Shown piece after piece: positions 1-64,000 of a stretch of 64,000 nucleotides of DNA (positions are counted from its first letter, which is position 1; the number at the start of each line of letters is the position of its first letter). The position numbers and the translations under genes were made by a program. The notes below the pieces were generated by a model, which was not told the DNA's origin, searched no databases, and saw nothing but the letters and a program-made list of their open reading frames with translations. The DNA comes from Squalus acanthias (lineage: Eukaryota): positions 156,862,001 to 156,926,000 of the forward strand of contig CM059431.1 in NCBI GenBank assembly GCA_030390025.1. Direction: 5' to 3'.

Positions 1-355
1 TCTGAGGGAAATTCCTACAGTTCATTTTTATATGCCAGTTAATGCCAGTTAATTTATTCACATGGCATTTGAAGTATGTGGTTATTACAGTTTTGATCTA
101 GCTTCAGGTTTTCCACTGGGACTGTAATGAGGATGCGTGATGCTTGCGCTGCTCGCTGTGTCATTTCGAAGGATCTTGGCTACTGGAATTACATTAACTG
201 CAAGAAGTTTCGCAGTGAATTCTCAGAGCTGATTTCAGTGGTGATCCCCAGGTTACTCATGGTGGCAGAACGCCGATGGCAATGCCATTGAATATCAACA
301 GCAATTGGTTATAATTTCTCTATTTGCATGCAGCAAGTACCAGGGACTTAGGCGG
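1..355 (-). mobile_element. Old, degraded LINE fragment (CR1/L2-group) that continues at 4543-4735 after interruption by a younger CR1
   Basis: Degenerate RT-coding sequence resembling, from memory, the common shark LINE family whose 3' end is at 5748-6140; 4543-4735 resumes where 355 stops. Confidence 0.55.
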
Positions 356-561
356 CATAAATAAGAACATAAGAACATAAGAAATAGGAGAAGGAGTAGG
401 CCAATCGGCCTCTCGAGCCTGCTCCGACATTCAATAAGATCATGGGTGATCTGATCCTAAGCTCAAATCTAAAGAACACAAGAAGTAGGAGCAGGACCCG
501 GCCACTCAGCCCCTGGGCCCGCTCCGTCACACACAGGGCCTTGACCGATCCGAACTCAGCC

Positions 562-2072
562 TCATGTCCAATTTCCTGCCCGCTCTCCGTAAACCCTAAT
601 TCTCTTTACTTCTAGGAAACTGTCTATCTCTGTTTTAAATTTATTTAATGATGTAGCTTCCACAACATCCTGGGGCAGCAAATTCCACAGATCCACTACC
701 CTCTGAGTGAAGAAGTTTCTCCTCATCTCAGTTTTGAAAGAGCAGCCCCTTATTCTAAGATTATGCCCCCTAGTTCTAGTTTCACCCATCCTTGGGAACA
801 TCCTTACCGCATTCACCCGATCAAGCCCCTTCACAATCTTATATGTTTCAATAAGATCGGCTCTCATTCTTTTGAACTACAATGAGTGGAGTCCCAATCT
901 ACTCAACCTCTCCTCATATGTCCAGCCCCTCATCCCCGGGATTAACCGAGTGAACCTTCTTTGTACTACTTCGAGAGCAAGTATGTATTTTCTTAAGTAT
1001 GGACACCAAAACTGTATGCAGTATTCCAGGTGCGGTCTCACCAATACCTTATATAACTGCAGCAACGCCTCCCTGTTTTTATAATCTATCACCCAAGCAA
1101 TAAAAGCCAACATTCCGTTGGCCTTCTTGATCACCTGCTGCACCTGCATACTAACTTTTTGATTTGCTTGCACTATGACACCCAGATCCCTTTGTACTGC
1201 AGTACTTTCCTGTTTCTCGCCATTAAGATAATAACTTGGTCTCTGATTTTTCCTGCCAAAGTGCATAACCTCACATTTTCCAATATTGTATTGCATCTGC
1301 CAAGTCTCCACACACTCACCCAGCCTGTCTATATCCCCTGGTAGTATTTTTATGTCCTCCTCACTTTCTACTTTCCCTCCCATCTTTGTATCATCTGCAA
1401 ACTTTGATATGTTACACTCGGTCCTCTCCTCCAAATCGTTAATATAGATTGTAAAGAGTTGGGGACCCAGCACCGACCCCTGCGGAACACCACTGTCTAC
1501 TGGTTCCCATTCCGAGAATGAACCATTTATCCCAACTCTCTGCTTCCTGTTAGATAACCAATCCTCCACCCATGCCAAAATATTACCCCCAATCCAGTGA
1601 TTTTTTATCTTGAGCAATAATCGTTGATGTGGCATCTTGTCGAATGCCTTCTGGAAGTCTAAATTCACTATGTCCACTGGTTCCCCTTTATCCACCCTGT
1701 ACGTTATGTCTTCAAAGAACTCAATCAAATTTGTCAGACATGACTTCCCCTTCATAAAGCCATGCTGACTTTGTCTATTAAATGTTCCGTTACTGTCTCC
1801 TTAATAATAGACTCCAAAATTTTACCCACCACAGATTTTAGGCTAACTGGTCTATAATTTTCAGCCTTCTGCCTGCTACCCTTTTTAAATAAGGGTGTTA
1901 CATTAGTTGTTTTCCAATCTGCCGGGACCTTTGCTGAGTCCAGGGAATTTTGGAAAATGATTACCAAAGCATCCACAATCCCTACTGCGACTTCCCTCAA
2001 GACCCATGGATGCAAGCCATCAGGTCCAGGGGATTTATCCGCCTTGATTCCCATTATTTTACTGAGTACCAA
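562..2072 (-). pseudogene. CR1 ORF2 reverse transcriptase region, broken into three ORFs
   Basis: ORFs 1752-2072, 877-1755 and 562-867 are consecutive pieces of one CR1 RT and C-terminal domain. Confidence 0.93.
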
Positions 2073-2179
2073 TTTCTTAGTGATTTTAATCGTATTTAGC
2101 TCCTCCCCCCCTAGAGCCCCCTGTTTGTCCAGTGTTGGGATATTCTTAGTGTCCTCTACCGTAAAGACTGAAACACAAT

Positions 2180-2939
2180 TGCCCGAAAATTAAACCTAAT
2201 ACGCGAGAGTACGCACTGTGTACTCTGCGTATTAGATCCCGAATTGCCGGTGTCCTGCATGCACTGCGCATGCGCGGGAAAGCGGCACTTCGTGAATTGC
2301 AAAGGGGGCGGTTCCTAAGTGAACCGCGTGCGCTCTCCAGGCTGTGGGCACGCAGAACACTTCGTTTTTTTTCAGCTTTGAACGCGCAGGCAAGTGGTGA
2401 AGATTTTACACACAAAGAAAGCAGGCATAGGACCACCTTTTAACCAGCTAAGTAGTTAATTAAGTGTTATTTAAAAAAAATTTCAACAGGTTTATCTTTT
2501 TTAGAGACTTTAAAGAAAGGTAAGTTTATTTTTATAACTTTTAAAAAGATTTTAAAATTTTTCAAAAATTTAATTTTTTGTTTAAAGTGGTTAATTTATT
2601 TAACTATACTTATTTTATTAATGTGAGGGCTTTTTTTAAATTTAATTGAGGTTTAGCTGTTCTTTTGGGGATTTGTAGTATTCATAGCTTTGGTGCTTTT
2701 GCCGTCAAAACTATGAATGAAAGATAGTGTGCTGCCATTGGCTCCAACTGAATCTCGTGATCCCAGAGCTCGCACGGACTAATTACGCCACTGGGAGACG
2801 CACACACTGCACGGTTGCAACAGGGAGAGGCTTTGAATCTAAAATTCGTGTGGGCCCGGAGTAAAAAGGTAGGCGCGGAGTGCGATATCGCCGGGAATCC
2901 TTACCCCCGCGGGAACCATCCATGTTTAATTTCTGGGCC
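2180..2939. mobile_element. Non-autonomous DNA transposon (MITE, PIF/Harbinger-like) inserted in the CR1
   Basis: Terminal inverted repeats close to GGCCCAGAAATTA, AAT duplicated at 2177-2179 and 2940-2942, AT-rich core; reverse-complement homologue at 27867-28606. Confidence 0.88.
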
Positions 2940-3524
2940 AATATTTGTTCAGTATTTCTGACATCTCCATGTTTCCCACCTTTAATTTCCCGGTCTCATC
3001 CTCTAAGGGACCTTCGTTTCCCCAAGCCACCCTTTGTATTTTTATATAACTATAGAAACTCTTGCTATCTGTTTTTATAGTTTTTGCTAATTTATTTTCT
3101 TAATATATCTTCCCTTTCTTTATCAATCCTTTAGTTACTTTTTGCTGTCTTTTGAACACTACCCAATCTTCTATCCTCCCACTAAGTTTGTCTACCTTAT
3201 ATGTCCTGGTTTTTAGTCGGAAAACTATCCTTAATTTCTTTACTTAGCTATGGGTGGCTATCATTTCTTTCACACCCTTTTTTCCTCAGTGGAATATATA
3301 TTTTTTGAAAGTTGTAAAATAACTCCTGAAATAAAAACCACTGCTCATGTACCGTCTTACCCTTTAATCTATTTTCCCAGGCCACTTTTTCAATTCCGCT
3401 CTCATACCATCATCGTCTCCTTTATTCAAGCTCAGTACGCTTGTTTGAGAAACAACCTTCTCACCCTCTAATTGGATATGGAATTCAACCATGTTATGTT
3501 CACTCATTCCAAGGGGATCCTTAA

Positions 3525-4130
3525 CTAGGACATTAATAATCCTGACTCATTACACAGGACCAGGTCCAAGTTTGCTTGCCCCCTTGTATGATCAGTTACA
3601 TACTGCTCAAGAAATCCATCCCTAATACACTCAATAAACTCTTCCTCAAGGCTGCCCTGCACAATTTGATTTGTCCAGTTAATATGATAGTTAAAATCCG
3701 CCATAATTATAGCTGTTCCCTTATTACATGCCCCAACTATTTCCTGATTAATAATTCTTCCAGCAGAGTTGCAACTATTAGGTGGCCTATATACTACTCC
3801 CACTAGTGTTTTTTTCCCCTTATTATTCCTTATCGCCACCCAAACTGTTTCATTATCCTGATCCTTTGACCCAATATCATTTCTCTGTATTACAGTGATT
3901 CCTTCCTTTGTTAACATAGCCACGCCACCTCCCCTTCCTTCCTGCCTGTCCTTCCTGATTGTTAAATACGCTGGCATATTTAATTCCCAGTCGTTGTCAC
4001 CCTGCAGCCACATTTCTGTAATGGCCACAAGATCATACACATAAATAGTTATTTGTGCCGTTAACTCATCCATTTTGTTAAGAATGCTACGTGCATTCAC
4101 ACAAAGAAATTTCAAATATGTTTTGTGACA
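3525..4130 (-). pseudogene. CR1 ORF2 apurinic-type endonuclease domain remnant
   Basis: LCVNARSILNKMDEL...AITEMWL...RKDR..GRGGGVA...GVVYRPP...ADFN...LDLVL in ORF 3525-4478. Confidence 0.92.
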
Positions 4131-5209
4131 CTTAGTTCCTGCTTTTTCCTTTTTTAACACTTTAACTTTTACTCCATACCTTCTGTCCCTTCCTGACACG
4201 CTTTCCTCTGTCTCCCTGCTCAGGTGCCCAACCCCCTGCCACTTTAGTTTAAACCCTCCCCCACAGCACTCGCTAACAGTCCCCCTAGGACAGTGGTCCC
4301 GGCCCTGCCCAGGTGCAAGTCGTCCGGATTGTACTGGTCCCACCTCCCCCAGAACCGGTTCCAATGTCCCAGGAATTTGAATCCCTCCCCCTTGCATCAT
4401 TTGAAATATTCTCCTATTTCTACTCTGACTAGCACGTGGCACTGGTAGGAATCCTGAGATTACTACCTTTGAGGTCATATTTTATAATTTACCTGCTAAC
4501 TCCCTATATTCTGCTTTTAGGACCTCATCCCCTTTTTTACCTATAATGTTACCTTTCACTTATCGGCCCAAACCCGGTTGTTGTCCAGTTCTTGCGTCAT
4601 GCGGGCATGGACGGCCTCATTTACTGATTAATTGCCAATGCAACTGCACACGGTGCAGCGATCAGCGAGGAGCACCAATTCTGAATTTTTGAAGGAAGGT
4701 CAATGATGAAGCAGCTGACGAGAATTATGCCTAGCTGGCTACCGTTTAAAAATCATGGTTAGTCCATGAGATCCTGTACTCTTATTAGGGATGTATTCAT
4801 TGAAAATTCCAGAAAGAATAATTTGACAGAGAGATATTTCAGAAGAGCTCACATGTTGTTCACACAATTTCAGGGTGGCTACTGAGGTTAAATAAGTATA
4901 GCATAAAGTATTACTTATATCGTTAATTGCACAGAACAATGTCTGTCTAAACAGTCATTCATATGACTCATTTAACACAATAGGATTCAAAGATATATGA
5001 AGCATACCTCATGATCTGTTTCAGTAAATATTTTTGCCTTTACAAACGAGTGACTAACGTCCTCAACTACCGGTTCAATTGACTGTTCTAGTCTCTGACG
5101 GTAGAGAAGGATCATTCTGCGGAGATGGATATCCGATATTTCTGTCAAGGTGTAAATTAGAACAAATCAATATACAATGGCCGCTATGAAACAGTCAATA
5201 CACTGACCT

Positions 5210-5740
5210 AACTGCTATCACAACAGCAGTTGTTTAGAGTCTTTCAAGCAGTGACACGGCCAGTGGTATTCAGAATTAACGCTGCCTTTTCTTGCTGGAG
5301 TTAAGAGAAACAACCCAGGCCTTTCAACATCTGGTCGCTGTTTAAAATAATTAAGAATTAGAGAGGTGGAAGCACATAGGAACCTATTCCAGTCAGTGGG
5401 GATGGATTCTATGTCTGGAATCTGGAGCTGATGAACCGATACATTGGGGACCACAACAAGGGGAGAGGAGGGACAGGAGTGCAACAGAGAGGATGTGAAG
5501 ATGTTTTTAGAGATAAGGTGGGCGAGGAATTTGCAGATGAGTAGGAGTATTTCACAAATGTTCAACGTGGGATAAGGAATCAAAGGTCAGTTAATGAGAG
5601 CATTACGGATCCGTGCAACTAAGGGTTTATTTGAATCGGAGTAGTGGAGCTCTGTCCAAGCTGAAATTTATAACGTGCTGTTTCAAAGGTCGTTTAAAGA
5701 ATTGAGTCTGAAACTCACACAAGCATGCATAAAGTAACAT
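5210..5740 (-). mobile_element. Very old L2 LINE 3' fragment
   Basis: Patchy similarity to the reverse complement of the L2 3' end at 17462-18450 and to remembered shark L2 sequence. Confidence 0.5.
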
Positions 5741-5747
5741 CATTCAG

Positions 5748-6140
5748 TTCCTTCCCATCAACGGTGCACCGTGGCTGTAGAGCGTACCATCTATAAGATG
5801 CACTGCAGCAACTCGCCAAGGCTTCGTTGGCAGCAACACCTAAACCCGCGACCTCTACCACCTAGAAGGACAAGGGCTGCAGGCGAATGGGAACACCACC
5901 ACCTGCAAGTTCCCCTCCTAGTCACACACCTTCCTGACTTGGAAGTATATCGCCGCTCCTTCGCCATCGCCGGGACAAAATCCTGGCACACACCCCCAAT
6001 AGCATTGTGGGAGTACCTTCACCATACGGAATACATCAGTTCAAGAAAGCTGCTAACAAGTACCTTCTCAAGGGCAATTACGGATGGGCAATAAATGCTG
6101 GCCTTGCCAGCGACGCCCACATCACTTAAATTAATAAAAA
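5748..6140 (+). mobile_element. 3' end of a CR1/L2-group LINE
   Basis: TIYKMHCSNSPRL..PNPRPLPPRRTRAAG..YRRSF..AG.KSW C-terminal LINE ORF2 peptide, then AATAAA and an A-rich tail; an inverted second copy lies at 55575-55705. Confidence 0.8.
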
Positions 6141-6184
6141 TATATATATTTATATTAAAGCGCATGTCCAGAAAATTAACGTAT

Positions 6185-6405
6185 AAGTATTCCTGAAGAT
6201 GATCTGAGATTTCAGGTTATATTTCACAGTGTATCAGGAGCATATCAGGTGTGTTTGCGGTTTTACAGTGTATCAGGAATATGCCAGATGCGCCTGGCTT
6301 TCAAAGCCTATCGGTATCCTGCCAGGATTGTATGGGGTTTCAAATTTTATCGAGATCATATCAGCTATCTAAGGGCTGAACAGTGTATAAGAATTCTGCC
6401 AGGTG
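6185..6405. repeat. Degenerate 39-bp tandem repeat, left part
   Basis: Units close to CAGTGTATCAGGATCCTGCCAGGTGTGTATGGGGTTTCA; the array resumes at 10680. Confidence 0.75.
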
Positions 6406-7661
6406 TCACAGAGTCATACGGCACAGAAGGACGCCATTTGCCGATCGAGTCCGTGCCGGCTCTCTGTAGAGCAATCAAGTCAATCCCATGCCCCCGCTAT
6501 ATCACCGTAGCCCTGCAAGTTTATTTCCCTCAAGTGACTTTCCAGTCTCCCCCTAAAAACATTGAGTCTCTCCGCCTGCACCACTGCCGTCGGCAGCGAC
6601 TTCCACGTCATCACCACTCTCTGTGTAAAAAGTTTTTCCTCACGTACACCCTTTTTCTCTTGCACAAAATCTCAAATCTGTGTCCCCAATCCTTCTACCA
6701 TCAACTAGTAGGAACAGCCTTTCCCCGTCTAGCCTGTTCAAATCCGTCATAATCTTGTACACTTTTATCAAATCACGCCTCAAACTCCTTTGCTCTATTG
6801 AAAACAAATCCAGCTTCTCAAACGTGTCCCTGTAGCTAAGGTCCCCCATCCCTGGAACCATTCTTGTGAATCTCCTCTGCACCGTCTCAAACGTCTTCAC
6901 ATCCTCCCTAAAGTATGGTGACCAGAATTCCAGTTGAGGACCAACCAGCACTTTATAAAGGTTCAGCATAAATTCTCTACTTTTGTACTCAATACCTCTA
7001 TTTATGAAGCCCAGGATCCCATCTGCTTTGCTAACCACTCTCTCAATATATTCTGCCACCATCAGGGACCTATACACATTAACTACCAGGTCCCTCTTTC
7101 ACTGCACATTCTTTAAAATTGTGCCATTAAGTGTATATTTAATCCCCCTTTTCCTTCTGCCAAAATGCATCACCTCACATTTCTCTGTAATAAATTGCAT
7201 CTGCCACTTGTCTGCCCATTCTGCTAGCCTTTCTATGTCCTGTTGCAATTGATTGGCATCATATTTAATGTTTGCCATACCCCCAACTTGGTATCATCGG
7301 CAAATATAAAAATTCGAATCAGTATTCCAATATCCAGTTCATTTCTATATAACATAACGAAGCAGTGCCCCCAGCAATGACTTTTGGGGAACACTACTGT
7401 CTACCATCCTCCAGTCTAAAAAACAGCCAGTTACTACAATTTACTGATTTCTGTCCTTAAGCCAATTTCTTATCCAAGCTTCCACTGACCACACATTCCA
7501 TGAGTTTCAATTTTGTTAACCAATCTTCGATGTGGTACTTTGTGAAACGCCTTCCTGAAATCTACGTTGACAACATCCATTTAATTCCCTTCATCAATTA
7601 TTTCTGTTACTTTATCAAAAAATTCAATTAGATTATTCAAACAAGATCTGCCTTTTACAAA

Positions 7662-9133
7662 AGCAAAATACTGCGGATGCTGGAAATCTGAAAAATCCCC
7701 AGAAAATGCTGGAAATACTCAGCAGATCAGGCAACATCTTTGGAGATAGAAACAGATTTAACGTTTCAAGTGTAAATGATACTTGCAGAAGGAAAGACAG
7801 CTGCCATGTGGGAGAGAAAAATATATATAAAAAAGCATAATATAGCCCATTGACTCCCACAGCTACCTGGACTACACTTCCTCCCACCCCGCTTCCTGTA
7901 AGGACTCTAATCCATTCTCGCAGTTTCTCCATCTTCGCTGCATGTGCTCTGACGATGCCACGTTCCATATCAGTGCTGCGGACATGTCTTCCTTTTTCCT
8001 CCACCGAGGATTGCAGTCTACTGTGGGTGACTGTGTCCGTTCTATTTCCCGCACTTCTGCTCTCACCCCTTCCCCTCCCTCCCGGAACCACGATAGGAAT
8101 CACCTTGTATCACCTTTCACCCCACCAGCCACCACAATCAACGGATCATCCTCCGCCATTTCCGCCAGCTCCAGCGTGATCCCACCACACAACACATCTT
8201 CCCCTCGTCTCCCTTTTCAGCATTCCGACGGGACCGCTACCTCCGCGATACCCTTGTCCTCTCCTTTATCACCCTCAACACTCCTTCCCCTTCACCCAGC
8301 ACCTTCGCGTGCAAGCGCAGGAGATGCAACACATGCATTTTTATGTCCAGCCTTCCAACTGTCCAGGGCCCCAAACACTACTTCCAGGTGAAACAGCGAT
8401 TTACTTGTACTTCTTCAAATTTAGTATACTCTATTCGCTGCTCACGATGCAGTCTCCTCTAAATTTGGGATAGCAAATGCAAATCGGCTGACCGCTTTGC
8501 GGAACACCTCCTTTCAGTAGGTAACGGTAAGCCCGAGCTTCCTGTCGCCTGTCACTTTAATTCTCCACTCCACTCCCACTCAGACCTCACCGTCCTCGGC
8601 CTCTTACTCTGTTTCAATGAAGCTCAATCTAAGTTCGAGGAACAGCACCTCATTTTTCGATTAGGCACTTCACAGCCCACTGGACTCAACACAGAATTCA
8701 ACAATTTCAGGCAATTACCTGTGGTCCTATACTTTTTTTTACCATTTATTTTATTTCATTTTATTTATTTATTTGTTTTCTCTCTCCCACATGGCAGCTG
8801 TCCTTCATTGTGCCAGTGATATTTACACTTCATCTCGGGAAAACTTTTGTTTCTTTACTTGTTCCATTACCATCTCCTTTTGCCTTGAACCATCTCTTAA
8901 TCTCTCTTAATATATCTTCATCTCTCCTGCCTTCCATCCTTTCACAGACCTTCCCTTTTGTTCTTTCCTCCCCTCCCCCCTTTCCCTGCCCCAGCACTTT
9001 CTTAAAAACTTGTTCCATCTCCAGCTATTTCCAGTTCTGACGAAGGGTCATCGACCTGAAACGTTGGCTCTGTTTCTCTCTCCACAGATGCTGCCTGACC
9101 TGCTGAGTATTTCCAGCATTTTCTGTTTTCATT
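7662..9133 (+). mobile_element. Penelope-like element, 5'-truncated, with inverted partial terminal repeat
   Basis: RT C-terminus DSHSYLDYTSSHPASCKDS.PFSQFL.LRCMCSDD (7850-7970); GIY-YIG remnant FTCTSSNLVYSIRCSRCSLL*IWDSK...DRFAEHL (8400-8510); 7662-7830 is an inverted copy of the 3' end; 15-bp TSD TCTGCCTTTTACAAA at 7647-7661 and 9134-9148. Confidence 0.93.
9031..9070 (+). ncRNA. Minimal type-I hammerhead ribozyme motif in Penelope 3' repeat
   Basis: AGTT-CTGACGA-A-GGGTC-ATC-GACCT-GAAA-CGTT-GGCT: conserved core, stem II, palindromic AACGTT stem III, wobble-paired stem I. Confidence 0.75.
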
Positions 9134-10679
9134 TCTGCCTTTTACAAATCCCTGTTGGCTCTCCTTAATTAGTTTATACCTCTCCAACTGCTCGTTAAGT
9201 TTTTCCTTGATTATTGCTTCTAAAACTTTACCAACTACTGATGTCAAACTGACGCACCTATAGTTACTGGATTGTCCTTACACCCTTTCATTGAACAATG
9301 GTGCCACATTTGCCACTTTCCAATCCTCAAGCCCTGCCCCACATCTAAGGCAGTTTGGAGAATTATGGCAAGCGCTTCCACTAACTCCTCCCCCAAATTA
9401 TCTTCTGAACCTGGGATTCAAGCCATCTGGGCCAGGCGACTTATCCACTCTAAGCATACCCAACCTATTCTAGTACATCCTGTATATCAATTTTCAACCC
9501 TTCCATAGCTACTTACTTTTCCACTTCTGTCGATATTTGGTCAGCATCCACCTCCTTAGCAAGCACCGATACAAAGTACTCATTGAGTATTCTAGCCTTG
9601 CCCTGCACCTCCAAGCATCTATCACCTTCTTTGTCTTGAATAGGCCCCACACCGGTTCTTATTACCCGCTTACTGATTACATGCCGGTAGAAGATTTCTC
9701 GGTTCTCTTTTATGTTAAACGCCATTCTACACTCATATTCTCTCTTTGCCAAACTTATTTTCATCTTCACTTCCCCTCTCAACTTATTGTATTTGGTCTG
9801 GTCCTCCCTGTCTTGAAGAATTAACCTGAAATGCATCATACACCCTCTTTTTGCGTTATCATCTTCTCTATCTCCCTCGTCATCCAAGGAGCTCTTGCTT
9901 TTGTTCCTTTACCATTCCCTCTTTTTGGAATGAACCTATCCTGTACTTGGAACATCTTCTCCTTAAAGATTGTTCAGTTACAGATTTTCCTGTCAGTCTT
10001 TGGTTCCATTTTACCCTGGCTAGTTTGTTTCGCATCCCGTTGAAATTAATCCTATTCCAGATTAAAAGCTCCAATCTAGATTTTTCCTTGCTCCTCTCCA
10101 TTGCTAATCTAATTTTTATGAGACGATGATCACTCATGCACCAAGTGTTCTCCCACAGACACTTGTTCGACCTGGCCCATCTCATTCCCCAGCACCAGAT
10201 CAAGCAATGCCTACTTCCTGTTTGGTCCTGAAGCATATTGGTCAAGGAAATTCTCCTGAACTTTTTCAGACATTCCTCCCCCTTATTTCCCTATATCCTA
10301 GTATTATCCCAATCAATATTTGGGTAACTAAAGTCCCCCAATATCAACTCTCGTTAGCTCTTGAATATATCTGCGATATCCCTGCAGATTTGCTCCTCTG
10401 CCTCCTTCTCACTATTTGGAGGCCTATAGAATAACCCCAAAAGCGTGATGTTATGCTTTTAGCTCCTCAACTCAAACCAAATGGATTATATCCTTGTCCC
10501 CTCAAGAACATCCTCCCTTTCCAACACTAGAATGAGTTCCTTTATCAGCACTGCCACCGCACATCCGTTTTTCCTTCCTTATCTTTTCTGAACACCATGT
10601 ACCCTTCAATATTAGGTGCCCAGTCCTCACCGTTTTTAGCCACGTTTCCGTTATTGCCACAACATCATATTTCTACACG

Positions 10680-11045
10680 GGGTTTCAGATAGTAACGGGA
10701 TTCTGAGAAATATACCTGGGGTTTTAAAGTATATCATGATCCTACCATATGTTTAAGAGTTTTTTAGTATATCGGGAATCCTGGCAGGTGAGCATTTGGT
10801 TCCAATGTATATAGGGATCTTGTCATGTGCGTCTGTGGTTTCTCAGTGTATCTGGATCCTACCAGGTTTCTATGCGGTTTCACGGTCTATTGGGTTCCTG
10901 CCAGGTGTATATGGGTGCTCAAAGTGCATCAGTATTCTGCGTGGTGTGTATGGCCTTCCACAGTGTATCACGATCCTGCTCGGTGTGTATGGGCTTTCAT
11001 GGTGTATCAGGATACTGACAAGTGTCTATGCGGTTTCAAAGTAAA
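10680..11045. repeat. Degenerate 39-bp tandem repeat, right part
   Basis: About nine units of the same motif as 6185-6405. Confidence 0.8.
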
Positions 11046-11049
11046 TCAA

Positions 11050-12893
11050 ATCAGGGGGAGTGCGTGACGGGCGCGTGTGTCAGGGTGAGTGCAGAACGTG
11101 TTGGTTGGTCAGTTTGAGTTTGCGATGTGTGCGAGGATCAGGGGCTGAGTGCGTGACGTGCGGGTGTATCAGGGATGAGTGCGGGACGGGCGGGTGGGTC
11201 AGTAGGTGAGTACAGGACGTGAGGCTTGGTCAGGGGTTGAGAGCGGGACGTGTGGGTGGGTCAGGGGGTGAGTACAGTGTGTGTGGGTTGATCAGGGTGA
11301 GTACAGGGGTGTGGGTTGATCAGGGTAACTGCAGAAGTTGTGGGTGGGTCAGGGTGAGTAGAGGGGGTGAGGGTGGATCAAGGTGAGTACAGGAGGTGTG
11401 GGTGGATCAGGGTAACTGCAGAAGGTGCGGGTGGACCTGGGTGAGTACAGGTGATGTGGGTGGGTCAGGGTGAGTACCGGAGACGTGGGTGGGTCAGAGT
11501 GAGTACAATAGGTGTGGGTGGGTCAGGGTGAGTACAGAGGGTGAGGGTGGGTCAGCGTAAGTACAAGTGGTGTGGGTGGGTCAGGGTGAGTACAGGAGGT
11601 GTGGATGGATCAGGGTGAATACAGGAGGTGTGGGTGGGTAATGGGGTGCGTACAGGGGTGTGTGAGGGTCAGGGTGAGTACAAGAGGTGTGGGTGGGTCC
11701 GGGTGAATGCAGGAGGTGCGGGTGTGTCAGGGGTGCGTACAGGGCGTGTGGGTGCGTCAGGTTGTGAGTACACGGGATGTGGGTGTGTCAAGAGGTGAGA
11801 ACAGGATGTGTGCGTGGGTCAAGATGAGTGGAGGAGGTGTGGGTGGGTCAGGGTGAGTACAGGTCGTGCAGATGTGTGAGGGTGAATACAGGAGGTGTGG
11901 TTGGGTCAGGTTGATAACAGGGGGTATGGGTGGGTCAGCGTGAGTACAGGAGGTGTGGGTGGGTCAGGGTGTGTACCGGAGATGTGGGTGGGTAAGTGTG
12001 ATTACAGGAGTTGTGGGTTTTTTCAGGGTTAGTACATTTTGTGTGAGTTAGTCAGGGTGAGTACAGGGGGTTGTGGGTGGGTCAGGTGGTGAGTACAGGG
12101 GGTGTGGGTGGCTCCGGGGGTGAGTACAGGGGTTGTTGATGGGTCAGGGTGAGTACAGGGGTTGTGGGTAATTCAGGGTGAGTACAGGACGTGTGAGTGG
12201 GTCAGGGGGTGAGTACAGGGGGTTTGGGTGGGTCAGGATGAGTACAGGAGGTGCGGTTGGGTCAGGGGATGAATACAGGAGATGTGGGTTTGTCATGGTT
12301 AGTACAGGGGGTATGGGTGGGTCAGGGTGAGCACAGGGGATGCGGGAAATTCAGGGTCTGAGCACAGGGGGTGTTGGTGGGTCATGGTGAGTACAGGAGT
12401 TGTGCGTGGGTCAGGATGAGTACAGCAGCTGTGGGTGAGTCAGGGAGAATACAGGAGGTGTGGGTTGATCAGGGTGAGTACAGGAGTTGTGGGTGGGTCA
12501 TGGTAAGTTAAGGAGGTGTTGGTGGATCAGGGTTAGTGCAGGAGTTGTGGGTGGGTCAGGGTGAATACAGCAGCTGTGGGTGAATCAGGGTCATCACAGG
12601 AGGTGTGGGTGAGTGAGGGTGAGTACAGGAGTTATGGGTGGGCCAGTATGAGTACAGGAGGTGTGGGTGAGTCAGGGTGATTACAAGAGGTTTGGGTGGG
12701 TCAGGATGAGTACAGGAGGTGCGGGTGGGTCATGGTAAGTACAGGAGTTGTGGGTGATTCAGGGTGAGTACAGGGGTGTGGGTGGGTCAGGGTGAGGACA
12801 GGGGGTGTGGGTGGATCAGGGTGATTACAGGGGGTGTGGGTGGGTCAGAGTGAGTACAGGAGGTGTGGGTAGGTCAGCGTTTAGTACAGGAGC
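11050..12893. repeat. G-rich minisatellite, 29-31-bp unit, about 60 copies
   Basis: Consensus GGGTGAGTACAGGAGGTGTGGGTGGGTCA. Confidence 0.97.
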
Positions 12894-13299
12894 TACCGGT
12901 GTGTCAAGTTCATTTACCCAATGTGTCACTATCTCCCATATTTAAAATACCTCACAATGAAATTCAATCTTCAGCCTTTCAAATCTTGGTAAGTCAGACA
13001 ATGTCGTGGAGCATCTATTTGTTTTGGAGGTTCTCGCGTGAAACAGTTTCAGTGCAATTCAATAGGATGTGACTGTACAGCAGGATTCACATTTAACAGA
13101 GCTCAGAAAACCACTCTAATGGTTGAAGGTGCAACCTTAATGAAGACTTTCAAGCGCAACAGGGAAACATTATGACAATGTTGAAGACTGTACATGTGAC
13201 GCCTGGAGTGTGGGTGAGATGTTACTGTCTACACTGTTCACGACTGGAGAGCAGATCAGCGCCACAGGCTCTACCGGCTCTTCTCCGAGTATAGCTGAT

Positions 13300-13880
13300 G
13301 GCATCACAATTGAATGCTCACAGAACTGGAAGTAACCGCTTGACATTGATTGGCGATTGGCTGGGAGATAGAGGACAGAGTACGGGTATAAAGAACCTTC
13401 TCCGATTGGTGGGATGCGACTAGTGATGTTCCCCAGGAAGCTGTAATGGGGCCGCAGTTTTTGTATCAATGATTTGGATGAAGGAAGCGAAGAGTTGTAT
13501 ATCTACCTTTGCAGAGTGCCGGAGGTTAGTGTGCTTAGTGGGTTATGTAGAACGGAAGAGGAAGGTACAACGGGAAATAGACAAAATAAGTGAGAGCCAA
13601 AAGTAAGGCAGGCGGAATACAATGAGGAAAGTGCGAGGTCATGCACTTTGGAACCGTGAAAGAATATTCGGAATATTAGCAAGAGACTAGGAGGCGTGTA
13701 GGGATTTGGGTGCCTCTGTACACAAATCACTAAAAGCTAGTGCACAGGCACAAAAAATTATCATAAATTAAGGGACTTTTGGGCGTTAACTCGAGAGTTG
13801 TTGCAATACAAAGAGGAGGACGTTAAGCTTCATGACCCCAGAGCCTCGGTCAGGTCGATCTGGAGCACTGCATTCGGGCA
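13300..13880 (+). mobile_element. Old CR1 RT fragment (paralogue at about 15970-16425)
   Basis: Degenerate WIGDWL..R.Q, VPQGSVLGP and INDLDEG coding sequence. Confidence 0.7.
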
Positions 13881-14610
13881 ATAGGCTCGGGACACGATAT
13901 GGCCACCACCCGCAACGGATCCGCCAAGATAAAGATAATTCCGGCCACTGCATTTAAATTAAAGAAATAGGAGCAAGCGAGGCCTTCTTTGCGGCCACGT
14001 GATTGGGCGCGCGTTCAGAGGCGCGGTGCCCACCTTGGGCACTAAAATAAATTTCTATCGTGTTAGCATTTTTGTCTGAAAACCCTGAAATAATAGATTA
14101 CTGGGGTAGCGAACATAAACCAGAAAATGCACCAATTATAACCATTAAATAATGTTTCATTTTTGTAACTGTATTGCATATTCGTTTTCTTCCAGTCGGT
14201 AAGTGAATGGACAGATATATTGTAATGGTTGAAGTTTTCAGATTTAAAACAAAATTGTAATGAGTTTCATTCTACGTTGTTTTTTTGTCAGAGCTTGGAG
14301 TATTCTCCAGTAATATATCTCGGGGAGATCGATTCGCTTCAGTTGTATTGGTTCCTGTGGCATGATCACCTTAGCCAGGAGCAGGGCGTTGAATATGAAT
14401 TTATTCACCTGAACAAAGTGGTTTGCTTTTAAGGCACCCCATCTCAGTCAATTTGTTAGCTGAAAGGCAATCAATAAAATATTATTTTAGAACAGAGCAG
14501 AAACAAAATGATTCAAAATAATTCCAATGCACTGCTGTTACAAAATCAAGAGCTGAGGCCCTCCACTTTTAGATTCTAGAAGCGCGAAAAATATTTCCCT
14601 CGATTGTTAA

Positions 14611-15303
14611 TCAGGGTGTGAGTGCGGGATATACGGGTGTGTCAGGGTGTGAGTGCGGGACGTGCGGGTGGGTTAGGGGGTGAGTGCAGGATGTGCGGGT
14701 GGTTTAGGGGGTGAGTGGGGGAACTGCGGTTGGATCAGGGTGAGGCCGTGAGGTGCGGAAGGATCAGGGTGCGTGTGGGACGTGTGGGTTGGTCAGGGTG
14801 AGTGCGGGACGTGCGGGTGTGTCAGGGTGAGTGCGGGACGTGCGGGTGTGTCAGGGTGAGTGCGGGACGTGCAGGTGGGTCAGGGGCGGAGTGCGGGACG
14901 TGCACGTGGGTCAGGGAGTGAGTGCGGACGTGCAGGTGGATCAGGGAGTGAGTGCGGGACGTGGGGGGTGGGTCATGGTGAGTGCGGGACGTGCGGAAGG
15001 GTCAGGGGGTGAGTGCACGCGTGCGGGTGGGTCAGGGTGAGTGCAGGTCTTGCGGGTGTGTCTAGGTGAGTGCGGGACGTGCGGAAGGGTCAGGGGGTGA
15101 GTGCGGGCGTGCGGGTTGCTCAGTGGGTTTGTGCGGGCTGGGCGGGTAGGTCAGGGTGAGTACGGGACGTGTGGATGGGTCAGGGTGAGTGCGGGATGTA
15201 CAGTTGGATCAAGGTGAGTGCGGTACGTCTGGGTGGTTCAGGGGTTGAGTGTGGGACGTCCGGGTGGTTCAGGGGGTGAGTGCAAGACGTGTGGTTGGTT
15301 CAG
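14611..15303. repeat. G-rich, CpG-rich minisatellite, 29-31-bp unit, about 23 copies
   Basis: Consensus GGGTGAGTGCGGGACGTGCGGGTGGGTCA; same family as 11050-12893. Confidence 0.96.
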
Positions 15304-17461
15304 TTTCGACTTATTATTCACTTCAACAGTTTGTTTATTCTTTTAATTATTTACCAGCACATGGTTAGTACTGCGGTAAATCTTTTGAAATTAAATACAG
15401 AGAGCCCTGCGCCAAATGGCTGCAATATGAGTGATATCGAATTATCGCCTATTTTACAAACGTCTGATTTTCTATTCCATTGACCTAACGGAAAGCATAG
15501 TTTATATTGGGCGGCAATTCGATAGCCGCCATGTCACACTATCGCCCAAAATTAAAATGACTCCCAATTAAGAACACTCTGCAGCCTGTAACATTTAGGA
15601 ATTTAATGTAAAGAATCGTAGAATATTTTTCTTCTATTTAGTTTTAAGGCTCTCGCGTGAAATGGTTTAGAAAAATGTCCTTGCATTTCAATGGGATGTG
15701 ACTGGACAGCAGGTTTCACATTGGACAGAAAAGCTCGGAACGTCCACTATAATGGTTGAAGGTGCAAAAACAAAAGACTCTCAAGCAAAACAGAGAAACC
15801 ACAGACAATGCTGCAGAATATACCTGTCACTACTGGAGTGTGGGTGAAATGCTACAGTCCACACCATCCACGGCTGGAGAGCAGATCAGCGCCGCAGGCT
15901 ATACCCGTTCTTCTCCGAGTATAGATAACCGGGAAACACTGCAGCGCACCGGAGATTAGCAACATAATTAAAAGAACACAGAATTGGAGGTAACCTCGTG
16001 CCATAGGTTGGCGATTGGCTGAGAGATAGGGGACAGAGTACGGGGATAAAAAACCCTCTCTGATTGGCGGGATGTGACAAATGATGTTCCCCAGGGATCT
16101 GTACTGGGGCCGCAGTTTATCACCATATATATCAATGATTGGATGAAGGAATAGACAGTTTTTTATATACAGGTTTGCAGATTGCACGAGTTTCGGACGC
16201 TCAGTAGATTATGTAGATTGGATTTGGAAGTTAAAACGGGACAAAGACAGAATGACTGAGTGGGCTAAACTATGGCTGGTGAAACGTGGGAAATTGTGAG
16301 GTCGTTCACTTTGTACCAGAGAAAGAAAACCGGAATGGCGAGAGACGAGGATCCGTGGTGGGATTTTTGTGCCCTGTACACACATCACTAATGCTAGTGC
16401 GCAGGTACAAAAAATAATAAAAAGGTTTAAATGTCGGCCGCTTCTTATACAGCCCGCCTTTATTTCCTTTCTGTTGAAATCAATGGAAAGGAAATCGAGC
16501 GCTGTGTGGAGGGAGGTCGATCCGCTACCACCCGCTTTTCACTCTTTTGAAACTAAATTTCCTGCCTTCATTTCCCGACTGTTGCAATTATGTCAGCATT
16601 CCCTCTCCAAGAAAGATTTAAAAAGTGCAAACATGCAATGACTTAACCTTTTACTGTCGAACGATTGAAGAAAGGATGGCCTGAACAACATAGGTGTCAT
16701 CATTGTAATTTTATACAGTAGTTTAAAATGCGCATTCTGGAATTGGCGCTTATCCAATTACATCAACTTCAACGAAATTCGGGCGTGATGTTTAGCGGGC
16801 AGCCAATTCGCTCCCGTACCTTTATCACCATTGTCCGAAGTTACAATTATGCACAAGGAGTGAAATTCAAATTGAACAAGGGCACAAAACTGATGGGAGT
16901 GAATCAGTTCTCCGTTATACACTCGTCCTAATTTCCATTCTAGAGACAGGTTGGAGGGGAGTTGAAGCACCGGAATTCAATGGAAAATAAAACCAGGTGA
17001 TTTGTATAACCAGTGGCCGATCTGCTATCGCTCATGTTTTTCCCCCATTTCAACCCCAATGCTTTTCTCAACACAGCGCCAACCATTTTCGTGCTACCAA
17101 AAACGTGGAGAAAAGCTGATCGCAGGCACCCAATCTGATCACAATTTGCATGCAATTTTCAAATTAATGCTTGTTCAGGTCCAGCAACAACAAAATAAAC
17201 GCTCAATATTAAGGTATTATCTGAAAGGCTCACTGGTGGAATGGCTGGAATGATGGGATAGATATTCTGCTATCCGGCTCGGTCTTCAGCATCATATGTG
17301 ATAAGGAGGAAGGAAAATCGGAAGAATCATCACATGCCCGAAACAAAACTCGCCTTTTTTTGCTTCTAATTAAGTTTATGATAAAAAAAAACCTCAGGAG
17401 GACGCTGCGATGGTGGATGATCCTTACCCGCAGACTCTCAGCTCTGCCGTCATCTGTATTC

Positions 17462-18450
17462 ACTTGAAGTCATCTAAAACTCTGCTGTCCGTGTTTCAAC
17501 TCGCACCAAGGCCCATTCACCCTTCACCCCTGTGCTCGCTGACGTGCGTTGGCTCCCGGTAAAGCAACGCCTCGATTTTAAAATCCTCATCCTTGTTTTC
17601 ATGTCCTTCAACGTCCTCGCCCCTCCCTATCTCTCGAATCCCCTCCAGTCCCACAACGCCCCCCGCCCCCCGAGATATCTAATTCTGGCCTCCTGCATCC
17701 CTCTTGCGTGTCAGCAATGGTTAAGTCAGTTGCACTGCCGGGTCTCAGTCAGAAGTTTGTCGGTTCAAATCTCACTCCTGAGACTTTAAGCACAGAAATC
17801 CAGGCTGACACACCAGTGCAATGCTGCGGGAGTGCTGCAGTGTCAGAGTTGCCGTGTTTCGGATGAGACGTTAAACTGAGACCCCGTCTGCTCTCTCAGG
17901 CGGACGTAAAAGATCCTCTGACAATATTTAGCAGAAGAGCAGGGAAGTTATCCCCGGTGCCCTCGCCAATACTTATCCCTCAATCAACATCAGAAAAAAC
18001 AGATTATCTGGTCACTAACTCATTGCTGTTTGTGGGAGCTTGCGGTCCGCCAATTGTCTAATACATTTCCTAAATTACAACAGCGACTATAGTCAAAAGT
18101 AAATCATTGGCTGTGAAGCGCTTTGGGTCGTTCTGAGGACGTGAAAGGCACTATCTATCGGCAAGTTGTTTTTTCATTTGATCCCCGATTTTAATCGCTC
18201 CGTCATTGTTGACCGTGCCTTCAGCTGCCAAGGCCCTAATCTCTGGAATTCCCTCGCGAAAACACTTCGACTCTCTCTGTCTCTTTTCTCCTGAAGAGTC
18301 TCCTGAATACCTATATGATTGATCAAGCAATTCGTCACCTGCCCTAATACGTGGTTCGATGTCAACTTTTGGTTTATATCGCTCCTGTGAAGCATCTTGG
18401 GATTTTACTTCATTAAAGGCGCTGTATCAATACAAGCTGTTGTTGCTGTC
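17462..18450 (+). mobile_element. L2 LINE 3' fragment interrupted by a SINE
   Basis: TPVLADVRWLPVKQRLDFKILILVF...LAPPYLS, then WNSL-coding sequence and an L2-type 3' end with a (TGT)n tail. Confidence 0.88.
17703..18175 (+). mobile_element. tRNA-derived DeuSINE (SacSINE1-like)
   Basis: Degenerate A box, B box GGTTCAAATC, Deu-domain-like GGATGAGACGTTAAACTGAG...GACGTAAAAGATCC, and an L2-type tail GTGAAGCGCTTTGGG...GAAAGGCACTAT. Confidence 0.82.
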
Positions 18451-18504
18451 ATCCTCAGCGTTTCTCAGGCGGTGAAATCAAGGGATAGAATGTATTCTTC
18501 TATA

Positions 18505-18755
18505 AAGATAAATGTATGGTCACTCAGAGACTTGTCGGGATCTTGAATGCTCGAACTGAAAAGGTGGTGGAAGCTGATTCCTTCAATATTTTAAAAGGGA
18601 GTTTGACAAGTACTTGAAGATGAGGAACTTATAGGGCTACAGAGGAACAAGGGAATGTTGTGATTAGCACGACTGCTCCTTCAAAGAGCCAGCAAAGGCA
18701 CGACGGACCGAATGGCCTCCCTCTGCGCTGTCAGTTTTTATGATTTAATGATTCT
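18505..18755 (+). mobile_element. Old CR1 3' end fragment
   Basis: TQR.V..WN.L...VVEA.S...FKR.LDKYL-type sequence, GACCGAATGGCCTCC stem and a degenerate (ATGATTCT)n tail. Confidence 0.75.
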
Positions 18756-21700
18756 AATTGCACTTGTTTGCAGGCTTTTGAAAAAGTTCTAAAATTGAAC
18801 TGATTCTTTCGGGTGCAAGTACTCCAATAGGAAGATTTTAAAAGCTTTGAGTATTTTTTTTAATTTACGAAGAATCTGACTAGTGTATGCGAATGTAACT
18901 AGAAATGGTTCTGTACATTTTTTTGGATTCATTTCCAGTAATATAAAATTATATTACTCACTTGTGGTGGATTGACACTGTCATTAAAATGCTTATTATA
19001 TTGTGATAGTCCCGTATCAGATTACTAGTAAAAATGCTACTAGTTACTTCTCTTAAATATGTTTTTGAAAATGTTGAAGCAAAAAGTAGTTAAAAAAAAT
19101 ACCTTTCATTACGGTGCCCGACTGCTTTGGTTTATTTAAGGTTTTGCGCTTGGCGATATGCAAAATGAAATTGTGTGGAACCGAAAAAGCATTCTTCAGA
19201 TCAAGCACAATTTTCGGCGCCATTTGCGCTCGAATCGCCGGTTGTAACGAAAGCGTAAAATCTACCTAAGAATATGATTTCATTGAGCCGATCCTCACTG
19301 GGTTGCACACTGCTTGATCTCACTGGGCCATCCTCCCCGGGTTACAGACTGACTGATCTCATTAGGCCCATCCTCCCCTGGTTACACACTGTCCGATCTC
19401 AGTGGGCCCATACTCCCTGGGTTACACATTGTCTGATCTCACTGGGTCCATCGTCCCCGGGCTACACACTGTCTGACCTCAGTGGGCCCATCCTCCCCTG
19501 GTTACACACTGTCCGATCTCAGTGGGCCCATACTCCCCGGGTTACACACTGTCTGATCTCAGTGGGCCCATCCTCCCTAGGTTACACACTGTCTGATCTC
19601 AGTGGGCCCATACTCCCTGGGTTACACATTGTCTGATCTCACTGGGTCCATTGTCTCCGGGTTACACACTGTCTGATCTCAGTGGGCCCATCCTCCCTAG
19701 GTTACACACTGCCTGATCTCACTGGGATCTTCCTCCCCGGGTTACACACTGTCTGATCTCACTGGGACCTCCCTCCCCGGGAAACACTGTCTGATCTCAC
19801 TGGGACCATCATCTCCATGTTAAAAACTGACTGACATAACTGTGCTCATTCTCCCGGGTTACACACTGTCTGATCTCAGTGGGCCCATCCTCCCCTGGTT
19901 ACACACTGTCCGATCTCAGTGGGCCCATACTCCCCGGGTTACACACTGTCTGATCTCAGTGGGCCCATCCTCCCTAGGTTACACACTGTCTGATCTCAGT
20001 GGGCTCATACTCCCTGGGTTACACATTGTCTGATCTCACTGGGTCAATTGTCTCCGGGTTACACACTGTCTGATCTCAGTGGGCCCATCCTCCCTAGGTT
20101 ACACACTGCCTGATCTCACTGGGATCTTCCTCCCCGGGTTACACACTGTCTGATCTCACTGGGAACTCCCTCCCCGGGAAACACTGTCTGATCTCACTGG
20201 GACCATCATCTCCATGTTAAAAACTGACTGACATAACTGTGCTCATTCTCCCGGGTTACACACTGTCTGATCTCAGTGGGCCCATCCTTCCAGGGTTACA
20301 CACCGTCGGATCTCACTGGGCCCATCCTCCTGGGTAACAAACTTTGTGATCTCAGTGGACCCATCATCCCCAGGTTACACTCTGTCTGAACTAACAGGGC
20401 CCATCCATCCCGGGTTACACACTGTGAGCTCTCAGTGGATCAATCCTCCCGGGAACGCACTGTCTGATCTCACTGGAGCGAACCTCCCAGGGTTACACAT
20501 TGTCAGATCTCAGTGGGCCCATCCTCCAAGGGTTACTCCCTGTCTGCACTCATAGGACCCAACCTCTATGGGTTACACAATGTCTGCTCTCACTGGGCCC
20601 ATCCTCTCCGGATTACACAGTGCCTGATCTCACTGTGCACAGCCTCCCCGGAATACTCAGTGTCTGATCTAACTGGGCCTGTCCTCCCCGTGATACATAC
20701 AGTCAGATCTCACTGGGTCCTTCCTCCCCGGGTTACAAACTATCTGATCTCACTGGACCCAACCTCCTCGGATTACACACTGTCTGTTCTCACTGGACCC
20801 ATCCTCACTGGGTTACACACTGTCTGATCTCACTGGGTCCATCCTCCCATTGTTAAACATTGTCTAATTTCACTGCGCCCATCCTCATCGGGTTACACAC
20901 TGTCTCATTTCACTGGTCCCATTGTCAATTAGTTCCACATTGTCTGATCTCACTGGGCACAGCATCCATGGTTTACACGCTGTCTGATCACATTTTGCCC
21001 ATCTTCCATTTGTTGCACACTGCCTGATCTCACTTAGCTCATCCTCCCGGGTTACACACATTCTGCTCTCACTGTGTTCATCCTACCGGGTTACACCCTG
21101 GGTGATCTCACTTGGCCCATCCTTCCCGGATTACTCAGTGTCTGATCTAACTGGGCCCGTCCTCCCCGTGATACATGCAGTCAGATCTCACTGGGTCCAT
21201 CCTTCCCGGGGTTACACACTGTCTGATCTCACTGGACTCATAGTCCCTTGGTTACACACTGGCCAATCTCACTGAGTCCATCTTACTTAGGTTACACACT
21301 GTGTGATTCTAATGGCACATCCTCCCCGGGTTGCACTCTGTCTGATCACACAGGGACAAATCTTCCCGTGTTACACACTGTCTGATCAAACTGGGACCAT
21401 TCTCCTCGGGTTAAACTCGATGCGATATCACTGAACAATTCTTCTCCACTGCTCCCCGTGTTACAGATTGTCTGATCTCAGTTGTCGCATCCTCCTCGGA
21501 TTCCACACCGTCAGCTCTCAGTGGTCCCATCCTCCCCGGGTTATACAATGTCTGATCTCACAGTGCCCATCGTCAACGGGTTACACACTGTGAGATTTCA
21601 ATGGGCCTCTTGTCCTTTTGCTAAACATTGTCTGATTTCACTTGGCTTATGCTCCCCGGGTTACACACTGTCTCATCTCACTGGGCCCATTGTCCGTTAG

Positions 21701-24700
21701 TTACACATTGTCTGATCTCACTGGGCAGAGCATCCATGGTTTACACACTGTCTGGTCTCATTTTGCTCCTCTTCCATGTGTTGCACACTGCCTGATCTCA
21801 CTGGTCCCATCCGCACGGGTTACATACATTCTGATCTCAATGGACTTATCCTCCGGGGTTACAATGTCGCAGCTCACACTGTGCCCATCCTCTACGGGTA
21901 ACACACTATCTGCTCTCACTGGACCCATCCTCCCCGGGTTATACACTGTCTGATCTCACTGCACCCATCCTCCCCGGGTTATACACTGTCTGATCTCACT
22001 GGACCCATCTTCCCCGGTTACACACTATCTGATCTTACTGGGTCCATCCTCACCGGGTTACACACTGTCTGATCTCATTGGACCCATCCTCCCCGGGTTA
22101 TACACTGTCTGATCTCACTGGGTCCATCCTCCCCGGGTTACACACTGTCTGATCTGACTGGGTCCATCTTACCCGGGTTTACACACTGTCTGATCTCACT
22201 GGACCCATTCTCCCCAGCTTACATACTGTCCAATCTCACTAGGTCCATCCTTCCCGGGTTACACACTTTCTCTTTTCATTGTACCCATCCTCGCCGGGTT
22301 ATAGTGTGTCCGATCTCACTGAGCCCATCCTCCCCTTTGTTATCCATTGTTTTTCCTCATTCACCACATCCTCACCGAGTTACAGACAGTCTGATCTCAC
22401 TGGGCCCATTCTCCCAGGGTTAAAAACTGATTGTTCATTTTGGGCCAATCCTCCTGGGGATACGCACTGTCTGATCTTACTGGTTCCATCCTCTCCAGGT
22501 AACATACTGTCTGATATTCCTTGGCCCATCCTCCCCGGGTTATACACTGTCTGATCTCACTGGGAGCATCCTTCCGGAATTCACACTGTTTTATTCACTG
22601 GGCCCCACCTCTCCGGTCAACACACTGTCTGCTCTCACTAGACTCTTCTTCTACGTGTTACACACTGTCTTTTCTCACTGGGCCCATCCTCACCTGATTA
22701 CACACTTTCTGATCTCAATGGGCCCATCCTCCCCTGGATATACACTGTCTACTCTAAATGGGCCCATCCTCCACGGATTACTCAATGTCTAATCTCACTG
22801 GGCCCATCGTCCCCGGGTTATACACTGTCTGATCTCACTAGGCCCATCCTCCACGGGTTACACAATGTCTAATCCCATTGCGCCCATCCTCCCCTGATTA
22901 CACACATTCTGATCTCAATGGGCCCATCCTCCCCTGGATATACACTGTCTGCTCTCACTGGGCCCCTCCTCCACGTGTTACACAATGTCTAATCTCACTG
23001 GGCCCATCATCCCCGGTTTACACACTGTCTGATCTCACTAGCCACACCAGCTCCGAGTTACACACTCTCTGCTCTCACTGGACCAATCCTCTACGAGTTA
23101 CACACTGTATGCTTTCATTGGGCCCATCCCCCCCGGGTTACACGCTGTCAGATCTCTATGGCTCCAACCTGCCCTGGCTACACAATGTTTGATCTCACTG
23201 GACACATCCTCCCCGGATTATAAACTGACAGATCTCACTGGGCATATCCTCCCTTTGTTACAACTTGTATGTTCTCACTGAACCCAACCTCCCGGGTGAC
23301 AAACTGTTTGATCTCACTGGGTCCATCATCCCCGGGTTACACAGAGACTGATCTCAGTGGGCCCATCCTTCCACGGTTACACACTCTGCTCTCTCTGGAC
23401 CCATCCTCCCCGGGTTACACACTGTCTGTTCTCGTTGGGCCCATCCTCCCCGGGTTACACGATGTCAGATCTCACTGGCTGCAACCTGCCCTGGTTAAAC
23501 AGTGTCTGATCTCATGGGACCCATTCTTTTCGGATTATACACTGACTGATCTCACTGGGCACATCCTCCCATTGTTACAACTTGTCTTTATTCACTGGGC
23601 CCATCCTCCCCGTGTTACACACTGCCAAATCTCACTGTAGCATCATCCCCCGGTTACACACTGTCTGCTCTCACTGGCCCCATCATCCACGGGTTAGACA
23701 ACGCCGGATCTCACTGGAACCATTCTCCCCGGGTTACACACTATCGGATTTCACTGAGACCATCATCTACGGGTTACACACTGTCTGCTCTCACTGGACC
23801 CATCCTCTCCGGATTACACCCTGTCTGATCTCACTGGGCTAATCCTCCCCGTGTTACACACTGTCTGATCCCACTGAGGTCTATATCCCTTTGTTACACA
23901 TTGTCTGTTATCACTGGCCCACCCTTCCCGTTTTACACACTGTCTGATCTCACTCTGCCTATCCTCCCGGGTTACACACTGTATTATCTCACTGGGCCTC
24001 TCCTCCCCGGGCTACACACTGTCCGCTCTCACTAGACTCATCCTCTACGGGGATCTCACTGTCTGCTCTCACTGTGCTGCTCCTCCCAGGATTACGAACT
24101 GTCTGATTTCACTGTTCCCATCCTCCCTGAGTTAAAGACTGTCTAATCTCACTGGGCCCATCCTCCCCTTTGTTATACACTGTTTTGTATCATTAGCCCT
24201 ATCCTCACCGGTATACAGACTGTCTGATCTCAATGTGCCCATCCTCTCCGGGTTATACACTGCCTGCTCTCACTGGATCATTCTCACCGGGATACAAACT
24301 GTCTGATCTCACTGGAACCAGCCTCCCGGGTTACACACTGTATTATCTCTCTGGGCCTCTCCTCCACGGGCTACACACTGTCTGCTCTCACTAGACTCAT
24401 CCTCTACGGTTTTCACACTGTGTGCTCGCACTGTGCTCGTCCTCCCCGGATTACACACTGTCGGATTTCACTGTACCCATCCTCCCCGAGTTACATACTG
24501 TCTGATCTCACTGGGCCCATCCTCCCCGGGTTACACACTGTCTGATCACACTCGGACAATTCTCCTCAGGTTACACTCTATGCGACCTCACTGGACAATT
24601 CTTCCCCACTGCTCCCCCTGTTACAGATTGCCTGATCTCAGTGGGCGCATCCTCCTCGGATTACACACCGTCAGCTCTCAGTGGGCCCATCGTCACCGGG

Positions 24701-26864
24701 TTATACAATATCTGATCTTGCACTGCCCATCGTCACCGAGTTACACACTGTCAGATTTCAATGGGCCCGTCGTCGTTATATTCTTAAATATTGTCTGATT
24801 TCATTTGGCCCATGCTCCCCGGGTTACACACTGTCTCATGTCACTGGGCCCATTGTTCCTTAGTTACAAATTTTCTGATCTCACTGGGCACAGCATCCAT
24901 GGTTTACACACTGTCTGGCCTAATTTTGCCCAACTTCCATGTGTTGCACACTGCCTGATCTCACTGGTCCCATCCTCCGGAGTTAGACACATTCTGATCT
25001 CACTGGGACCATGCTCCCAGGGTTACAAACTGTCTGATCTCACTGGGCCCATCCTCCGCGGATTACACACTGTCTGATCTCACTGGGCCCATCCTTCCCG
25101 GGATAAACACTTTATGATCTCACTGGGCCCATCTTTCCCGGTTTATACACTTTATGGTCTCAATGGGCCCACCCTCCCCAGGTTACAGACTGTCCGATCT
25201 CACTGGGCTAATTTTTCCTTTTTTACACATTGCCTGATCTCTCTGGGATCATTACGCAATTTCTGCATCACTGGAAAAATCCTCCCCGGGTTTAACACTT
25301 TCTGATATCCCTGGGCCTTTCCTCCTCGGGTTACACACAGTCTGAAGTCATTGGTGCCAACCTCCCCCGGTTGAAAACAGCCTGATTTAACTGACACATC
25401 CTCCCCGGGTTACACACAGCCTGATCTCAATGGGCTCATCCTCCGGGTTTACATTCTGTCTGATCACACTGGGTCCAACCTCCCCGGGTTACACAATGTC
25501 TGATCTCAGTGGACCCATCCGCCCCGGGTTACACACTGTCTGATCTCACTGGGTCCAGCCTTCCCGGGGTTACACACTGTCTGATCTCACTGGACCCATT
25601 CTTCCCAGGTTACACACTGTCCAATCTCACTAGGACCATCCTCCCCGGGTTACACACACTTTCTGATTTCATTGTACCCATCCTCGCCGGATAATAGTCT
25701 GTCCGATCTCACTGAGCCCATCCTCCCCTTTGTTATTCATTGTTTGGCCTCATTCACACCATCCTCCGCAGGTTACAGACTGTCTGATTTCACTGGGCCC
25801 ATTCTCCCAGGGATACAAGCTGATTGTTCTACTTGGGCCTATCCTCCCGGGGTTACGCACAGTCTGATCTCACTACGTCCATCCTCTCCAGTAACATTCT
25901 GTTTGATATCACTGGGCCCATCCACCCCGGGTAATACACTGTCTGATCTCACTGGGACCATCCTTCCGGGATTCACACAGTATTATCTCATTGGGCCCCT
26001 CCTCCCCGGTCTAAGGGTTACACACTGACTTTTCTCACTGGGTCCATCTTCCCCTGATTACTCACTTTCTGATCTCACCGGGCCCATCCTCACCTGGCTA
26101 TACACTGTCTGCTCTCACTGGGCCCATCCACCCCGGGTTACGCAAAGTCTGACCACACTGGGCCCATCCTCCCCGGTTACACACTGTCTGATCTCACTAG
26201 ACCCCCCCTTAAGGGTTGCCCGCTCTCTGTTCTCAATGGGCACAACCTCCCGGGTTTCAAACTGTCTGATCTCACTGGGTCCGTCATCCCAGGTTTACAC
26301 ACAGTCTGATCTCAGTGTGCCCCTCCTTCCCCGGTTACACACTCTCTGCTCTCACTGGACCCAACCTCTACGGATTATACACTGTCTGTTCTCATTGGGC
26401 CCATCCACCCCGGGTTACACGCTGTGTGATCTCACTGGCTCCAACCTGCACTGGTTACACAATGTCTGATCTCACTGGACACATCTTCCCGGGATTATAC
26501 ACTGACTGGTCTCACTGGGCACATCTTCTCTTTGTTACAACTTGTCTGTTTTCACTGGGGCCATCCACCCCGTGTGACAAACTGTTTGATCTCACTGGGC
26601 CATTATCCCCGGGTTACAGACTGTCTGATCTCACTGGACCCATCGTCCCCGGGTTACACGCTGTATGATCTCACTGGGCACATCCTCCCCTGGTTACATA
26701 CCGTCTGCTCTCACTGGAACCATCCTCTCCGGATTACACACTGTCTGATCTCTCTGGGCCCATCCTCCCCATTTTACACACTTTCTGATCTCACTGGGCC
26801 CAGCCTCCCGGGATACACACTGTATTATCTCACTGGGCCTCTCCTCCCCGGGCTACACACTGTC

Positions 26865-27110
26865 TAAGAACATAAGAACATAAGAAATAGGAGCAGGAGT
26901 AGGCCAATCGGCCCTTCGAGCCTGCTCCGCCATTCAATAAGATCATGGCTGATCTGATCCTCACCTCAAATCTAAAGAGCACAAGAAGTAGGAGCAGGAC
27001 CCGGCCACTCAGCCCCTGGGCCCGCTACGCCACCCACAGGGCCGCGACCGATCCGAACTCAGCGTCATGTCCAATTTCCTGCCCATAACCCCTAATTCCC
27101 TTTACTTCTT
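26865..27110 (-). mobile_element. Short 3' fragment of the same CR1 family as 358-4542, inserted in the satellite
   Basis: Near-identical to 362-612, including the tail and the doubled 3' module. Confidence 0.93.
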
Positions 27111-27866
27111 GTCTCTCACTAGACTCATCCTCTACGAGTTTCTAACTGTCTGCTCTCACTGTGCTCATCCTCCCCGGATTATAAACTGTCTGATTTCACT
27201 GAACCCATCCTCCCCGGGTTCAAGACTGTCTGTGCTCACTGGGCCCATCCTCCCCTTTTTTATACACTGTTTTGTATCATTCGCCCTTTCCTCACCGTTT
27301 TAAAGACTGTCTGATCTCACTGGGTCAATCTTCCCGCGTTACGCACTGTCTGATCTCACTGGGCCCCTTCTCCCCGGGTTACCAAATGTCTGATCTCACT
27401 GGAACAACCCTCTACGGTTTGGACACTGTCTGATCTCACTGGGCCCATCCTCCCGGGATACAAACTGTATTATCTCACTGGGCCTCTCCTCCCCGGGCTA
27501 CGCGCGTTCTGCTCTCACCAGACTCAACCTCCACGGTTTTCACACTCTCTCCTCTCAACGTGCTCATCCCCCCCGGATTAAGCACTGTCTGATCTCAGTG
27601 GGAACATCCTCCCCTTGTTACACACTGCCAAATCTCCCTGGGAACATCCTCCACGGATTTCACATTGTCTGATTTCACTGTACCCATCCTCCCCGGGTTA
27701 CACACTGTCTGATCTCAGTGGGGCCCTCCTCCCCGGGAGAGAAACTGTCTGCTTTCACTGGACCCATCCGCTGCGGATTATACACGCTCCGATCTCACTG
27801 GGCCCATACTCCCCGGTTTACACATTGTCTGATCCGACTGTGTCAATGCTTTCCGGGTAACACAAT

Positions 27867-28606
27867 GGCCCAGAAATTAAAGACTGAGTGTTGACGCGGG
27901 GATAAGGCTTCCCGCGATCTCTCACTCCGCGTTGGCTTTTTCAGATCCAGCTCGCACGAACTTGATGTTCTGGACATGAGCTGGGCAGTGCTTGCGTATC
28001 CCACCGGCCTAGTGAATTCGTGCGAGTTGTGGGATCACGTGACTCAGTTAGAGCCAATGGCAGCACACCATCTTCCATTCATAAGTTTCACGTACGTGAT
28101 GTGAAAGCTATGAATCTTACACGCACCCAAAATATCAGCTAAACCTCAATTAAATTAAAAAAAAACATCACATTATTAAAATAAGTATAGTTAAATAAAT
28201 TAACCATTTTAAATAAAAAATTTAATATTTGAAAAAATTTAAAATCTTTTAAAAAGTTATAAAAATAAACTTACCTGTCTTTAAAGTCTCTAAAAAAGAT
28301 ATAACTGTTAAAAAAAATTCAAAATAATACTTAATTCATTACTTACCTTGTTAAAAGTGGGTCTTACTCCTCCTTTTTTCATTTCTAAAATCTACCGTCC
28401 TTACCTGCGCGTCCAAAGCACGAAGTGCACAGCGTGCGCGCAGCCTGTAGCGCGCACGCGGTGCATCGAGGAACCGCCCCCTTTTCCTAAAACCAAGTGC
28501 CGGTTTTCAGCGCATGCGCAGTGCATGCAGAAAACCGGCAATTGGTGACAGAATACGCGAGAGTACACAGTGCGTACTCTCGCGTCGCGGGACTAATTTT
28601 TGGGCC
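27867..28606. mobile_element. MITE (PIF/Harbinger-like), 740 bp, inserted in the satellite
   Basis: TIRs GGCCCAGAAATTA...TAATTTTTGGGCC; AAT TSD at 27864-27866 and 28607-28609; removing it restores a satellite monomer. Confidence 0.92.
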
Positions 28607-31600
28607 AATGTCTGATCTCACTGGACCCATCCTCCCCGCGCTACACACTGCATGGTCTCACTGGCCTAATCTTCCCTTTGTTACACCTTGCCTGTTATCA
28701 CTGGGCACTTCCTCCCCGGGTTACACACCGTCTGCTTTAACTGGGCCCATCATCTACGGGTTACACACTGTATGGTCACGCTGGACTCAACATCCCCGGG
28801 TTATACCCTTTCTGATCTCAGTAGGCCCCTCCTCACCGGGTTACACACTCTGTAATCTCAATGGACGCATCCTCAACAGGTTACACACTGTCTGCTGTCT
28901 CTGGGCCTATCCTCCCAGGATTATAAACTGTTTGATTTCATTGGTCCCATCCTCACCGGTTTAGAAACTGTCTGATCTCACTGGGTCCTTCAAACCCGGG
29001 TTACCCACAGTCTGATCTAAGTGGGCCCCTGCTTCCCAGGTTACAAACTCTCTGCTGTCACTGGACCCATCCTCTACGGGTTACACACTGTCTGTTCTCA
29101 TTGGGCCCATCCCCCCCCCGGGTTACACGCTGTCAGATCTCACTGGACCAATCGTCCCCGGGATACACAACGCCTGATCTCAATGGAACCATCCTCCCCG
29201 GGTTAAACACTGTCTGTTCTCACTGGCTCCAACCTGCCCTGGTTCCACAATGTCTGATCTCACTGGACTCATCCTCCCCGGATTATACAATGACTGGTGT
29301 CACTGGGCACATTCCTCCCTTTGTTACACCTTGTCTGTTTTCACTGTGCCCATCCTCCCCGTTTTACACACTATCTGATCTCACTGGGCCCATCCTCCCT
29401 GGATACACACTGTATTATCTCACTGGGCCTCTCCTCCCCGGGCTACACACTGTCTGCTCTCACTAGACTGATCCTCTGAGGTTTTCTCACTGTCTGCTCT
29501 CACTGTGCTCATCCTCCCTGGATTACAAACTGTCTGATTTCACTGAACCCATCCTCCTCGGATTCAAGACGGTCTGTGCTCACTGGGCCCATCCTCCCCT
29601 TTGTTATACACTGTTTTGTATCATTCGCCCTTTCCTCACCGGTATAAAGACTGTCTGATCTAACTGGGCCAATCTTCCCGCGTTACGCACTGTCTGACCA
29701 CACAGGGCCCCTTCTCCCGGGATACACACTGTCTGCTCTAACTGGGCACAACCTCCACGGGTTCAACACTCTCTCCTCTCATCGTGCTCATCCACCCCGG
29801 ATTACACACTGTCAGATCTCCCTGTGAACATCCTCCCCGGGTTACACACTGTCTAATCTCAGTGGGAACCTCCTCCCCGGGAGAGACACTGTCTGCTTTC
29901 ACTGGGCCCATCCGCTCCGGATTATAAACGCTCTGAGCTCACTGCGCCCATCCTCCCCGGTTTACACACTATCGGATCTCACTGGGTCAATGCTCTCCGG
30001 GTTACACAATGTCTGATCTCACTGGACCCATCCTCCACGCGTTTCACACTGCATGATCTCACATATCTAATCTTCCCTTTGATACACCTTGTCTGATTTC
30101 ACTGGGCCCATCCTCACCGTGTCATACACTGTCTGTTATCACTGGACACTTCATCCCCGTGTTTGACACTGTCTGATCTCACTGGGCCCATCCTCCCCGG
30201 GTTACACACCGTCTGCTTTCATTGTCCCATCATCTATGGGTTACACACTGTATGATCGCGCTGGGCTCTACATCCCCAGGTTAAACACTTTCTGATCTCA
30301 GTTGTCCCCTCCTCACCAGTTGACACACTCTCTACTCTAAATGGACGCATCCTCTACGGGTTGCACGCTATCTGTTCTCACTGGGCACAACCTCCACGTT
30401 TACAAACTGTCTGATCTCACTGAGCCCATCCTCCCCGGGTTACACACTGTCTGATAACACTGGGCCAATGTTCCCCGGGTTACACACTGTCTGATCTCAT
30501 GGGCCCATCATCATCGGGATACACACTGTCTGATCTCACTGGCCCATCGTCCCCGTGAAAGACAACGTCTGATATCAATGGACCCATCCACCCCGTGTTA
30601 CACGCTGTCTGATCTCACTGGGCCCATCCTCCCCGGGTTACACACTGTCTGATCTCACTGGGCAAATACTCCCCGGGTTACACACTGTCTGATCTCACTG
30701 GGCAAATACTCCCCGGGTTACACACCGTCTGCTCTCACTGGGCCCATCCTCCCCTTTGTTATACACTGTTTAGTGTTATTCGCCATTCATCACCGGTATA
30801 AAGACTGTCTGATCTCACTGGGCACATCTTCCCGCGTCACACACTGTCTGATCTCAATGTGCACATCCTCCGCGGCTTATACACTGTCTGCTGTCACTGG
30901 GCCCATTCTCCCCGGGTTACAAATTGTCTGATCTCACTGGACCCACCCTCTACGGTTTGCAAACTGTCTGATCTCACTGTGCCCATCCTCCCGGGATACA
31001 CACTGTATTATCTCACTGGGCCTCTCCTCCCCGGGCTACACACTGTCTGCTCTCACTAGAATTATCCTCTCCGGATTTCACACTGTCTGATCTCACTGGG
31101 CCATCCTCCCCTTGTTACACACTCGCAGATCTCCCTGGGACCTTCCTTCCTGGGTTTCACTTTGTCTGATTTCACTGTAACAATCCTCCCCGAGTTACAG
31201 ACTGTCTGATATCCCTGGGCCCATCATCCCAGGGTTACACACTGCCTGATCTCACTGGGTACATCCTCTCCGGGAGAGACACTGTCTGCTTTCACTGGGC
31301 TCATCATCTCCGGATTACACACTGTCTGATCTCCCTGGGTCAATGCTCTCCGGTTTACACAATGTCTGATCTCACAGGTCTAATCCTCGCTTTGTTACCC
31401 CTTGTCTGTTTTCACTGGGCGAATCCTCCCCCTTGTTATACACTGCTTGTTATCAATTGGCGTTTTCTCCCCGTGTTACACACTGTCTGATCTCATTGGG
31501 CCCATCCTCCCCGGTTTAAACACCGTCTGCTTTCACTGGGCCCATCATCTACGGGTTAAACACTGTATGATCTCGCTGGACGCAACATCCCCGGGTTACA

Positions 31601-34600
31601 CACTTTCTGATCTCAGTGGGCCCCTCCTCACCGGATTACATGCTCTCTATTCTCAATGGATCAATCCTCAACGGGTTACACACTGTCTGCTCTCACTGGG
31701 CCGATCCTCCCATGATTATAAACTGTATGATTTCATTGAGCCGATCCACCCCGGTTTAGACACTGTCTGATCTCACTGGGCCCAGCCTCCCCGTGTTGCA
31801 CACTGTGAGATCTCACTGGGTCCAAGCTGCCCTCGTTACACAATGTCAGATCTCACTGGACACATCCTCCCTTTGTTACAACTTGACTGTTTTCACTGGG
31901 CCCATATTCCCCGTGTTACACACAGCCTGATCACACACGGCCATCATCCCCGGTTTACTCACTGTGTATCACTCTGGATCCATCCTCCCCGGGAACATTC
32001 TGTCTGATCGCAATGGGCTCATCCTCCCCGGGTTACACACTGACTGCTCTCACTGGGTCCATCCTTTACGGGTTACACATCGCCTGATCTCACTGGACCC
32101 ATCCTCCCCGGGGTACTTGCTGTCTGATCTCACTGGACACATCCTCCCCGGATTATACAATGACTGGTCTCACTGGGCACATTCCTCCCTTTGTTACAAC
32201 TTGTCTGTTTTCACTGTGCCCATCCTCCCCGTTTTACACACTATCTGAACCCACTGGGCCCATCCTCCCGGGATACACACTGTATTATCTCACTGGGCCT
32301 GTCCTCCCCGGGCTACACACTGTCTGCTCTCACTAGACTCATCCTCTGCGGGTTTCTCACTGTCTGCTCTCACTGTGCTCATCCTCCCCGGATTACAAAC
32401 TGTCTGATTTCACTGAACCCATCCTCCCCGGGTTCAAGGACTGTCTGTGCTCACTGGGCCCATCCTCCCCTTTGTTATACACTGTTTTGTATCATTCGCC
32501 CTTTCCTCACCGGTATAAAGACTGTCTGATCTCACTGGGCCAATCTTCCCGCGTTACGCACTGTCTGACCTCACTGGGCCCCTTCTCCCGGGATGCACAC
32601 TGGCTGCTCTCACGAGACACATCCTCCACGGATTCCACACTCTCTCCTCTCATCGTGGTATCCTCCCCGGATTACACACTATCAGATCTCCCTGGGAACA
32701 TCCTCCCCGGGTTACACACTGTCTGATCTCAGAGGGAATCTGCTCCCCGGGAGAGACACTGACTGCTTTCAATGGGCCCATCCGCTCCGGATTATAAACG
32801 CTCTGATCTCACTGCGCCCATCCTCCCCGGTTTACACACTATCGGATCTCACTGGGTCAATGCTCTCCGGGTTACACAATGTCTGATCTCACTGGACCCA
32901 TCTTCCACGGGTTACACACTGCATGATCTCACATATCTAATCTTCCCTTTGTTACACCTTGTCTGATTTCACTGGGCCCATCCTCCCCGTGTTGTACACT
33001 GTCTGTTATCACTGGACACTTCATCCTCGTGTTTGACACTGTCTGATTTCACTGGGCCCATCCTCCCCGGATTACACACCGTCTGCTTTCATTAGGCCCA
33101 TCATCTATGGGTTTCACACTGTATGAGCGCGCTGGGCTCTACATCCCCTGGTTAAACACTTTATGATCTCAGTGGGCCCCTCCTCACCGGGTGACACACT
33201 CTGTACTCTAAATGGACGCATTCTCTACGGGTTACCCACTGTCTGCTCTCACTGGCCCTAACCTCCCAGGATTATAAACTGTCTGATTTCTTTGGTCCCA
33301 TCCTCCCCGGTTTAGACACTGACTGATCTCACTGCGTCCTTCAAACCCGGCTTACACAAAGTCTGATCTCAGTGGGCCCCTGCTTCCCGGGTTACACACT
33401 CTCTGCTGTCACTGGACCAATCCTCTACGGGTTGCACACTGTCTGTTCTCATTGGGCCCATCCTCCCCGGGTTACACGCTGTCAGATCTCACTGGCTCCA
33501 ACCTGCCCTGGTTACACAATGTCTGATCTCACTGGACACGTCCTCCCGGATTATACACTGACTGATCTCACTGGGCACATCATCCCTTTTTTACAACTTG
33601 CCCGTTTTCACTGCGCCCAACCTCCCCGTGTTACACACTGCCTGATCTCACTGGGCCATCATTTCCGGATTACAAACTGTCTGTTCTCAGTGGACCCATC
33701 CTCCCCGGGTTACACGTTGTCTGATCTCACTGGGCACATACGCCCCGGTTTACACACTGTCTGCTCTCACTGCACCAATCTTCTCCGAATTATACACAGT
33801 CTGATCTCACTGAGCCCATCTTCCCGTGTTACACCCTGTCTGATCTCAATCTGCCTATCCTCCGCGCGTTATAAACGGTCTGCTCTCACTAGACCCACCC
33901 TCTACGGGTTGCACGCTATCTGTTCTCACTGGGCCCAACCTCCCGGTTTACAAACTGTCTGATCTTACTGAGCCCAACCTCCCCGGGTTACACACTGTCT
34001 GATCACACTGGGCCCATCCTCCCCGGGTTACACACTGTCTGATCAAACTGGGCCCCTCCTCCCCGGGTTACGCACTGTCTGATCACACTGGGCCCATCCT
34101 CCCCGGGTAACACACTGTCGGATCTCACTGGGCCCATCGGCCCCGGGAAAGACAACGCCTGATCTCAATGGAACCATCCACGCCGGGTTACACACTGTCT
34201 GATCTCACTAGGCCCATCCTCCCCTTTGTTATACACTGTTTAGTGTTATTCGCCATTTCCTCACCGGTATAAAGACTGTCTGATCTCACTGGGCACATCT
34301 TCCCGCGTCACACACTGTCTGATCTCAATGTGCACATCCTCCGCGGCTTAAACACTGTCTGCTCTCACTGGGCCCATTCTCCCCGGGTTACAAATTGTCT
34401 GATATCACTGGACCCACCCTCTACGGTTTGCACAATGTCTGATCTCACTGTGCCCATCCTCCCGGGATACACACTGTATTATCTCACTGGGCCTCTCCTC
34501 CCCGGGCTACACACTGTTTGCTCTCACGAGACTTATCCTCTCCGGATTACACACTATCTGATCTCACTGGGCACATCCTCCACTTGTTACACACTCTCAG

Positions 34601-36565
34601 ATCTCCCTGGGAACATCCTCCCCGGGTATCACTTTGTCTGATTTCACTGTACCCATCATCGCCGAGTTACAGACTGTCTGATATCCCTGGACCCATCATC
34701 CCAGGGTTACACACTGCCTGATCTCACTCGGTCCATCCTCCCCGGGAGAGACACTGTCTGCTTTCACTGGGCTCATCCTCTCCGGATTATACACGCTCTG
34801 ATCTAACTGGGCCCATCCTCTCCGGTTTACACACTGTCTGATCTCCCTGGGTCATTGCTCTCCGGGTTACACAATGTTTGATCTCACTGGACGCATCCTC
34901 CCCGCGATACACATTGCCTGATCTCACTGGTCTAATCCTCCCTTTGTTGCCCTTGTCTGTTTTCACTGGGCGAATCGTCCCCCTTGTTATACACTGCCTG
35001 TTATCAATGGGCCTTATCTCCCCGTGTTACGCACTGTCTGATCTCATTGGGCCCATCCTCCCCGGGTTAAACACCGTCTGCTTTCACTGGGCCCATCAAC
35101 TACGGGTTAAACACTGTATGATCTCGCTGGACACAACATCACCGGATTACACACTCTCTACTCTCAATGGATCAATCCTCAACGGGTTACACACTGTCTG
35201 CTCTCACTGGGTCTATCCTCCCATGATTATAAACTGTATGATTTCATTGGGCCCATCCAACCCGGTTCAGACACTGTCAGTTCTCACTGGGCCCTTCCTC
35301 CCCGTGTTGCACACTGTCAGATCTCACTGGGTCCAAACTGCCCTCGTTACACAATGTCTGATCTCACTGGACACATCATCCCTTTGTTACAACTTGTCTG
35401 TTTTCACTGGGCCCATATTCCCCGTGTTACACTCATCCTTATCTCACAGGGCCATCATCCCCGGGTTACTCACTGTGTATCGCTCATATTCCATCCTCCC
35501 CGGGAACATACTGTCTGATCGCAATGGGCTCATCCTCCCCGGGTTACACACTGACTGCTCTCACTGGGACCACTCTCGTCGGGTTACACACTGTGTGATC
35601 TCACTGGGCCCATCCTCCCCGGGTTACACACTGCACTCTCTTACAGGGCCCATCCTCACCGGGTTACACATCGTCTGATCTCACTGGAGCCATCCTCCCC
35701 GGGTTACTCGCTGTCTGATCTCACTGGACCCATCCTCCACGGTTTATACACCGTCTGCTCTCACTGGGCCCATCATCTCCGGATTACACACTGTCTGATC
35801 TCACTAGGCCCATCCTCCCCGAGTTACACACTGTCTGATACCACTGGGCCGATCCTCCCCGAGTGACACACTGTCTGCTTACACTGGACACATCCTCCAG
35901 GAGTTACACACTGTCTGATCCCACAGGGGCCATCCTCCCCGGGTTATACACTGTCTGCTCTCACTGGGCCCATCCTCCCCGGTTTCGCCACTATCAGATC
36001 TCACTGGGTCCAAACCTTCCCTCGTTACACAATGTCTGGTCTCACTGGACACCTTCTCCCCGGATTACACTCGGCCTGATCTCACTGGGCACATCCTCCC
36101 TTTGTTACAACTTGTCGCTTTTCACTGGGCCCACTTCTCCCGTGTTACAGACTGTCTGATCTCACTGGACTATCATCCCCGGGTGACACCCTGTCTGATT
36201 TCACTGTACCCATACCCCCCCGGTTACAGACTGTCTGATCTCACTGGGCCCATCTTCCCGGGGTTAAAACTGATTGTTCTCGTTGGGCCCATCCTCCCGC
36301 GGTTTCACGCTTGTCAGATCTCACTGGTCCATCCTCCCCGGGTTACACACAGTCTGATCTCACTGAGCCCATCCTCCCCGGGTTGCACACTGTCTGATCT
36401 CACTGTACCCACCCGCTCCGGTTTATACACTGTCTGATCACACTGAACCCACCTTCTACAGGTTGCACGCTGTCTTATCTCACTGGGCAAAACTGAACGG
36501 GTTAAACACTGTCTTATTTCACTGGGCGCATCATCCCCGGATTACACACTGTCTGATCTCACTGG

Positions 36566-36779
36566 TGAGAAGACGCACTACACCAGGTTATAGTCCAACA
36601 GTTTTATTTGAAATCACTAGCTTTCGGAGGTGCTGCTCCTTCGTCAGGTGAAGTCACCTGACGAAGGAGCAGCAGCTCCGAAAGCTTGTGATTTTAAATA
36701 AAACTGTTGGACTATAACCTGGTGTTGTGCGACTTCTCACTTTTGACCACCCCAGTCCAACACCGGCATCTCCGCATCA
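36566..36779. mobile_element. Palindromic Penelope-derived mini-insertion with hammerhead motifs on both strands
   Basis: About 87-bp inverted arms centred on 36652-36653, a 39-nt tail, and 12-bp TSD TGATCTCACTGG at 36554-36565 and 36780-36791. Confidence 0.88.
36651..36694 (+). ncRNA. Minimal type-I hammerhead ribozyme motif
   Basis: TCAC-CTGACGA-A-GGAGC-AGCA-GCTCC-GAAA-GCTT-GTGA. Confidence 0.78.
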
Positions 36780-38714
36780 TGATCTCACTGGGCCCATCCT
36801 CCTCGATTTACACACTGGGTGATCTCACTGGATCAATACTCACCGGGATACACACTGTCTGCGCTCTCTGGTTCCATCATTCCGGGATTATACACTGTCA
36901 GATCTCACTGGTCCCATCATCTACGGTTTCCACACCGTCTGCTGTCATTTGTCCCATCCTCCCCAGGTTTACACAATGTCTGATCTCAATGGACCCATCT
37001 TCCCCGGGTTACACACTGTATGATCTCAATGGACCCATCATCCCCGGGTTAAACACTGTCTAATTTCACTGGGCCTATTCTCCCCGGTTTACACACTGTC
37101 TATTTTCACTGGGCCTCCCCTCCCCTGGTTACACATTGTCTGATCTCAGTGGTTCCATCCTTCCCGGGTAACACACACTCTCTGATCTCACTGGGCCTAT
37201 CCTACCCGGGTTACACACTGTCTGATCTCACTGGTCCCGTCCTCCACGGGTTACACACTGCGTGAACACACTGGACCAATCCTGACCGGGAATGCACTTT
37301 CTAATCTCACTGGGACACTCCTCCCCGGGTTAGGTACTGTCCGCTCTCATTGTAACCATCCTCTACGGGATACACACTGTCTGTTCTCACTGGGCCATCA
37401 CCCGGATTATGCACTGTCAAATCTTACTCGGTACATCCTCCCTGGGTTACACACTGCCTGATATCACAGTGCCCATCCTCCCTTTGTTACACCTTGTCTC
37501 TTTTCACTTGGCCCATCCATCCCGGGTTACACACTCTCTGATCTCTCTGGGCCCATCAACATCGGGATACACACTGTCTGATCTCACTGGGCCAAACTTC
37601 CCCGGGTTACACACTGTCTGATCTCACTGGGCCCATCCTCCCCGGGTTACACACTGCCTGATCTCACTGGGCCCATACTTCCCGGTTTAAACACTGTCTA
37701 ATCTCACTCATTCCATCCTCCCCGGGTTACACACTGTCTGATCACACTGGGCCCATCCTCCCCGGGTTACACACTGTCTGATCTCACTGGGTCCATCATC
37801 ATCGGGATACATACTGTCTGATCTCTGTGTGCCCCTCCTCCCCGGGTTACACACTGTCTGTTCTCACAGGACCCATGCTCTACGTGTAACACTTTGTCTG
37901 CTCTCAATGGGCCCAACTTCGCAGGTGTATACACTGTTGAATCTCACTGGTCCCATCCTCCCCGGATTACACACTGTTCGATCTGACCTGGTCCATTCTC
38001 CCGGGTTACAGACTGTCTGCTGTCACTGGAACAACCCACCCAGGGTTACACACTGTCTGATCTCACTGGGCCCATCCTCCCCTGGTTACAGACTCTCTGA
38101 TCTCACTGGACCAATCCATCCAGGGTTACACACTGTCTGATCTGACTGGGCCCATTCTCCACGAGTTACAGACTCTCTGATCTCACTGGACCCATCCACC
38201 CAGGGTTACACATTGTCTGATCTCACTGGAGCCATCCTCTCCGTGTTAGACCCTGCCTGATTTCACTGTGCCCATCCTCACTTTGTTACACATTGTCTGT
38301 TTTCAGTGAGCCCAACCTCTAAGGGATACACACTGTCTGGTCTCACTCGGCCATCACCCGAATTATGCACTGTCGGATCTCAAGAGGCCTATCCTCCCCG
38401 GGTTACAATCTGTCTGATCTCACAAGGCCGATCCTCCTCGGGTTACACTCTGTCTGATCACTTTGGGCCCAGCTTCCCCGGTTACACACTGCCTTTTCTC
38501 ACTGGGCCCATCCTCCCCTGTTTACACAATGTCTGATTTCACTGGATCAATCACCCCCGGGTTATACTCTGTCTGATCTCAGCTCCAGGGCTGTCTGTTT
38601 ACTTTTGAGATTTCCCTCCCGGCCGCCTGAGACTTCCGCATTGTCACTCATGTAGAATGAAACGCACAATTTTCTCAGCAAACTGCAGACTTACCGCCCC
38701 CCACTCTCCTTTCC

Positions 38715-39060
38715 CGTAGCATGCCTTGTATTATGGCCCGATTCAATCTATCTCCTGGTGTTTATATCCCGGACCATCACCTGTATTCTGACCCGGTTCA
38801 GTCCATCCCCTGGTGTTCATATCCCAGACAATCCCGTGTAATATGACCCGTCTCAGTACATTCCCTGGTGTATATTTCCCGGATCATGCCCTTTATTATG
38901 ATCCGGTTCAGTCCATTCACTGGGGATTTTATCCCGGCTCACCCCCTGTATTATGGCACAATTCAGTCCATTCCTTGCTTTTTAATAACGGACCATCCAC
39001 TAAATTATTAACCGCTCAATCGATTCCCTGGGGTTAATATTCCAGGCCAGCCCCTGTTCC
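38715..39060. repeat. 55-bp minisatellite, about six units (paralogue 49775-50060)
   Basis: CTGTATTCTGACCCGGTTCAGTCCATCCCCTGG... recurs at 38781, 38836, 38891 and 38946. Confidence 0.88.
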
Positions 39061-39099
39061 AATTTAAATCCCTCCCTGTGCAATATATTCTCTGGGCTA

Positions 39100-39450
39100 A
39101 GCAGCCGTTCTGTCAGGCCGTGTGCTGAATGGAGCCGAGACCCTCAGTCACAGAGCGCGGCCCATTTAACAAGGGGAACATTCCTGTTTCTTACCTTAAC
39201 TCACACACCGGCCCGCCACGCCCGAACACAGCAAACCCCGCCCACTGAACATCCCCGGATTCACACCAGCTTGCAAGAGTGCACGCGTTCTCTGTCAGCA
39301 CTGCGCCTGCGTGAGCGATAAAGGCTGCTGTGTCAGCAATGCGCCTGTGAAAGCTCAAGGACGATCTGCAAACATCGCGCCTAAGCCTGAGTTCCTGTTT
39401 CACCTCCATGTATAAAAGCTCCGAAACTGCTTCAGTCTTCCCATACCTAG
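39100..39450. promoter_or_regulatory. CpG-rich promoter-like segment (paralogue 50095-50455)
   Basis: GC-box-like CCCGCC motifs at 39210-39245, TATAAAAG at 39411-39418 on +, and a minus-strand donor |GTAAGA at 39195; all retained in the paralogue. Confidence 0.4.
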
Positions 39451-39579
39451 ATTGACAATCGTCTTTTTTCTCAAATGCAATATTCCCCTAGAGTATAAAC
39501 TGATTTGGTGCAAGAATGGGACAACATGAATACGCACAGAAGATTGTGAGAAACATACAACATTAGTATAAAGGGTACT

Positions 39580-39922
39580 TCAGAAATAGGAGGGATCTGA
39601 GCGGGGAATTGTGAGGCAGACTGAGTTGGGTTTAGAGTGGATGTGCGCCAATGCCCGGAGAGTGGTAGATGAGCTGCAGGCTCAAATAGTTACATGGGAT
39701 TTTGATACAGTGCCCATTACGGAGACTTGGCTCAGACAAGGTGATCTGGAACGCACTACCTGAATGACTGGCGTAAGCAGATTCCATAGGAACTTTCTAA
39801 AGGCAACTGGTCCTTTGTTTGAAGATGACTGATTTGCAGCGTTATGGGGATAAAGCTGGGATGTGAGTCTTTCAAAGAGTTCGACGGGCCGAATGGCTTG
39901 ATTTTATAATTTTAAGGATTCA
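39580..39922 (+). mobile_element. Internally deleted CR1 (APE start fused to 3' end); paralogue 50600-50945
   Basis: MCANARRVVDELQAQIVTWDFDTVPITETWL joined directly to IWNALPE-type 3' coding sequence and a degenerate tail. Confidence 0.8.
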
Positions 39923-40032
39923 ACGAGTTGACAGTAACTCCCCTCGACAATAAGGCGACATTCGACTCGGTTTGGCAACAGAAGCCCGAGCATTCTGAGG
40001 TCAATGTGGATCAAAGTGAAAAGTTCCCGTAG
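39904..40032 (-). pseudogene. Candidate terminal exon LRELFTLIHIDLRMLGLLLPNRVECRLIVEGSYCQLVESLKL* (paralogue 51390-51518)
   Basis: Acceptor tgtttccag| and a phase-0 frame open for 42 codons in both copies while the other two frames stop early; the last few codons come from the adjacent CR1 tail. Confidence 0.35.
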
Positions 40033-40370
40033 CTGGAAACAATGGATTACTGTGATAGTTGGCGATTGTGTTGTACGGTGATAGGTCTCGAATTCTTACA
40101 TTTTGTTTGTAAGCGTGTGATAAACGAGATATATGTTTCAAGAATATGTCCAACAGCAGAATGTTAGCGTGTGAGATTCCATTTGGAAGGATTTTTTTTA
40201 GTAACGCTGCCACAAGTAGTTAATCTGTAAAATTAACCGTAACCTCTGACCAGATCCATTATTAGTATCTCAGCTTTTCAATATTATTGAACCAATACAC
40301 AAAAAAGGCGGCGGGTCAGTTTGCTGCAATAAAACACTATAATGGTGCTCAGTATATTCAGGCTCCTTAC

Positions 40371-40450
40371 CTTGTGCTGCGACTCCAGATTCTGGTTCCA
40401 CAGAGTCTGGGTAAGTTTGCGTTGTGTGTTCTGCAGGTTAATGACACACC
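40371..40450 (-). pseudogene. Candidate internal exon, copy 1 (80 nt, 1-bp deletion)
   Basis: tctttacccag|GGT...CACAAG|gtaagg splice signals conserved in three paralogues. Confidence 0.45.
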
Positions 40451-42227
40451 CTGGGTAAAGATCAATTACACATCACAGTCAGAAACAAGAACTTCACCCT
40501 GATCAAAACAATCCCTCCCCGCCCTGTTCTCTAGTGCAGGACTCGATCTGAAATCCACACGATCGCATTCAGTTTGCAAAGTTCAGAGAAATTATTGGCC
40601 TTTTCACCAAATCATTAATTCTGTGTGTGGTAACAATGATTAAATCCCACCCCCAGCTCTCCCATCTCTGGTTCTGAAGACCCCGCAGTGAAACCATGTC
40701 CTGTAACCGGAATCAGTTTCCTTTCGATTTCATTGCTCACCATAAAACCTGTTTATTGTCGGACTATAACGGGCGCAGATAGCAAGGGACAAAGATCGCT
40801 GTTAGGTTATTGGGATCAAATATCAGAGGGAAGGGCCCAGTGAACTCTCTGAGTTGAAATGTTCATGATTGGAGTTATATTCGCTTTATATCATTAGCTT
40901 TTTCTTTGTCTGGATTCTAACTCTGTACAAATGAACGATAGTCGTATCCCGGCTCGATTCCTCTCGGTACTGAGACTTTGATGATAATAATCTGACCTGG
41001 ATCTCCGTGAATATGTACAAATCCCGACTCCAGGCTGGTTAATGGATATTGTCCAATGATACTCATTCATTAGCAACAGTGCATTGATTATAAAATTCGG
41101 GACATTTTCTCCAGTGAATGAGTAACAGTCTCGGCCTTGATCAGCATGTTCACACCCATGAATATCAGGCTCCGGGTTTCATTACTGGAACTGAATCAGC
41201 AAATGCGTGCGGCAAACAAGTGAAACGTTTGCTTTACTAGCCTGTTAACTTATGTTGGTGGTGCTTTCATTTCACCTTTTCATTTAATGTTTCTTTTAAC
41301 AGTTTGCCAGCGGATTTAATTTATTGTGGGTCTGAAAAATTCTGACTGTTAAATTCATGTACAGATTAGCATTTGTTTTAATGTAATTATTAAAAGTTTA
41401 TGCTACCCTTTGTGATTCCTCCGTATCACATTTCCCTTCCTGTTCCTCTGTGCTGACGCTCCCAATCTGTTTAAGACTCGCCCTGCTTTATGTCTGAAAT
41501 CAATTTCATTTACCTGTCTACTTCCACCACCAGTTTTGTACTTGGCACATAATGATTACTTCCCTCCCCCACCGGTTCCATATTTGTTTCATTTCCATCA
41601 GCTCTATGTCGGATTGTTTCGTAACTTCCCTTTTCCAGATGCACTTTCCAGCCCAACTGTTCCATGACTGAATGTCCCCTGCATCTATAAGCGCTTTCTG
41701 TTCTACAACCTTCCTCCAACATAAATCACCCAAAAGCTTTTATTCCTTCCCCAAGCTACTGCAATGCAAGTTCACCGTTGCCCTTTCTTTCCTCCTGCAG
41801 CCATTCGCAATCCAGTTCTTTTTCTGATTCTCATCTCCTTTCCTTTAAACTTGCCCCATGTCTGATTACCTTCCCTGCTCGCTCCCCATTCTGATGCATG
41901 TAAATCCCCATCCACCACAAAGTAAACATCAAAGTTATTCTAAACAATTCTGCGACACACTAATTACATGCATAATACAACATTACCTGCATAGCCCAAA
42001 CATATCCAGTTACGAACTTGAGATATGTTAAACTCCATGGTAAATATTCCAATTGTTTTATTTTCCCTATTTTGCAGTTGTACTAGATTCGGGCCTCATT
42101 CCAAGGTTCAATTAAGCCAATTTAATTATTCGCTTCTATTTCCCTATTGAATCCATAGTTCACATCTAGATTTCTTTAGTGATGGGCGTGTTGCACCTTC
42201 CATGCCAGCAAGGCATATATTGTGGGG

Positions 42228-42546
42228 GAACATAGCAACAAAGTTAGGTCAGTCAGCATTTGGCCAATGCTTTGCCATTGAGTAAGATCATGGCTGATCT
42301 GTACCCCAACTCCATTTACCCGGCATTAGATCAAATGCCTTGATATGCTACCCTAAAAAAGCCAGTATCCATCTCAGTCTTGAAATTCCAATTGTCCCAA
42401 CATCCGCAGACTGTTGGGGGAGTGCATTACAAATTTCCACCGTTTGAAAATGTAATTCCTAAATTGCCCAGATCTAATTTAAGATCATGCCTCCATGTTC
42501 CTGATATTCCATCAGAGGAAACAATTTCTCTGTCTCCATCCTATCG
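42228..42546 (-). mobile_element. Old CR1 3' end truncated at the duplication junction
   Basis: AAGATCATGGCTGATCT 3' motif; the paralogue starting at 53718 continues uninterrupted. Confidence 0.78.
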
Positions 42547-43554
42547 AACTAAATTTCCCCCTTCATTTCCCGACTGCTGCAATGATGTCAGCATTCCCTC
42601 TCCAAGAAAGATTTAAAAAGTGCAAACATGCAATGACTTAACCTTTTAATTTCGAACGATTGAAGAAAGGATGGCCTGAACAACACAAGTGTCATCATTT
42701 TAATTTTATTAATAGTTTAAAATGCGCATTTTGAATTGGCGCTTATCCAATGACATCAACTTGAACGAAAATAGAGCGTGATGTATAGCGGGCAGCCAAT
42801 TCGCTCCTGTACATTTAACACCATTGTCCGAAGTTACAATTATGCACAAGGAGTGAAATACATATTGAACAAGGGCACCAAACTGGTGGGAGTGGATCAG
42901 CTCTCAGTTATACACTCGTCCCAATTTCCTTTCTAGTGACAGGTTGGAAGGGAGTTGAAACACCGGAATTAAATGGAAAATAAAACAAGGTGAATTGTAT
43001 AACCAGTGGCCGATCTGCTACCGCCCATGTTTTTCCCGCATTTCAACCCCAATGCTTTTCTCAACACAGCGCCAACCATTGTCGTGGTACCAAATACGTG
43101 GAGAAAAGAAGGTCGCAGGCATCCAATCAGATCCCAATTTACATGCAATTTTCAAACTAATGCTTGTTGAGGTCAACTAACAACAACGTAAACGCTCATT
43201 ATTAAGATATTATCTGAAAGGCTCACTGGTGGAATTGCTGGAATGATGGGATAGATATTCTTCTTGTCATAATTCCTTGTCATAATCCCGTATCAGGCTA
43301 TTAGTTAAAATGCTACTAGTTTCCAAACTTAAATATGTCATTGAAAATTTTGAAGCAAAAAGTAGTTTAAAAAAATACCTTTTATTACGGTGCCCGATTG
43401 CTTTGGTTTATTTAAGGTTTTGCCTTGGCGATATGCAAAATGAAATTGAGTGGAACCGAGAAAGCATTCTTCAGATCAAGCACAATTTTCGGCGCCATTT
43501 ACGCTCGAATCGCCGGTTGTAACGAAAGCGTAAAATCTACCCAAGAATAGGCTT

Positions 43555-46500
43555 TCATTGAGCCGATCCTCACTGGGTTACAAACTGTCTGATCTCACTG
43601 GGCCATCCTCCCCGGGTTACACTCTCTCTGATCTCATTAGGTCCATTCTCCCCTGGTTACACACTGGCTGATCTCAGTGGGCCCATACTCCCTGGTTTAC
43701 ACACTGTCTGATCTCACTGGGTCCATCGTCCCGGGTTACACACTGTCTGAGCTCAATGGACTCATCCTCTCCGGTTGACGCTTTATGATCTCAATGGGTC
43801 CATCCTTCCCGGGGTTACCCACTGTGTTATCTCACTGGTCCCATCCTGCCGAGATACACACTGTATGATCTAACTTGACCCATCCACTCCGGATTTGACA
43901 CTGTCTGATCTTACAGGGCCCAACCTCCCCGGGATATACACTGTCCGATCTCACTGGGCCATTTTTCCTTTCTTACACATTGCCTGATCTCTCTGGGACC
44001 ATCCTCCCCGGGTTACGCACTTTCTGATTTCACTGAAAAATCCGCCCCGGGTTTAACACGTTCTGATCTCCCTGGGTCTACCCTCCCCGGGTTACACACA
44101 GTCTGAACTCACTGGTGCCAACCTTCCCCGGTTGAAAACAGCCTGATCTAACTGACACATCCTCCACGGGTGACACAATGCCTGATCTCACTGGGCTCAT
44201 CCTCCGGGGTTACACATTGTCTGAACACACTGAGTCCAACCTCTACGGATTACAAACTGTCTGATCTCACTTGGCTCATCCTCCACAGTTTACAGACTGT
44301 CTGATCTCACTGGGCCCATCCACACTGGTTACACGCATTCTGATCTCACTGGGTCCCTCCTCCCCGGTTTACACGCTGTCTGATCTCACTGGGTCCCTCC
44401 TCCCCGGGTTACACGCAGTCTGATCTTACTGGGTCCATCCTTCCCGGGGTTACACTCTGTCTGATCTCACTGGACCCATTCTCCCCAGGTTACATACTGT
44501 CCAATCTCACTGGGTCCATCCTGCACGGGTTACACACTTTCTGATTTCATTGTACCCATCCTCGCCGGGTTATACTCTGTCTGATCTCACTGAGCCCATC
44601 CTACCATTTGTTATACATTGTTTGGCCTCATTCACACCATCCTCCCCGGGTTACACACTGTCTTATCTCACTGGACCCATTCTCCCAGGGTTACAAAATG
44701 ATTGTTCTCTTTGGGCCCAACCTCCCGGGGTTAGGCACTGTCTGATCTCACTGGTTCCATCCTCTCCGGGCAACATATGTCTGATATCACGAGGCCCATC
44801 CTCCCCGGGTTACAGGCTTTCGGATCTCACTGGGTCCCTCCTCCCCGGGTTACACATTGTCTGATCTCACTGGGTTCATCCTTACCGGGGTTACACACTG
44901 TCTGATCACACTGGGCCCAACCTCCCCGGGTTACACACTGTCTGATCTCACTGGGTCCAACCTCCCCGGGTTACACACTGTCTGATCTCACTGGGTCCAC
45001 CCTGCCCGGGGTTACACACTGTCTGATCTCATTGGACTCATTCTCCCCAAGTTACATACTGTCCAATCTCACTGGGTCCATCCTTCCCGGGTTACACGCT
45101 TACTGATCTCACTGGCTCCATCCTACCCGGGTTACACACTTTCTGATTTCATTGTACCCATCCTCGCCAGTTGATAGGCTGTCCAATCTCACTGAGCCCA
45201 TCCGCCCCATTGTTATACATTGTTTGCCCTCATTTACCCTATCCTTCCCGGTTTACAGCTTGTCTGATCTCACTGGGCCCATTCTCCCCTCGCTTTAAAC
45301 TGTCTACTCTCACTGGACCTTTCCACCCCGGATTACACACTGTCTGATCTCACTGGACCCATCGTCCCCGGGTTACACACTGTCTGATCTCACTAGACCC
45401 ACCAGCATGGGTTTGCACATTGTCTGATCTCTCTGGGTCCATCATCCCCGGATTACACATAGTCTGATCTCAGTGTGCCCCTACTTTCCCTGTTACACAC
45501 TCTCTGCTCTCACTGGACCCATCCTCTACGTGTTATACACTGTCTGTTTTCATTGGACCCATCCTACCCCGGTTACAAGCTGTCAGATCTCACTGGCTCC
45601 AACCTGACCTGGTTACACTTTGTCTGATCCCTCTGGACACATCCACCCCGGATTATACACTGACTGATCTCACTGGGCACATCATCCCTTTTTTACAATT
45701 TGTCTATTTTCACTGGGACCATCCTCCCCGTGCTACACACTGCCTGATCTCAATGGGTCATCATCCCCGGGTTACAGGCTGTCGGTTCTCACTGGACCCA
45801 ACCTGCCGGGTTACAAACTGTTTGATCTCACTGTGTCCATCATCCCGAGGTTACACACAGACTGATCTCAGTGGGCCCCTCCTTCCCCGGTTACTCAATC
45901 TGCTCTCTCTGGACCCATCCTCTACCGGTTACAAACTGTCTGTTCTCGTTGGGCCCATCCTCCCCGGGTTACACGCTGTCAGATCGCAATGGCTCCAACC
46001 TGCCCTGGTTACTCAATGTCTGATCTCACTGGACTCATCCTCCCCGGATTGTACACTGTCTAATCTCACTGGGCACATCATCCCTTTGTTACAACTTGTC
46101 TGATTATCACTGAGACAATCCTCCCCGTGTTAAACACTCCCTGATCTCAATGGGTCATCATCCGCGGGTTACAGGCTGTCTGTTCTCACTGGGCCCAACC
46201 TGCCGGGTTACAAACTGTTTGATGACATTGGGTCCATCATCCCGAGCATACACACAGTCTGATCTCAGTGGGCCCCTCCTTCCCCGGTTACACAATCTGC
46301 TCTCTCTGGACCTATCCTCTACCGGTTACACACTGTCTGTTCTCGTTGGGCCCATCCTCCCGGGGTTACACGCTGTCAGATCTCACTGACTCCAACCTGC
46401 CCTGGTTACACAATATCTGATCTCACTGGGCCCATCCTCCCGGGGTTACACAATGTCTTATCTCACTGGGCCCATCCTCCTCGCGTTACACGCTGTCTGA

Positions 46501-49500
46501 TCTCACTGGGCACATACTCCCAGGGTTACACACCGTCTGCTCTCACTGGGCTCAGTATCTACGGATTACACACTTTCTGATCTCACTGGACCCGTCCTCC
46601 GCGGGTTATACACTCTCTGATCCCATTGGTGTCAATATCACTTTGTTACACATTGTCTGATCTCACTGTGCCCATCCTCCCGGGATCCACACTGTATTAT
46701 CTCACTGGGCCTCTCCTACCCGGGCTACACACTGTCTGCTCTCACTAGACTCATCCTCTACGGGTTTCTCACTGTCTGCTCTCACTGTGCTCATCCTCCC
46801 CGGATTACACACTGTCTGATTTCACTGCACCCATCCTCCCTGGGTTAAAGACTGTCTAATCTCACTGGGCCCACCCTCCCTGAGCCCACCCTCCACTTTG
46901 TTATACACTGTTCTGTATCATTCGCCCTATCCTCTCCGGTTTACACACTGTCTGATCTCAATGTACCCATACTCTGCGGCTTATACACTGTCTACTCTCA
47001 CTGGACCATTCTCACCGGGATACAAACTGTCTGATCTCACTGGACCCAGCCGCTACGGTTTACACACTGTGTGATCTCACTGGGCCTCTCCTCCACGGGT
47101 TACACACTGTATTATCTCCGTGGGCCTCTTCTCCCTGGGCTACAAACTGTCTGCTCTCACTAGACTCATCCTGCACGGGTTTCACACTGTCTGCTCTCAC
47201 TGTGCACGTCCTTCCCGGAATACACCCTGTCTGATCGCACTGGGCACATCCTCCCTTTGTTACACACTGTAAGATCTCCCTGGGAACATCATCCCCGGGT
47301 TGCACACTGTCTGATTTCACTGTACCCATCCTCCCCGAGTTATGTACCGTCTGATTTCACTGGGCCCATCCTCCCCGGGTTACACACTGATTACACTGGG
47401 ACAATTCTCCTCGTGTTACACACTGTCTGATCTCACTGGCCCCATCCTCCTAGGTTGACATTCTATGCGATCTCACTGGACAATTCTTCACCACTGCTCC
47501 CCGTGTTACTAATTGTCTGATCTCAGTGGGCGCATCCTCCTCGGATTACACACCGTCAGCTCTCAGTGGGCCCATCCTCCCCGATTTATACAATGTCTGA
47601 TCTCACAGTGCCAATCGTGACCCGGTTACACACTGTCAGATTTCAATGGGCCAGTAGTCCCTTAGTTACACATTGTCTGATCTCGCTGTGCAGAGCATTC
47701 ATGGTTTACACACTGTCTGTTCTTATTTTGCCCATCTTCCATGTGTTGCATATTGCCTGATCTCACTGGTCCCATCCTCCGGAGTTACACACATTCTGAT
47801 CTCAATGGACTCATCCTCACCGGATTACACACTGTTTGTTCCAACTGGGCACAACCTCCCCGGGTTACACACTTTCTGATCTCAGTGGGCACATCCTCGC
47901 TTTGTTACAACTTGTCTGTTTTCACAAGGGCCCGTATTCCCTGTGTTACACGCAGCCTGATCTCAGTGGGGCATCATCCCCGTGTTACTCACTGTGTATC
48001 GCACTGGATCAATCCTCCCCTTGAACATACTGTCTGCTCTCAATGGGCTCATCCTTCCCGGGTTACACGCTGTCTGCTCTCACTGGGCCCATCCTCCCCG
48101 GGTTACACACTGTCTGATCTCACTGGACCCATCCTCCCCGGGTTACTCGCTGTCTGATCGCAGTGGGCGCATCCTCCACGGGTTACACACTGTTTGATCT
48201 CACTGGGCCCTTCCTCCCCGATTTACACACTGTCTGATTTCACTGGACACATCCTCACCGGGCTACAAACTGTTTGCTCTCACTGGGCCCATCCTCCCCG
48301 GTTTAGCCACTGACAGATCTCACTTGGTCCAACCTGCCCTCGCTACACAATGTCTGGTCTCACTGGACACATCCTGCCCGGTTTACACACTTTCTTATCT
48401 CACTTGGCCCTTCCTCCACGGGTTACACACTGTCTGAGCTTAATGGGCTCATCCTCCCCGGGTTACACACTGTCTGATCATACTGGACCCACCCTCTACA
48501 GGTTACACGCTGTCTTATCTCACTAGGCCCAACTTAACGAGTTAAAAACTGTCTTATTTCACTGGGTGTAACATCCCCGGATTACACACTGTCTGATCTT
48601 ACTGGGCCCATCCTACCCGGTTTACAAAATGGGTGATCTCACTGGATCAATTCTCACCGGGACACACTGTCTGCGCTGACTGGTTCCATCCTTCCGGGAT
48701 TATAAGATATCAGATTTCACTGGGCCCATCCTCCCCGTATACATAATGTCAGATCTCACTGGGTTCATCGTCCCCGGGTTACATAATGTCTGATCTGACT
48801 GGACCAATCATCCACGGGTTACAGACTGCCTGATGTCACTGGGCCAATCCTCCCTTTATTGCAACGTGTCTGTTTTGACTGGGGACACCCTCACAGTCTT
48901 ACCCACTTTCTGTTTTCACTGGGCCCATACTCCCCGTGTTACAGACCTTCTGATCTCACTGGGCCCATCCTCTCCGGGTTACACACTGTCTGCTCTCACT
49001 GGGCCCATCATCTCCGGGTTACAAAATGTCTGCTGTCACTGGGCCCATTCTTCACGGATGACACACTGTCTGCTCTCACTGGGCCCATCCTCCCCGCGTT
49101 ACACAATGTCTGATCCCACTGGGCCCATCCTCCCCGGGTTACCCACTGTCTGATCTCAATGGACGCATCATCCCCGGGTTACACACTGTCTAATTTCACT
49201 GGGCCTATCCTCCCCGGGTTATCACTGTCTCATCACACTGGGCCCATTCTCCCCGGGTTACACGCTGTCTGAACTCACTGGGCCCATCCTCCCCGGGTTA
49301 CACACTGTCTGATCTAACTGAGCCCATCCTCCCCGGGTTACACACTGTCTAATCACATTGGGCACATCCTCCCCTGTTTACACAATGTCTGATCTCACTG
49401 GGCCCATCCTCCCCGGGTTACACAATGTCTGATCTCACTGAGCCCATCCTCCCCGGGTCGCACTCTGTCTGATCTCACGAGGCCCATCCTCCTCGGGTTA

Positions 49501-49635
49501 CACTCTGTCTGATCACTTTGGGACCAGCTTCCCCGGTTACACTCTGCCTCTTCTCACTGGGCCCATCCTCCCCTGCTTACACATTCTCTGATCTCATTCG
49601 GTCCATCACTGCTGGGTTATACTCTGTCTGATCTC
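43555..49635. repeat. 40-bp satellite array 2 (about 6.1 kb, roughly 150 monomers)
   Basis: Same monomer, orientation and flanks as array 1. Confidence 0.98.
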
Positions 49636-50945
49636 AACTCCAGGATGTCTGTTTAGTTTTGAAGGTTTCCCTCCCGGCAGCCTGAGACTTCCGCCTTGTC
49701 ACTCATGTAGACAGAAACGCGCAATTCTCACATCAAACTGCAGACTAACCCACGCCACTCTCCTTCCCCGTAGCATGCCCTGTATTCTGACTCGGTTCAG
49801 TCCATCCCCTGGTGTTTATATCCCTGACTATCCCGTGTAATATGACCCGTTTCAGTACATTCCCTGCGGTTAATATCACGGATCATGCCCTTTATTATGA
49901 TCCGGTTCAGTCCATTCACTGGGGTATTTATCCCGGACCATCCCCTGCATTCTGGCACAATTCAGTCCATTCTCTGGGGTTTTAATCCCGGACCATCCCC
50001 GAAATTATGAACCGCTCAATCGATTCCCTGGGGTTATTATCCCAGGCCAGCCTCTGTTCCAATTTAAATCCCTCCCTGTGCAATATAAACTCTGGGCGAA
50101 GTCGCCGCGCTGTCAGGCCGTGTGCTGAACGGAGACGAGTTCCCTCAGTCACATAACGCGGCCCCTTTAACAAGGGGAACGATCCTGTTTCTTACCGTCA
50201 CTCACACACCGGCCCGCCCCGCCCGGCACACAGCAAACCCCGCCCACTGGACATCCGCGGATTCACAGCAGCGTGCAAAAGTGCAAGCGTTCTCTGTCAG
50301 CACTGCTCCTGCTTGAGCAATAAAGGCTGCAGTGTCAGCACTGCACCTGTGAAAGCTCAAGGACGATCTGCCAACATCGCGCCTAAGCCTGATTTCCTGT
50401 TTCACCTCCATGTATAAAAGCTCCGATACTGCTTCAGTCTTCCCATACCTAGATTGACAAACGTCTTTTCTCAAATGCAATATTCCCCTAGAGTATAAAC
50501 TGATTTGGTGCAAGAATGAGACAACATGAATACGCATTAGAGAGGAGATGAGATGTGCACAGAAGATTGTGAGGAACAAACAACGTTAGTATACAGAGCA
50601 CTTCAGAAATAAGAGGGATCAGAGCGGGGAATTGTGACGCAGACTGAGTTGGGTTTAGATTTGATGTGCGACAATGCCCGGAGAGTTGTAGATGAGCTGC
50701 AGGCTCAAGTAGTTACATGGGATTATGATATAGTGCCCATAATGAAGAGGTGGCTCAGACAAGGTGATCTGGAACGCACTACTTGAAAGACTGGCGGAAG
50801 CAGATTACTTCGGAACTTTCTAAAGGCCACTGGTCCTTTGTTTGAAGATGACTGATTTGCAGCGTTATGGGGATAAAGCTGGGGTGTGAGTCTACATTGG
50901 ACAGCTATTTCACAGAGCACTTCGGGCCGAATGGCTTCCTTCAGC

Positions 50946-51372
50946 AACACGGGCAACACGGTGGCATAGTGGTTAGCACTGGTGGCTCACAGCGCCAGAG
51001 ACCCGGGTTCGAATCTGACCTCGGGTGACTGTCTGTGTGGAGTTTGCACATTTTCCCCGTGTCTGCGTGGGTTTCCTCCGGGTGCTCCGGTTTCCTCCCA
51101 CTGTCCAAAAATGTGCGGGTTAGGTTGATTTGGCTATGATAAATTGACCCTTAGTGTTAGGGGGGGATTAAATATGTGGGGTTATGGGGAAAGGATGGGA
51201 TATGTTAGGGGGAATTAAATACGTGGGGTTATGGGGGTCGGGTGGGATATGTGTACTGTGGGGATTAAAGCAGGGACAGGGTACTGGATTTGAATGATCA
51301 GCCATGAACGTATTTAATGGTGGTGCAGGCTCGACGGGCCGAATGGCCTACTCCTGCTCCTAGATTCTATGT
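50946..51372 (+). mobile_element. HE1-type tRNA-derived V-SINE with CR1-derived tail
   Basis: A box TGGCATAGTGG, B box GGTTCGAATC, V-SINE core GTGTCTGCGTGGGTTTCCTCCGGGTGCTCCGGTTTCCTCCCAC, CR1-type tail, possible TSD TTCAGC; absent from unit A. Confidence 0.93.
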
Positions 51373-51857
51373 TTCAGCTCTTTCAGATTTTATAATTTTA
51401 AGGATTCTTCGAGTTGACAGTAACTCCCCTCGAGAATAAGGTGACATTCGACTCGGTTTGGCAACAAAAGCCCGAGCATTCTGAGGTCAATGTGGATCAA
51501 AGTGAAAACTTCCCGTAGCTCGAAACAATGGATTGCTGTGATGGTTAGCGATTGTGTTGTACGGTGATAGGTTTCGAATTCTTACATTTTGTTTGTAAGC
51601 CTGTGATAAAGGAGATATATGTTTCAAGAATATGTCCAACAGCAGAATGTTAGCGTGTGAGATTCCATTTCGAAGGATTTATTTTAGCAACGCTGCCACA
51701 AGTAGTAAATCTCTAAAATTAAACCGTAATTTCTTACCAGATCTATTATTAATATCTCTGCTTTTCAATATTATTGAACCAATACCCAAAAAACGCGGAG
51801 CGTCATTTTGCTGCAATAAAACAATATAATTGTGCTCAGTATATTCGGGCTCCTTAC

Positions 51858-51938
51858 CTTGTGCTGCGACTCCAGATTCTGATTCCACAGAGTCCGGTTA
51901 ATTTTGCGTTGTGTGTTCTGCAGGTTAATGAACACACC
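51858..51938 (-). pseudogene. Candidate internal exon, copy 2 (81 nt, open: GVFINLQNTQRKINRTLWNQNLESQHK)
   Basis: cccag| and |gtaagg flanks, phase 0-0, no stop. Confidence 0.5.
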
Positions 51939-53717
51939 CTGGGTAAAGATCAATTACACATCACAGTCATAAACAAGAACTTCACCCTGATCAGTACAAT
52001 CCCTCCCCGCCCTGTTCTCTGGTGCAGGACACGATCTGAAGTCCACACGATCGCATTCAGTTTGAAATGTTCAGAGAAATTATTGGCCTTTTAACCAAAT
52101 CATTAATTCTGTGTGTGGTAAAAATGATTAAATCCCACCCCCAGCTCTCCCAACTGTGGTTCTGAAGACCCCGCAGTGAAACCCTGCCCTGTAGCCGGAA
52201 TCAGTTTCCTTTCGATGTCATTACTCACCATAAAACCTGTTTATTGTCGGACAATAAAGGGCGCAGTTGGCAAGGGACAAAAATCGCTGTTAGGTTATTG
52301 GGATCAAATATCAGAGGGAAGGGCCCAGTGAGTTCTCTGAGCTGAAATGTTAATGATTGGAGTTATATTCGCTTTCGATAATTAGCTGTTTCTTTGTCTG
52401 GATTCTAATTCTGTACAAATGAACTATATAACGTATCCCGGCTCGATTCCTCTCGGTACTGAGACTTTGATGATAATAATCTGACCTGCATCTCCGTGAA
52501 TTTGTACAAATCCCGACACCGGGCTGGTTAATGGATATTGTACAATGATGCTCATTCATTAGCAACAGTGCATTGATTATAAAATTCGGGACATTTTCTC
52601 CAGTTCATGAGTAACAGTCTCGGCCTTGATCAGCATGTTCACACCCATGAATTGCAGGCTCCGGGTTTCACTTACTGGAACTGAATCAGCAAATGCGTGC
52701 GGCAAACAAGTGAAACGTTTGCTTTACTAGCCTGTTATACTTTTGTTGGTGTTGCTTTCATTTCATCTTTTCATTTAATGTTTCTTTTAACAGTTTGCCA
52801 GCGGATTTAATTTATTGTGGGTCTGAAAAATTCTGATCGTTAAATGCATGTACAGATTAGCATTTGTTTTAAAGTAATTATTAAAAGTTCATGCTAGCCT
52901 TTGTGATTCCTCCGTATCACATTTCCCTTCCTGTTCCTCTGTGCTGACGCTCCCAACCTGTTTAAGACTTGCCCTGCTTTATGTCTGAAATCCATTACTT
53001 TTACCTGTCTACTTCCACCACCGGTTTTGTACTTGGCCAATAATGATTAAATCCCTCCCCCACCGGTTCCATATTTGTTTCATTGCCATCAGCTCTATGT
53101 CGGATTGTGTCGTAACTTCCCTTCTCCAAATGTACTTTCCATCCCACCTGTTCCATGCCTGAATGTCCCCTGCATCTATAAGCGTTTTCTGTTCTGCAAC
53201 CTTCCTCCAACATAAATCACCCCAAAGTCTTTATTCGTTCCCAAGTTACTGCAATGCAAGTTCTCCGTTGCCCTTTATTTCCTCCTGCAGCCATTCGCCC
53301 ACCTGTTCTTTATCTGATTCTCCTCTCCTTTCCTTTTAACTTGCCCCATGTCTGATTACCTTCCCTGCTCGCTCCCCATTCTGATGCATGTAATTCCCCA
53401 TCCACCACAAATTAAACATCAAAGTTATTCTAAACAATTCTGCGACACGCTAATTTCATGCATAATACAATATTCCCTACATAGCCCAAACATATCCAGA
53501 TACGAACTTGAGAAATGTTAAACTCCGTGGTAAATATTCCAATTGTTGTATTTTCCCTATTTTGCAGTTGTACTAGATTCGGGCTTCATTCCAAGGTTCA
53601 ATTAAGCCAATTTAATTATTCGCTTCTATTTCCCTATTGAATCCATAGTTCACATTTAGATTTATTTAGTGATGGGCGTGTTGTACCTTCCATGCCAGCA
53701 AGGCATATATTGTCTTG

Positions 53718-54960
53718 GAACAGAGGAACAAAGTTAGGTCAGTCAGCCGTTGGCCACTGCTTCGCCATTGAGTAAGATCATGGCTGATCTGCACCTCAAC
53801 TCCATTTACCCGGCATTAGAACAAATGCCTTGATATGCTTCCCTAAAAAAAACAGTATCGATCTCAGTCTTGAAATTCCAATTCTCCCAACATCCTTAGA
53901 TTGTTGGGGGAGTGCATTCCAAATTTCCACTGTGTGAAAAAGTACTTCCTAAATTGCCCGGCTCTAATTTAAGATCTTGATTCCATTTTCCTGATATTCC
54001 ATAAGAGGAAACAATTTATCTCTCTCTATCCTATCGTATTATTTCAACATTTTAATCACCTCGATCAGATCACTCATCGAGCATCTACAATCAATAGAAT
54101 AAAAGCCAGATTTATGCGACCTGTCAATCTGAGAGTTTACTATTGACAGCCCACTCTGTCTCTTCATTCCTTCACCATTTCGAACCCAGTTCGATACCCT
54201 CTCACTTTGCCAATTACATTATGTGTGAAACCTTATCGAATGGCTTCTGGAAGTTCACACATATAACATCCATAGACACACCTTTGTCTATCTTTTTTGC
54301 GATTTCCGCAAACACTCAACTGGATTAGGCAGATATGATATATCTTTAATAAGTCGCGTTGGCTTTCTATGATCAGCTTATATTTTCTCCAGTATTCACT
54401 CACTCTATCCTTAATGACAGATTATGGTAGCTTCCCATAACCGCGTTAAACAGACACGCCTGTAGTTACCTGGTTTCTCCATCTCACCCATCTCAAATAA
54501 TGGAGTGAAGATAACAATATCCGTGTATGACGGCACAATTCCCGAATCAAGAGCCATTGAACGATTATGACTAACAATACTGCAATTCCCAGAGGAATTT
54601 ATTTTTGTACCCCGGGTGGCTGTCATCGTGTCCTGGAAATGGATCCAGCCTAAGATCAATAATTCATCCATTACCATTTTTAAAAATATTAATACAGTAA
54701 ATTCCATCCCATGATTCATTTTAGTGTCCAATCTATCATTGGTGTATAATTCTCTTCCTCTACTTTGAAAACAGATACAAAGTATTCATCAATAATTTTG
54801 CTATGAACAAGTGAGCTCTAATCTTATCACCGGTGTATGTCTTTAATGGACCCACATCTCCCTCAACACCTCTCTTACACGTAATATAAGTATGCATATT
54901 TTAAAATATTAGCTTTTCTGTTACTTGCCCCTTTTCCGTAGCCCCTTTTTGTAGCTCTTA
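53718..54960 (-). mobile_element. Old, heavily decayed CR1
   Basis: TPLFE.GE.EKPGNYRRVCLT in ORF 54411-54731; DFQKPFDKV-coding sequence near 54230. Confidence 0.78.
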
Positions 54961-54964
54961 ATGG

Positions 54965-55235
54965 AGAGACTGTAGAAATGGCCAAAACATGTCAGATGCA
55001 AACTAATGTGGCTAAGTCTGTGAGATGCACTTTGGCAGGAACAACAGGGAGAGGCCGCATAATCTGCTTGTTGCTATTTTAAACTGGGACAAGAGCAGAA
55101 GACCTGGGCTACATATCCACACATATTTAATGGTGGCAGGGCAAGTTGATAATGTGGTTAAGAAAGAGCATGTGTATATTGGCTTCGTAAATAGTGGCAT
55201 TGAATACAAAAACAAGCTAAAGCTTGTTTTAAATA
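54965..55235 (+). mobile_element. CR1 RT fragment
   Basis: MHFGRNN...QVDNVVKK...GFVNSGIEYK. Confidence 0.75.
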
Positions 55236-55704
55236 TTTAGTGAATGAACGTTTATGTCTTTAATTAATTTAGATTACAGTTTAGTTTGTAATTAATTACC
55301 ATATCTAGTTAAAGTTCTAGGTAGACGAAATTAAATTATTACCTGCAAAATGCAGCACTCCAAGTATTAGAGGCAAAGAGCAGTACCTCCTTCCCCCTCT
55401 GCTCCGAATTCCTACTCTCTAAATTTCCCATGTTTGAACAGTCTGTTTCGAAGCATTCTGTTTAAGAACCTCCGTGCTGACCACTCTGCGCATCTGCAAA
55501 TACTGTTTACTTTTATATCTTTGGAGCCACACTCAAGTTACAAGTACAGTCTCAGCTTCCTATCACAGTAATTTATTTTTTATTCGTTTAAGGGATGTCA
55601 TCGTCCCTGACAAGGCCAACATTTATTGCCCATCCCTAATTGGCCTTGAGAAGGTGTTGGTGAGCAGCTTTCTTGAACCGCTGCAGTCCTTGTGATGACG
55701 GTAC

Positions 55705-57575
55705 CATGGGTTGGGGCCTATTAGAGACAAAGAAGGTGATATATGCTTATGATACAGGGCAAGTCTCCTGATCCAGTGGGTTGCATCACAGGTTACTAAG
55801 GGAATTAGGGGAGGAGATCGCAGAAGGGCCTGCCATTATTTTCCAATTTTCCCCAGATTCTGGGGAGGTGCCTGAGGATTGGAAAGTGGCAAATGTGACA
55901 CCATTGTTCAAGAAAGGGTGTAAGGACAATGCTACTAAATACAGGCCGGTCAGTTTAACATCAGTGATGGCTAAGGTTTTAGAAACAATAATCAAGGCAA
56001 AATTAACGGACATTTGGAGAGGTTTAAGCAAATCAAGTGGAGCCAACACGGGAGTGTAAAAGGAAGCTGGTTTTTGACTTATCTAATTGAATTTTGTGAT
56101 CGAGTAACAACGTGGATTGATGAAGGGAATGCAATGGATGTTGCCTACAAGGATTGTCGGAAGGCTTTTAGCAAAGTGCCACATAGAATGCTGGTTAGCA
56201 AAATTGAACCTCATGGAATAGGTGGGTCAGTGGCAGATTGGATACGGAATTGGCTTAATGATAGAAAACAGCGAGTTGTGGTAAATTGCTGTTTTTCATA
56301 CTGGTGGATGGCAGACAGAGATGTTCTCCAAGGGTCAGGGCTGGTGCCACTGCCTTTTTTGATATATATAAATGACCTGGATATTGGAATACAGATTATA
56401 ATTTCTAAATTTGCCGCTAACACCCAATTTGTGGGTGTGGTAAACAGTGATGACCATATGCATCGACTGCAACAGGACATAGAAAGGAGAGCAAAATTGG
56501 CAGTCAACTGGCAGATGGAATTTAATACAGAGAAGTGTGAGGTGATGCATTTTGGCAGAAAGAACAGGGATGGTCAATATACACTTGATGGCACAGTTTA
56601 AAGAGTGTGCAGTGACAGAGGGACCTGGGAGTTAATGTGCATAGTTCCCTGAAGGTGGCAGTACATATTGAGAGAGTGGTTAGGAAAGCATATGGGATCT
56701 GGGGCTTCATAAATAGAGGTCATGATGTGGAGATGCCGGCGTTGGACTGTCTCAAGACACATCTCATTGTCTTGGCTGTGCTCTTTGTTGTAGCGAATAA
56801 TGTGAATAGATTTTGTCTGGGTTTAAATTGTGAATTCTGGAAGATTCTCTCATTGCTAACTTACCTGACGAAGGAGCGACAGCTCCGAAAGCTTGTAAAA
56901 TTAAATAAATCTGTTGGACTATAACCTGGTGTTGTGCGACTTCTCATTTTCATAAATAGAGATATTGAGTACAAAAGTAGAGAAGTTATGCTGAACATTT
57001 ATAAAGCGCTGCTAATGCGACAATTGGAGCATTGCGTCCAGTTCTGTACTTCACAGTTTAGGGAGGATGTGAAGGCCCTTGAGAGGTTGCAGAAGAGATT
57101 TACCAGATTGGTTCCGGGCATGGGTGATCTCAGCTACAAGGACAGGTTGCAGAAGCTACATTTGTTTTCATTAGAGCAAAGGTACTGGAGGGGTGATATT
57201 CGATAGAGGTGTACAAGATTATGACGGGTTTGGATAGGCTAGACGGGGAAAGGCTGTTCCCACTAGTTGATGGTACAAGGACTAGGTGATACATGTTTAA
57301 GGTTAAGGGCACGAGATACAGGGGGAATGTGAGGAAAAACTTGTTTTCACAGCGAGTGGTGATGATCTGGAATGCGCTTTCTACGGAAGTGATGGAATCA
57401 GAGACACTCAATGTTTTCAAGGGGAGACTGGATAGGCACTTGAGGGAAATAACTTGCAGGGCTACGGAGATAGAGAGGGAGAATGGGAATTACTCGATTA
57501 CTCTACAGAGATCCGGCACGGAACCAATGAGCCGAACGGCCTCCTTCTGTGCCGTAATGACTTCATGACTATGAT
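55705..57575 (+). mobile_element. CR1 LINE (same family as 6406-10680), interrupted by a Penelope remnant
   Basis: VPEDWKVANVTPLFKKG..YRPVSLTSV, KAFSKVPH, IYINDLD..SKFA, FSQRVVMIWNAL and an (ATGACT)-type tail. Confidence 0.93.
56719..56948 (+). mobile_element. Penelope 3' remnant with hammerhead motif and short inverted tail
   Basis: TSD TTCATAAATAGAG at 56706-56718 and 56949-56961; TTAC-CTGACGA-A-GGAGC-GACA-GCTCC-GAAA-GCTT-GTAA at 56861-56898. Confidence 0.85.
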
Positions 57576-57579
57576 CTCA

Positions 57580-58590
57580 ATTAAATCACCCCTTAATCGT
57601 TTATATACAAGGGAATACAAAGGTAGTCTGTACATTCAGTACTCGTAACTGAACCATTTTAGCCTCGCTATCATTCTGGTGCAAATTAACTGCACCCTCG
57701 ATAAGGCCGTTATGTCCTTCGTGATGTCCAGGGCCCAGAAATTAAAACGGAAATCACAATGGGATCTAATCAGAGCTCTGTACAGCTGTAGCAGAACTTC
57801 TAGAAGTTTGTATTCCAGCCCTCTTGATATAAAGGACAATATTCGATTTGACTGTTTCCTTCCTTTGGACTTACATAGATACATAGATACATAGAAGATA
57901 GGAGCAGGAGTAGGCCATCCGGCCCTTCGAGCCTGCTCCGCCATTTAATGAGATCATGGCTGATCCTTCAATTCAGTATCCCGTCCCCGCCTTCTCTCCG
58001 TAACCCTTAACCCCTTTTGCCTGTAGAAAAATATCTAATTCCCTCTTAAATATATTTAATGAGCTGGCGTACACTGCCCTCTGTGGCAATGAGTTCCACA
58101 GGTTCACCACCCTCTGAGTGAAGAAATTCCCCCTCATTTCTGTCCTAAATGGTTTAGCCCTTATCCTTAAATTATGTCCTCTAGTTCTGTTCTCACCCGC
58201 CAAGGGAAACATTCCTTCTGCATCTAGTCTGTCTAGACCTGTCAGAATTTTATACACTTCTATGAGGTCCCCTCTCAATCTTCTAAACTCCAGTGTGTAC
58301 ATCCCTAAACTAAATAGTCTCTCCTCATAGGTCAATCCCGCCATTCCTGGTATCAGCCTGGTGAATCGCCGCTGCACCCCCTCCATGGCAAGAACATCTT
58401 TCCTCAGATGAGGCGACCAAAACTGTACACAGTTATCGACTATCTTTTACTGATTGCCGTACTCGGAACCCAAGTCTCTCTGCTTATCCACAGTTCCTAG
58501 CTTCTAGCCATTTAGAAAATATTCTGATCTTTCTTTTTCAGGTCGGAAGTGATGGAGCTCACACTTTCCCACATTGATCTCCATCTGCCA
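57580..58590 (-). mobile_element. Old CR1 fragment containing a younger CR1 3' end at 57873-58430
   Basis: ORF 57973-58386 is an intact CR1 ORF2 C-terminus with a (CTATGTAT)n tail; decayed CR1 sequence flanks it on both sides. Confidence 0.88.
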
Positions 58591-58599
58591 CAGTTTTGC

Positions 58600-59192
58600 C
58601 CAGAGAGTGCAAAATCAAGGAAATTAGCCTCAACGTTCATCAATCACTGGCTTCAGCTGGAGTATTGTATCCAATTATATCGTCACAGTTTAAGAAGGCT
58701 TTCGAGGCATTGGAGAGGATGCAGAGGATATTTGCTGAAATGGTAAAACGATGAGGAACTTCAGTTACGTGGAGAGACTGGAGAAGCTGGAATTAATCGC
58801 CTTGGAGCAGAGAAGATTAAGGGATATTTAAAAGATGTGTTAAAATTTTGAATCTTCTCTGACAGAGTAAATAAGGGGAAACTGTTTTCACTGGCAACAG
58901 GGTCGGTCAACAGAGGACACAGATTTAATGCAATTGGCAAAACTGCCAGAGGTGAGATGAGACGAGGTTTGTTTTGGAGTCAAATAATTATGATCTGGAA
59001 TGCGCTGCCTGAAAGGGTGGAAGCAGAAGCAACATCAACTTTTAAAAGGGAATTAGATAAATACTTGCAGGGAATATATTCTGGGGCTCAGGGGAAAGAG
59101 CAGGAGTGTGGGCCTAACTGGTTTGCTCTTTCAATGATCCGGTCCAGGCTCGATAGGCCGAATGGCCGCCTTCTCTGCTGGATGATTCTATG
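58600..59192 (+). mobile_element. Old CR1 3' fragment
   Basis: QLEYCIQ, MIWNALPERVEAE..STFKRELDKYL, GGCCGAATGGCC and an ATGATTCTATG tail. Confidence 0.82.
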
Positions 59193-59472
59193 AGAGCGAC
59201 CCCTTACTCTGTGTTCCTAAGCGTGTAATAAACGATATATAAACTGGAATACTATTTACAGCAGCAGAATTTTAAATTGTGAAATTTTGTTTGGAAGTGT
59301 CATTCCGTTAAATGACGCAACTTCCAGTAAATCAATTTCTCAAAATTCCTCCTGTTACCAGTCCATTATTGTTCTGTTAACTTGACTCTATCTTTGAACT
59401 ACTACAAAAATAAACGGCAATTTCGCTAAATTAAATCACTATAATGTTGCTCAGTGTATTCCGGGTCCTTAC

Positions 59473-59553
59473 CTTGTGCTGCGGCTCCTGATTCTGGTTC
59501 CAGAGAGGCTGGGTAAGTTAACGTTGTATGTTTTGCAGGTTGTTGAACGCACC
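59473..59553 (-). pseudogene. Candidate internal exon, copy 3 (81 nt, in-frame stop: GAFNNLQNIQR*LTQPLWNQNQEPQHK)
   Basis: tctttgcccag| and |gtaagg conserved. Confidence 0.45.
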
Positions 59554-59571
59554 CTGGGCAAAGATCAGTTA

Positions 59572-59800
59572 TGATGCGGAGATGCCGGTGTTGGACTGGG
59601 GTGGACAAAATTGAGAGGTCGCACAAAACCAGATTATAGTCCAACAGTTTTATTTGAAATCACAAGCTTTCGGAGCTATCGATCGCCCCTTCCTCAGGTG
59701 AAGTAGTACTTCACCTGAGGAAGGGGCGATCGATAGCTCCGAAAGCTTGTGATTTCAAATAAAACTGTTGGACTATAACCTGGTGTTGTGCGACCTCTCA
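59572..59800. mobile_element. Palindromic Penelope-derived mini-insertion with hammerhead motifs on both strands
   Basis: About 94-bp arms centred on 59706, a 40-nt tail, 12-bp TSD AAAGATCAGTTA at 59560-59571 and 59801-59812; empty sites in both paralogues. Confidence 0.9.
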
Positions 59801-60479
59801 AAAGATCAGTTACACATTACAGTCATAAACACAACCTTCAGCCTGATCAGTACAATCCCTTCCCGGCCTGTTCTCTGGATCTGAATCACATACGGTCTCA
59901 TTCAAATTAAATTGTTCTGATAAATTACTGACCTTTTAACCAAAGTGATTAATCCTCTGTGTCGTAACATGAATGCATTTCCCACAGCTCTTCCATCTGC
60001 GGTTCAGAAGACACCGCAGTGAAACCGCGTTCTGTCGCCAGAATCAATTTCAGATGCCCAATTATATTTCATTATTCACAATAAATTTTATTTATTATCG
60101 GACGAGAAAAAGGCAGAGATGGCAAATGACAATGATCGCTGATTAGAATCTCCGAAAATAGTCTGTAGTTAATGAGAAACAGTCGGGGCCTTGATCAGGA
60201 TGTTCACTCCCGTGAATATCAGGCTCTGGGTTTCACTTACTGGAACTGAATCAGGAAATGTGTGCCGAAAATAAGTGAAACTTTAGCGTCATTGGCCAGT
60301 TAACTTTTAGTGGCCGTGATTTAATTTCACATTTTCATGTAAACTGTATTTTAATAATTTGGAAATGGATTCAATTCATTATGAGACTGGGAAACTCTGA
60401 ATATTAAATTCATATCCTAATTAACATTTGTATTTAATGTAAATCTTTAAATTTCGGGCTAATTTTTGCGACTGCTCCG

Positions 60480-63285
60480 TGTGAAATAGATGGCAGAGTT
60501 GACGGCATAAATTGAAATAAATGGGTATTATCTGATAACCATTACAGATATGTGGTTGCAAGTTGACCGAATCTGGGAACTGAATATTCAGGGTAATTGA
60601 CATTTAGGGATGATAGGCAGTACGGAAAAGGAGGTGGGGTAGCTCTGTTAATAAAGGATGAGATCAGTGCAGTAATGAGAAATGATATTGATTCAGGAGA
60701 TCAAGATGAAGAATCGGTTTGGCTGTAGATAAGAAATAGTAAGGGAAATAAGTCACTAGAGGGTTAATCTCTACGCCCGCTAACAGCAGATACACCGTAG
60801 GACAGAGTATAAGTCAGGAAATAATAGGGGGTTGTAGGAAAGGAACTGCGATAATCATGGGCGTTTTTAATCTTAACATAGTTTGGACGAATCAAATTAG
60901 CAAGGGTAGCCTTGAGGACGAGTTCACAGAATGTAATCGGGATGTTTTCTTAGAACAATAAGTTGTGGCACCAACCAGGGAGCAGCCTATTTTAGATCTG
61001 GTAATCTGTAATAAAACAAGATTATGTAATGAACTCATAGTAGAGGATCCTCTTTGGAAGAGCGATCATAACATGAGAGAATTTCAATTTCAATTTAAGG
61101 ATGAGAAACTTGGCTCTGAATAAAGTTTCCTCGACTTAAAAAAAGGCAATTACAAAGGTATGAAGAGGGATTTGGCTAAAGTGAGCTGGGAAAATAGGTT
61201 AAAAGGTAATTGGTGTGTAAGCAGTGGCAGACATTTAAGGAGATATTCCATAACTCTCAGCAACGGTTTATTCCAGTGAGAAAGAACGACTCTATGAGAA
61301 GGATGAACCATCCGTGGCTAACTAAGGAAGTTAAGGATGGTATCAAATTGAAAGTAAAGGCTCACAATTTTACGAAGTTTAGAAACTAGCGAAGTGTGAG
61401 TAAAACATAATAATAAAAAGGGACATGTTAGATTATGAAAGTAAACTAGCAAAAATATAAAAACAGACAGTAAGATCTTCTACAGGTATATAAAAAAGAA
61501 GAGCTTAGCTAAAGTAAAGGTTGTTCCCTAACTGGATGAGACTTGCAAAATAATAATGGGAAAGAGGTGAATGGCAGAGACTTTTAATACATTTTTTGTG
61601 TCGGTTTTCATGGTAGAACACACTGAAAGCATCCCTATAATAATTATTTTCAAAGGGGCTAAGGAGAGGGAGGAACTTAAAAAATGACTATCACTAGAGA
61701 AAATATACTAGACAAACTAATGGGACTAAAGGCTGACAATTCCCTGGACCTGATGTCCTACATCCCAGGGTCTTACAATAAGTGGCTTCAGAGAAAATTA
61801 ATGTTTTTGTTGTAATCTACCAAAATTCCCTTGATTCTGGAGAGGTCCTAGCGGATTGTTAAACCGCAAATATAACGCCGCTATTCCAGAAAGGAGGGAG
61901 GCAGAAAGCACGAAACTATAGATCAATTAGCCTACCATCTGTCTTTGGGAAAATGCTGGAATCCATTATTAAGGAGGTAATAGCTGGACATTTATAAAAT
62001 AATATTACAATCAAGCAAAGTCAACATGACTTTATGAAAGGGAAATCATGTTTGCCAAATTTATTAGAGTTCTTTGAGGAAATAACGAACAGGGTGGATA
62101 AAGATAAATCAATAGATGCAGTATATTTGGTTTTCCGGAAGGCATTCGATAAGGTGCAATCAATAAAAGGTCACTGCACAAGATAAGAGCTCAAGGGGTT
62201 GGGGGTAATATATTAGCATGGACAGAGGATTGGGTAACTAACATAAATCAAACAGTCGCGATGAATCTGGCAAAGTGTAACAAGTGGGGTGCCACAGGGA
62301 TCAATACTGAGGCCTCATCTATGTACAATCTATTTCAATGACTTGGATGAAGGGACCGAGTGTATTGCAGCCAAATTTGCTGTTGATACAAAGATAGGTG
62401 GGAAAGCATGTTATGAGGAGTACGCAAAGAGTCTGCAAAGGGATATAGATATATTAGGTGAGTGAGCAAAAAATTGGCAGATTGAGTATAATGTGGGAAA
62501 ATGTGAGGTATTCAAATTTGGTTGTAAGAATAAAAACGCAAATTATTATTTAAATGGAGTGAGACTCAAAATATTCCAATACAAAGGGATCTGCGGTTTC
62601 TCGTACATGAAAGCCAAAATGTTAGCATGCAAGTACAGCAAGTAATTAGGAAGGCACATGGAATGTTGGCATTTATTGCAAGGGGGATGGAGTATACAAG
62701 TAGGGAAGTCTGCTACATTTTTACAAGGTGCTGGTGTGACTACACCTGCAATACTGCGTGCAGTGTTAGTCTCCTATTTAAGAAGGGATATACTTGCATA
62801 GGAGAAAGTTCAGAGAAGGTTACAAAGATTGATTAAGAGATGAAAGGGTTGTCTTATGAAGAAGGTGTGAGCAGGTTGGGCCTGTACTCATTGGAGTTCA
62901 GACCAATGAGAGGGAATCATATTGAAACATAAAATATTCTGATGGATTTTGACAGGGCAGATGCAGGGAGGATGTTACCCCTCGTGGGGCTATATAGAAC
63001 TAGGGTGCATAGTTTCAGAATAAGGGTTTCGCCCATTTAAAACGGAGATGAAGAGGATTTTATTTTCCCTGAAGGTCGTGAATCTTTGGAATTCTATACC
63101 CCATAGAGTTGTTGAGGCAGATTCATTTAATATATTCAAGGTAGAGATAGGCATATATTTGAACTACAAGGAAGTCAAGAGTTAGGGGGCGCGGGCGGGA
63201 AAGTAGACTTCAGGCCTTGGTCAGATGAGCCATGATCTTATTGAATGGACTAGTCCTGCTCCTATTTCTTACGTTCATATGTTCT
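60480..63285 (+). mobile_element. CR1 LINE, most of ORF2 with many stops and frameshifts
   Basis: GGGVALLIKD, NYRSISL, MKGKSCL.NLLEFFE, KAFDKV, GVPQGS, KFA.DTK and MQVQQVIRKAHGMLAFIARG, followed by a CR1 3' UTR. Confidence 0.93.
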
Positions 63286-63817
63286 GATGTCTCATTCCCC
63301 TTCCTGCGTCTCTGTGTTGCGGCTCCAGCTGCTCTGTGTCTGAAATCCCTGCCTTTTACCTGTCTACTGCCCCCACCGGTGCTGTGCCTGGTCTTTAATG
63401 TTTGTGTCCCTCCCACACAGGTTCAATTTCTGTATTTCCCCTGTTTCCATTCCTATGAGTTATATGTCTTATCCTGTCGTAACCTTCCTTCCTCAAAACA
63501 CTTTGCATCGCAACTGCTCCACACCTGAATGTCCCCCCACATCTTTAACTGCCTCCTGCTCAACAATTTTCCTCCACCCCTAAATATCTCCCACTAACCT
63601 TTATTCCTCCCCACCTGCTGCAATCCTAATTTTACCATTGCCTTTTCATTCCTCCAGCTCCGTGCCCGATTATTCCAACATCCGTCTGCCTTCCTGCTCT
63701 ATATTTGATTCTCCCTCTCCTTTCATTTCCACCTGCCCCATGTCTGATTACCTTCCCTGCTTCCTTCCCCATCCTGCTGCATGGATAATTTTCCATTCAC
63801 CACAAAAATTTTGTAAC

Positions 63818-63983
63818 AGCTGGAAATGCTGTAAACACTCAGCAGGTCAGGCTGCATCTTTCGAAAGAGAAAGATTTAACGATTCAGGTCGATGATCTTT
63901 CGTCAGACCTGCCTGACTTGGTGAGCATGTCCAGCATTCTCTGTTTATATTTCAGATTTCCAGCATCCGCCGTATTTTACTTT
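63818..63983. mobile_element. Small inverted Penelope terminal-repeat remnant (family of 7662-9133) with degenerate minus-strand hammerhead
   Basis: Inverted arms around 63907; the minus strand reads CTGACGAAAGATCATCGACCTGAATCGTTAA. Confidence 0.75.
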
Positions 63984-64000
63984 AATATTTAAAATCTATT

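What the first reader, a model, noticed from the sequence alone, without database searches (positions are those of the whole stretch)
36651..59755. Minimal hammerhead ribozyme family with a compensatory stem-I change
Seen: three insertions of one family (36658, 56865, 59715) keep CTGA[C/G]GA...GAAA-GCTT. Stem I is TCAC/GTGA in two and TTAC/GTAA in the third, a double compensatory change. Stem II GG[A/G]GC/GCTCC is kept while its loop varies (AGCA, GACA, GATCGATA). A second family (9037, degenerate at 63906) uses AACGTT instead of AAGCTT. Known: Penelope-like elements carry minimal type-I hammerheads whose palindromic stem III suggests dimeric folding. Inferred: the RNA structure was under selection in at least two shark Penelope lineages.
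Basis: partly seen in the sequence, partly recalled or inferred. Interest (0 to 1): 0.72.

Follow-up and report, generated by a model that had tools for sequence, protein, structure and literature searches.

The report
Penelope stubs with minimal hammerhead ribozymes
These are short dead stubs of two Penelope-type jumping genes in what is likely a shark genome, each carrying a small, predicted self-cutting RNA of a kind already known from such elements; the paired stem change is real but is a single inherited event, so the finding is ordinary.

Summary
The motifs are there as described, and are far beyond chance: 6 full minimal-hammerhead matches in the window against 1 in 200 shuffles. Five insertions of two families show head-to-head arms and a one-sided 30-40 bp tail; four have 12-15 bp target-site duplications. 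Family B follows a broken Penelope RT/GIY-YIG frame; family A is assigned by architecture only. The stem-I change (C-G to U-A) is a fixed subfamily trait in public contigs, but it is one event, is not significant in the window (85/500 shuffles), and may be a one-base deletion. Minimal hammerheads in Penelope ends, with compensatory changes, are published (PMC4209133). No cleavage is shown; every ribozyme-bearing arm spans the predicted cut site. Side observation: 5 of 10 arms stop 1-8 nt before the core, at an initiator-like motif about 30 nt after a TATA-like box, so the ribozyme may be the transcript's first ~40 nt. This scan has already noted these elements, and that idea, on other DNA. New member of a known kind.

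The parts
36566..36779 (.). Insertion A1: head-to-head hairpin of family-A pLTR ends (arms 36565-36651 and 36654-36740, 94% complementary), in the 40-nt satellite; TSD TGATCTCACTGG at 36554-36565 and 36780-36791
36654..36691 (+). Minimal type-I hammerhead motif: stem I TCAC/GTGA, core, extra A, stem II GGAGC/GCTCC, GAAA-GC-UU; predicted cut after 36687
36614..36651 (-).
36741..36779 (+). One-sided ~39-nt 'tail' of A1, ending at ATC-ATG (possible ORF start of the parent element)
   Evidence: loose ends
56719..56948 (.). Insertion A2 inside a CR1-type LINE: inverted tail 56719-56750, then direct arm from about 56751; TSD TTCATAAATAGAG at 56706-56718 and 56949-56961
56861..56898 (+). Hammerhead motif of the TTAC/GTAA subfamily; predicted cut after 56894
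56822..56854 (+). TATA-like TTTAAA (56822) and initiator-like CTCATT (A at 56852, 30 nt later) upstream of the A2 hammerhead; consensus motifs recalled, function inferred
   Evidence: joints near 56850
59572..59800 (.). Insertion A3: hairpin (arms 59611-59705 and 59707-59801, 98% complementary), tail 59572-59610 on the left arm; TSD AAAGATCAGTTA at 59560-59571 and 59801-59812
59711..59752 (+). Hammerhead motif of A3 (N7 = G, G-U pair in stem II, 8-nt loop)
59660..59701 (-).
7662..9133 (.). Insertion B1: inverted, internally deleted arm with tail (about 7662-7850), then direct 5'-truncated element; TSD TCTGCCTTTTACAAA at 7647-7661 and 9134-9148
7846..8720 (+). Broken C-terminal part of a Penelope-type ORF (end of RT region, GIY-YIG endonuclease), with a frameshift and stops
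   Evidence: 53-55% identity to P0001, E 8e-75
9033..9069 (+). Family-B hammerhead motif: stem I AGTT/GGCT, stem II GGGTC/GACCT, GAAA-CG-UU; TATA-like TTAAAAA at -35 and initiator-like CCAGTTC with A at -4
63822..63985 (.). Insertion B2: inverted arm with degenerate hammerhead (core 63906-63900, minus strand; GAAA>GAAT) and direct arm with tail from about 63909; no TSD found

Best explanation
These are five 5'-truncated insertions of two Penelope-like retrotransposon families whose end repeat carries a minimal type-I hammerhead motif, predicted to cut only slowly and as a dimer, and they were likely copied from uncut RNA. Steps: (1, shown) each insertion has two head-to-head arms with a 30-40 nt tail on one arm only, and four of five have a 12-15 bp target duplication. 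(2, inferred from the anole PLE, PMC11167929) the element's GIY-YIG endonuclease nicks both target strands, and its RT starts at two internal sites on the RNA, which yields the tail; one start from each nick would give the mirror arms. (3, shown) all seven ribozyme-bearing arms run through the predicted cut site, so their templates were not cut there (or were re-joined). (4, predicted) a single motif folds stems I and II but has no stem III; two motifs pair through AAGCUU (family B: AACGUU), probably with help from the element's protein, and cut after CUU/GUU. (5, inferred) selection on the parent elements' RNA kept core and stems. The C-G to U-A change arose once and was inherited by one subfamily. 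The genomic stubs themselves are dead and decay neutrally.
For: Anatomy and TSDs. Penelope ORF remnant upstream of family B. P0001 itself ends in a read-through resembling the translated motif. Two clusters of 3' ends about 36-45 nt apart (36735-36749 and 36780-36781, mostly long unique flanks) in 4 of 4 runs laid, as for the PAc tail. Descriptor 6 hits vs 1 in 200 shuffles. Stems I and II predicted with pair probability 0.71-1.0 in all five family-A arms. Extra nucleotide between 9 and 10.1, G10.1-C11.1 pair and palindromic 15.2-16.2 match the features listed in PMC4209133. In one search, 2 of 38 ribozyme positions carry listed substitutions vs 22 of 55 downstream; this is biased by clipping near the reference edge. 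TTAC and GTAA occur together on single contigs in two other organisms (X12 record 9, X14 record 19). GTAA is 33% / 9.6% / 0.3% / 0.06% of depth in X1 / X8 / X15 / X19, and the TTAC-type upstream is listed only in X1 and X8.
Against: No cleavage, expression or dimer data. No autonomous ORF was linked to family A (0 hits). Covariation in the window is not significant (85 of 500) and rests on one pair. None of 10 arms in the window and none of 10 inverted-tail joints listed starts at the predicted cut site. Cofolding gave stem-II-swapped dimers, not the stem-III dimer (the model cannot score the hammerhead fold). U at position 17 is the weakest cleavage triplet (recalled). In the anole PLE, ribozyme mutants did not affect insertion in vitro. 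One contig variant has 56861 T>C with no partner change listed, a possible uncompensated outer pair. Table 3 omits 56897 A>G although other rows imply it, so absence of a row is unreliable.
Confidence: 0.85

Rival explanations
1. The motif is conserved as a protein-binding, promoter or folding signal of the pLTR and no longer cleaves.
For: U17 triplet; all arms span the cut site; no 5' ends at the cut site; PAc ribozyme dispensable for insertion and no RNA-seq ends at its cut site; PMC4209133 leaves 'functions other than self-cleavage' open.
Against: The 11 catalytic core positions are intact in all family-A arms, while N7, loop II and H17 vary (H17 = C in 10.6% of X1 depth; A in one arm). The PAc homologue does cleave with protein.
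Confidence: 0.15
2. The stem-I change is coincidence: two neutral changes (or a one-base deletion plus a transition) in a fast-diverging region, fixed in a founder copy.
For: One event only. Sequence 5' of stem I does not align between the subfamilies, and 3-4 more differences lie within 5 nt 3' of it. Placement alone gives P 0.04-0.055; shuffles 85/500. Two transitions restore pairing automatically.
Against: The probability of a double hit with no one-sided hit and no core hit is about 0.007 (post hoc). Family B keeps a different 4-bp stem I at the same place.
Confidence: 0.25
3. Family A is a separate non-autonomous element (SINE- or MITE-like, or retrozyme) with a fixed palindromic form rather than stubs of a longer Penelope element.
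For: Two of three insertions are ~215-230 bp hairpins ending at almost the same place; no ORF linked.
Against: Hairpin centres differ between A1 and A3. A2 has 114 nt more upstream, and that sequence continues at least 151 nt further on a contig (X12 record 9). Direct-arm starts range from 56812 to 56928. No tandem array of monomers, and no canonical stem III.
Confidence: 0.1

Closest known systems
[quoted passage not shown]
   Same: Type-I topology, 4-bp helix I, extra nucleotide between 9 and 10.1, G10.1-C11.1 pair (family A), palindromic 15.2-16.2, no loop 3; dispersed single motifs and close opposite-strand pairs; families with compensatory changes.
   Different: Helix II is 5 bp (7-8 bp in Schistosoma). 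Sharks are not named in the text read or in 2 supplement files searched; file 1 could not be searched. Family B has G-U or A-U at 10.1-11.1.
EN+ Penelope-like elements with inverted pLTR, one-sided 30-40 bp tail and TSD (Adineta Pen2a, PMC3846280; PMC8557442; passages read)
   Same: Head-to-head inverted arms, optional tail on one arm, TSD, heavy 5' truncation, GIY-YIG ORF (family B), TATA plus Inr-like TCACT in the pLTR.
   Different: TSDs here are 12-15 bp (8-10 bp in the rotifer cases read). The stubs are mostly pLTR-only.
PAc (Poseidon of Anolis carolinensis; Frangieh et al. 2024, PMC11167929; main text read)
   Same: Hammerhead in the pLTR; two internal RT start sites bounding the tail; uncut RNA as template.
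   Different: In PAc the ORF starts in stem II and the tail lies about 110 nt inside the ORF. In family A there is no ATG at stem II and the tail ends at a candidate ATG about 120 nt downstream of the core (inferred).
Animal non-LTR retrozymes (PMC7229834, passages; bioRxiv 10.64898/2026.07.22.740005, first part and passages)
   Same: Non-coding, type-I hammerhead, PLE-derived; one chondrichthyan genome was surveyed and had them.
   Different: Retrozymes are head-to-tail tandem arrays; these are single or head-to-head insertions.

Membership tests
Minimal type-I hammerhead of PLEs | Core CUGANGA ... GAAA ... UH intact | tested here: met
   6 matches; B2 fails (GAAT)
Minimal type-I hammerhead of PLEs | Helix I (4-5 bp, open end) and helix II form | tested here: met
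   pair probabilities 0.71-1.0 in five family-A arms; stem I not formed in the aged 9037 copy
Minimal type-I hammerhead of PLEs | Extra nucleotide between 9 and 10.1; palindromic 15.2-16.2; no stable helix III | tested here: met
   (extra = 1, palindrome = 2 in all 6 matches)
Minimal type-I hammerhead of PLEs | Statistically significant covariation | tested here: inconclusive
   one pair, 85/500; only three independent insertions; no genome held
Minimal type-I hammerhead of PLEs | Self-cleavage as dimer or with protein | not testable with these tools
   only contigs available
Rfam hammerhead families | Match to a curated covariance model | tested here: not met
   no hammerhead hit at E <= 1; not filed under an Rfam family
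EN+ Penelope-like element | ORF with PLE-type RT and C-terminal GIY-YIG (family B) | tested here: met
   GIY-YIG on P0001 at E 0.0019, below Pfam's cut-off; window fragments alone gave no Pfam GIY-YIG hit
EN+ Penelope-like element | ORF with PLE-type RT and GIY-YIG (family A) | tested here: inconclusive
   no ORF in the three stubs; one search gave 0 hits
EN+ Penelope-like element | Inverted 5'-truncated arm, one-sided 30-40 bp tail, TSD | tested here: met
   5 of 5 insertions have arm and tail, 4 of 5 a TSD; two 3'-end clusters
EN+ Penelope-like element | Clade (Poseidon vs Neptune) by RT phylogeny | not tested
   no tree built
Non-LTR retrozyme | Head-to-tail tandem monomers each with a hammerhead | tested here: not met
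   no tandem same-strand cores in the window

The most novel reading that the evidence does not exclude
In both families the pLTR promoter (TATA-like box, then an initiator about 30 nt later) starts transcription 4-13 nt before the hammerhead core. The ribozyme would then be the capped first ~40 nt of the element's mRNA, about 120 nt ahead of the ORF start in family A. The short stubs would be run-off copies from the tail to the cap, and dimer- or protein-triggered cleavage would act as a decapping switch on the element's own mRNA rather than as a way to release a template.
Probability: 0.35. Interest if true: 0.5.

Novelty: new member of a known kind. Interest (0 to 1): 0.2.

Why it matters
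As found, it extends a published motif to likely shark Penelope families; I found no paper describing the shark motifs (only open-licence papers are searched, and Repbase/Dfam were not available). The role of PLE hammerheads is still open. Very abundant shark families with subfamily-fixed stem changes and sharp insertion ends are good material to test whether the ribozyme sits at the transcript's start and whether it cuts in vivo. The compensatory pair alone does not advance that question.

Tried and rejected
Own genome: none held, so no genome-wide covariance model or R-scape-type test was possible. Rfam: no hammerhead hit; one chance hit, BtsR1, E 0.25. A 20-nt family-A pattern gave 0 hits in metagenome and viral contigs. 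A 21-nt family-B pattern gave 6 metagenome loci of 59-67% GC whose match does not extend beyond 21-31 nt; rejected as chance. The 57-codon open frame through A2 had 0 relatives among 1.84 billion proteins; treated as spurious. Expression: no RNA holder listed; X8 and X19 are only guessed to be RNA and are contigs, so they say nothing on transcription, ends or cleavage. The 7-8 bp 'stem I' at 36658 is an artefact of the hairpin centre. Core-like hits at 40674, 52162 and 3264-3289 fail the full descriptor. A minus-strand splice-donor-like reading of the A2 stem I was noticed and not pursued. Lunse et al. (dimers) is not held; seen only as cited in PMC6765202 (passages). Sequence look-up in earlier findings returned nothing.
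Full report
Observation. The three family-A motifs and the two family-B motifs are at the coordinates given, with the stems and loops as described. A loose core pattern matches 10 places against a mean of 4.6 in shuffles. A full minimal-hammerhead descriptor matches 6 places (9037+, 36658+, 36647-, 56865+, 59715+, 59697-) against 1 match in 200 dinucleotide shuffles. Rfam has no hammerhead hit.

Anatomy. There are five insertions. A1 (36566-36779) and A3 (59572-59800) are head-to-head hairpins; their arms differ at 5 of 87 and 2 of 95 positions, one arm carries an extra ~39-nt tail, and each has a 12-bp target duplication. A2 (56719-56948) is an inverted tail plus a direct arm with 114 nt upstream of the core and a 13-bp duplication, inside a CR1-type LINE (RT match in the upstream frame; the CR1 label is from recall). 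B1 (7662-9133, 15-bp duplication) has an inverted, internally deleted arm, then a broken ORF end at 7846-8720. That ORF is 53-55% identical (E 8e-75) to P0001, a Stegostoma tigrinum protein with RT-type and GIY-YIG motifs (GIY-YIG at E 0.0019, under Pfam's cut-off), and is followed by a pyrimidine-rich UTR and the motif at 9037. B2 (63822-63985) is an old inverted pair with no duplication found. This is the published layout of endonuclease-bearing Penelope-like elements: inverted 5'-truncated arm, 30-40 bp tail on one side, TSD (PMC3846280, PMC8557442; passages). For family A no ORF could be linked, so its assignment rests on architecture.

Copies elsewhere. No genome is held. Twenty public runs under at least seven organism labels hold parts of the region, none half of it; I laid 6 of the 20. 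On the A1 arm, 1556-9999 contigs per run were laid. Their 3' ends fall in two groups, 36735-36749 and 36780-36781, in all four runs, the signature of two internal RT start sites described for the anole element (PMC11167929). After the ATG at 36779-36781 the loose consensus begins GC in 3 of 4 runs, which suggests a start codon of the parent ORF (inferred).

The compensatory change. It is one pair, C-G in four arms and U-A in A2. It is not a private double mutation. TTAC and GTAA lie on one contig in X12 (record 9, one other letter over 56756-56940) and in X14 (record 19). GTAA makes up 33%, 9.6%, 0.3% and 0.06% of depth in X1, X8, X15 and X19. The TTAC-type upstream is listed as a loose end only in X1 (24 contigs, against 62 of the other type) and X8 (2 against 7), with 228 rows not shown, and X15 has no cover over 56751-56858. 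So it marks a subfamily and counts as one event. In the window 85 of 500 shuffles reach the observed covariation. Random placement of the 6-7 differences hits both sides of some pair with P 0.04-0.055, and does so with no one-sided or core hit with P 0.007 (post hoc). The 5' side may be a one-base deletion (ACTTCAC vs ACTTAC), since the flanks do not align. Against a clean picture: one variant has 56861 T>C with no partner change listed, and omits the row 56897 A>G that its other rows imply, so its blanks are unreliable. Broader support for selection comes from where variation falls: N7 (C, G; U in X19 loose ends), loop II length, and H17 (U; A in one arm; C in 10.6% of X1 depth). Substitutions are listed at 2 of 38 ribozyme positions against 22 of 55 downstream, a comparison biased by clipping at the reference edge.

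How it likely works. A monomer is predicted to fold stems I and II (pair probabilities 0.71-1.0 in family A) with nothing for stem III. AAGCUU and AACGUU can pair between two molecules at -4.3 and -3.5 kcal/mol, but cofolding preferred stem-II-swapped dimers, and the 9037 and 63906 copies no longer fold stem I. Published minimal hammerheads cut weakly as dimers and not as monomers (PMC4209133; review passages PMC6765202). The anole one cuts only with its protein and is dispensable for insertion in vitro. Here all seven ribozyme-bearing arms span the predicted cut site, and none of 10 arms or 10 listed joints starts at it, so the templates were uncut or re-joined. I commit to this: stubs made by target-primed copying of uncut RNA from two internal starts, one from each nicked strand (the two-sided reading is taken from earlier scan notes and fits; not tested here), with a slow dimer- or protein-dependent ribozyme kept by selection on the parent elements. 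Confidence 0.85 for identity; cleavage is untested.

Side observation. Five of 10 arms, in 3 of 5 insertions, stop 1-8 nt before the core (P about 0.03 counting insertions under a uniform 250-nt model). About 3 of 10 joints of the A2 subfamily start near 56850 (P about 0.06); five others start at 56907-56928, downstream of the ribozyme, and two elsewhere (56868, 56812). Initiator-like words lie at these points (TCACTTC, A at -7; CTCATT, A at -13; CCAGTTC, A at -4). In A2 and B1, where the upstream is kept, a TATA-like word lies 30-31 nt earlier (consensus motifs recalled). A TATA plus TCACT pair is described in a rotifer pLTR. In D. virilis Penelope a 75-bp intron begins 46 bp after the start (PMC2377424, passages), and its end maps to helix I. 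I noted the initiator idea; earlier scan notes had reached it on other DNA and prompted the TATA check. One of them reports more ends inside the ribozyme than before it in one family. One paper search listed two papers, neither on this question by title or abstract start.

Novelty. [quoted passage not shown] A 2026 preprint covers one chondrichthyan (its supplements were not seen). Searches for shark-specific descriptions found none; supplement file 1 of PMC4209133 and the Lunse paper could not be read and may list shark motifs. The scan holds 525 notes with these words, and 818 fit a similar look-up in this genome. Verdict: real, new member of a known kind, interest 0.2.

Noticed in passing
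window 19291-38581 and 43566-49636: Long, diverged 40-nt satellite (about 68-71% match to consensus) with 397-nt higher-order duplications; insertion A1 sits inside it.
   Followed up: no
window 11137-15290: GC-rich 29-30-nt tandem repeat arrays.
   Followed up: no
window 877-1800, 3525-4481 (minus), 55975-56601 (plus): LINE fragments with RT and APE-endonuclease Pfam matches; further inverted matches between 0.7-7.7 kb and 55-63 kb are probably copies of the same LINE families.
   Followed up: partly
window 36697-36702 (and the equivalent in all family-A arms): AATAAA lies 10 nt after the predicted cut site and is invariant in five arms; a possible polyadenylation signal of the pLTR.
   Followed up: no
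window 36776-36781: The family-A tail ends at ATC-ATG, and contigs continue with GC in 3 of 4 runs: a Kozak-like start, so copying may begin at the ORF's start codon.
   Followed up: partly
window 40600-40760, 52090-52250, about 59930-60050: A dispersed repeat carrying a core-like CTGAAGA...GAAA word but no hammerhead stems.
   Followed up: partly
window 56854-56866, minus strand: The A2 stem-I region reads CAGGTAAGT on the minus strand, a perfect splice-donor consensus (recalled); probably chance.
   Followed up: no
run X1, joint 36781 to 36654: One contig joins the tail end back to the ribozyme start with 25 letters between, a head-to-tail mini-tandem like a nascent retrozyme.
   Followed up: no
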